A program made the position numbers and the translations under genes. DNA of 64,000 bases from NCBI GenBank assembly GCA_963765895.1, contig CAVXZB010000041.1:32001-96000 (forward strand). The letters run 5' to 3'. Positions 1-64,000 of this stretch are shown piece after piece. Position 1 is the stretch's first letter. Every line of letters starts with the position of its first letter. Under the pieces are notes generated by a model. The model saw only the letters and a list, made by a program, of their open reading frames with translations. It did not search any database and was not told where the DNA came from. The stretch comes from an uncultured Nitrososphaeraceae archaeon. Lineage in GTDB: Archaea > Thermoproteota > Nitrososphaeria > Nitrososphaerales > Nitrososphaeraceae.

Positions 1-2433
1 TGGATTGATCCGTCGTTTAATTGGCCTTTGATATGAGTTACAATAGTACTACTCCGGTCTTTATGATATCTAGCAAAATATCCTAATGCGGACAAGGCTG
101 CTTGTCTAATTCGGTCATCATTATCTCTTTTACTCTTATCAATTAGTGTACTTTCAACAGTATCCATGGTTTCATTTTTTGAAGTCTCTAATGACACAAT
201 TTTTAGTCCCTCTATGCCACCTCTCGCAACAATATTCTTAAATGATTTTTTGTCCAAAAGAGATAACAATAATGGAATTGATTTTTCTTCACTTACGCTT
301 TTGGCTATTGCAACTGGCAGCGGCATATTGAACACTAGCACTTTCATTATCATTTTCTAGAATCTGTTTTAGTAGGCCAAATGAATCATCTTTAGAGAAC
401 GATCCCAATGCTTCAACTATGGATTCTTTTATTTTATTCTGATTGCTTTGGACGCTTTCGTAACATTGTTTTAAAGCTTCATATGATGCTTCACTTCGCA
501 CTGATCCGAGCGTTTTTGCAGCTTCAGCTCTTACTCCCCAAAACAGATTCTCCTGCGATATCACACTCCTTAATTTATTTACAAGTTCTGCTGTTGACTC
601 GCTACCAGCTAAAGCCCTTGCTGCACATATTTTTTCTATTATCGTTTCTCCATCAGTTAAACTATTTAATAAAATGGAATTACCAGCGTTCTGAACAGTC
701 AGATCTAATTTTTTTAGTAACTTAAAATATGGATCGATAGGAACTCTTTTAACAGATGCCCCATCGGGAATGTTGTACGTTTTTCCTACCTCCTTTTTAT
801 CTACGAATAAGGTATCTTCTGTTTTCTTTTCAGTACCATCGCTCATCTGAAATACTATCATAACATCAAGGGGAAACCTGAATTGATTAACCTGTGTTTG
901 TTGAACTTTAAGGTTTACTGCTGAATTAATTACTGAAACTGTGATATTCAATTCAGGATGTCCTCCTTGATACATCCATTGATCAAAGAACTCTTGTAAA
1001 CTTTTGCCAGAGCTTTGTTCAAAAATTTTTCTCATATCGTCAGTTTCTGCAGTCTTATTTTTGAATAAATCTAGGTATGTTTGTAGTGATTTTCTAAAAT
1101 CATCCTCTCCTAGTAGTGATCTCAGCATGTGTAAAATGCATGCGCCCTTTTGATAGGTACGAGGAGTACTAAACATATCAAGTGGATTTTCATAATTCTT
1201 ATAGACCAATGGTATTGTATGTACACCCTCTTCTGTACTAGTGAGATACCCGTCTGCATTAGTCAGCATATAAGAGATATATTCATCTTCTCCCAAAATA
1301 TCTTCATAATATAATGCCTCGCTATACGAAGCAAATCCTTCGTTAAGCCAAACGTGTTGCCAATCTCTACATGTCACTAGGTCACCAAACCACTGGTGAG
1401 CCAGCTCATGAACAACAACATAATCATATGTACTAGAATCTCGTGTTGTTTTCTCGTCAGGTAAATAGCGTGTTGTCAAAGTAGTACAAGATGTGTTTTC
1501 CATTCCGCCAAATGGAAATTCTTCAACAGTAACCTGGGAATATTTGTCATATGGATATTTTGTTCCAAAATATCTTTCAAAAAAGCTCATCATTTTTAAA
1601 GTATTTTTGAAAAGTCGGCGCCCCTCTTCGTCTCTATTGGGAGGAACATAATACAATAGTGGAACTCTACCATCATAGTTTTCTTCCGGAAGTTCTACAA
1701 ATTTTCCTATAACTACAGACGTAACATATGTAGCATCTGAATGTGGCTCATCCCATACATATTTCTTTTTTCTTCCTTGCTCATCTTCCTCATCTATAAT
1801 ATCCATATTCCCATTAGAGACTACAATAAACTTCGTTTTAGGATCTTCCATTTTTACAATAGTCTCCGGAACAGAAACTGATATTTGTCTAGGAAACTTA
1901 GCTTGGGGATTATCAATGCACGGGAACCATTTTTTAGATTCTGTAGGTTCGCCTTGTGTCCAACATTGAAATGCTATGTGATCATCATTTTCTATAAAGT
2001 TGAATCCCATGCCATCTGAACTATTGTCGTTTGCAGGAAGTATATTGCCATTAGTAGAATAATTGATTACTAAGGAGAACTTGGTACCTTCTTTGCTCTT
2101 TCCAATATCAATTACCAGTTTATCATTGTCTTGTTTGAACGATAATTGTTTATCACCCTGCTGGGATGCTGCGTCTGAATGGATAAGTGGTGAATGAATT
2201 TCTATCTTCCGTTTATCGTTATAAACACAGTCAAGTTCGATTTCTTCCAGATCCTGTAAAGTTGTTAGTTTCAATTGTTGTTTGCAATCTATCCTCTTTG
2301 TGTTGAAGTCTGGCTCAATCGAAAGCCACATATAATCGATATTGACGTAAGAAGACTGTGGATAATTTACTTCATTTTGTCCTCCCTGGCTACCAATAGT
2401 AGAGATTGGTCTTTCAGAAGAATGGTTTTTCAA
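1..2433 (-). CDS. M1 family aminopeptidase with C-terminal HEAT-like repeats; frameshift near 316; runs off the window start
   Basis: GGMEN exopeptidase motif, HELAHQWFG zinc motif, WLNEGFA and YQKG. After one extra base near 316 the frame continues (AIAKSVSEEKSIPLLLSLLDKKSFKNIVARGGIEGL...). Confidence 0.9.
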
Positions 2434-2765
2434 TTCTAGCTAATCATGATCATGCAACTTGATAAGCTTTTTCCACATAGATTTTTACCGCAATTATACT
2501 ATCGGAGGAATTCACATTAACGATATCATGAAATTAATCAATGTTCCATTTTTTGCAATTAGTGTCGTTATACTGTTTTTGTATAGTTTCATTGACAACA
2601 AGTGTTACCAGATTCTATCCAAAATATCTATTCAATATAAAGTGATGATTGCAATTTGGTCATGAGTATCCATCTCGCATTCGATAATCTTTGCCATTTT
2701 CTATAAATATTATGAAGAATTTTTTAATTGTGCTCTTCATGTGTAATATAAAAATAGCTATGTAA

Positions 2766-2783
2766 TTTTTCGGCTTCGAAAAA
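2766..2783. promoter_or_regulatory. Dispersed palindrome copy 1 (TTTTTCGGCTTCGAAAAA, 2 mismatches)
   Basis: Matches consensus TTTTTCGGCGCCGAAAAA. Lies 8 bp beyond the stop of the first parB-like gene and about 330 bp upstream of the aminopeptidase. Confidence 0.7.
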
Positions 2784-2791
2784 CTTTGCTT

Positions 2792-3666
2792 TCATATTCT
2801 GCTTTTGAACTTCATCTTTTCACTTATTAGAAGATCAATTTGCTTATGCAGCATTCTCTTGTGCTGCATTAAAATTTCGTAAAATATCCAATTTTCCTCT
2901 ATGTTTTCAATAACTTCTCCCAATCTCATCATAGCAACTTTTAATACGACAATGGATCTGTCAAACGACTTTAGAACTCTTTCTTGGTTTTTGGCAAAAT
3001 TTAATACATTTGTAAAATCATTTTCGGTATTTCGCATTTGATCACAACCTGCTGAGCTTTAATATGCATGCGTGTTTTTCTTAGAGATAAATGTTTATCC
3101 AATATCGTGCCAACGAGTTCTACCTGTTTCACAGGGTCTTTAATGGAACTTAGTTCTTCTGCAATACTAACTGGTATATCAGAATTAAGGATTGAATCAA
3201 TTACCTTGGAAGGCAAATCAAGTAATCCTATACGTTTCGTTATATAGCTAATACTTTTACCTATCTTTTTGGATAAATCAGTTATTCCTCCCCATCCGAA
3301 ATCTACTACATATTTTTTGAATGCCTGCGCCTCGTCGATGGGATCAAGACTTTTTCGTTGTATATTTTCTACTAGAGAAACCTCGAAAGCTTCCTTGTCG
3401 TCCAATTCTACAATATAGCATGTTATTTTTCTCCAACCTAATGATCTGCAGGCGTTATATCTTCTGTTACCGGCTACGATTTCAAAGTGCTCATCTTTCA
3501 CCCTTACTATAATTGGTTGCAAAAGCCCTTTTTGTTGTATGGACTTTGATAAGTCTAGCGTAGAGTCCATACTAGATCTACAGAAATATGATTGACGGAT
3601 ATGGAAAATATCTACGTCTTGTATTGAACCTGGCACGAGTTCAGAATGATATACTAATCTAGACAT
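2792..3666 (-). CDS. ParB/Spo0J-family protein (paralog 1), split by one frameshift near 3040-3060
   Basis: GLLQPIIVR, IVAGNRRY (CTPase GxRR box), ENIQRKSLDPIDEA and HTH GITDLSKKIGKSISYITKRI. ORF 2792-3037 supplies a C-terminus matching that of 51468-52358. Confidence 0.9.
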
Positions 3667-4029
3667 TCTTTATTATCTGGAATTTGGAATACAATAAACT
3701 TTATCATATTGAATTCTGTAAAAACATAGCAGTTACTAACTAATCATATTTTAGTATGAAATATCCTAGATTAGAAATGACCAACGTTTAACTACAGCAT
3801 CCTAGAATTGATCAATATGCCTCATGTACTGTATAACACGGATTCCCAATATTCAAGTACAAAGTGGAAAACGATACTTAGAGTTCTTCAGGTTGTGGTG
3901 GTGGTTCGATAAATTCTGGTCATTTAAGGCATTAATCCATTATCGACCATTTCTACATCAGGATTTAGAAAAGATGAACTATCTGTCTGAGATAAGAATA
4001 TCGACCTAAATAAGTTATAATTTATAGTT

Positions 4030-4977
4030 GGCTATGTAGAAAACATCATCAATATTACAAGATTAGTCAGTCTATGCATATTGTAGGTGATACATCTAAA
4101 TGATAACTCTCTGTTCTGCATTCTAGTCAATCTAGACATAAGATTCTCTCCAAATAGTCGTTTTATAACTGATATTATGGTTTCATCTTTGTTTCGTTGA
4201 TTGTACAGCAATTTGGAGTAACCACGCTTCATCTGCTTTCTGTACTTACCATGTGTTCTCCACATCGGTACATGTTCATATCGAGCAGGAATAATACTGA
4301 ATGCATGTAAGTCCTCTCTTACGAGAAGGTGATTATCTTCACTATCGTAACCCTTATCAGCTGTAACTACGGATAATGGAAGAATATTTGATGTCCTTGT
4401 TACAATTGGCCTGAAATCTACATTATCATGCCTTGTTGGAGCTCGTCTTATCTTAATTGTACATATGATTTGTTGTAATACATCTACTCCAATAGATAAT
4501 TTCGCATATTTTCTTCTCAATTCTGTTCGATCAGTATAATATTGTGATGCATGAGTTATCTTAAATCCTGTTGAATCTATTCCTGCAAAGATATGCTTGG
4601 TACCACTAATTACAATGAATGACGAAATTATCTTTTCAAGCAATGAATTATTAATTCTATCTGTAAACTTTTGCAATGTTGTAAAATGAGGAATACGTGA
4701 CAACCGTAGAAATGACCTTAGGTAATAGGCTTCAATTAACCACTCGACAAACATTCTATAACTCTTACCTTCATACTGTCGTATAGCAACTAGAACTATG
4801 TGCTGCCATATTGTAAATATGTGATTACTTTTCCTGTTAGAAAATAGAGGAATCCTTGCATGCTTCAAAACACGGAACATAGTACCTGCAAGTCTGACGT
4901 ACATTGATTCTTTCAATAGACTATTGGTATTATACTCTTACAAAGCTTTGACTGTATGAGATGGTTTCTACACAGCC
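4030..4977 (-). mobile_element. IS5 family (ISH1-like) element, intact, 948 bp
   Basis: Terminal inverted repeats GGCT(A/G)TGTAGAAA. 8-bp target duplication TTATAGTT at 4022-4029 and 4978-4985. Confidence 0.93.
4032..4916 (-). CDS. IS5-family DDE transposase, 294 aa
   Basis: IDSTG, ADKGYDS and YNQRNKDETIISVIKR DDE motifs. Confidence 0.93.
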   Translation of the reverse strand: MKESMYVRLAGTMFRVLKHARIPLFSNRKSNHIFTIWQHIVLVAIRQYEGKSYRMFVEWLIEAYYLRSFLRLSRIPHFTTLQKFTDRINNSLLEKIISSFIVISGTKHIFAGIDSTGFKITHASQYYTDRTELRRKYAKLSIGVDVLQQIICTIKIRRAPTRHDNVDFRPIVTRTSNILPLSVVTADKGYDSEDNHLLVREDLHAFSIIPARYEHVPMWRTHGKYRKQMKRGYSKLLYNQRNKDETIISVIKRLFGENLMSRLTRMQNRELSFRCITYNMHRLTNLVILMMFST

Positions 4978-5322
4978 TTATAGTTATATTAATTTATTAA
5001 TTAATCACTCATCTGTGCTATAACGAAACAGATTTTTATTTTAGATTCTACACTACATAAGTTACCATTTAAGTGTTAGAAATATAGCAATGAGGTAACG
5101 AATTAATGGGGACTTATCAGTATTTTGCTTGTATGTCGACTTTAAAATACTTCAAACTGCTAAGAATTCCAAATCAATCAATCATAGTATAAACTCATAA
5201 AACTGGTTTGTATCAGTTGTTCTGAAATTTGATGTGTGGTACTCCAATTGTATATACTTAGCGGGCAGGGAACAAGTCTGTTAATGCTGCCTGAAAATAA
5301 ATACCACTCCTCTGATTCTATA

Positions 5323-6120
5323 TTAACTATAAGAAGAAATTGTGGCTTGTTTATCTACAATTTTATCCTTTTGCAATGAATGATAGAATGAACCAGCTTC
5401 TAGGGCAAGAGAGTGTGGATATTCTTCTAGCGACATCTTTTCTGCTTTATCTTGTTTTGCTGCTTTACATTTAAAGGTGAATTCTACAATGAGTGGCTTG
5501 TCTTCTTTAGTCGATGAATACCACAGGTTAAGCTCAGGCTCGATCTCAGTAGCATCATCTGAAAAAGCGATTTTTCCAATCTTGCTTGATATTTCTACTA
5601 CTTCAAAATTATTTACTTTGCTGAGCATCTTACCAGTTTCAATCCCTAGATCAAGTCCAGGAAATACAGATAAAACATCTTGCATAGTATTAAAGCGTGG
5701 TGTTTGTTTACCCTTCAGAGAGGCTGAAAGTGAAAACTTGCTGATGAACGGGATAATTATATCTTCTTCGAACTTAATATCGATACCTTCAACAGAACTC
5801 GCAAGATCATATGAAGCAGAGACATATCGATCTGAGTGTCTACACTTCAGTGCGACATCATATTCCTCTGAATTCTTCTCCTTTCTTATTCTGAGCAGAA
5901 AATTATTATTACAGTAGAGTTCATATGCATTGGTATCCACGTACCATGTTGTTCTCTCTTTTTCTTTAATGTCATCCATAAATCTTCCATTCTGTTTTTC
6001 AATTAATCCCTTAATGATGGCTGAGAGTTCTTGTATTCCTTTCTTTTTATCCATGAACCTGTTTCTATCCAATATAATCTTAAATTCACGAGAGGTTAAA
6101 GGGCGATTGGAATGAGGCAA
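5323..6120 (-). CDS. Hypothetical protein, possibly CYTH-like (triphosphate tunnel) fold
   Basis: N-terminal REFK, WYVDT..YEL....LLRIR, LK.R and VEFTFK patterns resemble CYTH motifs. Confidence 0.45.
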   Translation of the reverse strand: MPHSNRPLTSREFKIILDRNRFMDKKKGIQELSAIIKGLIEKQNGRFMDDIKEKERTTWYVDTNAYELYCNNNFLLRIRKEKNSEEYDVALKCRHSDRYVSASYDLASSVEGIDIKFEEDIIIPFISKFSLSASLKGKQTPRFNTMQDVLSVFPGLDLGIETGKMLSKVNNFEVVEISSKIGKIAFSDDATEIEPELNLWYSSTKEDKPLIVEFTFKCKAAKQDKAEKMSLEEYPHSLALEAGSFYHSLQKDKIVDKQATISSYS

Positions 6121-6624
6121 GCCTAAATATTAACACCTAGGGGTAGTTAAACTCACTGTATATAAATTTACTCGTATCAACCGTTCCCTATACCTGACCG
6201 TTCCAGTCCCAATATTAATTATGTTACCATTAATTAGATATCATCATCTACAAATAGCCAGTCTATTGACTGTTGAGATTAGTCCAGTTGCACTTGGTTT
6301 GTCTATCAAAAGGCGTAGTGCGGGTGTTTATAGACTTAACTACATGGATAGTGATGCCGAAAATCTTAAATTTGCTTCTATAAGAAATATGCATTAGACT
6401 GAGCATTCGCTGCTTTTAGGCTGTATTTGTGCACATCAGCCAAGCATATTCAGAATTTCCTATTCAGGAGTACATAGAATAATCTACTTAACAACGTTGT
6501 TGTTGTAATGTTAATACTGCGGTGTACAGATGAAGCATGTTTTTAGCATGGTTTTTCATATAGTATTAAGGTACAGTGATTGCTAGACGCAAAACCGATT
6601 ATATGAGCGCATAACCTCTTGGAG

Positions 6625-6641
6625 TTTTCGGCGCCGAAAAA
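6625..6641. promoter_or_regulatory. Dispersed palindrome copy 2 (TTTTCGGCGCCGAAAAA)
   Basis: Exact 16-bp palindrome, intergenic. Confidence 0.85.
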
Positions 6642-7866
6642 CTTCAGACCATTCACCGAGTATTGTTACAAGTTAGATTTAGCCACTGAATCTCCAGCAA
6701 TTCTTAACTGAACCTTCACAGTATTGTCATAGTAGTTGTCTTTTTCTATGGACTTTTGCCTTTAGTTGTCTTTACCGCTTTAACGAATCGAACGTTCTCA
6801 GTAGCTTCTAAAGCGTAGTTGCCATCTTGAACATTATCTATTATGAGGAATTGGCAAGGTGGGCCTTCAGTATACGGTCCACATTACCCGCAGCAATTCC
6901 ATGATATTCGCAATCGATAAATCTAACATCTGCTGACTACCAGCCCAGAAGGCAAAAGAATTATTTTTAAGACTGTAGGCGTAAAATTTGTCTTTAAATG
7001 CCATCCAGTGGCGAATACATTAGAACGTTCGAAAATATCTGGCTGGTCTTAGTCTTCCTATTACTAGGTCTTCGCTACCTCCGTTGTGGCAGTAAGGATC
7101 AAATCTCATAATTCGATGTTGTCCCCTCGGTGCGCAGCCAAGCTTGACGCTTTCATTTTCGCTGAAAGTTTTCATGCTGATTTCTGGAGTTACCTACTTT
7201 GACTACTAGATTCACACTCATTTGTCCTCAGATGTTGATCTTGGATAAAGATGTTGACAGCTCCAAAAACATATTAAGATAGTTAGAATACAACAAGATG
7301 ATCAGGGTGCTGCATTATTACATCATTATTGACTTATATTGGTGATGTTGTTGATTTAGATTGTTAGATACTTCATTCTGATTCATATGTCATTAACCTC
7401 TGATTTTGTGATTGATTAGTATATAAAATAGTATGTTTTAATGTATGATTCTCTATTAGAACCACAACAAAAATATTTAATTACTAAGATTCTTAAAAAT
7501 TGTGGTCAGTTTTTAGCAGTATCGAGTAACACTAGTAGTACTCAATAGAACGTTATTTAATACAAATTATAGTCGTAACTGGATGAATTTTCGTATAGCT
7601 TTACTCTCTTATATCCTGCTGGTATATGTCTGTAGCCTGATAGATGATTCCCTACTTTTGGAACACCAATTAAACTCGATTTTCATCAGACTTTTTGAAT
7701 GGCCCTTCTATGTACATGCTTATGACTTGGATTTGGCCTTTGATGTATCATTTCTACCAATATTCCATCATCCATTTCTGGAATTTCGCGTTGACAGAAG
7801 TAACCCTACTTAAATATGGTTTGTCTAATTGAGTGCATACAGTATCTGTTCAAATCGAAGTAATTA

Positions 7867-8502
7867 TCAATTTACAGCCAATCTAGTTTGATAAATTGAC
7901 ACTACACCATTATTAAAAATCTTATATAGAGATAGAATATAACTTTCGCCAGCCTTCATATGATTATTCAAGATGAAGTCATCGCTACCATCTACATTTA
8001 TACGATTCGGAACTACTATGGATTCATTTCCTAAATGATGAATGTCAAAATTTCCATGTTTGTCTTGCTTTAGTATAGTCATAACTGTTACAATATTTTT
8101 GACTTCAATACTTTTATTTCCTATAAAAGGGGTGGTAGGAATGTGAAATGACATTCCTTTTCGGAGACTTACTCCTTCATTAATCAATGGAAAACTAAAA
8201 TCTGGGTTTTCAATTATAGTCTTGTTAACTATTACACCTTTAAATCCTAGGTTTGTGAAACCATCGTCTCCATATGTTAGATATGCTTGAGGGAGATTCA
8301 AAATCAATAACGGTTGACTGTTTTGATAATCAGTCTTGTTTCCCTGAATAAGCGATGGTGCTAATAATCTAAAATCTTTTCCTACTATAAGGGATGGCAC
8401 ATAAAGAATAGATATTATTGTTATTGTCAAAATTATTGAAGTAGATTTTTTTGTAATTCGACTCATACTTAATATATTATAAGCTATATTCGGTTTAGTC
8501 AT
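7867..8502 (-). CDS. Hypothetical membrane-anchored or secreted protein
   Basis: 211-aa ORF with an N-terminal hydrophobic stretch. Confidence 0.6.
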   Translation of the reverse strand: MTKPNIAYNILSMSRITKKSTSIILTITIISILYVPSLIVGKDFRLLAPSLIQGNKTDYQNSQPLLILNLPQAYLTYGDDGFTNLGFKGVIVNKTIIENPDFSFPLINEGVSLRKGMSFHIPTTPFIGNKSIEVKNIVTVMTILKQDKHGNFDIHHLGNESIVVPNRINVDGSDDFILNNHMKAGESYILSLYKIFNNGVVSIYQTRLAVN

Positions 8503-9269
8503 ATATTTGGATAGATAAGCTCTTGTACTGCATATATAGTTACAATAGATGGTGATGGCTATGGCGATTGTGACAACGTATCAGCACTTTCTGCAGCTAT
8601 TTTGAAGGCCGGGCGACTTGACTCAGAGGTGATAGTAGGTGAATTCTTTTAGGCAGTTGTTTTGAGTTTCGCCCTCATGGATCTGTGGGATTCCTCTATC
8701 TGAACCACCCCATGATCTATCCGTCTTTCAGTTAACTGAAACCAACTACTCGCAATACATAGATTATAATTTCAAGAGATACTATCTAGTAGGCGCTACG
8801 TATATTAATGATTTGCCTGCCCTGCAGTTGATTATAGTTGTTACGCTGCTCCAGATTCCCTTTCGTAGGCGAGAATTCATAGCGCATGAAGATCCAAAAG
8901 ATAGCGCTAGTAGTTGAAAAGCATGATGCGCACGGCAGGATATATCTACAGCCAACGCTAACAATAACCGAGTGGATTATATATTGTAATGTCAGAAGAG
9001 TTTGATTATTTTTACCATCATAATAAGCGGAAGTTATCCTTAATGCATGTGAAAATATTATTTGCATATATAATGATATTGGCTATATTATATGGCTATA
9101 TTATATGGCCAGAGAATCCCAAGTTTTACTCTATTCTGACTAGTCTATTTTGATGCCAACAAAGGATCGATACGTATCACTTGCTGAATTACTTGGTTAT
9201 GATGTATCTCCATAATCGAGAAATGTCTTTTCCCAACGTCGATAGCCGCTTTAGTAGCGATGAAAAGGC

Positions 9270-10058
9270 CTATTTAAATGCAGTAATATCTGATTTGAAG
9301 ATACTTTGTAAGAGATTATTTTTATGGTCTTCTATATCTTTATTTAGGATAGATATACTTCTCATGTACTCATTGATATTAGTTTGATTATAATAAAAAA
9401 GTGCGTCCCAGTCTATGCTCTTATTGTCTCTTATAGGAAAGTATTTTTGATCCTTTTTCCACCCTGCAAAATTCTGTGGATTTAGTATGTGAATATAAAA
9501 TTGATTACAGTGATATTTGTTTAGAACGTTTCTGTCTATATTTATAGGATTGTCTTGTGAATAAGACGTATATACTTTCAATATATGTGCTAATCTGTTG
9601 CATACGTCATAATAATATGTAGTATAGTTTTGTTGTGGAAACTTATAACCTGCTATATAGTAGGAATATTCTTCAGCAGCAGATGATAAGTTATCCCAAT
9701 TCTGTCTAATACTATCATCAGAAAAGTACGCTTCAATTTTTGAGCCAATCATTTCCTTAGATATTTGCCAGCTTCTGAAAGAATCGTCAAAATCTTTTTC
9801 ATTAAACCTATCTACTAATCTAGTTGACACTACAGAATCAGATACAGCTTTATTTATGTCGTCAGCTAATGCTGTTTTAAGCTCTAGTTGCTTTTCATTA
9901 TCTTGCCACTGGCGGGTGAAATTTGGGATTATTATACTGGATACTATTGCGCCTACCATGAGCAATAGAAAAGGATGAGACATTATCTTCCTGAAATCCT
10001 CATTATTAAGACGCTTGAGCTGATTTGATAAATATCTGAATTTTGCCTTGATTTCCAT
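9270..10058 (-). CDS. Hypothetical single-TM protein
   Basis: 262-aa ORF with hydrophobic segment PFLLLMVGAIVSSIIIP. TATA-like TTTATAAAT lies upstream. Confidence 0.65.
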   Translation of the reverse strand: MEIKAKFRYLSNQLKRLNNEDFRKIMSHPFLLLMVGAIVSSIIIPNFTRQWQDNEKQLELKTALADDINKAVSDSVVSTRLVDRFNEKDFDDSFRSWQISKEMIGSKIEAYFSDDSIRQNWDNLSSAAEEYSYYIAGYKFPQQNYTTYYYDVCNRLAHILKVYTSYSQDNPINIDRNVLNKYHCNQFYIHILNPQNFAGWKKDQKYFPIRDNKSIDWDALFYYNQTNINEYMRSISILNKDIEDHKNNLLQSIFKSDITAFK

Positions 10059-10334
10059 ATTACCTTAATGCTATCAATAACTAGATCTAGATTTATAAAA
10101 TGATTCTCTGTATTAGCATATCATTAAGCAAATGTTTCTGAATCAACCAACATATCAATTTGTATATTTCATTAAGAGAAATTTTAAAAGTAGACTGAGA
10201 GTATTTGTGAAAATAAAAGTAGCTTATTTTGGATTCGAATAAAAGATTTCTGAATGAGATCATAATTTTTGCTGCTTATGATAACACTATATCATCTTAA
10301 TGCCCCCCTGTCCTAACTTATCGATAGCTTCTGA

Positions 10335-10500
10335 TGTGGACAACAGGAATTGGCTATATATCATACTTGTAGCCTGATTAACACCTATAGCTGAGGGCTG
10401 ATTTCCAACTTTGATATCATCTCTTATCTTAGTTCTAATTCTTTCATCGATTACAGAGACAGAATCATTACCAAGATTCCTAACATTGACTATATTTCTA
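10335..10500 (-). pseudogene. Remnant of a YVTN-type beta-propeller repeat
   Basis: Minus-strand translation gives GNDSVSVIDE...IKVGNQPSAIGVNQATSMIYIAN. Boundaries are approximate. Confidence 0.65.
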
Positions 10501-10699
10501 GTCTTATGCCAGGCCTTTTAATGATTAGTGAAAATAAAGAATAGATAAAAGTGAAGGTCATCGTTGGCTTGCTCATTGACTTAAGAGCCCGACTGCAAGA
10601 GTTGGACAGCAACTGAACAGATCACTCTTGATCATTCAATGGCTTGAAGAAGAGAAGTAGCCGCTGTGAAATTACATATGGTATTATGGAATCCCTTGA

Positions 10700-11195
10700 G
10701 CTGAGCTTCTTTCAGTTAGGTGTTCCCCCACCTGAAACAGCATCATATCAGGGACCGGCGTGATAGCCTTCAAGACTGTCCGTGTTATTATTTCCAGACT
10801 GAATGTCTCTACAGGCAACCGCATCTGCGGTCATGTTACTAGCGCCACTAGTTTGATAGAGGATTGTTATCAAGTAGCCAACACGTTTACCGGCAGGACG
10901 TTTTGCGTTAATTAGGGTTAAAAGACCGGCCACAAGAGGACTTGCCGCACTCGTTCCACCATTGGGCTCAGACTGCCCATTGACAACAAGTAGATAGGGT
11001 GAGGCTGTCCAGTATGCATTACTGTGAGATCAGAAAGACATCGCCCGATGATTACAGCAGGGGTTGATGGAACTAATGTTCACGTTCTTCTACCCGACTT
11101 GCCTTGGGAAGACCGCACTCACACCGCTGCCTGAGCTGCCATCATCCAGTCTTACGCCGTCACCTTCAATCCATACAATTTCGTCATGTGTCCTC
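10700..11195 (-). pseudogene. C-terminal remnant of an S53 (sedolisin/kumamolisin) peptidase
   Basis: GSGVSAVFPR, NGGTSAASPLVAGLLTLIN (catalytic Ser motif), RDIQSGNN and GP*YDAVSGGGTP, with internal stops. Boundaries are approximate. Confidence 0.8.
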
Positions 11196-11431
11196 ATCTA
11201 GGTTCCAAGAGATCAAGAGAAGACAAGACATAAAATAGTATAAATATATCATCCAATATTTGGCAATTTAGTTGGAATATTGAAATCAATTAAATTACAA
11301 AAATCAATTCATGGTAATTTATTTTCATATTCTGGTCCATCGATATTACCAGGAAAGTAATCCCTAAAGGGTAGTTGAATCGAAGCGCTAATCCTAAATC
11401 TAAAGAGGCAGATGGCTATCCATTAATTGGC

Positions 11432-12228
11432 TTAGTTTAGCGGATCGCCTCTTCCAAAACCTATATCGCGGGCACGCTGAAGTATTGGATAAATGTCGGT
11501 TGTGTAAGATGTAGTAGTAGGTGATGTTAGCAGTCCGCCGTCAACCATTGCCTGAAAGATGCGATCATAAAGAGTAATGGCACTTTGTTGATGGGGAGCA
11601 TATTTTGTGGGAGCTACGATAACCCAGGCACCATCCACAGAAGGGGCAGATCCATCACTTCGCAGCTTGATGATAGCTGTTACTGGACCATCTGCTACAT
11701 CGTCATACCAATCCTCCCTCGCTCAAAAATAACCGTCAAGAGCAGTACCTGCCGGCGAAGCAGATTTGCCAAAACCACCAAGGACCAATAAATGGTTATC
11801 ATTATCAGTTCTTATCTCACCTAAGGGAATCTTGATTACTGGTGCACCAGAAAACCTAATCTCTCCAGTGTCAAAGAGACCGATCTGATCCGGACCATTA
11901 AGTGTTAGGGGACCGGGGTCAATTGTAGGATCACTTGTTGACTCGGTGTTGCCGCGTCCAGGATGTGCTCGCCTTGCTATTGACAAGATGGAGAGTCCAG
12001 GATATTTCAGCTTCAGCATTGCTGATCTCAGTTGCTGTTCCATCATCATGATGTGCAAAGATATGAAACCGCGCCGCCTAGCGCTTAACCCGGCACTGAC
12101 TGTCTTTGAATCCTCCCAGGGGCATTGGTTCTTCTCCTAATTTTTCAGGTCCTATAAAGAAATCCTCAGGACTATTTCCTACACGGGGCAATGCTTATTG
12201 CTGGGTGAATTTTGTATATAGTCACCAT
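11432..12228 (-). pseudogene. LodA/GoxA-family CTQ-dependent oxidase, N-terminal third only, decayed
   Basis: YKIHPAISIA/RVGNSPEDFFIGPE, VKR*AARFHIF, LGEIRTD...LLVLGGFGKS, WYDDVADGPV, AWVIVAPTKYAP and ITLYD. Contains a stop and frameshifts, and is truncated. Confidence 0.88.
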
Positions 12229-13118
12229 AATTAGACAGACATTGGTAAGATAAGTCATTCTTAAGGCTTTCCGAGCACCTTCTGTCTTCGATTAGCCATA
12301 CTTGGCAAATCAGTTACTAAACATATTTTGTCTGATTCAAGACTTGATAATAACAAAGAACAAAGTCAAAGCAAATTGGTTTAAAATTTTAGTTAATTAA
12401 CTCCAATACTATGAATCTAGCGTGTAGGATAAAAACACCTGGACTTTTCAAACTCATCTTTTCTTAACTTAGTGCTATACTTTCTTATCATTCAAACAAC
12501 GATTATTGGCTATGGTTTCTGACCATTCTTTTATGCATTCTATAATTATTATTATCATGATTTTCGTGGCTGATCTTCTTGTAACCCATAAGTCATTCTC
12601 CGAAAAGATTAACTCATCTATTCTCTGCAATAATTGTGCATCTGATTTTGATTGCTTGTCATTAGGATGAGCAAACGTACTACCCTTATATTTCGTATTA
12701 TCATATCTCCAACAAAATAGCTAAGATCCAGATATTCCTGGATCAAGGGTTAAATAGTTCGATATAGTCTAGATTGTATAATAATTAGAAAAAACAGGTT
12801 TTCATCATAATATGACAATCAATTAGAGAGTATTTTAAGGATGTCAGTATACAATATAACGCCCAAAAATTAGTCCGCGTATAGGAGTTATAATACTCAT
12901 AGATATAACCAAATATAATATCACACTATTTCTTTCAAGTTTGGTACCAAAATATTATGATATGAAATTTGTCGCTGACTCATGCCTTTAAGTAAAGGTG
13001 ATTGTAAAAAAAACTTGGCTATGATATATAGAGCAGAATGAGTGGTCTTGAGTAGCTATTGCTATCTCTTTAGGGATATCGACAGAGGAATTATCGTTTG
13101 GTCAAACTATATATGGTA

Positions 13119-24616: not shown

Positions 24617-26226
24617 ACTTAACCTGTCTTGATAACCAAGGTTTGGTTAGTTTCTTCGAAAGCGAGAGCTCTTGCACATCTATAGAAGTATTTGGCCTCA
24701 CTCTAAAACCTGAGATTGGTAAAATCAATGTCAGAAATTAGCGACGTTGCAGCGATCGTAGCGTTGATTGCCTCTGCGCTTATATTCTGGTTCGATTATA
24801 GTCGAACAAGAAAATCAGAGCAGATCAAAATTAGCAGGGAACTGACGGGTAGATAAACTATGAAGATTCAAAAGTTAAATGGCGTCACAACTAAAAGTAG
24901 TAGGTACTTTCCTCAGCAGCATGATTCCTATAGTGATCTCGATAATTACGCTATATATGAAAATAACAGGCAAATATCTAGACCGACAGTAAAATTTGGA
25001 TTGTCTAGTAATGGTCAGATTAATAGACTCCTAGATCTCTAACGATATTGCAAATGATTTCGTGCTAAGTGGTTTAGTCCTTCGATAGTAACGATTTCTG
25101 ATAACGGTATAAAAATGGTGTTGGAAGTTTATGAACGGCTAATCTATCAGTTTGGCTTTGGCTTTGATTTAGCCGCTGGTACCAGCGCCGCTGGTATACT
25201 ACCAATGATTATAAATCATCAGTTTTATAACTAAACATTATTTGTTAAGAATAAAAATTAATGTCTTCCAATAATAGAGCAGTTCTAGCAGATCTCATAT
25301 CTATCCCATTGCTAAGTAGGCGTAATGTCAAACAAAAATGAAATACTAAAAACGGATTTCTTACAGCACTAGTTGCGTTCGGAATGATAGGAGTATTCGC
25401 TGACGTATAGGCACCGGGCGACGGGATTGTCAGTTCGGCACATGCATTTTTTTCTCCCTGTCACCACCACCACCCAATGAACGAACTGGACTCCCTAATA
25501 TTTGTTAATACGGTCTGATTCAAGTCCCGGTTCTCCCTATCTTTTTTTCTGTCAGTATTATAAGATATATGACATAGCCCTCTTTTCCGCTGGTATATAG
25601 CAGAGCCGAACCTAATCCGAGATATGGAGCAAACCCTAGCTACAGTAAACATGTTACTAGACCAGATAGAGCAGAGCGTAGGATGGGCTTTTTATTTCCC
25701 CTCTGCAAAACCAGAAGTAAGAGGTAGTATCAGTCATGTCGCAACTCTACTACAATCGGAATAAAAATAAGGAACAGGTACAGTGTCACCGCTGCAGGTA
25801 TCAATGGAGAACAGCAAGATGTATTTAGTAAGTTGCCCTCACTGTGGCTTAAAAAGTGGACCTAACATGGCATAATCAAATGTAGTGAAGTGTCTATAGT
25901 CGAATGATAAACAATCTAAACATGCATAGATTGACTAGTCTTGTGAGATTAATGATGATTTTGACAAAGCTTCCGTAATGACAAAAGTAAATAGCCCATA
26001 GCTAAGGATCGTATTACTATTAAATCACTTCCAATAGCGACCATGTATCTGGTTATAATTTGTGTGTATACCAATGTCGTACTGATATCGCTAGCATATT
26101 GTTTTAGTACAGTTCAGATATTTAGATCTTCAACCTATCTATGCTGTCGTCTTAAGGTAGGCTGCATCTGCATTTAACTTATGCACAATTTGTATCCTAG
26201 GTAATATGTATTCTCAAGTTCTGTGC

Positions 26227-26299
26227 TATTTGACGCATTTGATCAGACTATTTGACGGATTACTTGACTTATTTGACTGCTTATCCGACTCGTCAAAAT
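26227..26299 (+). promoter_or_regulatory. Array of TATTTGAC-like octamers upstream of a TATA box
   Basis: Copies at 26227, 26236, 26249, 26261, 26270 and 26282, plus an inverted copy at 26292. TTATATA at about 26310 and ATG at 26353. Confidence 0.6.
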
Positions 26300-26352
26300 G
26301 AAAGCGAGCTTATATATTGTTAGTGTATTTTGTGATGTGGTAGACACTAATC

Positions 26353-27170
26353 ATGCCAGCGGCTATTTCTGAAATGATTAAATCTAAAGTAATATGTCAA
26401 TAGCTTCAAGGCCTTAGCAGAGACACAATAGCACAGGACAATAGCATTAGCACTGGAGCAGTTAGCAATATTATTAACTATTGGAGTATCGCTCTTGGGA
26501 AGCCTGAAGATGGATGCATTCCGGGAGTTAGCAAAAGTACTCAATATGGCTGGATCTTACTCCAGCCCAGCGTGCGATTGGTTTTAGAACTATGAAATTG
26601 TTAAGTGGGCAGAACATAGATGCGGAGGTAGGCAGCACAATTTATCGAGGATACGTACAAAGATGCAAAGAATTTGATATTACGCCAAGTAGATTTGGCA
26701 CTTGTATAGAAGCACTTGTCAAGATTTCAGATGGTCACCACATTCCCTTACCTAAGATTGAAGACTTCCTACACGAAAGGCTAGACAAAAAGAATAAAGT
26801 AGAAAGAGAACTCGAAAATTTATACAGTAAGATCCCTGCTGCAAAAAATCAAATGTCAGAAATTGAAAAGGCCGGGGACATGGCTTTGCAACAAAAGAAA
26901 ATGGCAGATTTTGAGATCATGTCGTATACTAATGCAAAGCAAGTATTGGATATATGATGTATCTATCAACGAAGATCTTCCCAAACTTGCGAACATTATT
27001 AAATGCATTGAAAAATATGGAGACGATACCAAGAGGCTAATTCAGAACTTAAAGATATCCAGCATTTAGATGGCAAAAAACGAGCGCTAGAGATAGCTAC
27101 AGTAGAACTAGAAGTGCGTGTTGCGAACTTTCAGCAAGAATCTTTGTTGCAAGACAAAATCTGTATACAT
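26353..27170 (+). pseudogene. Decayed HTH plus coiled-coil protein
   Basis: MPAAISEMIKSKVICQ*LQGLSRDTIAQDNSISTGAVSNII (HTH-like), continuing into ORFs 26592-26957 and 26863-27069. The end coordinate is approximate. Confidence 0.65.
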
Positions 27171-27393
27171 TAGGAAAATTTACCTGTGTATAATCATTAC
27201 AAATTATATATGATTGCATAGTGAATATAGACAATAGAGTGGAAAGATAAGCACGGAAATAGCTTCTACTTTACATTTGCACATTAGCATATGAATTGTA
27301 TTTACTTGGGCTTCATTACTATCGTTACTTGCCAGAGGTGTTATCATGACAGATCTAATTTCCTAATACAAATTTGATGAATCCTTGCAATCT

Positions 27394-27990
27394 CTACTTC
27401 ATTAGTGATACTGATAGGCACACTGGTCCAATATTCGACACTACATGAAATTGACCACTAACACAATATCCTCCAACATTTGGGAGTGTAGTTCTAACGA
27501 ATAATGTCCCTATGTTAGGAACTATTTGTTGTGAAGTTGTACCGACAGGTGGTATAGTTACAGTTATATTATTATTATTAGGGATAGCCTGAGTACCGCT
27601 AGTAACGGTATCATTGTTCTTAATATTATTGTTATTATGGTTAATATCATTATTAGTATTATTAATTGGGATAGTTACCTTAACTGGTACACTTACATTT
27701 ACAGGACTGAATGGCGCTTCTCCACGGTCTCTCGAACACATTGAATTGTTGTCTGAATGTGTACATAACAATCCTCCATCGGCGTTTATGATATTTGTTA
27801 CTGGTGCTTCATTGATAATTGCGCCATCGTTGTCACTTTGATCTTTATATGCTACTTCTCTAGTCAGGTATGCCCGCGCTCCTTTTATATTTGCAAAAGT
27901 ACCTATACAGCCAATTATTGCTGCCAGTATTAATGTAGTAAGGATAGTTATTGAAATCCATTTGATCATGGCATGCATAACCGTTTGCAA
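27394..27990 (-). CDS. Hypothetical secreted Asn-rich protein
   Basis: N-terminal hydrophobic helix and low-complexity Asn runs. Confidence 0.6.
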   Translation of the reverse strand: MQTVMHAMIKWISITILTTLILAAIIGCIGTFANIKGARAYLTREVAYKDQSDNDGAIINEAPVTNIINADGGLLCTHSDNNSMCSRDRGEAPFSPVNVSVPVKVTIPINNTNNDINHNNNNIKNNDTVTSGTQAIPNNNNITVTIPPVGTTSQQIVPNIGTLFVRTTLPNVGGYCVSGQFHVVSNIGPVCLSVSLMK

Positions 27991-28190
27991 TATATCATAT
28001 TTGCTTATTTGACTTTAGGTAGACAAAACCGAAGTAAAGGGTAGAAGTTATTGCTTAGTTCTTTTCCATAATTTTTGACTATTACAAGCAATTTGTATTT
28101 ATATACAGTCATCAAGCAGTTTTGATTTGGTTATATAAAACAATCTTATATTGAAGATAGTACCGAAGGCAATTACCTTCTCACTATAAA

Positions 28191-28858
28191 GGCACTGTAA
28201 AGTTAAGGAAAAATCTATAGTTTTATGACTCAGATATATGTTATGTTGTGTCAATTAAGAAAAAGAACAGAACACGAGGATATAGCATATTCTCTGTATC
28301 TTTATTTCCTAGGTCTTTCACTGAGAAGTACTTCCAAAGCTGTGTCTAGGTTTGTAAAAAGAAGTCATACTGCCATCAGAGACTGGATTTAAAAATACAA
28401 GCCAGAGATGAAGTTCCAGAAAGATGCGTATTACCACATTTATAATTGATGAAACTATCATTAAGGTTGGTTCTGAATATATACGGTTATGGATAGCCAT
28501 TGAAAATGATAACTGAGAAATCCTTCAAATAAGAATATCAAAAGAAAGAAATATGTTTGTAGCAGAACGTTTTATATTAAATCTTGTAAAAAGATACGGG
28601 GAACATCCTGTTTCAACTGATGGTGATACACGGTATCCACAGGCTTGCAGATTCTTGGGACTGCACCACCACATCCATTCTCCATATGAGAAAAGGGTCA
28701 TAGAAAGGACAGTACAATATATCAAAGATAGGACGGAAGGTTTTGATGATTATTTTCCTTGTAGAAAAAGTAAATGCAAATTACAACATATACAAAAATG
28801 GTTTAATCTATTTGTCAGTCATTATAACAGTAATTTGTTGTCTTAACTTTACAGAGCC
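28191..28858 (+). mobile_element. IS6-family element with an inactivated transposase, 668 bp
   Basis: TIR GGC(A/T)CTGTAAAGTTAAG. IDET, STDG and IERTVQYIKDR motifs. Two in-frame stops and a frameshift. No target duplication visible. Confidence 0.9.
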
Positions 28859-29016
28859 GTATATGCACTTGGAAAATAAATTGAAAAGCGTTCTCTATCC
28901 ATGTATGTATTCCTTAACATTGTTAACTTTACAAATAATTTCTAATTATAAGTATTACAAAGTAATTTATGCAAATAGATCTAGAAACGTTAATTTGCTG
29001 ATGAAAATAAAAAACT

Positions 29017-29034
29017 TTTTACGGCGCCGAAAAA
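29017..29034. promoter_or_regulatory. Dispersed palindrome copy (TTTTACGGCGCCGAAAAA)
   Basis: One mismatch. The core starts 110 bp before the ATG at 29132. Confidence 0.82.
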
Positions 29035-29131
29035 ATTGCTTGAACTTAGTTAATTGTTAGAATAAAAACATATTCACTTCAACAAAACTACTGTTACCAA
29101 AAGACATAAGAAATACCAAGATAAGAAGAGA

Positions 29132-29409
29132 ATGAGTTCTAAACTTAAAGGCATGGGATGGTTGAGATCCCATTGATACAAGAGATTTTTCTCGTGAGCA
29201 TCCTAGAGTCCAGAAAATTCTGACAAGCAACGAAACCAGAGAACTTAAGCCACAAGCCGCAACAGATCTCCCGAATAAGATAGATAATCGTAAGTGGTGT
29301 TCACTCATTGAGGATCAGGGTTATTTAGGAAGTTGCACTGCTAACGCTGGCGTGGGAATGTTTGAATATATGGAAATAAAGCAACTGGAAAATACTTGGA
29401 TGTTCAAGA
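29132..29409 (+). pseudogene. Papain-like C1A cysteine protease N-terminus, interrupted by an IS
   Basis: IDNRKWCSLIEDQGYLGSCTANAGVGMFEY (oxyanion Gln and catalytic Cys). Confidence 0.85.
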
Positions 29410-30350
29410 GGCTATGTAGAAAACATCATCAACATTGCAAGATTAGTCAGTCTATGCATGTTGTAGGTTATGCATCTGAATGACAATTCCCTGTTCTGTG
29501 TTCTGGTCAATCTAGACATAATGTGCTCTCCAAATAGTCTCTTTATGACTGAGACTATGGTTTCATCTTTGTTTCGTTGATTGTACAGCACCTTGGAATA
29601 GCCACGTTTCATCTGCTTTCTATACTTACCATATGTTCTCCGTATCGGTACATGCTCATATCGAGCTGGGATTATACTAAATGCATGCAAGTTATCTCTT
29701 ACCAACTGATGATTATCTTCACTATCATATCCCTTATCAGCTGTAACTACAGATAATGGAAGAATATTTGACGTCCTTGTTATAATTGGTCTGAAATCTA
29801 TATTATCATGTCTTGTAGGAGCTCGTCTTATCCTTATCTTATAGATAATCTGTTGTAGTACGTCAGCTCCAATAGATAATTTCGCATATTTTCTTGTTGC
29901 TTCTATTCGTTCAGCATAATACTGTGAAGCATGAGTTATTTTAAATCCTGTTGAATCTATTCCTACAAAGATATGTTTGGTACCGCTTATTACAATGAAT
30001 GATGAAATTATCCTTTCGAGCAATGAATTGCCAATTCTGTCTGTAAACTTTTGCAATGTTGTAAAATGAGGAATGCGTGACAATCGTAGAAACGACCTTA
30101 GGGTAACATGCCTCGAACAACCAACAATCCACAAACAACATTCTATAACTCTTATCTTCGTACTGTCGGATTGTAATCAGAACAATATGTTGCCATATTA
30201 TAAATATGTGATTACTTTTCCTATTAGAAAATAGAGGGATCCTTGCATGTTTCAAAACACGGCGCATAGTAGTATCTGCAAGTCTAACGTATCTTGATTC
30301 TTTCAATAGACTATTGGTATTCTTACAAAGCTTGACTTTATGAGATGATT
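29410..30350 (-). mobile_element. IS5 (ISH1-like) element with a frameshifted transposase and clipped left end
   Basis: Right TIR GGCTATGTAGAAA at 29410. ORFs 29941-30306 and 29412-30134 are homologous to 4032-4916. Confidence 0.9.
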
Positions 30351-30616
30351 TGTCCCATGTCGAATTATCCAGCCCCTCTTAATATCCATTCGTTCAGGAT
30401 GAGCATCCTTCCATTAGCACCATTAGTGCACTGTGGCATTACGCTAGCCTTTGGCCTAACCTACAGATGGCATACTACTATACAAAGGCGATAGATCTTT
30501 TTCTTTTCTTTTCTAGGAACTTACATATGGTATAATGATGTTTAGTTAACCTGAAAAATTAAATCTTATTCTGACTAACCAAAACACAATATCTTATCGT
30601 GCAATAAATGTTCTGT

Positions 30617-32269
30617 TTAGGGATCTAATTCTCCAGGCAGAGGCGAAAAGATATTAGTCTTACCTGCGAACAAGCTTATTTGTTTGCAATCTGTATTTAC
30701 ATCTGTTAAAGTGAAACCGATTCTTTTGGCGCTATTTTGATTTTCATTTGCGATCAAATTCGCTACTAATTTCTGGTTGTTAGCATTATTACCCTTGCTC
30801 TTTAATATTTTGGCCTGATCAAATTGTATATTGTTTAAGTCTGATGTAAGGAAAACTGTCAATTTATGCCCGGACAGCTGATTCGCTACCATGTTTCCTT
30901 TAATGATATAAAGGGCAATATTGTCGAATGCTGCTGGCTTGTTTACCAGACTAGTAAACGAACCACCACTTGTCTGGGAAGTTTGACATGTGGCAAATGG
31001 TGGATTGAGTACTGCTGGAAGAGCAGTTAGGGCAGCTTCTCTTGCAACGATAAGACCACCAAATAACTCCTTATCAATTGGCGGAACAGATAGCTGATTT
31101 AGCTTGAGATTGCCCAACACTCCCAGAGGTGCAATTTGACCATTAACATTAAATGCCTGTGCCATAGTTATAAATTTGCATTCTGTTCTGACCGTATCAA
31201 CGTTAAATGGAATATCCTTTTGCCTGGTGCCGTCATTGTTTTGGACTATAATGTCACCTGCGAATTGAGGGCCACTATACCGCAACAACACGTTATCATC
31301 ATTCTGTAGATCACTTTTTAACACTATTTTGACATTGGTTGTATGAAACTCATTCAAAGCATTTCTTAGTTGATTCAAGGATGCACTTCCACTCATGACA
31401 TATGTTGCAGATGATGGGAGACGAGTAGTAAAAGCACCTTGAACTTGTTGTGTGCCAGCGTTGGTTAGTAGTGTTTTGTTCGCAGTGTTTGAAGCGCAGG
31501 TTTGAAATGGTGGATTTGTTGCCGTACCCACGGTTCCTCCAGTAGCTCCAGTCACGCCAGGATTCACAGCTGTACCCGTTTGAGGCGATAGTGGTGGGGT
31601 AAAAAACCCAGTTTGTGTGTTTGCTGATGCTCCTGCATTTGGTGGAATTGGAGCTACTGGTGGAATTGATGATGATATAGTATTAGTTATAGAACATACT
31701 GCTGTCTGACCACTGCCGACGCTACCATTACACGCCGCGGTATTGACTGTTGTACCACCTACACTAAATGTATACGTAGGATTGGTTGCACCAAAAACAG
31801 ATTGTTCCGTTACAGATACTGTACCTGGTACTATACATATGTTTAAAGGATTTAATACTGATAGGCCACTAAATGTCTGCGTCAGGCCACCGTTTTGTAC
31901 CGTAATTGTAAATGAAACTCCGTTAAAGTTAGAAACAGAATTAATTATCTTCTGGACAGTCAATGTGGCAGTTTGTACATTAACATTATTACAGAAATTA
32001 CTTTGTGCTTGAAAAGAGCCAGGAGCAACAGGAGCAACAGGAGCAACATTCAGTGTATTCTGAGGAATATTGACCGTGCCAATATTTGGAGCGGTTGGGG
32101 TAACAATTGATCCCAAGCCAATATTTGGAGCGGTTGGGGTAACAATTGATCCCAAGTTAAGGTTTTGTGCCATGACATTGCTAACTCCGGAAATACATAA
32201 GGTACTCGATAAGACTAGCCAAATTATGAATGTCCAAATCCTAGAAGTCCCAAATTGCATATATTCCAT
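30617..32269 (-). CDS. Secreted/surface protein with low-complexity linkers and beta-rich domains
   Basis: Signal peptide, ATLTVQKIIN...FTITV Ig-like module, and two similar C-terminal units starting NPPF.TC. Confidence 0.8.
   Translation of the reverse strand: MEYMQFGTSRIWTFIIWLVLSSTLCISGVSNVMAQNLNLGSIVTPTAPNIGLGSIVTPTAPNIGTVNIPQNTLNVAPVAPVAPGSFQAQSNFCNNVNVQTATLTVQKIINSVSNFNGVSFTITVQNGGLTQTFSGLSVLNPLNICIVPGTVSVTEQSVFGATNPTYTFSVGGTTVNTAACNGSVGSGQTAVCSITNTISSSIPPVAPIPPNAGASANTQTGFFTPPLSPQTGTAVNPGVTGATGGTVGTATNPPFQTCASNTANKTLLTNAGTQQVQGAFTTRLPSSATYVMSGSASLNQLRNALNEFHTTNVKIVLKSDLQNDDNVLLRYSGPQFAGDIIVQNNDGTRQKDIPFNVDTVRTECKFITMAQAFNVNGQIAPLGVLGNLKLNQLSVPPIDKELFGGLIVAREAALTALPAVLNPPFATCQTSQTSGGSFTSLVNKPAAFDNIALYIIKGNMVANQLSGHKLTVFLTSDLNNIQFDQAKILKSKGNNANNQKLVANLIANENQNSAKRIGFTLTDVNTDCKQISLFAGKTNIFSPLPGELDP
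31670..32006. repeat. 337-bp direct repeat, copy A
   Basis: Near-identical to 34233-34569. I saw one mismatch. Confidence 0.93.
32079..32156. repeat. 39-bp coding tandem repeat x2 (LGSIVTPTAPNIG)
   Basis: Two identical units at 32079 and 32118. Confidence 0.93.
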
Positions 32270-32672
32270 ACTTAATCGCTATATATTAAACATAACAGAA
32301 TTATTATAGAGAACATAAATTATAAAAAATATACTCGGACGTTATGCATCAAAATTTGCACATGGTTCGATTATAATTAGGGGACATAAAGACATCAATA
32401 TCTTTATTTCTTTATTTTATCGGGTCAGATTTAGGACTGTAAATTTTCTTGCTTTTAACTTAAGGTAATTCGTATAGCTATGCATAAGATAATGCTAGCT
32501 TTAGTTGCTATGGACAGATCTAGACCATATATGCAGGTATAAGTAGGTTTAGCTTGTACCTCTTACAGTTCTAAAAGCTTCAGGTTAGTAACTAAACGTT
32601 AGCATAGTAATAGAGTAATGCTTATTATATTCGCGATTGTGGATAGAAGTAATCATCTTTACCGTGATTTAC

Positions 32673-33981
32673 TCAGGTACCTGGACAACTTCCACCTGGG
32701 CCGCCATAATAGAGTGTGTTGTTCCAAGGCGAATTAGAAATATTGGCTGTATAGCATTGTGGACAATCTGTCGATGGCGTCAGGCTGGCTGGATTCATAC
32801 CACCAGAACCTGTAAAGTAATGAATGTCTCGTTGATACGCTGCGTTTCCTGCGCCGAGTTCCGCAAACGCGCTGCCTACCCATAGGGGGACATCTAGTGT
32901 TTGAGCCCTCTATGGGTAGAAAACTTGTCTCGCCCCCGTATATAATATGACTGGCTCCAAAAGTCAACGGGCCGCCTTGGTATATAGAAGCAGGATAATA
33001 CCCAATTGCATGACTAGGATCATCGCCTAGATAATAAATGTACCAGTTGCCTTGATCCAAGAAGACAGTCACCTCTATTTCCACTTTATTACTAGAAGTC
33101 GAGCTCCACGATGGGATTGCCATACCCGGTGCCATCTGATCGGAGAGTTGATGGAATGATCTTCCATCGTCCAAGTTGTAAGAGCCAGGCCCATTTGTGT
33201 CATAGTTATTCGGTGTCCAATAAGTAAAAAGCACTGGAACTAGAGGGTCGGATAGATTCGAATACTTTGTCGGATAAACCTGCCATCCTACTTCGAGACT
33301 CTGAAACTCAGGTGTATTAGGTGTCCCAGCTGTGTACCATTGTTGTGAGAGGGAGAATATTTGATTTCCCTCAATCGACGGATTCCATACCTCGAGAAAA
33401 CTGTATCCGCCTATGTTGCTCGTGTTTTGAAAGGCGAATGCATGGCAGTGTGAAACTTGTGTTATGGCGCTATCTAGAGGAGACATGTCGTGTACAGGAC
33501 TTGATCCCCCAGTGGTCTTTTGAAAAAAATTCTGGAGTTTCTGGTAAGGAGCAATCTCCTCCAGTGTAATTCGTCGTATTGGAACAGTCCCGGGAGGACA
33601 GGACCGGACATTCCCAAATTTATCCTTTACATTAAGATTAAGAGATGATTCAATTAGAGTTGTAAGTCCACTACTTTTTATGCCATCTTTGCTTTTTATG
33701 CCAGATATATCAGGCGGTTTTGCTATTTTCTTCCCAGAGTTTTTTAATGCTGGTTGTTGTTCGATAGGAATACAATCGAAGATAGAGCCATTGCCGTCCA
33801 GAAAACTATGCAAAGCCTCAACTCCTTTGTAGTACTCGATCAGATATTCTTTCTTCTCCGTAAATGAGGTATCATTATCAAATCCTTTTCCCTTGAGGAC
33901 ATGCTGCTCAATCCTGGCAGAAGAAATCGATTCTAAGAATTGCGAAAATGGGATAATGTTTCGGTTATTTTCCCTCGTCAT
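32673..33981 (-). CDS. Neprosin-family (G3 glutamic) peptidase with activation propeptide; frameshift near 32875
   Basis: FDCIPIEQQPAL, CPPGTVPIRR, SLEVGWQVYP, IGYYP, YGGE and PPMG. The shifted frame ends YYGGPGGSCPGT*. Confidence 0.87.
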
Positions 33982-34178
33982 ATTGCTATGTATATACTGC
34001 TAATTAAATATAAGTTTCTGTAAATCACGTTCATGGATAGCATTTTATCTATAATGTTTTTTAGAAACCCCTTGACTTAATATTACTTCAAATGGCATCG
34101 GCCTTTACTATTCCTTAGATATACTTTTCTAACTTCTTCCTCTCCCGTATGTCCACGAGCGATTAATGGCTTATTGTA

Positions 34179-35301
34179 TTAACCTGGAGATGATGGAGAT
34201 GGAGTATTCGGAGCTGGAGCTAGTGGTGCAATTGATGATATAGTATTAGTTATAGAACATACTGCTGTCTGACCACTGCCGACGCTACCATTACACGCCG
34301 CGGTATTGACTGTTGTACCACCTACACTAAATGTATACGTAGGATTGGTTGCACCAAAAACAGATTGTTCCGTTACAGATACTGTACCTGGTACTATACA
34401 TATGTTTAAAGGATTTAATACTGATAGGCCACTAAATGTCTGCGTCAGGCCACCGTTTTGTACCGTAATTGTAAATGAAACTCCGTTAAAGTTAGAAACA
34501 GAATTAATTATCTTCTGGACAGTCAATGTGACAGTTTGTACATTAACATTATTACAGAAATTACTTTGTACTACTACTGGTGTCCCTGAATTTGGGACTG
34601 TTGGAGTTATGAACGGTGGTGGAGTTGATATTGTGTTAGATCTACTACAAGAGAATGGATTAAATTGTTCAATAGCAGCCCATCCGGCATCTTGTTTGAG
34701 TCCCTGGGGCTACGAAGGATCCTGATGATATGGTGCTATTGTCCAATACATGTGTCAGATAGCCAGTATAGGCGGCAACCGGACTTGTAGTTGTCTTCGT
34801 ATGATTGATTGCACCAGTTATCATATTGGGTTCTGTAAATACTATCTGCTTTGAATATTCATCCCATGTTCCATTTATAGGATTACCAAACAACGATCCA
34901 ATAAATTCTAGCTTGCCATATTTCATGGTTTTTCTTGAATTATCCAAACTCAATATTCTATGAAGCCCATTAGCGTCAATAGCCCACTTTGTGAAACATG
35001 GAAATCCTCCAGAACAAGCTCCCATAGGATACAACAGTGGTGGTGCCATAGGTGCCATAGGTGCCACAGGATTCAAATGCGGTGCAATTGGAGCCAAGAA
35101 TGATCTATTAGATGTTGTCGCAGTGTTAGGAGTTAGACCCTGGATTGTCTGATTACGGTTGGCATGAGTGTAATAGATGCATTGCTTGCGGAGTGAGTTT
35201 GCTGAGCTAAACTAATATTGCTATGATAACAACATAACTGCCAATATTAAAGGAATGCTAGATGGAGTGATTGAATAATGGTATATGCAATTTGTCCTCA
35301 T
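34179..35301 (-). pseudogene. Frameshifted secreted/surface protein sharing an Ig-like module with 30617-32269
   Basis: Fragments 34669-35097 and 34179-34526, with a hydrophobic leader near 35200-35300. Confidence 0.65.
34233..34569. repeat. 337-bp direct repeat, copy B
   Basis: Near-identical to 31670-32006. Confidence 0.93.
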
Positions 35302-35594
35302 ATTTAAATGTACCAGCAATTCTTACTATAAAACTATTTGGACTACAGTTTGCCATTCCTTGGCTTTATAATGACCGTATCAGATTGGAAATGGTGGAAT
35401 TTTTTTTGTCAACCTCGTTCAAAACTGTTGGGTTTATCTTCTGTATTTGTTTCGAAAATAAGATTTAGCAAAGAATTCGAGAAATTAATCATATTTTGAT
35501 ATGCAAAAGATGAGACGCTGCTGATACTGCCAAATAGACCTGGCAGTATCCAGCTGCAGGATTTACTGTGGAAAGTCAAGGGCCTAACAAGTTG

Positions 35595-36224
35595 TCATCT
35601 ATTTATCCTAACTGAATCAATCATTGCACGTACGATTTGTAGTCCGCCAGCATAGTTTGTCAAGGGGGCTGCATATGTAAAGAGGAAAAACTTGTTTCCA
35701 ATCACGGACAATATTTGCATGGCCCCAATTTTTACTCCTTGTGTAGAATTACCTGTGTAGACAATTTTGTACGCAGGATAACCTGCGAGAGTAGATGGAG
35801 TTGATGCATTCAAGCTAATGATACTCCCGGTTTGTTTGAGATAATCCAAATTGGTTTTGCTAACGTTAGAAAGTGTAAGGTTTTGAACATCCATTTTTTT
35901 AGCTATTATAGTTAAAGCACTTGGGGGTGCACCAGAAGGAGATTTAAATAATATATCTAGGGTTGAAGACGTATTGCTAGATAAACCAAGCCAATTAGAG
36001 GGGTATTGCATCGCTAATCCAAAATTAGAATTGTTGTAAATATTGAAATTACTAGCGGTTTTTCCGGTCGTAGTAGTGTTTATATTGTTTTGTTGTGCCA
36101 TTACTGGCATAAAATGAAGCGAATATTTAGTTACGAGCAATGTTGCTGGACCTAATAATGATACTACTAATAGTAAGCCAATTGTCATATTTTTAAACAT
36201 CATCATAAAGACGTAAGATCTCAA
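35595..36224 (-). CDS. PsbP/Mog1-like secreted protein
   Basis: YNNSNFGLAMQYPSNW, TLAGYPAYKIVY and MIDSVRI pattern, plus a signal peptide. Confidence 0.75.
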   Translation of the reverse strand: MRSYVFMMMFKNMTIGLLLVVSLLGPATLLVTKYSLHFMPVMAQQNNINTTTTGKTASNFNIYNNSNFGLAMQYPSNWLGLSSNTSSTLDILFKSPSGAPPSALTIIAKKMDVQNLTLSNVSKTNLDYLKQTGSIISLNASTPSTLAGYPAYKIVYTGNSTQGVKIGAMQILSVIGNKFFLFTYAAPLTNYAGGLQIVRAMIDSVRINR

Positions 36225-36903
36225 ATTATATATAAGAATATCCAGTACAATGTGGCGTGTAAATTATAGATGGTAAAGCAAACAAGGACCATCATAATAA
36301 TACAAATAAAGTAAGAAGCGATGACTCCCAGGCCCTGCACACTGGTGCTTCACCACTCATTAGGGTTAATGAATTTTTTCCACGGTTGAAAAGATTATTC
36401 AAAGTGCAGATACTTTGTGCCACGTCAGATGTCAGTGCTATCTTACCAGAAAAGAAATCATATAAAATAAATTAATTACTTACACATCAATTAATAAGCT
36501 AATTTTTTATGCATCCTGAAAAGTCGTATACAATACTTGTCTGTAGTAAAATAAATAATAAGCACATTTGTTCTCTACTCAATTAAGAGGTGTCTTTTCA
36601 ATATTGATTACACACCTAGGTGTTTAGTCGCCGCAAGAATTTGAACTAGTCCATCACAGATCGGACACATTAACTGAGTATTTCAAAGCTAATACTGAAC
36701 ACTTTGATTACTATTTGTGCAGACATAATATTGAATATGATTCAATACATGTGAGTAATTGGCTTGGTCTTTTTGTGTTCATGCACAATACAGACATTGT
36801 ACACATCAAAATTATGACTCTTCTAAAACTAATAATAGTGCACTTAACTCAACGCAACCGCAAAATGAACCCCCAGAAATGATAATAGTTCTATCCTAAA
36901 TAT

Positions 36904-37867
36904 GTGGTAATGGAAAATCCTAATAATTTCATACTAAACTTCCGTGTGACTGAGATTCAGGTGGACGACGAGCCTCATAGTGCAAAGATAAAAGGAACGG
37001 CACCAGTTCTGCCAGCAGGTATTGTTCCATTCGTAATACAACTTAAACTTTCACAAGACAATGATTCATCATACGAAGGGCTCTGTAAAGTTAAGACAAC
37101 AAATTACTGTTATAATGACTGACAAATAGATTAAACCATTTTTGTATATGTTGTAATTTGCATTTACTTTTTCTACAAGGAAAATAATCATCAAAACCTT
37201 CCGTCCTATCTTTGATATATTGTACTGTCCTTTCTATGACCCTTTTCTCATATGGAGAATGGATGTGGTGGTGCAGTCCCAAGAATCTGCAAGCCTGTGG
37301 ATACCGTGTATCACCATCAGTTGAAACAGGATGTTCCCCGTATCTTTTTACAAGATTTAATATAAAACGTTCTGCTACAAACATATTTCTTTCTTTTGAT
37401 ATTCTTATTTGAAGGATTTCTCAGTTATCATTTTCAATGGCTATCCATAACCGTATATATTCAGAACCAACCTTAATGATAGTTTCATCAATTATAAATG
37501 TGGTAATACGCATCTTTCTGGAACTTCATCTCTGGCTTGTATTTTTAAATCCAGTCTCTGATGGCAGTATGACTTCTTTTTACAAACCTAGACACAGCTT
37601 TGGAAGTACTTCTCAGTGAAAGACCTAGGAAATAAAGATACAGAGAATATGCTATATCCTCGTGTTCTGTTCTTTTTCTTAATTGACACAACATAACATA
37701 TATCTGAGTCATAAAACTATAGATTTTTCCTTAACTTTACAGAGCCATACGAAACGATGTTGGATCTGTGTATAAGGTTTTTGAATAGTTTTGCATCCAT
37801 GAAACTAGGATTTGAAGGATCCATCACACCATCTAATACGATTGATCAGATAATCATGCCTGACTAA
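36904..37867 (+). pseudogene. Small hypothetical gene interrupted by IS6
   Basis: Removing the IS and one target copy joins ...QDNDSSYE to TMLDLCIRFLNSFASMKLGFEG...MPD* in frame. Confidence 0.7.
37079..37746 (-). mobile_element. IS6-family element, near-identical inverted copy of 28191-28858
   Basis: Same TIRs and same inactivating stops. Flanks ATACGAAG and ATACGAAA form a 7/8 target duplication. Confidence 0.92.
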
Positions 37868-38023
37868 AAAAATACGGTTGGAAAGACGAACCAACACCAA
37901 TTTTTCTTTAATTAACAATCAAAATAGTATTATGGACGACTAACTAAATTTTGGCACTATATGGTACAAGCATATCTTGTGACGCTTTTGAATTCTATCT
38001 GTTGCAATTACAATATTACTAAT

Positions 38024-39028
38024 TGTTGTACTTCCTAAAGTAGGTGACATTATAGCTTGCAGATATGGGTTACACTTCCGCTGTAAGGAAGTGTAACCCA
38101 TATAGAAATCAATAGAAGGTTTAATCTAATACATGAAAAAGAATGACCGGCGATACCATATCTAATACTTGCAAGAGGTAAGGTACCTCCAGAAAGAGTT
38201 ACTATAAGTGGAAGAACAGGTACAAGCAGAAGGGGATATTCGTATTATCAGATCTCTCTAAAAGGCCTCATAATATCAAGTACAGGAAAGTAACATTTGA
38301 AATACAAGAGACAATACTTGATCTACGATTAACCAAAAGGTTTGAATGTAATAGGATCAAGTTTCGATTAAAAAGGACTATGGATTGTCATTAAGTACCA
38401 AAACTATATACAAGATACTAAAGAGGCATGATCTTAACATCCTCAAGTGTCAATCTAGAACCAGAAAATACAAACGGTACAGATGGACATCCTTGGTCCA
38501 TTTTATCTCAGCAATTCCAGTCAAAGGAATTACATCATTAGCTGCCTAGACGATTGTTCCAGAAAAGTAGATAGCAAGTGGTCTGAAAGAAAGAGGCCAG
38601 ATGATATTCTTAACGTACTAGGATGGGATAATGTCTAATGATAAATCCAGGAAGATAATGCACGATTCTGGAAATTTCTTTACATCCAGAATATTCAGAC
38701 ATTTCCCAGTACATAACGAAATAAAGGATAAGATAATACCAATTTCCTATCTACAGTTACTAGGGAAAATAAAGCCATATAACAAGATAGTGAAAAATGA
38801 GTTACTAGCAGTTAAGGACATACCAAATAGAGATGACGGTAAAATAAGATATGATGATATGCGTGTAAAAGCGCATAATGAAACTAGAGAACATGGAGAC
38901 ATAAATGGAGTTACTCCATCAGAGGTGTTTTTGCAAAGTAATTATATGTACAGTATGGACTATAACAAGCAGCAAAGTGTAGCCCATATTGGTAATCGAA
39001 GATGTAGCCTATCTGTGTAAGTACGACA
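38024..39028 (+). mobile_element. IS481-like element, degenerate
   Basis: TGT...ACA ends with a 26-bp imperfect TIR (TGTTGTACTT.. / ..AAGTACGACA). 6-bp duplication ACTAAT at 38018-38023 and 39029-39034. Decayed rve-type ORF (LDDCSRK, IMHDSG..FTS, HNETREH...TPSEVF). Confidence 0.82.
38063..38103. repeat. Perfect 17-bp inverted repeat with a 7-nt loop, inside the IS481 left end
   Basis: ATATGGGTTACACTTCC-gctgtaa-GGAAGTGTAACCCATAT. A related copy, AAGTGTAGCCCATAT, lies near 38975. Confidence 0.9.
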
Positions 39029-39130
39029 ACTAATATACCAGACCCATCATAGTTTCATGTTTGGTGATGACAATGTTTGTTCTTATTTCAAAATATTGTC
39101 CTTAAATGAGGTTTATCAATATATTTTCAT

Positions 39131-39152
39131 AATTTTTCGGGGCCGAAAAATT
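39131..39152. promoter_or_regulatory. Dispersed palindrome copy (AATTTTTCGGGGCCGAAAAATT)
   Basis: 22-bp palindrome with one central mismatch. Confidence 0.85.
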
Positions 39153-39383
39153 GAACCCATCATTGAACGCTACTCTTCGCATACTCATATTGGTTGTCAG
39201 CATAAGTGTATGAGAATTGTCAACATGATGCACTCAATTGCAGGATAGAAAATGTTATTGGCGCTATCACTACTTAGCTACTCTCATAAGTAAAGTTTCT
39301 CATCTGAAGATATAAAACACTTTTTGCGTAATTCTTGTACGTAATAAGGATTAAATTCTATTCTATCCTTATGACGGTATTTT

Positions 39384-40087
39384 ATGTCTCATAACAACAA
39401 ACAGACAAGTGTTCCTAAATCTTTAAAGGATTTCAAATCCACCTCACCACACTTTGGCAATCATATGTCATACTTCGAACTCAATCCAGCTATTCGTAAT
39501 ATAGGATTTTTCAATTTTTTTGAGAAACTGGCAACAACAAAAGAATTGAAACACCTGATCAGTAGTGCAATCGGATTAGGAGAAAAATGAAGGAGCTATA
39601 CAGTAAATGGCCTTCTGCATATGAGCTGATGCCTGATGACTTTTATCTAGATAATAGGCTTATGATATATAGTAATGGTCAGCCCCTACATGGTACTAAT
39701 GAAACATATCTGAAGAATGAATGGAGTTTGCCTAAAAGTATGCATCCTAATTTCAGTAAAGCAATGGAATTTAAAAAAACTCTTGGAGAAAAACTACCTG
39801 AAAACGACGATGATATACTTGTGATTTATGCTAATACTGAGACTCTCGATACAATAGGCCATTCATCTACTTGTATACTATAGATGGGAATATTTCATTT
39901 CAGCCCACCTTTTGATTTTAACCAGCATGGAGATACTCTTGTCGTTACAAAAGTGCAATGGGTTCTATGTCGGACTCGTTTGCTTATAAGAACTCCAAGT
40001 CCATATCAAATACACATACAGTGTTACCCAATGATAAAGCCACTATCGAAGAAATTAAGAAATTTCTTAATCCTTAATTCTTATTAA
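39384..40087 (+). pseudogene. Fragments resembling the C-terminal part of an LCAT/lipase-like alpha/beta hydrolase
   Basis: WPSAYELMP and HGDTLV (GDGTV-like) in three abutting short ORFs. Confidence 0.5.
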
Positions 40088-40432
40088 TACCTAGATGGTA
40101 TCTTTCCTTCTCTTATCTATTAAATAATAACAAATTCAAGATCAATTACTACGATTAGGGCTTCAATTGTTTTACATAGAGGCAAGTTATTCACGATCTT
40201 TGGTACTAGTTCAAATGCGGACCAAAGCAAACCATACAACTCTCTTAAACAGATCAAATGCGGCTGACTCAAATGAACCACGGATACTATCTATATTGGA
40301 GGATGATCTTTAGGAAATGTTAATTAAGTCTACACTTGAACCCCTTTATGTACAGGAACTAACCCCTTTGGATCCAAATCAATCTTGTTCATTTAATTAG
40401 GCCCACCATCATAATACAATTAGAAAACTAGA

Positions 40433-40625
40433 GTGGCTGTTACAGAAGAACAGGACCATTTATCTCAGTTTATGTATAGCCTCAAGGCCCCTGTGACAAA
40501 GAAGCAGTGGCCACGAAGACTTAAAGTGTTGTTTGACTTCTTAAAAATCGATGGAACTTTAGATGATCAGGCAAGACATTTTTGTACTCCAAGCAAGGCA
40601 GGATCCCCGTTGGGCCCAGTCCAGG
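40433..40625 (+). pseudogene. N-terminal remnant of a tyrosine recombinase
   Basis: FMYSLKAPVTKKQWPRRLKVLFDFL resembles the N-terminus of thaumarchaeal integrases. Confidence 0.6.
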
Positions 40626-40696
40626 TCGGTTTATGTACCGATATGTGTGGTCAGATATTTATGACGCTCTATAAGTGTAATATTGTCAACGTAATA

Positions 40697-41731
40697 TTAG
40701 GAAGAAAATAAACCTCTCCATACGAACGGACCTCGCAACTTTTGTTTTGCAATCGATTCCATTTGCATTGGTGCAAGTTCTGAATCATATATGTAACCTA
40801 TTGAGTGATGATCAATGACACTTGCGGGAGTAGTCATTCCTTTCCATGGTTCCATTGGATCATTAATATTGTGTCCTTGTGGCCCACCTATGTTAGGTAC
40901 ATAGCCTTCAGTAGGATGTTGTTGTTGCCATTGAGCCCACAGACGATCGATATTACAGTGATGTAGAAAGAAAACTGGGTCATTAGGAGAAGTGCTCCAG
41001 AACATACTTCCTGCATCGTTAAACTCTTGTGGCGTGCCACCTGAAACCCACAGGTGTACACGATTATGAATATTTCCATCTCCATACCATCCCTCTAATC
41101 TGTTACGAAAGCTTGGTTGGGGAACAACAGGATCAGCATCAGTATTAGTCATCCATGGAGGACTATCATAAGGAACGACTTTGAGAGCATCCGTAACCTG
41201 TTCAGTAGTTGGTAATGTTGGAACCAACTTCGCAAGCCCTCTTCTTAAATATGGCTGTGGATTGGGTTCGTCAACATCATTTATGTTAAGGTTCCATTTT
41301 CCAGTATCGTATGCGAAAGGTCCAGTCATCACCTTATTATTATCAGAGGTACCGCTTCCTCCCATGAAGTCATTATCCCAAATAGATGAATCAATTTCAT
41401 TATCAACAGTCCAGTCCCAATAAGGTAAAGTTACACGCTGATCAATTGATTGCAAGTCTTTCTCGAATCTGCGAATGAATTCTCGGTGCCATGGAAGAAA
41501 GGCTGGTCCCTGGTGAGCGGACATTGGGCTTGTCGATATCATCAACATTCTTGCGGAATGAATTACTACATAATCATCGTACTTGTTATTTGATGGAGGA
41601 TAGAGTTGGCTTGGGCTTTGTTTTAATGCAAGTACCGCATTGGTGAACGCTTTCCTCTCGCCAGGAGATAATTTTGCCTGATCTCTTCTAATTATTAATC
41701 CATTTTTGCTATCGCCCATTTGCATTTGCAT
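40697..41731 (-). CDS. Tyrosinase (type-3 copper)
   Basis: CuA: YVVIH..AHQGPAFLPWHR. CuB: IHNRVHLWV..SPNDPVFFLHHCNIDRLW. Confidence 0.95.
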   Translation of the reverse strand: MQMQMGDSKNGLIIRRDQAKLSPGERKAFTNAVLALKQSPSQLYPPSNNKYDDYVVIHSARMLMISTSPMSAHQGPAFLPWHREFIRRFEKDLQSIDQRVTLPYWDWTVDNEIDSSIWDNDFMGGSGTSDNNKVMTGPFAYDTGKWNLNINDVDEPNPQPYLRRGLAKLVPTLPTTEQVTDALKVVPYDSPPWMTNTDADPVVPQPSFRNRLEGWYGDGNIHNRVHLWVSGGTPQEFNDAGSMFWSTSPNDPVFFLHHCNIDRLWAQWQQQHPTEGYVPNIGGPQGHNINDPMEPWKGMTTPASVIDHHSIGYIYDSELAPMQMESIAKQKLRGPFVWRGLFSS

Positions 41732-41819
41732 ATTCTATACTTCTTCTATGACAGGGTGTTAATAAAGAAGTTGTTTTTAGCTGTGTTTTTCTAATTCGAT
41801 AATCTATCTTATCCACGAA

Positions 41820-41836
41820 TTTTTCGACGCCGAAAA
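41820..41836. promoter_or_regulatory. Dispersed palindrome copy (TTTTTCGACGCCGAAAA)
   Basis: One mismatch, about 90 bp upstream of the tyrosinase start. Confidence 0.82.
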
Positions 41837-42145
41837 GAGTATAGTCTGGGTATAGTAACGTGGTACTATAATCTTTTATTGCATTTAAGCAACACAACAT
41901 AATCATTTTTTGAAAGCATACAGTTTTCTCTTGTTTTAAGTACCTGTTATGATCAGATTTATGACGTACTATAAGGCATCTTATTGACATATACCTTCAT
42001 GATTGAGAATTGAAGGTGATCATAAGTGTATAATGAAAAAAATCTCTAGATTAGTGCGTTATCAATCAATTAGCCTAACGATTGGACATTTATTAAATCA
42101 ATATAGTACTTGATTTCAAATTATAACAAAATCGCGATCTCATAT

Positions 42146-43011
42146 CTACTTGATAACTGTAAATTGTTCTAGAATTTGTCCATTAGCTGACTTGGCATAG
42201 ACATCTGCCCTTTTGCCTTGAATTACAAAAAGGTAATAACCATACCCTTTATCGTATGCAAAAGCGGTCCATTTATTTTTAGATTCTTCAAAGCTATACA
42301 GCATTCTTCCACCAGCACCACTTATAATATATAGATCTGTCCACGATCCTGACGAAAATCTAAACCTGAAGAGGTTATTATGGGTTCCTGATCCAAGCCG
42401 CTGTACTTGATAGGAAGTGTCCTCTGCATATTATGGGAGTGGCCTTGAATTACAAAATCAATTTGACCACTATCAAATAACGGCTGGTATGCGTCTCTTG
42501 CCTTCCTTTCTGGTCTGTGTCCGCCTTTCAATGTATAAAGAGGTTTATGGACCATCACCAGAATCCAATCTACTTTATGTTCATTGTCCCTCAATCTGAC
42601 TGCTTCTTCTAATTTGGACTTGAACCAGATAAACTGGTCCAATTTTAAGTCCCAATCTGGATCCTGACTATTCATACATATAAAGTAAATATTGTCTATT
42701 TGTTTTGCTGTCATCCACTCTGTTATATCAAAATATTTTTCAAGTTGTTCCTTAACATTATCACTTTCGTTTTCTTTGTCATCATGGTTTCCTATGGAAA
42801 AGATTGTCTTTTCTTTCAACCCAAAGGATCTAAATATATCAATAAAACAAGTCGCATCAAGTTCATAGGATGAATCACCCAAGAATAGATTCGCATCAGG
42901 CTTTTCATTGACTATATTTTGAAATGTTTTCTTCGCATCATCGCTACAAGTCGTATCTCCTACCGCAGTAATTAAAACCTTTTTGTGCGTATTATCAGAC
43001 TGGTTCATCAT
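42146..43011 (-). CDS. Metallophosphoesterase (purple acid phosphatase-like); frameshift near 42325; IS inserted just upstream
   Basis: AVGD, FLGDSSY, IGNHD, HKPLY and GHSHNMQR. The shifted frame continues SGAGGR...GYGY...FTVIK*. Confidence 0.85.
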
Positions 43012-43041
43012 CTATTAATTGACCGTTATTGCTGACCATCT

Positions 43042-43989
43042 GGCTGTGTAGAAACCATCTCATACAGTCAAAGCTTTGTAAGAGTATAATACCAATAGTC
43101 TATTGAAAGAATCAATGTACGTCAGACTTGCAGGTACTATGTTCCGTGTTTTGAAGCATGCAAGGATTCCTCTATTTTCTAACAGGAAAAGTAATCACAT
43201 ATTTACAATATGGCAGCACATAGTTCTAGTTGCTATACGACAGTATGAAGGTAAGAGTTATAGAATGTTTGTCGAGTGGTTAATTGAAGCCTATTACCTA
43301 AGGTCATTTCTACGGTTGTCACGTATTCCTCATTTTACAACATTGCAAAAGTTTACAGATAGAATCAATAATTCATTGCTTGAAAAGATAATTTCGTCAT
43401 TCATTGTAATTAGTGGTACCAAGCATATCTTTGCAGGAATAGATTCAACAGGATTTAAGATAACTCATGCATCACAATATTATACTGATCGAACAGAATT
43501 GAGAAGAAAATATGCGAAATTATCTATTGGAGTAGATGTATTACAACAAATCATATGTACAATTAAGATAAGACGAGCTCCAACAAGGCATGATAATGTA
43601 GATTTCAGGCCAATTATAACAAGGACATCAAATATTCTTCCATTATCTGTAGTTACAGCTGATAAGGGTTACGATAGTGAAGATAATCACCTTCTCGTAA
43701 GAGAGGACTTACATGCATTCAGTATTATTCCTGCTCGATATGAACATGTACCGATGTGGAGAACACATGGTAAGTACAGAAAGCAGATGAAGCGTGGTTA
43801 CTCCAAATTGCTGTACAATCAACGAAACAAAGATGAAACCATAATATCAGTTATAAAACGACTATTTGGAGAGAATCTTATGTCTAGATTGACTAGAATG
43901 CAGAACAGAGAGTTATCATTTAGATGTATCACCTACAATATGCATAGACTGACTAATCTTGTAATATTGATGATGTTTTCTACATAGCC
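43042..43989 (+). mobile_element. IS5 family (ISH1-like) element, intact, 948 bp
   Basis: TIRs as at 4030-4977. 8-bp duplication GACCATCT at 43034-43041 and 43990-43997. Confidence 0.93.
43103..43987 (+). CDS. IS5-family DDE transposase, 294 aa
   Basis: One amino-acid difference (V/I) from 4032-4916. Confidence 0.93.
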   Translation: MKESMYVRLAGTMFRVLKHARIPLFSNRKSNHIFTIWQHIVLVAIRQYEGKSYRMFVEWLIEAYYLRSFLRLSRIPHFTTLQKFTDRINNSLLEKIISSFIVISGTKHIFAGIDSTGFKITHASQYYTDRTELRRKYAKLSIGVDVLQQIICTIKIRRAPTRHDNVDFRPIITRTSNILPLSVVTADKGYDSEDNHLLVREDLHAFSIIPARYEHVPMWRTHGKYRKQMKRGYSKLLYNQRNKDETIISVIKRLFGENLMSRLTRMQNRELSFRCITYNMHRLTNLVILMMFST

Positions 43990-44648
43990 GACCATCTACA
44001 TGATTTAAATATTTTCAAAATCAGCAGATCTGCAATTGTCTATTAAACAATGAGATTGAAATTATGAATGTGTATATGGAATGTGTGTATGGATAGTAAA
44101 GCAAAACACAGGATGTATTGATAAACAAGTTCATGATATCAAAAGTTATTGGCTAAAATACAAACTTGATGACTTTGGTGCTTATATTCATACAATGTTT
44201 GACGTCATATGAAACCTTTGAGATTTCAAGCTGAGACCATCGTTGGACTTTATAATCCAACTCAACAAATGCTCAAATCTGAACCAGGTTCTAAACGGCA
44301 TGCAACCAGCTAGACGCTTTGATTAGGTTATTTTCCAATAGTGCAAACTAACTAAACCTCTCAAAGGAATAAGAATATTCCACACACTACAAGCTTAAAA
44401 TTTCGGATTCATGTTTGCGGCCCCAGAACGTCACACGTAGAGTAAATATCGATATTATCATTATTCAGTAGAATTGAACATTATTTGTACAATAATAAAA
44501 ATTAGACGACTGCATCTATTCTCCAATACGATTCAAACTACTGTTTGGCCTATCTTTATTGCTGCACCCATATTCATGTCTCACACACCGTGTTTGGACA
44601 TGATCTGTTGCTGTAATTGAGCTATTTTGCTATCCATATCTTGAAAAT

Positions 44649-45258
44649 TCAAATTAACCAACCTTTTCGTGGTTCATCTAGCAACTTTTCTTCAATTGGT
44701 TTATTGTAATTTGGGTCGTTAGTTTGTTGTGGTTCTCTTCCTTCTTTAATTAGTTCGACTAAGATGGCAGCAGCCAGTCCTACATGCCTATCTATCTGAA
44801 ACCACTTATCTTTGTTGTCATCTAGTTCCAACAGAACTACTGCCCGTATAAAAGCATGCCAAACGACATATCCTTCTACCTTGCTATCCATCATGTGGAT
44901 CTTGTCACCAACTGGTCTTCTAGGTTGACCCTTATCATCTACGCCATTATCAAAGAGAAGGCCTTGAGCAAATAATTCAAAAGCCTTTTGTTGTAATTCT
45001 ATGTTGCTGTCAAAATATTTCTGGATTATTCTCGTAATATTAGATGATAATAGCCTGACTAATTCTTTGCATGGAATTTTTAAATTCAGTATCCACACTA
45101 CCTTTTCGAGCACAAAAATAAAAAAGATCAAGCATCTTACCATATGGATCTACTTTAAGCATAGCCTCCGTAATGTCATCGGGAGAGCTAAACAAAAAGA
45201 AATTATCGTATTCATACCAAAAATCCATTGCATTTTTCTCTTCAGAACTATTCATCAT
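44649..45258 (-). CDS. Hypothetical protein split by a frameshift
   Basis: Overlapping ORFs 45040-45258 and 44649-45143 on the same strand. Confidence 0.55.
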
Positions 45259-46385
45259 GTTACCCTATTGTGAATTTCTATTCTTAATAAGGATTTAGGC
45301 GATCAATGATACTGCGATCATATTAATAAAATACAATAATGAATACAAAACTGAAAAAATATAGTAGTATGGATTAATTCTGAATGAATAAATAAATAAA
45401 TATTAATGAGATAGATTGATATCTAAAGTCGAAACGTAATGCGAATAAATCATTACAAAATATATTGACCGAAGGCTTTAGATTTCTCGGATTATTGAAT
45501 CTTGCTTAATTTATTACATACGTATTCTTCAAATATTTCATGGAATTTTGAGGAGATAATAAACATGGAAATTATTAGAAAATCACTAGTTCAGTTCTAT
45601 TTGATATTCTCCAATAATTCCATGACAGTATTGTACGGTTTGCGCCGTGTGTTATTATTGGGTGTACACGTTCATTTTCTAGCAAACGATTTCAATAGAT
45701 GTATAGTGTTATACGATAATGACTGAAGGTAAATAATGTCATTAGTTCTTTTATAAACTGTGTTGTTGGACAAGACATGATCCAAAAGTCAAGCATATAC
45801 GTGTATCATTTGTGACATCCATTATTGACAATTTTCTGCTATCATATTAAAATCCATATCTGATCTTTTATTTGTTGAATATAAAGCCATGGTATAAAGG
45901 TCCGATTGTAGAGACATAATAAGTGACTTTGTGATTAGGAATCTAACAAAATGAGTCATCAGAGGATCTAATTATACAAATATAAGATTTCTGTTCTAAG
46001 AATATAGACCAATTTCTATTTCTATTATCTGTTCTAAGGTAGCTACTTTATTACATGGATTGCAAGCTAAATTTAGCTGTTATACATTCAACGGATTTAC
46101 CTCGTATTAATGTCTGGAAAATGTCAGAAAAGTTGTGCCAGCTAAAATGTCATATGCTATACGCTATTGCAATGTTCTCGTTTCATCGAAATGTCATCCA
46201 AGCTGAAAATTACTCGATCTAGGCAAAAGAATCAGACTAACGATACCACATGAGTAACGTGTGCACGTAAAGTGGTACATTTATTAGACTAGTCTAGATT
46301 GATGTTTAGGATTCTTGCTAGATGTAGAGGAAGATTCCTTTGCTCATACGCTACGACCTTTGGCCACAGATTGATCACAATATCT

Positions 46386-48070
46386 TCATTTTTTTCTATT
46401 TTTCTTAGTATCTCCACTTTTTCGGCTCTCTTCCTCTTCCTCTTCCTCGTCTTTTTCGAATTTCGGCTCTCTGACTGGTTCTTCTAGCTTAAACAGCAAA
46501 GAAATTCTGCGTACACTATTCTGTAATCTTTTTATCTCTCCTCTGAGTTCAATTATTTCAGGATCTGGTACCAGATCTTCTGTACAACATGAATCCTCGC
46601 ATTCTGATTTGCAACATGTTTCAGATTCATGCCTGATTCTGGAATCACAATCACATGGTCTTTTCGGTCTATGATGACAGAAACTTATGCAATGCGAACT
46701 GATACCATTGGTTATAACACAAAGATCATAATGTCCGTAGGGAATATTTGAGGTATTAAACCTAGCCGATTGTAAAGAAGCTCCTGTGGCAACGCCCATA
46801 GTACTAAAGTTATAAGTCCGTGCGAAATAGACCTTGTTGGTACTAGTATTCTGTAGTCTAACTATAGGATAATTTGTGGCAGGATAACAGTCATCGCCGT
46901 AGGTGTTTGCTTGGGATAAACCATTTAACTGCGTGCCCTTTAATATATAATAATCAGTCATATAGGGGGTACCATGTCGTACTACAGCTGAGATCGTTGG
47001 TCTCCATCCCTCTTCTGGACCAAGGTCTGGAGTATAGCATTGAATATTATTTGTACCTCGGGCTAAAAAGTACCTGACCTGTAGGTAGCAACATCAGACG
47101 ACTCCAGAACAATTGTTGCTTATTATTCAAAGGTGTCGATACTTGGGAAATAGTATTACTGAGGGGATCATATTCGAAAAAGAAGATAGGCGTCCCCCAC
47201 GTATTAGGCTTGTAAAATGACGCGGTAAAAAAGACTTTACCATTTGGCAGCAAGCATGCCGGACAATCATTACATACAATCGTTTGGTTTTCTATTTTTG
47301 GTATATTGGGTCCGGCAGTCCAAGTCCCTGTGCCAGTGGGGGTAGGAGGAGGGGTATAGACAGCTGTTTTGCCAAAACCTCTATCGTCAGCTGCGCCGAA
47401 GAATACAGCCTTACCATTATACATTAGCATGGCCGGTCCTATTTCATGCATATCCGGATCAATCAATGTAACTGGTATTATCCCTTCATTTTTCCAAGTA
47501 TTAGACGAAATAATATACTTTTCACTTTGATAAGGATTAAAGCATTGTGGCGCTATAATGGTATTGTCAGGTAGCAGGATCCATGTTTCTTCATTCGATC
47601 TAATTGCTTTACTGGCTGCTGGTGACCATGAATTAGTCGAGGGATCATATATATCGCATGCAGGAGATAGCAGAGCCCCGATCATAATCCTTCCATCTGG
47701 AAGTATACAGGATGCTCGCATCTCCCACCTCTGACCATCCAGGTGGAGTAGGAATTGAGGTCCATGTATCTAAAACATGGTCATAGATTTCACCTTTATT
47801 GGTATCAGGAATATCTCCACTTTGCTCTCCACCAATGATTATAACGCGCCCATCTTTAAGAACTCCAGATGCATAGTATCGTCTCATGAAGCTCATATCG
47901 GCTAAGGTTGACCACGTTCCATTGATGTAGCTTCCGTTACTATCCGGTGTTAAAGCATGCCAATGAGGAGTGTCTTCTTCCTGTACCATTACTCTACCAT
48001 CAGTTAGCAGTATCATTGTACTGGTGTAAAATGTAGGTTGATTGACTAATCCTTGCCAAGTGCCTGCCAT
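46386..48070 (-). CDS. Kelch-repeat beta-propeller protein with a Cys-rich, coiled-coil and charged tail; two frameshifts
   Basis: Repeats LLTDGRVMV, VLKDGRVIIIGG..GEIYD, LPDGRIMI..IYDP, LLPNGKV and LLPTGQVL, then NYPIVRL. Confidence 0.82.
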
Positions 48071-48525
48071 TGTTTTTTACTATTTTACTACATATAGATA
48101 AACATAATCCAGTTTGATAAAAAATAACGGAGTTCTTTCTTTCACAGTGGTAAGCCTGAGACTGTTATACACTATTTTAAATTGTAATATGTATTTATTT
48201 GTGAGGGGCACTATGAATTCGGTACCTCGACTTCAAATTAAACTGAGTTTATGTACCATTGCGCAATATAAGATCATATCCCAAACAAGTTTGGAAAATA
48301 CCCCAAAAACTTCTACTAACTCATTCTAGCCGACAATTATTAGAACTATACCAGTACAGCTTCGAAAGTATCGAGTATAATCAATGGGTCATGAATCACA
48401 TAATGAAAAACTGCAGAGTAGGGTATTAGAAATACAATCACAGCAGAATACAATTTATCATACCATCTATAGTTATTAATGAATAACTTTGTAAAAGATA
48501 TACTTCCAAAGAGATTTTAACTGAG

Positions 48526-48543
48526 TTTTTCGGCGCCGAAAAA
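48526..48543. promoter_or_regulatory. Dispersed palindrome copy (perfect 18 bp)
   Basis: TTTTTCGGCGCCGAAAAA between the divergent Kelch and zincin-like genes. Confidence 0.88.
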
Positions 48544-48751
48544 TTGAATTAGTACTATAGCTATCATACTACGCATTATTGCACCGAAGTAACGTGATAT
48601 GTTTATTATGACTGGATATGTTAAATTACGGATTATAGTATTCCATTATGGAACATTATCTCACTATGTTTTGCATTGTAGTTTTAAGACGTGGTTCAAC
48701 TCAATCACAGAATTTCTTAAATAGCATATAGTTAAAAGACGATTATGTCAA

Positions 48752-49579
48752 ATGATCAAACAAGTATGCCGGTTGCTGCCATTCAACGAAAGTACTGTAG
48801 TAAAAGACGATGAAGTTGAGAAAGCAGTGAATGCATTGCAGAAACAGGTTAATAATGATTTGTCGAAATACTGGGGAAAAAGTGCGAAGCTTACATTTGT
48901 ACCAAAAGGTCAAAAAATACCCCGTGATCAATGCTGGATGGCGATAATGGATAATACAGACCAAGCTGGGGCAGGTGGCTACCACGATCTTACTGACCAA
49001 GGCTTACCTATGGCTAAAGTATTTGCTAAGACAGAAATGGATCATGGTAATGAATGGACAACTGCTGCTTCTCACGAACTCTGTGAGATGACTATAGATC
49101 CATGGATAAATCTAGCCGCTATTATAGAAAACGAAGATCATGGTATGAGATTATGGGCTTACGAAGTAAGTGATCCCTGTGAGATAGATGCACAAGGATA
49201 CAAAATAGACGGAGTTTTAGTATCTGATTTTATCACCCCACAATGGTATGAACCTGGAGCAATAAATTATCGAAATGTCAAGTTTGACCATATGGGCCAT
49301 CTAAAACAACCATTTGAAATATTGGAAGGTGGCTATGGACAAGTATTTGATATACTCAAAGGCAATGGATGGCAACAAATAACAGCCAAGAAACCAGGCC
49401 CATCAGATTTGCAGCTTTTAGAAAGTAAAGGATCCGCGGAGTCAAGAAGAACGTATATTGTATCTGCAATGGACGCAAATTATTATGAGTATAGACAAAG
49501 ACCTTATCTAGGTAGTAGAAGAGAGAGAAGAAGATCACCACGCCATATGTGGCTAAGGAGTCAGATCCGGAATCGTTAA
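48752..49579 (+). CDS. Hypothetical protein, probable zincin-like metalloprotein
   Basis: GYHD, ASHELCEMTIDP (HExxE variant) and YEVSDPCE. Confidence 0.65.
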   Translation: MIKQVCRLLPFNESTVVKDDEVEKAVNALQKQVNNDLSKYWGKSAKLTFVPKGQKIPRDQCWMAIMDNTDQAGAGGYHDLTDQGLPMAKVFAKTEMDHGNEWTTAASHELCEMTIDPWINLAAIIENEDHGMRLWAYEVSDPCEIDAQGYKIDGVLVSDFITPQWYEPGAINYRNVKFDHMGHLKQPFEILEGGYGQVFDILKGNGWQQITAKKPGPSDLQLLESKGSAESRRTYIVSAMDANYYEYRQRPYLGSRRERRRSPRHMWLRSQIRNR

Positions 49580-49706
49580 AGAACAAAGATATAGCCATTC
49601 TTTTTCTGTTTTGTCGATTATCTTATTCTTTTACTATCTTATTTATTTTAATCAACAATACTGCATTTTAGTTACATTACATAATTTTAATGAGAAATAT
49701 TAAGAC

Positions 49707-50249
49707 TTATTTCGCTAAGATATTCAACATGAATGGCTGTTTGATAATAAAGTTAGCTTGGTCATAAGAATACAATAATTGTAGTAGAACAGTAAGTTTT
49801 CCGGGGTTTATTGCTAAATATTGTGTTTCCCCATCAAACCTCTGAATAGTACCAATAGATAATGTAGTTGATTTTCCAGGAGACAGTGCAATATTATAAT
49901 AATTCTTGACGGTGCAAAACCCGTGGTGTACAATATCTATATTCTTTTCAAAGGTGGCAGTTAACGGGTGTGTACATCCAATAGAAGAAAGTGTTACACT
50001 TTTAGGCGAATTATTTGATACAGTAACAATTATTTTGAAAATATCTTCTACATGTACTGGTGAGGGTACAGTATGAATGTGAACGAGCATTACTGCGTTA
50101 GAGGATGATAAACTTCTGGAAGAGGCAGATGAAGCAAGCGCAGGTACAACATTATCGCTGATTATACTTTGCATTTCTGGAGCCAAAACTATTATGGATA
50201 GCGCAATAGTTATCATCAAATATTCTGTTCTCCACTGGGAAGATCTCAT
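49707..50249 (-). CDS. Hypothetical secreted beta-sandwich protein
   Basis: Hydrophobic leader and a Cys pair. Confidence 0.6.
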   Translation of the reverse strand: MRSSQWRTEYLMITIALSIIVLAPEMQSIISDNVVPALASSASSRSLSSSNAVMLVHIHTVPSPVHVEDIFKIIVTVSNNSPKSVTLSSIGCTHPLTATFEKNIDIVHHGFCTVKNYYNIALSPGKSTTLSIGTIQRFDGETQYLAINPGKLTVLLQLLYSYDQANFIIKQPFMLNILAK

Positions 50250-50524
50250 TGATAATCGACTCCAGTACCGGTCGTAACATTAAGTATTGTCATAACACAA
50301 GTTAACGACTTATTGTCTTTAATTGTGAATTTAATTGAGAATATATAAACATACATAGACTAGAGTCATATATGTGATATGTTCCGAATCCCTACCTTTA
50401 TCATCATTTGCGTTTTTGATAATAATCTATATCAGTGAATTATGGGTAAGCAAACACAAAATACTCGACATAGAGAAGACCGATCTATAACTAAGGACTG
50501 ATAGGAGTTCAATTAATTGAGATA

Positions 50525-50541
50525 TTTTTCGGCGCCGAAAA
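50525..50541. promoter_or_regulatory. Dispersed palindrome copy (TTTTTCGGCGCCGAAAA)
   Basis: Exact 16-bp core, intergenic, 0.9 kb from the intact parB-like gene. Confidence 0.87.
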
Positions 50542-50915
50542 ATTAGGCTCAACCTGGGAAAATTACAAAAAATAATGGTAATAACAGCAAATTTGTTCTT
50601 ATTGATTCACATTTAACCAGAATAATTACGAAGTATCGTCTAATACTTTCACGATTATTTACACCATTAACATCAATAGAGGATCTGCGTAACGAGTTGG
50701 GAAACTAGGTATTTTGGTACTGCCGCGTCTAACGAATATTTAGCTTTTTTCCTTCTTTCCAGCAAAACTGCAATTATAGATACTCCTCTTTGTTTATCTA
50801 TTCATCTGCAGAATAGCATCCATCAGGTATTATTTGGTAATAGCAATGCCACAAATATGGTGTCAGTTGATTATAGTACTAGACGAATGTGATTATATTT
50901 ATTTCAGGCAAGCTA

Positions 50916-51338
50916 TTAATCCTTGCTAATAATTTCTGCCATCACATGCTTTATCAAGTCTTCACTCGAAACTGGTTTTTTTATGAAGCATTTTACATCG
51001 AGCTTAGGAAATTGCTCCTTTAGAGAATCATAGTACTCCTCAAATGCAGTTATGAAGCAGACCTTTATATCAGAATCCTTTTTCCTAATCTTTTCGTATA
51101 ATTCAAAGCCATTAATTTTAGGCAATCGAATATCAATAATTACGAGATCATAATACTGTGGCTGGAAGGTGGACAGGGCTTTAAATGGGTCACTATAAAA
51201 TGTCACATGAAATCCTTGATCTTCTAAACAAGTTTTAAAAAATAAACTAACATCTTGTTCATCATCAATAACCAATATTCTTGGAATATACTTATCTTTT
51301 ATCAAGAGATCAGCTGCTAGGTATGGTTTATCCTTCAT
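50916..51338 (-). CDS. Stand-alone response regulator receiver protein
   Basis: ILVIDDE, DLVIIDIRLPKING (phospho-Asp), FITA and KKP. Confidence 0.92.
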   Translation of the reverse strand: MKDKPYLAADLLIKDKYIPRILVIDDEQDVSLFFKTCLEDQGFHVTFYSDPFKALSTFQPQYYDLVIIDIRLPKINGFELYEKIRKKDSDIKVCFITAFEEYYDSLKEQFPKLDVKCFIKKPVSSEDLIKHVMAEIISKD

Positions 51339-51467
51339 AATTATATATACAAGTCATATATGTCCTTTTAATATTATAATCCTTGACTATCACGTTTTCA
51401 ATATAATCTAATATTTTTTCCAAAATACGGCAAAATGGTTATATATAACCAGACAACGTAACTAATA

Positions 51468-52358
51468 TTGTCAAAGGAACTGACGACCTCTAACACAACA
51501 AGGGGATTGTTAGCAGATATCGATATTTATCAAATTAGACACCCACCTACTTTTTATAGATCTACTAAAACTAATCTAATGTTAGGGACCAAACAGCTAG
51601 CTGAACTTTCCAAATCCATTGTACGACAGGGCCTTTTGCAACCAATCGTTGTCAGAGCAAAGGCAAGAACAAATCACTTTGAAATAGTTTCGGGAAACCG
51701 CAGATATGAGGCGTGTAAAGCATTAGGTTGGCGAAAGATGGTTTGTCATGTTCTAGAACTAGATGATAGAAATGCATTTGAGGTAACATTAATTGAAAAT
51801 ATTCAAAGGGAAAATCTTGATCCAATAGAAGAAGCTCGTGCATTTAAAATTTACGTAGAAGAGTATGGATGGGGTGGAATATCTGACTTGGCATCGAGAT
51901 TGGGTAAGAGTGCTAGCTATGTAGATAAACGTATAAAGCTTTTGGACTCACCTGCCGAGATAATCGAAAGCTTATCTAATCATTCAATTAGTCCTAGTAT
52001 TGTTGAAGAATTAAGCCCCATCAATGATCAGAAAGTAGTAAGTGATCTTGTTGAGATGATAAATAAAAAAGGACTGTCTTCTAGGAAGGTACGAAAGCTA
52101 GTAAAGGAATACAAGAAAGAATCCTCTCTAGAGATCTATAATTTTCATGACACCGAGGACAAAATCGTAGATATCGATAGAATGGTCCAAAATTCTTTTG
52201 ATAAATCGATAGTTGCATTGAGAATCGCCGCCAGCAGAGTAGCTACAATAGTAGAGAGTATGGAAGACAACTGGATTATACATGAAATCTTAATGCAGCA
52301 TAAAATGATGTTGCATTCGCAGATAGATGTGTTAATAAAAGAAAAGAAAAAGCTTTGA
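51468..52358 (+). CDS. ParB/Spo0J-family protein (paralog 2, intact)
   Basis: GLLQPIVVR, IVSGNRRY, ENIQRENLDPIEEA and HTH GISDLASRLGKSASYVDKRIKLL. Confidence 0.93.
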   Translation: MSKELTTSNTTRGLLADIDIYQIRHPPTFYRSTKTNLMLGTKQLAELSKSIVRQGLLQPIVVRAKARTNHFEIVSGNRRYEACKALGWRKMVCHVLELDDRNAFEVTLIENIQRENLDPIEEARAFKIYVEEYGWGGISDLASRLGKSASYVDKRIKLLDSPAEIIESLSNHSISPSIVEELSPINDQKVVSDLVEMINKKGLSSRKVRKLVKEYKKESSLEIYNFHDTEDKIVDIDRMVQNSFDKSIVALRIAASRVATIVESMEDNWIIHEILMQHKMMLHSQIDVLIKEKKKL

Positions 52359-52388
52359 ACATATTATCTGGTCACATGTTGGAACAAA

Positions 52389-53288
52389 TTATAAGGTGTT
52401 TGAATTCATCTTCTTCTTCCTTTGTTACTATTTTGTGCCAAGCATCTGTGAATCCATCAGAATATGCAACATTTCCTGGTGAAACAGGAATTGGCGTTTG
52501 ATATTATAAAAATCATGAAATTCCAATCCTCTTCCACATCGGTAATAATTTCAGATATTCTATTCATAGCAATCCTTAAGGCATTGATAGTCTTATCAAA
52601 TGCTCTTTTACCTATCAAAATATGTCTATTATAAATCTGATTAGCATATATCTCAGTGCTGACATCTCTGTAAAGGCGTAAGAAATTACGAGTTTTCCTT
52701 AAAGACATCTGTCTATTAATTATGAGTGAAGCGAGCCTTGACTATTCAGAATTATCCCTTACTGAAAGCAATTCCTCTGCAATACTTGTTGACAATTCCT
52801 TATTTGTTAGAGCTTCAAGAACTTCTGCTGGAAGATCAAGTAATTTGATGCGCTTGGAAATATAACTTATACTTTTACCAATTCGACACGATAAATCTGA
52901 TATCCCTCCCCAACCAAAATTTGAGGTATACATTTTGAAGGCCACCCTTCATCCATTGGATTATAGATTCTTTTGTATATTTTCTAAAAAACTAATCTCA
53001 AATGCATTTCTGTCGTCACATTCTACAATATGACAAGATATCTTTTTTGAAACCCAAGGTTTTATATGCCATAAACCTCCTGTTACCCGCAACAAGTTCA
53101 AAATCGGAATCCATGGGCCTAACCAAAATTGGTTGTAGTAATCCCTTTTGCATAATTGAAGCCGAGAGATCTTCAATATTTGTCACATTTCTATGAATAT
53201 TTTGCGACTGCCTAAGTTTTGAAGATCTATGTCTTCAAAAAAAAACTAGAGGAGACTAGGGAAGATATCTGGCGTACGTTTTTGGCAT
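52389..53288 (-). pseudogene. ParB/Spo0J-family protein (paralog 3), multiply frameshifted, convergent with paralog 2
   Basis: KGLLQPILVRP, LVAGNRRF, LENIQ, GWGGISDLSCRIGKSISYISKRIKLL and AFDKTINALRIAMNR. The lower coordinate is approximate. Confidence 0.87.
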
Positions 53289-53486
53289 CTCGATTCCCAC
53301 ATATGGGATTTAATATATACTGTTTCCTATACTAATCACTTTATTAGTTAAACTCCAATATTAGCAAATCGTATATTTAATCTATCACAACCTGTGACAC
53401 ACCATGATATGATAGAATCCTAATATGGCGTTCGACTGAAGCGGCGACGATATGGAGGATGGTATCTGGACTCGCTGATTCGGCCC

Positions 53487-55148
53487 TCAGTGCTGCCTGC
53501 TTGCTAGCTTGAGGGTAAGGGAAGCAACATGAGCTGATATCCCGTCGTAAAATGCAGCCAAGTGCTCCTTCATTTTTGTCCTCGACTTCGGTTTAGACAA
53601 ATTGTCCAGATAAATCATATGCCCAGACTCATAATTGTGAAATTCAAGGTTATCGAGGCTCGTTGGGTTGCCTATAGGCATATTTTTTAAATCCAACTTA
53701 GTTTGGAAGAACGGTGTCACAGCGTCATAATATCCATTTGCACAAAAGACTTTGAGGTATGGGTTTATCTCCATAGACGCTGCTAGATCGCCGGCTGTGT
53801 ATAGAGGTTCTAGTCCGCTCTTTTTGGCTCCGGTTGGATCGGTGTGTTCAAAATTCCATATTTCAGCGACAAGAGGGTTAAGGGCTATGAACGGAGATGT
53901 TGATATATACTTGAGCTCTTCATTTAGGTACACGTTCCACATGGCGGTATAAACTCCACCCACAGCAGTTATGGTGGGATCATTTCCCCCAGACTTTGGA
54001 TCCACAGACCCGGCGATTCCTGTATCATTTGAATTGACACGGCCATCGTACTGACCCAATACTCTATCCTGCAAAAGGCTTTTCAGAAAAATTGTGTTGC
54101 CCTCTATGGCAGGATCGAGATTCCAATCCTCAAGTACCTCGGATGGGATCCCGATAAACTGGCTCAGAGATTGAACTGTGGCTGGATCTCCCTTTGTATA
54201 GGTTGCCTTCGCGGCAGCAAACGGCCCGGTCGCGAAGTCCTCGACCTGCTTCATAAAACTGTCCAGGTCGGTTGGAAGTGGCGACACTGTCACCTTACCG
54301 TAGAACAATGCATCAGCTGCAAAAGTTGGAAGTAGACCAATAGGATTGGATATTTGAGAAAAGTCCAGAATTGAAGACTGCAATATTATTCCGTTCAGAT
54401 CCACACCATCTTCATGAAGCAACCAAGTTAACACACAGGTTCGCGGTGTCCCATATGATTCTCCGAATAGGAATTTTGGTGAATTCCAGCGACCATAGCT
54501 AGTTAGATAACGCTTTATAAATTGCTTAATTGATTGTGCGTCTGTATCTACACCCCAGAAATCCTGGTTTTTCGCAGGAGCGATCGCTGCAGAGTATCCG
54601 GTTCCCACAGGGTTTATGAAGACAAGGTCGGTGCGGTCGAGCAGACTATCGGCATTGTCTTCCAACGCGTAAGGCGGAGGGGTAAACTCAGGCAGGTTCG
54701 TCTTAATGCATCGTGGTCCAAATGACCCTAGCAATAGAAACACAGAAGATGATCCCGGACCCCCGTTATAAAAGAAAGTCACAGGACGGCTAGACGCGGC
54801 GACATCGTTGGCAGTGAATGATACATAAAAGATCTTGGCATAAGGTAGCGCGGTATCTTGATCGTATACCACGAGATGACCAGCGCTGGCAGCATATGAT
54901 ATAGTAGTCCCATTGATCGTGATATTATGCTGTGTAACTACAGCTTTCTCGATAGTATCACTTATTGAATCTTTTGGGCCTGGCCCGTATGCTGTATTAT
55001 CGACAAGCGGTTGGTCTGACGACTTAGCTTGGACTAGAACTGATTCATCCATGTTGGGCTCTTCCTCCCCAAAGGTATCTGGCAGCCCTGATTCTCCAGA
55101 TGCCAACCAAACGACATGCACCATCAGACTTCTCTTGACTGGCTTCAT
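53487..55148 (-). CDS. S10 serine carboxypeptidase (start may be the Met at about 55052)
   Basis: FFYNGGPGSSS, NPVGTGYS, GESYG, GYYDAVTP and YESGHMIY. Confidence 0.93.
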   Translation of the reverse strand: MKPVKRSLMVHVVWLASGESGLPDTFGEEEPNMDESVLVQAKSSDQPLVDNTAYGPGPKDSISDTIEKAVVTQHNITINGTTISYAASAGHLVVYDQDTALPYAKIFYVSFTANDVAASSRPVTFFYNGGPGSSSVFLLLGSFGPRCIKTNLPEFTPPPYALEDNADSLLDRTDLVFINPVGTGYSAAIAPAKNQDFWGVDTDAQSIKQFIKRYLTSYGRWNSPKFLFGESYGTPRTCVLTWLLHEDGVDLNGIILQSSILDFSQISNPIGLLPTFAADALFYGKVTVSPLPTDLDSFMKQVEDFATGPFAAAKATYTKGDPATVQSLSQFIGIPSEVLEDWNLDPAIEGNTIFLKSLLQDRVLGQYDGRVNSNDTGIAGSVDPKSGGNDPTITAVGGVYTAMWNVYLNEELKYISTSPFIALNPLVAEIWNFEHTDPTGAKKSGLEPLYTAGDLAASMEINPYLKVFCANGYYDAVTPFFQTKLDLKNMPIGNPTSLDNLEFHNYESGHMIYLDNLSKPKSRTKMKEHLAAFYDGISAHVASLTLKLASRQH

Positions 55149-55308
55149 TCCATCCCCTCACACTACCTTCGAGAATTGAATGTGTTTGAAGATTATTCAT
55201 ATCTAATTAGAATCTTAATAAAGTGCCTCATAAGTTTTTTGCATAGGGAAAATCGAATTAGTTCGAACGATAGGAACGCAGATTAATTCGTTGAGTAAAG
55301 TGTAACAA

Positions 55309-55326
55309 TTTTTCGGTGCCGAAATA
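55309..55326. promoter_or_regulatory. Dispersed palindrome copy (TTTTTCGGTGCCGAAATA)
   Basis: Two mismatches, upstream of the S10 gene. Last copy seen in the window. Confidence 0.75.
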
Positions 55327-55729
55327 ATTTTTGTTTCCAACAGCTAGATAACATTTATAGATTCACTTTTACCTCCACCATTTTTGACATAATAATGTGA
55401 TTGAAAACTGATCCTCAGTCGAAGACAGTATTGAATGCAAAGATTATTAAGGATAAGGAAAAATGTGGTATATAAAATAGGCACAGTTTCCAGAATTATT
55501 TTCCGTATTTGAAATAATAGCTAATTATATTTTGGCTAATTTGAAAAATTAACAAATCTTTATATTCACAATAAACTTGAGTAATTCCAAAAGCTATCTC
55601 TCGTGCAGAACTATTCAAATATATAATATTAGGGGTTTGCCACTAGGTATAAGGGGGCTTTTTATCTTTTTGTTTGTCAAGAGCTGCGTGCTGTCTAAAA
55701 ATACTACATGTTATCTGTCAGTGTTGAGT

Positions 55730-56340
55730 TAACCTTGAAGGGATACTTTTCTAGCGACAACAACCTCATTTCCCTCCAGACCAATTATTTTAAGCATTTT
55801 TGATCCAGTAGTCGGTTTGGCAATGCTTAGGTTATTGATGCCGTCAGTGACATCTTGGTAAAGAATTGGTCCGCCATCTATATAAAGATCGATTCTAGAT
55901 ATCCAAGAATAGCCAATGGAATTTCCAAAGAACCATCCTGATTAGATATTGCAGCCTCAAGCCGCTGTACTGGCTTTGTTGCAAGGATCTAGATGCCCCT
56001 TTATCAAAATCCACGTTGTCGTTGGGCAAATTCGTACAGGTCCTATTGTATACGATATCTGGCTTTATTCCTGGGTTTTCTACTAATGTTCTAGCATGCT
56101 TTAAGGGTGTAGAAATAATCCTTGGAATGGTATCCCAATTCAACGGATTTTAGGCATTAATGGTAACAGTTCGTAGAAATGTCCTGGTCCTATGAATGTC
56201 TCTGGAATGCGTAGTTCAAAGTTTGGAGGGAGATAATTTTTTAGCTTATCTGATGATATGACATCTGTCACCATAAATAATCTCTCAGTACTTGGTTGCT
56301 TACTATTATTTGTAACTACCAACTGTATACGGAACGGAAG
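55730..56340 (-). pseudogene. Fragmented hypothetical gene
   Basis: Abutting minus-strand ORFs 56140-56322 and 55895-56143 with coding-like continuation. Boundaries are approximate. Confidence 0.4.
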
Positions 56341-56907
56341 TATGGCTATACAATTTGAAAATGATTCGGGTAAGAGATAACGTGTATGAAGATCTCGTAA
56401 TGAAGCAAAAATGTTAGCATTTTATCATGAAAACTTAATTCCTGGTCTGAATTGTTTGCGCTACTTTCTTCAAGTTTTACTCAGGAGAACCTTCAGTCAT
56501 TCTACAGGATTGACTGCATACATTGCAATTATCAAAGATGTACGTATACTTCAAACATTTCAATTGCCATTTCTACAATCACTTTCTAAACGTCAAGTGT
56601 TAAACCTTTTGTAGTAGAACGGAACTCTTTAAGTGTTTGGACTGCACTTATCTCGTTTGTATTTTTAAACATATTAATTCATCCCATTACGGTCTTTACG
56701 AAATAAATAGATAGGTAAAAACGATCTTGAATTTTCATATGTATTGTCTAAAGATGACATAGTCAATTGACTATAAAGCTTGTATTCTTATTATCATTGT
56801 CATATCCGTATCTGTTTGATGCAGAGTTAATACCGTCAGATATCATTGCCTCATAGAATATAATGAATTAGAGATGGATAACTCATCAAAAGCCTCATTA
56901 GCATATA

Positions 56908-57504
56908 TTGAACATTATTGAAAATACAGATATGAATAAAGAAAATATATATTCTGCAATTGAGAAAAAAGTAAATGAAGAATATTTTACTGGGCAAGTT
57001 ACTTTACGAGAGATCTTTAGCGAACAAGTACATAATGAACAAGAAATTTATCATGTAACATTTCATAACGGAGCAAGAACCACATTACATTATCATGAAT
57101 CGGATCAAATACTTGTTGCCACGAGTGGAAAAGGAGTAGTTGGTTTAATCAAAGGAACAAGGGTTAGCAATTTTGAAATTGATGAAAAGGATATAATATT
57201 TTTTGAAGAAGAGGGAGATACTGTTTACATACCGGCAAACAGATTACATTTTCATGGTGCAATTAATGGATCAAGTGGTAAAGGAGATTTTTCACATTTG
57301 GCCATAAGAAAAATGTATTTAAATAATATAACACTGGCCGTCAAGGCAAAAAATGAATGGGAATATGATCTAATCGCAAAAGAAATAGGAAATAAGGATC
57401 CTATAATCATAAAGCAAATCGCAAAAAATATTTCAGAGAAGATTCAAGCAGATATATTAATGAGATTAGAACGAGGAAAAAATAAACCTAATAGTTTATC
57501 ATAA
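56908..57504 (+). CDS. Cupin domain protein
   Basis: GARTTLHYHESDQIL...GDTVYIPANRLHFHGA. Confidence 0.88.
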   Translation: MNIIENTDMNKENIYSAIEKKVNEEYFTGQVTLREIFSEQVHNEQEIYHVTFHNGARTTLHYHESDQILVATSGKGVVGLIKGTRVSNFEIDEKDIIFFEEEGDTVYIPANRLHFHGAINGSSGKGDFSHLAIRKMYLNNITLAVKAKNEWEYDLIAKEIGNKDPIIIKQIAKNISEKIQADILMRLERGKNKPNSLS

Positions 57505-57649
57505 TTAGTATTATTTCCCTCTTGGATCGCATGATATTATCTTAACGACCCTATTGAAGTACCTTTGATATTCTTCATCCTATTTCCAAGTCTACTAAAT
57601 TAGAAAAATAAGTGGATTACAGAATAAAGTTAATAGTTGACAATTATAC

Positions 57650-58557
57650 TTACCGACGCTCCAATGCATGTCGATCCCATTTTGCATTCGTCGCAGCTGC
57701 TTCATATGTGCTCTGCAGGAATGAGAGCAAGATATCATCAGGTGACTTTGCGGTACGGACCACATTATAAGATAAGACAAACTCTCTCATAGTAGTGTGA
57801 TAGAATGCCTCTGGTGGTTGTAGTTGGTATCCGAAGCCCTTAGGCTCTGGATAAGCATATGAGTAGAAGATTGGTTCATCAATAGGGCCTCCGCCTGGCC
57901 AGAAACCGCAACTACTCACCTCGTGAGAGTAAGCTTCTACAGTTACAAATCTAGCCAAGTTTGGCGCACCCGGATGAGCAGGCGCGGGACGTCCTGAAAA
58001 GCGTGTGACAGCCAGATCAAAAGCTCCCCAGAAAAAATGGACTGGACTAACTTTGCCGGTAAACCTACAACGAAACTCTGTAAACACCCTGCTAGCCTGA
58101 GCTAGAATACGCCAGAATCGCTGGGCATAGTTGGTATCATATGCAGAGTGTTTTTGATCCTTCTCAAATGGAATTCGATCTGACACTTCCACAGGTGTGG
58201 TCCAAATGGTTAATGGCATTCCTAGCGATCCTAGGGCTGCCATTACTTCTTTATAAAAATCGGCTACTGAGCGAGGCCTGAGAACGATTATTTTGGTAGA
58301 CCCATCAGCAGTTTCGATTATTATAAGTGATCGATGAAATCAAAGTTTATTTGAAATAATCGACTGTTGTAAGACATAGCTGATGTCGTGAGTCCCCTAG
58401 GTGATAAATACAGGGTAGAATTCCACCAATGATTTTCTAGATGAGTTAGCGCTAGTCTGATCTTGCCGACTATTTGGGTCCAAATGTGCAATGTTTCATA
58501 GGTGTCTTTCCATTCTGCTAGCGGCAATTCTGGCCACAGATTTGTTGTAGTTGTCAT
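57650..58557 (-). CDS. DUF5996-like protein split by a frameshift near 58320
   Basis: WPELPLAEWKDTYETLH.WTQIVGK, SPVHFFWGAFDLAVTRFSG and FYSYAYPEP. Confidence 0.82.
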
Positions 58558-58865
58558 TTCGTTAATTCCCTATTATACCGAACTGAAACGCCTTGCGATA
58601 AAAAACAATAGCTCTCAATCCAGAGAGTTTCGTTATGAACTGAAATAAGTTTTGTTAGTCGAGGTTCAGGGACAGGTTTCATATTAATATATTACAGAAT
58701 AAGATATATAATAGCTTGACTCGAAATAAATCTTATATATAGGCATGAGTAAATAGAGATACGCCTGAAAAACCAACCACTAACAACCATCTATCATACT
58801 ATACAATTCATACCATTCCTTCGTTTGTAAATAACGTAAAGAAATTTACAAGAAATGAAAAGCGG

Positions 58866-60173
58866 TTGTTTCTAAATTATGATAGATATATGATAGGAAG
58901 ATCTTATCAACTATTTAAAGGCGCTCTCCACTCGGACAAAACATTTCAGTTATATAAGCAATATTTATGGCATTTTTGTAATTTCATTGGGTTGACAACT
59001 GAGGAGATTGTTTCAAAATATACGGCGGATAATATCAAAGAAGTGATACGATTACAACGTATAGCCGAAGATTATGTCTTGTTCTTACAAGCCAAAATAA
59101 GTAACGGAGAGATTACTGCAGGAACTGGTCATAGCATGATCCCTCCTGTAAAGTTGTTTTGCGAAATGAACGACATTATACTTAATTGGAAAAAAATAAA
59201 CAAACTCTTACCGCATGGTAATGGTAATGTAGCCGATGAGGCATACACAAAGGAACAGATAAAGAAGATGCTAGAACATTCAGACCTGAGAGCCAAGATT
59301 CCTATACTTTTTATGGCATCAAGTGGAATGCGATTGGGCGGTTTTGTTGGTCTTAGGGATGGTGATATACACCCTATCTATGATGAAGTGACAGGCAAAA
59401 AAGTAGTTGCGGCTCATGTAGTTGTTTACAAGGGAACAGATGATGAATATGATACGTTCATCTCGCCTGAGGCTTTCTCTATATACCAAGAATATCGAAA
59501 CCTTCGCGTAAAATTTGGCGAAGTAATAACCAAAAAGAGTCCAATACTATTAAGACGATTTGACATCAGTCCTGATGGCAAGACAGCAAGATTAGATAAT
59601 ACAAAGCCTGTAGCGTTATCGACTGTAACAGGTATAATAAGAAATGTGGCTTACAAAGCTGGTATCAGGGAAATTTCAGAAAATTATAAAGATAGGTATA
59701 ACATCAAAATTGCTCATGGTTTTAGAAAGTTTTTCAATACCACTTTAAGCAGTATTAGAACCAAGGACGGAAGACTAGCAATTGACTTTATCAGAAAGGA
59801 AATGATGATGGGTCATGCTTTAATGAATATACATGCATTGGAACAAAATTACAATAGGGCGGATAGACCAAAGATGCTACTTGAGGATTATCTGAAGGCA
59901 GTATCAGAGCTAACAATATCAGATGAGGAACGTATGAAAGTAGAAGTAAAGAAATTGCAGACTGACATATCCAGTATGAAATCAGTAGAGATAGAATTAT
60001 CAGAAAAAGATAAAGAGATTCAATCTATGAAACAAAAATATGAGGAAATGAGTGTTACACTTCAAAACATTCTAAATGCTATCGGGAGTGTAGAGCAGCC
60101 TAGTAAGAACAAAATAGCCAAGCAGCTAATTATGAAAGGAGAATACAAACCAGATCCCAAATTAATTGTTTAG
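58866..60173 (+). CDS. Tyrosine recombinase/integrase with a C-terminal coiled coil
   Basis: SSGMRLG (R), VYKG (K), AHGFRKFF (HxxR), MMGHA (H) and QNYNR (Y). Confidence 0.92.
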   Translation: MFLNYDRYMIGRSYQLFKGALHSDKTFQLYKQYLWHFCNFIGLTTEEIVSKYTADNIKEVIRLQRIAEDYVLFLQAKISNGEITAGTGHSMIPPVKLFCEMNDIILNWKKINKLLPHGNGNVADEAYTKEQIKKMLEHSDLRAKIPILFMASSGMRLGGFVGLRDGDIHPIYDEVTGKKVVAAHVVVYKGTDDEYDTFISPEAFSIYQEYRNLRVKFGEVITKKSPILLRRFDISPDGKTARLDNTKPVALSTVTGIIRNVAYKAGIREISENYKDRYNIKIAHGFRKFFNTTLSSIRTKDGRLAIDFIRKEMMMGHALMNIHALEQNYNRADRPKMLLEDYLKAVSELTISDEERMKVEVKKLQTDISSMKSVEIELSEKDKEIQSMKQKYEEMSVTLQNILNAIGSVEQPSKNKIAKQLIMKGEYKPDPKLIV

Positions 60174-60761
60174 CAATCAAATGGAAAGGAATCAAACCAA
60201 CTAGAGACCGTGATAAAATGGAAGATGATGCTATTTCACACTTGTCAGATCAACTTGTGACTATAACCGGAAGATTACAAGAACTTGAAAGAAGACAAGT
60301 AACAATATAGACAACTTTACTCGTCTATTCCATTATCGTCTGAGGTCTCACCATTCCGCACTAAAAATCGTAATGCTATATCTATTATGCCCACACTATC
60401 ATCTTTGATTTTGTTTCAATGCATGCGTTGTTGTCTAATCCTACTGTTTTCTAGCATAAATCACACCACAAAACAACATAAGCACCCTCTCTGCTATCAG
60501 TGATACATTCACATAGATTCTTAGGTTATTGCCAAGAAGATCAGTTTATAGGATTTGTAGAGGAGGCTGGCGCAGAAGAGATTAGGGCTTAGCAAAGGAT
60601 TGAGGGTATGCGATTGAGGACTGTGGTTGTTACTTCTATGCTGTTTATAAATAGATATCAATAGTAAAGGTGGCCACGAAGTAATGTCTACTAGAACAAT
60701 CATATCGATAATATCCCCAATATTATTATCGGTAACTGGGTCCTAAAGAGATTAGTTTGGA

Positions 60762-61538
60762 ATGAAAGCAATAGTAAATGTTCTGTTTGTCGTAGTGTTG
60801 GCAGTTATGATGGTAACCGCATCGGCTTTGTTTACTGCGGGTTATACATCTATATCAGTGTTAGCAAAGAAAAAGGCAGATTCAGGTAAGAGTAAGAGTA
60901 GCGATAGCGGTAGTGGCGGCAATGACGGCAGTGATAAAGGCGTATCTTCTGATCAACCTAAGCCAAAACATGAAGAGCCACAGCAGACGGATACTCCGTC
61001 AGATATTGGAACACAGCCACCAACAGGCGACCAACAAACCGATAAGCCAACGGACCAGCAACCAATAGTTACAGATAAACCAATTGCACCAGCGAATGAC
61101 AAACCACAGTGTATGATAGAAAGTTGTGGCCCAATACCAGACAAGGGATGTGCGTTTCACCCTAATTCAGATAGTTGTAAACCAGACTTCGAGGGTAACT
61201 GCCCTTCAGGGTTTGCACATAATGATAAAGGAAATTGTTTTCCAGAAGGGCCATGCCCCCAAGGCTCTAGCAGACATGACGACGACGAGAGCGGCACATG
61301 TTTTCCAATCAATAGGCCGATTCATTGTCCACCAGGGTTCTTTCCAAGAAATGGTGTTTGCAACAAAGACATTTTTATAATTATCCATAACACGATCCAT
61401 AGCAGTAGCAGCGGATCAACTCATGGTTTGAGTAAGGGTTGCTTTGATGCAATAAAGATTGCATGGTTAGGTAAGGTTCACAGAGGACAGAATAGTGAGG
61501 TTGACAACTTCATAGACAACTGTTTAGGAGCTAAGTAA
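60762..61538 (+). CDS. Secreted protein with a low-complexity linker and Cys-rich repeats
   Basis: Signal peptide and CPSGF/CPQGS/CPPGF units. Confidence 0.78.
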   Translation: MKAIVNVLFVVVLAVMMVTASALFTAGYTSISVLAKKKADSGKSKSSDSGSGGNDGSDKGVSSDQPKPKHEEPQQTDTPSDIGTQPPTGDQQTDKPTDQQPIVTDKPIAPANDKPQCMIESCGPIPDKGCAFHPNSDSCKPDFEGNCPSGFAHNDKGNCFPEGPCPQGSSRHDDDESGTCFPINRPIHCPPGFFPRNGVCNKDIFIIIHNTIHSSSSGSTHGLSKGCFDAIKIAWLGKVHRGQNSEVDNFIDNCLGAK

Positions 61539-61963
61539 GTGAGTAAATAATTCGATAAGGCAAGATTTGTCGCGGCTACTGTAGCAGTAACGATAATAGT
61601 AGCAGTATTGGTAATGGTCATTGCAGTATTGTTCCTGCAGTTCTATAGTGATAAGATAAGACAAATAATCATGTTAGCGAAGGATTATTTGAATAGAAGG
61701 CATATACCAATGACGCTGTGGCCTTTGACAACTAAGCCACTTTTGTAATCGCCTGCCAGGTTTTACATCTGGCTTAGTAATCCACAGCGACAAGTAAGCA
61801 AGTTAGTTATCGTATGCATGCACCGGTTAGGGACAACTGATGTCAAAGGCATCGCATACATCGACCTATTATTGCAAGAACTTTACTTTGCTATTATTCC
61901 AACTAAGAATAACTCGTATCAATATTTCTAAATGCAGATATCAATAATCGATACATACGTGAC

Positions 61964-62434
61964 ATGACCGAGTTGAGTCTTGAAGGCCTGTTTGGGATAG
62001 GTGAAGCGATAGGAATTATTGCCACTCTGTTTGTTATATTATACTTTTCAAGAAAGCAAATGCAGAGTCTCTCAGTAGACATCCAAACAAAGGTTCTCAA
62101 TGACTTGGATGAGAAGGTTCACAAGATGGCAGAAATCATAATTGAAAAACCATCGATGCAAAATGTCATATATAAACTTGAAAAGCCGTCAGAAGAGTTA
62201 GCATTTGCGTATTATATCTTGTTTATTTGTTCTCATGCATATTCGATGCGTCAAAGAAAAGTGCTTAATGAAGATGAATGGACAGGATGGTTGCAGTGGA
62301 TGAGAAATTGCTTTAAGTATGGAACTTTGAGTGAACAATGGAAACTAATCCAATCAGAGAGATGGTTCAATCCTGATTTTGAGAATTTCATAAACAAAGA
62401 GGTAGAGCCAAAACCAGAGTCTAAATCGATATAA
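61964..62434 (+). CDS. Hypothetical single-TM helical protein
   Basis: 156-aa ORF with an N-terminal TM segment. Confidence 0.7.
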   Translation: MTELSLEGLFGIGEAIGIIATLFVILYFSRKQMQSLSVDIQTKVLNDLDEKVHKMAEIIIEKPSMQNVIYKLEKPSEELAFAYYILFICSHAYSMRQRKVLNEDEWTGWLQWMRNCFKYGTLSEQWKLIQSERWFNPDFENFINKEVEPKPESKSI

Positions 62435-62694
62435 TCTATTTATTAGTTCTTTGAGAATACGAACTTATGAAAGTCTTGACTAGCAATGACTAGTAAAAGA
62501 TAGAGGAGTTGTCGATTAATTACTATAAAAGCTTATAATCTTTATCCAAAACTATAGTGTTTGATACACATCATCATACTTGCAATACCATATCTGCTGC
62601 TCTGAATGGAGTTATAATCTTCATCCAGTAGGTAGGACAATGTGTAGTTACCACCGATATAGGCCCAAAATCAAGTTAGGATTATTGATCTCGC

Positions 62695-63190
62695 TTACCT
62701 AATATGCATAAATTCTATAGGAAATATGCATCTGACTATTTTACCAAAGCATTCCAAAATAATTGATTCTGGGATAGGAATGTCTTTGTTGATTAATTGT
62801 TGAATTCCTATAGCCCTTTTTAGTCCGTCTACTATAAGCCTTCTATTCGAGTTGTTATCATAGGCAGTAGTAATCTGTACCTGATGGCGCAACAGTGAGG
62901 ATATGGTTTGCACTAGTCATTTCTGGGTAGTTTGGTTGGATGCAATATTCTTGTAAAGTAAATATTTCCGCATCCTCGTCTCCAGGCTGTCTACCTTGTT
63001 TATATCTAGGAATAATAGAATTGTGCATCAATGATTTCCATCTGCCAGAGGAGTTTACATTACATTTTCTTGATTTGGAATAGATCAGAAGGTCTGGGAT
63101 CCAGATCACAGTTATATGATTCTCCACGCCTTGTCCAGATTTGAGGAATTCGCTATTTGAAACGTCGGCCCATGAACAATCTAAGCTCAT
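62695..63190 (-). pseudogene. Fragmented hypothetical gene
   Basis: Two overlapping minus-strand ORFs directly downstream of 63359-63898. Confidence 0.35.
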
Positions 63191-63358
63191 GTAGTTATGC
63201 TTACTTGCCGCTTAGGATTATATATGTCACCAAAGAGAGCACTGAATCCAAATCAGAATATTTTATAAAGTTCTGTAAGAGATCCACATATGCTTTTCTA
63301 TGCTATCTTTTGAAAAGAAAAATTGAAAGTAAAAGGTCAAACAGTGAAATGAAAACGG

Positions 63359-63898
63359 CTAATAAAACCTTAATTCTTCCAATTTTATCTTGTCTTTAAT
63401 ATTCATAAAATAATCCACGATTTTATCCCTATTGTTTCGTTGTAATTTTTCAAACTTGGCCACATCATCAAATGTCTCTTTATCGGATAATACATAATCA
63501 AGTCCTTGTTCCAGTATCATGTTTAACATTTCTCGATTTGTTAACGCTTCATAAAGGTCTTGCTTATTTTTTATTTGAACAGATGAAATATCTTTTCTAG
63601 CCACGGCTAAGGAAATTTCTACTGTAAAAGCCATATTAGCCAATTCATATAAATCTTCAACATTAAACCTTGCATCAGATTTCTTTCCTTTCTCATAAGG
63701 ACATTCAAATCTGTTTACTACACAGCAAGGATATTGTATAGGAGTATTTTTATTATCGTCCTCATCCTTTTCTAATCCTTTGGTGACTAATCTATTGATC
63801 CCGATAAATATTGGGTCGTCTTCATCAGGACTCAACAAGCAATGAAAACACTTTGTCCTACCATAATTGGGGTTTCTTCTAACTTCCATCAAGTCCAA
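63359..63898 (-). CDS. Hypothetical protein with Cys clusters (may extend beyond the window end)
   Basis: 179-aa ORF with CFHC and CC..C motifs. Confidence 0.6.
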   Translation of the reverse strand: MDLMEVRRNPNYGRTKCFHCLLSPDEDDPIFIGINRLVTKGLEKDEDDNKNTPIQYPCCVVNRFECPYEKGKKSDARFNVEDLYELANMAFTVEISLAVARKDISSVQIKNKQDLYEALTNREMLNMILEQGLDYVLSDKETFDDVAKFEKLQRNNRDKIVDYFMNIKDKIKLEELRFY

Positions 63899-64000
63899 AT
63901 AATCAGAATACCATTTCCTTGTTCGGTTATCGCCATCTTTTAGTTCACTTTCTGTTGGAGAGGTCTGAAATCTATCAAAATCATCAGGAAAATATTCTAG

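Follow-up and report, generated by a model that had tools for sequence, protein, structure and literature searches.

A 64-kb stretch of DNA (hereafter, the window) from an ammonia-oxidising archaeon, a host with amoA and Orc1/Cdc6 genes, contains a short palindrome in dispersed copies together with genes of the ParB family, and it raises the question of whether the two belong together and what they do. The pairing of a ParB protein with a palindrome is familiar in bacteria and plasmids; on archaeal chromosomes, we found no description of such a pairing in the literature. We consider it probable that the palindrome is the specific cognate DNA site, i.e., a parS-like loading site, of this ParB clade. 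This reading, which had been proposed in the initial annotation of the window, is supported by physical linkage and co-occurrence in related genomes, in the absence of binding or CTPase data.

The palindrome in the window and in the host genome

The motif scan of the window (36.7% GC) for TTTTCGGCGCCGAAAA with up to three mismatches returned 10 copies, five of which were exact (Table 1), while 100 dinucleotide shuffles of the window gave a mean of 0.13 matches and two at most, and none of the 100 reached 10. The core CGGCGCCG occurs six times compared to an expected 0.05. The repeat is thus real, and both the five exact 16-mers and the six cores reported initially were correct. All ten sites that had been listed were recovered, but with an offset of 0-1 bp because the longer AATTTTT... 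form had been counted; the extended form of the palindrome is AATTTTTCGGCGCCGAAAAATT. A further "weak" copy at 19723 (ATTTCAGCATCGAAAA) has four mismatches and was left out of the site count since the scan at three or fewer mismatches did not return it. That the sites lie outside credible genes was borne out for seven of the ten, which touch no ORF of at least 50 aa, whereas the other three run into mechanically called ORFs (63, 93 and 105 aa) without any Pfam match. Because the assembly has indel errors, as is evident from amoA being split over three frames, ORF-based statements inside the window are soft. In a related contig (X4, ~97% identical), base 2775 is G, which is one step nearer the consensus and the sole change within the 16-mer at 2767, and the 40 bp preceding this site carry four indels and several substitutions.

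Table 1. Coordinates of the palindrome copies, parB genes and receiver gene in the window, with mismatches counted against TTTTCGGCGCCGAAAA
Feature	Position	Strand	Remarks
Palindrome copy	2767..2782		TTTTCGGCTTCGAAAA, 2 mismatches; 9 bp past stop of the C-terminal piece of ParB paralogue 1
Palindrome copy	6625..6640		exact
Palindrome copy	16751..16766		exact
Palindrome copy	18506..18521		exact; shares 210 bp of its right flank with the 29018 copy at 85% identity
Palindrome copy	29018..29033		1 mismatch
Palindrome copy	39134..39149		1 mismatch
Palindrome copy	41821..41836		1 mismatch; 89 bp upstream of tyrosinase-family gene start (41731)
Palindrome copy	48527..48542		exact
Palindrome copy	50526..50541		exact; opens site-receiver-ParB cassette
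Palindrome copy	55310..55325		2 mismatches
ParB paralogue 1	2792..3666	-	two frames; Pfam ParB_N 1e-19, HTH_ParB 2e-16
CheY-like receiver, stand-alone	50916..51338	-	Pfam Response_reg 4.6e-24
ParB paralogue 2, intact, 296 aa	51468..52358	+	Pfam, PDB matches, AF2, Foldseek
ParB paralogue 3, remnant	about 52523..53252	-	two frames; TGA, TAG and TAA stops as assembled

In the host genome, the motif does not occur throughout the chromosome but is almost restricted to one 67-kb stretch of a single contig: 11 of the 17 copies with up to two mismatches in 4.9 Mb fall within C41:34767-101959, on the contig of the window, at a spacing of 1.8-14.6 kb. Only 10 perfect palindromes in the genome have a GC-rich core between TTT and AAA arms; six of them are the motif, and another, which is unique even at three mismatches, is located on contig C73, 146 bp downstream of the stop codon of this genome's other intact ParB.

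Copies of this kind could also be passive, namely remnants of mobile elements (MITE or IS ends, an attachment site), terminator hairpins or a side effect of restriction-site bias. IS copies are abundant in the window, the sequence carries T5 and A5 runs, some sites in the related genus g12 adjoin a repeated module of ~520 bp, and the 18506 and 29018 copies share a duplicated flank. This duplication is, however, confined to one side of that pair; the flanks of the other eight sites have nothing in common, in line with the initial statement that the flanks are mostly unrelated. Moreover, the RNA hairpin is weak (-6.7 kcal/mol), an Rfam search of the window gave no match, and there is no genome-wide avoidance of GGCGCC, with 240 occurrences compared to 191 expected. 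Together with the conservation across genera that is described below, this leaves a passive origin very improbable.

The ParB proteins and the adjacent receiver

The window was said to encode three intact-looking ParB paralogues; the number stands, but as assembled only paralogue 2 is intact. In paralogue 1, tblastn placed residues 1-213 in frame 3666-3058 and residues 223-296 in frame 3007-2807, and an extra base at 3054/3055 is present in both contigs that cover this position; the frameshift is probably an assembly indel. A palindrome does adjoin this gene, 9 bp past the stop of its C-terminal piece, and the sites at 50526 and 55310 bracket paralogues 2 and 3 as described. No site was found within 200 bp of the stop of intact paralogue 2; the nearest lies 926 bp upstream, past the receiver gene, which is divergent from it. 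The cassette of site, receiver and ParB starting at 50526 recurs at 92% DNA identity in the genome G033. In the receiver, no DNA-binding domain was found with Pfam, and it is this genome's best match (47% identity) to the receiver of the kinase-receiver-ParA-ParB operon of G077, which belongs to g12.

Both sequence comparison and modelling assign to paralogue 2 a bacterial-type ParB N-terminal and HTH fold. Pfam recognised ParB_N and HTH_ParB along with a weak KorB match (9e-5), and the best PDB sequence matches were Noc, Spo0J and ParB-CTP forms (1e-24 to 6e-20), with the Noc structures 7ng0 and 7nfu at the top (about 1e-24) and KorB 8qa8 at 1.2e-9. The AF2 model (pLDDT 86.7) comprises the ParB N-terminal nucleotide-binding fold, preceded by only ~12 residues ahead of the first strand, the HTH domain and a two-helix C-terminal domain; in Foldseek (E 1e-13), its best matches were CTP- or CDP-bound ParB, and KorB 8qa9 was matched with a TM of 0.75. 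Across the clade, conservation extends to box I, to GxRR in box II and to EN in box III: G76, R79 and N111 are invariant (62/62), and R78 and E110 are found in 61 of 62 proteins. Position 77 of box II is N, T, S, C or H and never the canonical glutamate in these 62 proteins; in the window, box II reads G-N-R-R and not GERR. No ParB C-terminal domain was recognised by Pfam, but the C-terminal helical hairpin is predicted to form a homodimer: the model scored 0.69 compared to 0.02 for the best of three controls, its contacts agreed by 100% between runs, and the partner pLDDT was at least 87. Among proteins of known structure, this mark was attained by 20 of the 30 that had been solved as pairs of one chain and by one of the 23 solved as single chains.

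Association of the palindrome with parB in related genomes

The comparative set consisted of 60 ParB-clade loci from relatives. In 25 of the 60, which represent seven genera (g12, g17, g8, g5, g2, g14 and g4), the palindrome with up to two mismatches was found 1-183 bp past the parB stop, a zone that makes up 2.5% of 481,215 bp yet contains 25 of the 35 copies; two more loci are cut by contig ends. When symmetric variants were included, the palindrome or its variant was located up to ~200 bp from the parB 3' end or a few hundred bp upstream in 39/60 loci by our own tally; by the criteria used, none was detected near the gene in 21/60, some of which are short contigs. In the reverse direction, nine of 30 site-centred 3-kb loci had a ParB gene. 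These counts overstate the independent support because the genomes are kin and most of the 25 loci are from one genus. Other paralogues carry at the same position the symmetric variants ...CGACGTCG..., TTCTC...GAGAA, ...GCCGCGCGGC... and ...GCGGTACCGC...; the variants recorded there read TTTTCGACGTCGAAAA (five loci), TTCTCGGCGCCGAGAA, TTTTGCCGCGCGGCAAAA and TTTTGCGGTACCGCAAAA. The GACGTC form occurs in only nine places in 151 genomes, five of them within 400 bp of a ParB match, and G043 has three or more ParB paralogues, each of which has a private palindrome that the others lack. Across the family, the palindrome goes together with parB, either in its own form or as a symmetric variant. In a quick tree, the backbone of which was weakly supported, the site types did not sort into clean clades.

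Co-occurrence points in the same direction. A close ParB (E <= 1e-73) is present in 29 of the 32 genomes with at least two copies compared to only eight of 100 motif-free genomes, seven of which have a variant palindrome beside parB by hand tally, and a search of 186 genomes from 13 other families returned no exact copy. An abundance of the motif in genomes without this ParB clade would have refuted the proposed pairing; with a close ParB in 29/32 multi-copy genomes, this was not observed. In three g12 genomes (G077, G012 and G116), none of the 39 sites touches an ORF of at least 80 aa, i.e., all are intergenic, while 73% of the sequence of nearby g12 ParB loci is taken up by ORFs of this size. 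For passive copies, it is difficult that the exact 16-mer is common to genera whose ParB proteins share only 45-57% identity, while the spacer to the stop ranges from 1 to 183 bp, that the sequence changes are symmetric and that ~10 of the 27 g12 sites with both neighbours called sit between divergent genes.

The palindrome could instead be the operator of another DNA-binding protein and adjoin parB since site and gene move as a cassette. Direct evidence for contact between ParB and DNA is absent, three multi-copy genomes that are 87-94% complete (G092, G111 and G145) lack a close ParB match, and a receiver, too, is often encoded nearby (28/60 loci, up to 5 kb from parB). The receiver, however, is missing from 32/60 loci and has no DNA-binding domain, and ParB is the sole constant neighbour, while the genes on the far side of the site vary by genus, from unknown 465-aa proteins in g12 to baseplate or eCIS genes in g14. 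Moreover, the variant palindromes change in step with the adjoining parB paralogue. We therefore regard an operator of another protein as unlikely.

Putative role and comparison with known systems

If the palindrome is the cognate site of ParB, a ParB dimer would read both half-sites via its HTH domain, bind a nucleotide, probably CTP, close as a clamp and spread from each site, and the 11 sites over 67 kb would then give rise to a single zone covered by ParB around the parB genes. What the pairing does downstream is the least secure element of this explanation. We lean, only slightly, towards a KorB/Noc/VirB-like role, in which an accessory region with few genes is regulated or organised under control of the adjacent CheY-like receiver, over origin-centred partition, because the checked sites are all intergenic, the locus is without a ParA gene and the canonical ParA-contact motif is missing.

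It remains possible, though we favour it less, that the sites are true centromeres with which a ParA/MinD ATPase encoded in trans partitions the chromosome or a large element, regulation being secondary; such an explanation keeps the ParB-site pairing and differs only in the downstream role. The "orphan" status that was initially given to ParB applies to the window and does not extend to the clade: in 16/60 loci, ParA is encoded no more than 5 kb from parB, and g12 has a conserved order of histidine kinase, receiver, ParA-family ATPase (AAA_31/CbiA/ParA, 288 aa), ParB and then the site. A site adjoining parB is the classical parABS layout, a ParA/MinD homologue (41% identity) is encoded in the host genome next to another receiver (C19:394798-396421), and the sites cluster locally, not only in the host but also in G077, G116 and G012 (groups of 2-5 within 10-50 kb). 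However, no ParA was found in 44/60 loci nor in the window locus or the rest of its contig, the resemblance of the g12 ATPase to MinD or Soj is no more than distant (best 3e-10), and none of 62 proteins contained the ParA-contact motif [LFIVM]G[KR]G[LFIVM]. Furthermore, parB and cdc6 are on separate contigs in all four genomes checked, so that proximity to the origin is unshown; a centromere does not require the intergenic position of all 39 g12 sites, and the private palindromes of the G043 paralogues exceed the need of one chromosome.

Among known systems, bacterial parS is palindromic over 16 bp, with one arm rich in T and the other in A. The archaeal pair resembles bacterial ParB (Spo0J)/parS in the length and arms of the site, its position next to parB, the ParB_N and HTH_ParB fold with conserved box I, GxRR and EN, and, in one genus, a ParA directly upstream. 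It differs in its archaeal host, the site core (CGGCGCCG), a box II without glutamate, the absent LG[KR]GL motif, a C-terminal hairpin that Pfam does not recognise, checked sites that are all intergenic without shown origin proximity, a linked receiver (plus kinase in g12) and a private palindrome variant for each paralogue. The crenarchaeal partition systems (pNOB8 ParB; SegAB) are likewise archaeal DNA-partition proteins with a ParB-N-like domain, but the structural match in Foldseek was no more than remote (5k5d, E 6e-6, 15% identity), and the window protein belongs to the canonical bacterial type. Krupovic et al. (2019, PMC6563490) described TFIIB-ParB operons in thaumarchaeal integrative-conjugative elements; these ParB-like genes come from the same archaeal phylum and are linked to variable genome regions, and a cognate DNA site is not mentioned in the portion of that article available to us. 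In contrast, no TFIIB was found on the contig of the window, on C73 or within 5 kb of the 60 ParB loci. Noc, the nucleoid occlusion protein of Firmicutes, is the top PDB sequence match and likewise a ParB paralogue without its own ParA that has many dispersed palindromic sites, although in the host the sites lie within 67 kb rather than across the chromosome. In the plasmid RK2, about a dozen OB sites are dispersed over some 60 kb, which is close to the arrangement seen here. Unlike RK2, the window has no plasmid or conjugation hallmarks among the 50 ORFs scanned with Pfam, a KorA-like clamp-locking partner was not identified at the archaeal locus, and in sequence the archaeal protein resembles Noc and Spo0J more than KorB, even though KorB is among both the structural and the weak Pfam matches. 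KorB is a ParB-family CTP clamp that loads at the short palindromic OB, whose TTT...AAA arms, as given in the OB oligo of PMC11790492, are like those of the archaeal site, and acts on promoters at a distance.

Palindrome copies and the region that holds them

The 16-bp palindrome TTTTCGGCGCCGAAAA, which the initial annotation had proposed to be a parS-like loading site for ParB CTPases, proved to be a real repeat, with ten window matches at up to three mismatches, five of them exact, against a mean of 0.13 in shuffled sequences; none of the 100 shuffles reached ten. Its 8-base core occurs six times, while 0.05 occurrences are expected, and the GC content of the window is 36.7%. An eleventh, weak copy that had been claimed at 19723 was not counted because it has four mismatches. 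A profile that was based on 48 sites (the ten of the window and 38 from three relatives) extends the conserved part to A-A/T-T TTTTCGGCGCCGAAAA A-T/A-T, in line with the 22-bp form that was described previously, and all ten window copies do lie, as had been stated, outside the open reading frames (ORFs) with family support. The source genome (G000; 4.9 Mb in 88 contigs, 88% completeness), of which the window is C41:32001-96000, contains 17 copies at up to two mismatches. Since 11 of these fall within C41:34767-101959, and the copies on contigs C1, C3 and C33 represent a single locus that recurs in near-identical ends of these contigs, the motif in this genome marks a single 67-kb region and not the whole chromosome. 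These contig ends (C1:35471-39004, C3:33784-38243 and C33:6528-11000) have 3.5-4.5 kb in common at ~99-100% identity, including a two-mismatch palindrome copy and an adjacent insertion sequence (IS), and are either a recent repeat or assembly redundancy.

Other explanations of the motif were also considered. That it belongs to a MITE or a CRISPR, both of which had been denied from the outset, or to another repeat element was rejected, as only one pair of window sites has a common flank and the sites on C41 are spaced 1.8-14.6 kb apart. The right flanks of that pair (18522-18740 and 29034-29250) are 85% identical over 210 bp, which looks like a local duplication that took the site along. A terminator hairpin was rejected too; the palindrome does fold, at only -6.7 kcal/mol, and sites are also found between divergent genes. 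Restriction-site bias was likewise set aside, with 240 occurrences of GGCGCC compared to an expectation of 191 and nothing remarkable about other GC hexamers. No Rfam family was found in the window at gathering scores. As far as sequence can tell, terminators, restriction bias, mobile-element relics and another binding protein are all weak alternatives.

The 67-kb region contains all three ParB copies of the window type and three copies of an IS with a DDE transposase; genome-wide, this IS occurs more than 40 times at ~95-96% identity, and older, diverged copies exist as well. Among the other genes of the region are secreted-enzyme types (M1 and S10 peptidases, neprosin, tyrosinase, Big_5) as well as numerous ORFs without a family. 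The two apparent gene fragments that are listed in the table may be due to real decay or to assembly indels. Among the 50 window ORFs that were scanned, no integrase, conjugation or replication gene was found. The 20-kb piece at 38001-58000 matched the congeners only at the IS or repeat copies and at a site-receiver-ParB cassette, the latter being kept at the DNA level in the congeners G033 and G065. Judged by these matches, the region is species-specific at the DNA level; no integrase or conjugation genes that would allow it to be called a mobile element were found. A second repeat family (38020-39035) ends ~100 bp before the site at 39134 and includes a 129-aa ORF (38631-39020) without a Pfam match; dozens of copies at 75-80% identity are present in the congener G044, and the remaining four congeners have fewer. 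The host is an archaeon, with amoA present and a single Orc1/Cdc6 match.

Features of the window and of loci fetched from other genomes (L, fetched locus; G, genome; C, contig; g14, a genus)
Feature	Location	Strand	Remark
DDE_Tnp_1 transposase IS	window 4032-4916	-	~945 bp
DDE_Tnp_1 transposase IS	window 29412-30134	-	~945 bp
DDE_Tnp_1 transposase IS	window 43103-43987	+	~945 bp
FAD/Trp-halogenase-like fragment	window 20259-20999	-	N-terminus only
DUF5996 fragment	window 57650-58243	-	profile positions 99-295 of 296; first third missing
g14 ParB-site-eCIS locus	L079, G106:C1:407389-418216		
g14 ParB-site-eCIS locus	L084, G070:C53:11012-21752		
TTTTCGACGTCGAAAA	L069, L072, L075, L077, L093		variant palindrome beside parB
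TTCTCGGCGCCGAGAA	L056		variant palindrome beside parB
TTTTGCCGCGCGGCAAAA	L073		variant palindrome beside parB
ATTTGTCGGCGCCGACAAAT	L081		variant palindrome beside parB
ATTTCTTGCATGCAAGAAAT	L097		variant palindrome beside parB
TTTTGCGGTACCGCAAAA	L070 (G030), 260 bp upstream of ParB		same 18-bp palindrome as that of the C73 ParB

Linkage of the palindrome to parB across the family

The intact ParB of the window was compared with 151 genomes of the family, and 60 places were fetched together with flanks of up to 5 kb; these were taken from the top of the bit-score ranking among the matches listed (roughly at least 224 bits), some matches in this range being skipped. In 25 of the 60 loci, these 25 being from seven genera, the parB stop codon is followed by the palindrome (up to two mismatches) at a distance of 1-183 bp. 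These copies are 71% of all 35 that occur in the 481 kb of fetched sequence, and they fall within 2.5% of it. Two more loci have a copy that is cut off by the end of the contig, and in another one the copy overlaps the 3' end of the ORF. In six loci as well as at window paralogue 2, the site instead precedes parB by 230-930 bp, mostly with a receiver gene in between, and 21 of the 60 ParB loci had no palindrome by the criteria used. In the opposite direction, a ParB gene is present in nine of 30 loci of 3 kb that were centred on a site, with one locus taken from each genome. A short palindrome beside parB, which is a criterion for parS, is thus present in the relatives and next to window paralogue 1; recognition by the protein has not been shown.

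At up to one mismatch, the motif was found in 51 of the 151 genomes, the reversed-sequence control giving approximately zero, and in genus g12 all 21 sampled genomes have it, with 2-32 copies each. A close ParB (E <= 1e-73) is encoded in 29 of the 32 genomes with at least two copies (hand tally), the exceptions being G092, G111 and G145 with a completeness of 94, 87 and 87%, respectively. Of 100 genomes without the motif, eight have a ParB at E <= 1e-73, and in seven of these eight a variant palindrome adjoins it. No exact copy was found in 186 genomes of 13 other families that were sampled across the class. Three unpublished genomes among the 151 (G035, G076 and G098) have no motif copies and only distant ParB matches and enter the denominators only. 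Thus, the two comparative checks that had been suggested, a scan of related Nitrososphaeraceae and co-occurrence with this ParB clade, were both borne out, although the co-occurrence counts are descriptive and not tests because kin are not independent.

Beside other paralogues, the same position is taken by palindromes with matching changes in their two half-sites; GCGGTACCGC and GACGTC are among the variants. The GACGTC form occurs in nine places in the 151 genomes, five of them within 400 bp of a ParB match. Perfect palindromes of the type TTT-(GC-rich core)-AAA are rare in the source genome (ten in 4.9 Mb), and six of them are the motif itself. Another of the ten, the 18-bp palindrome listed last in the table, follows the ParB gene on contig C73, 146 bp past its stop codon, and is unique in this genome even at three mismatches. 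Symmetric change at a fixed place beside the gene is the trace that would be expected of a dimeric reader co-evolving with its site, and it would not result from a terminator, a transposon end or an effect of composition. Seven alignment columns separate the five GACGTC-type from the 25 GGCGCC-type ParBs (for example position 184, with Y versus P/S); with only approximately three lineages, they are no more than a lead to putative specificity residues. In a quick tree of 62 ParB proteins, the site types were scattered and the backbone was weak, and therefore no co-divergence is claimed. What the genome comparisons showed is that one palindrome family is tied, statistically and in evolution, to one protein clade; they support the original reading of the palindrome as part of a ParB site system, for which nothing has been shown biochemically.

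All of the dispersed sites were listed for three g12 genomes (G077, G012 and G116), and 39 sites in 38 fetched stretches were examined. None of the 39 touches an ORF of at least 80 aa, and the 2 kb around them are ORF-covered to 42% compared to 73% in the g12 ParB loci. Where both neighbours could be called (27 sites), approximately ten pairs are divergent, seven convergent and ten tandem, a mixture which argues that the sites are not simply promoter elements. They are spread over many contigs, one of which is 1.8 Mb long, and form local groups; in g12, the motif lies on megabase contigs of the archaeal genomes. In all four of the genomes G000, G077, G012 and G116, parB and cdc6 are on different contigs of unknown order, and clustering of the sites near the replication origin, a trait of parS-type centromeres, is not shown by this. 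Eight g12 sites (L107, L110-L112 and L116 in G077; L124-L126 in G116) are followed by a repeated module of ~520 bp with 75-89% identity, and in L116 a second site closes it. This module has an inverted repeat with compensatory changes (AACAGGATGG...CCATCCTGTT versus AATAAGATGG...CCATCCTATT) and, on the other strand, a short ORF that was read by eye as a hydrophobic peptide of ~45 aa; the module might be a small cassette, associated with the sites, for a toxin-like or membrane peptide.

ParB proteins and their gene neighbourhood

The Pfam domains ParB_N and HTH_ParB were recognised at 3001-3666 (-) in paralogue 1 and at 51468-52358 (+) in the intact paralogue 2, with 70.8 and 69.1 bits, respectively, for PF02195 (curated cut-off 26.3); the scores for PF17762 were 59.1 and 60.5 bits (cut-off 22.6). 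A genome-wide family scan added three more copies, of which the one at ~52523-53252 (-) is broken, the one on C73 intact and the one on C24 split. As assembled, paralogue 1 runs over two frames. One extra base is present at 3054/3055 in both of the public contigs that include these positions (one otherwise identical to the window and the other from a ~97% relative), each at low depth, and the archaeal amoA gene (G000:C24:168102-168652) is spread over three frames, which means that the assembly has indel errors. For these two reasons, the frameshift of paralogue 1 is probably an indel of the assembly. If it is read through, the end of the gene lies at 2792, and the site (2767-2782) follows after 9 bp. 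Further split genes were seen in receivers (C41:18329-18696 and C73:68154-68508) and in a kinase on C53. Such errors warn against calling pseudogenes from the assembly alone; paralogue 3, with three stops and a frameshift, looks decayed as assembled. The second intact paralogue (G000:C73:69200-70221) encodes 291 aa, is 53% identical and has a frameshifted receiver gene divergent upstream. In the plasmid collection, the best ParB match was bacterial and 39% identical, and none was archaeal or close.

The best sequence match in the PDB was Noc (1e-24), followed by Thermus Spo0J, the ParB proteins of Myxococcus, Bacillus and Caulobacter, and KorB (1.2e-9). An AF2 model that was based on 42 clade sequences (pLDDT 86.7) had CTP- or CDP-bound ParB, Noc and KorB as its top Foldseek matches (E ~1e-13 to 1e-11), the crenarchaeal pNOB8 ParB being far lower. 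Over 62 clade proteins, box I reads GLL(Q/H)PIxVR. In box II (G-x-R-R), G76 and R79 are present in all 62 and R78 in 61, with the glutamate position taken by N, T, S, C or H and never by glutamate; in box III, E110 is present in 61 and N111 in all 62, while the Q/H and R/S positions vary. Canonically, these nucleotide-binding boxes read GERR (box II) and ENxQR (box III), the names being taken in part from a survey (PMC12704722). The conserved N-terminus is MxKxxSxS, and the ParA-contact motif [LFIVM]G[KR]G[LFIVM] was found in none of the 62 proteins. Pfam recognised no ParB C-terminal family; AF2 placed two long C-terminal helices there (229-264 and 269-295), two copies of which were modelled as a symmetric homodimer with a score of 0.69 compared to 0.02 for the best of three controls, the runs agreeing in 100% of the contacts and the partner pLDDT being at least 87. 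The mark used was reached by 20 of 30 proteins that had been solved as one-chain pairs and by one of 23 solved as single chains. Dimerisation of the C-terminal domain is thereby supported by prediction, not shown.

In g12, the locus order is a histidine kinase, a CheY-like receiver, a ParA-family ATPase (AAA_31/CbiA/ParA/MipZ matches), ParB and the site. With the proteins of G077 as queries, ParA was found within 5 kb of parB in 16 of the 60 loci, the receiver in 28 and the kinase in 15. The window receiver (50916-51338), which is divergent from ParB, is the best match in the source genome to the g12 receiver, and no ParA partner was found in the window or on C41. The only close homologue of the g12 ParA-family ATPase in this genome (G000:C19:394798-396421; 41% identity, with an insertion) adjoins another stand-alone receiver, and the g12 kinase-receiver-ParA-ParB unit therefore appears to be split here into receiver-ParA and receiver-ParB pairs. 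In two g14 genomes, ParB and a site 1-2 bp past its stop codon head genes with Baseplate_J and eCIS_core domains, which suggests that ParB there controls a contractile-injection or tail-like cluster. A TFIIB-ParB pair has been described for thaumarchaeal conjugative elements, as far as the accessible part of that paper goes (PMC6563490). No TFIIB was found near any of the 60 loci, nor on C41 or C73, and the genes studied here were therefore not taken to be that pair.

Possible role and comparison with known systems

In bacteria, the ParB fold is a CTP-gated clamp that is loaded at such sites. We infer that an archaeal ParB dimer would recognise the palindrome through its HTH domain and that nucleotide-dependent closure would be followed by spreading, which could produce a continuous ParB-covered zone across the 67 kb; CTP binding and hydrolysis and clamp closure are untested. 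For the window, we lean towards a regulatory or organisational role like that of KorB, Noc or VirB, because of the strictly intergenic position of the sites, the signalling receiver that is attached to the locus and the ability of one genome to harbour several private ParB/site pairs. The absence of ParA here and of its contact motif from the clade points the same way and speaks against partition; the g12 operon, however, includes ParA, and partition therefore remains possible. The roles do not exclude each other, and KorB has both.

A wider reading would be that a family of soil ammonia-oxidising archaea has a native, diversifying ParB-parS toolkit of bacterial-type clamps with a private palindrome for each paralogue, wired to two-component signalling (through the g12 operon and through receiver-ParB cassettes elsewhere), in which phosphorylation would time and place a nucleotide-gated clamp over tens of kilobases of an archaeal chromosome. 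We put this forward only tentatively and regard it as rather unlikely; if true, no chromosomal ParABS-type system before it would have been shown to be archaeal rather than contamination, and none to be under phospho-relay control. In the accessible part of the 2025 survey of the ParB-CTPase fold, archaeal parAB detection "likely reflects contamination", canonical archaeal ParBs are treated as unlikely segregation proteins and no DNA site is given for them (PMC12704722). In the present case there is a candidate site, an exact 16-mer that directly follows a ParA-ParB operon in g12. A comparative paper from 2022 goes, in its accessible part, no further than a count of the COG in sponge symbionts. 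No description of a DNA site for these archaeal ParBs was found in the literature, some of it available in part only (the supplements of PMC12704722 and PMC6563490 may list the genes), and the 14-base core string was absent from the literature text that was searched. The molecular principle would be the familiar one of ParB-parS, and the new part, for which there are no binding data, is a putative DNA site for archaeal ParBs. With such a site available, the open question of the role of canonical ParB in archaea can be addressed by direct experiment. Several ParB/palindrome pairs that are naturally orthogonal are on offer, and there are hints that two-component signalling may be linked to a DNA clamp.

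By analogy, the archaeal pair may work like ParB/parS, KorB/OB and Noc with its sites. The protein has both domains of a canonical ParB but lacks the ParA-contact motif, and no gene for a KorA-like, clamp-locking co-repressor was recognised in the archaeal case; what the putative system has in common with KorB/OB is the presence of many site copies in the non-coding DNA of one replicon region.
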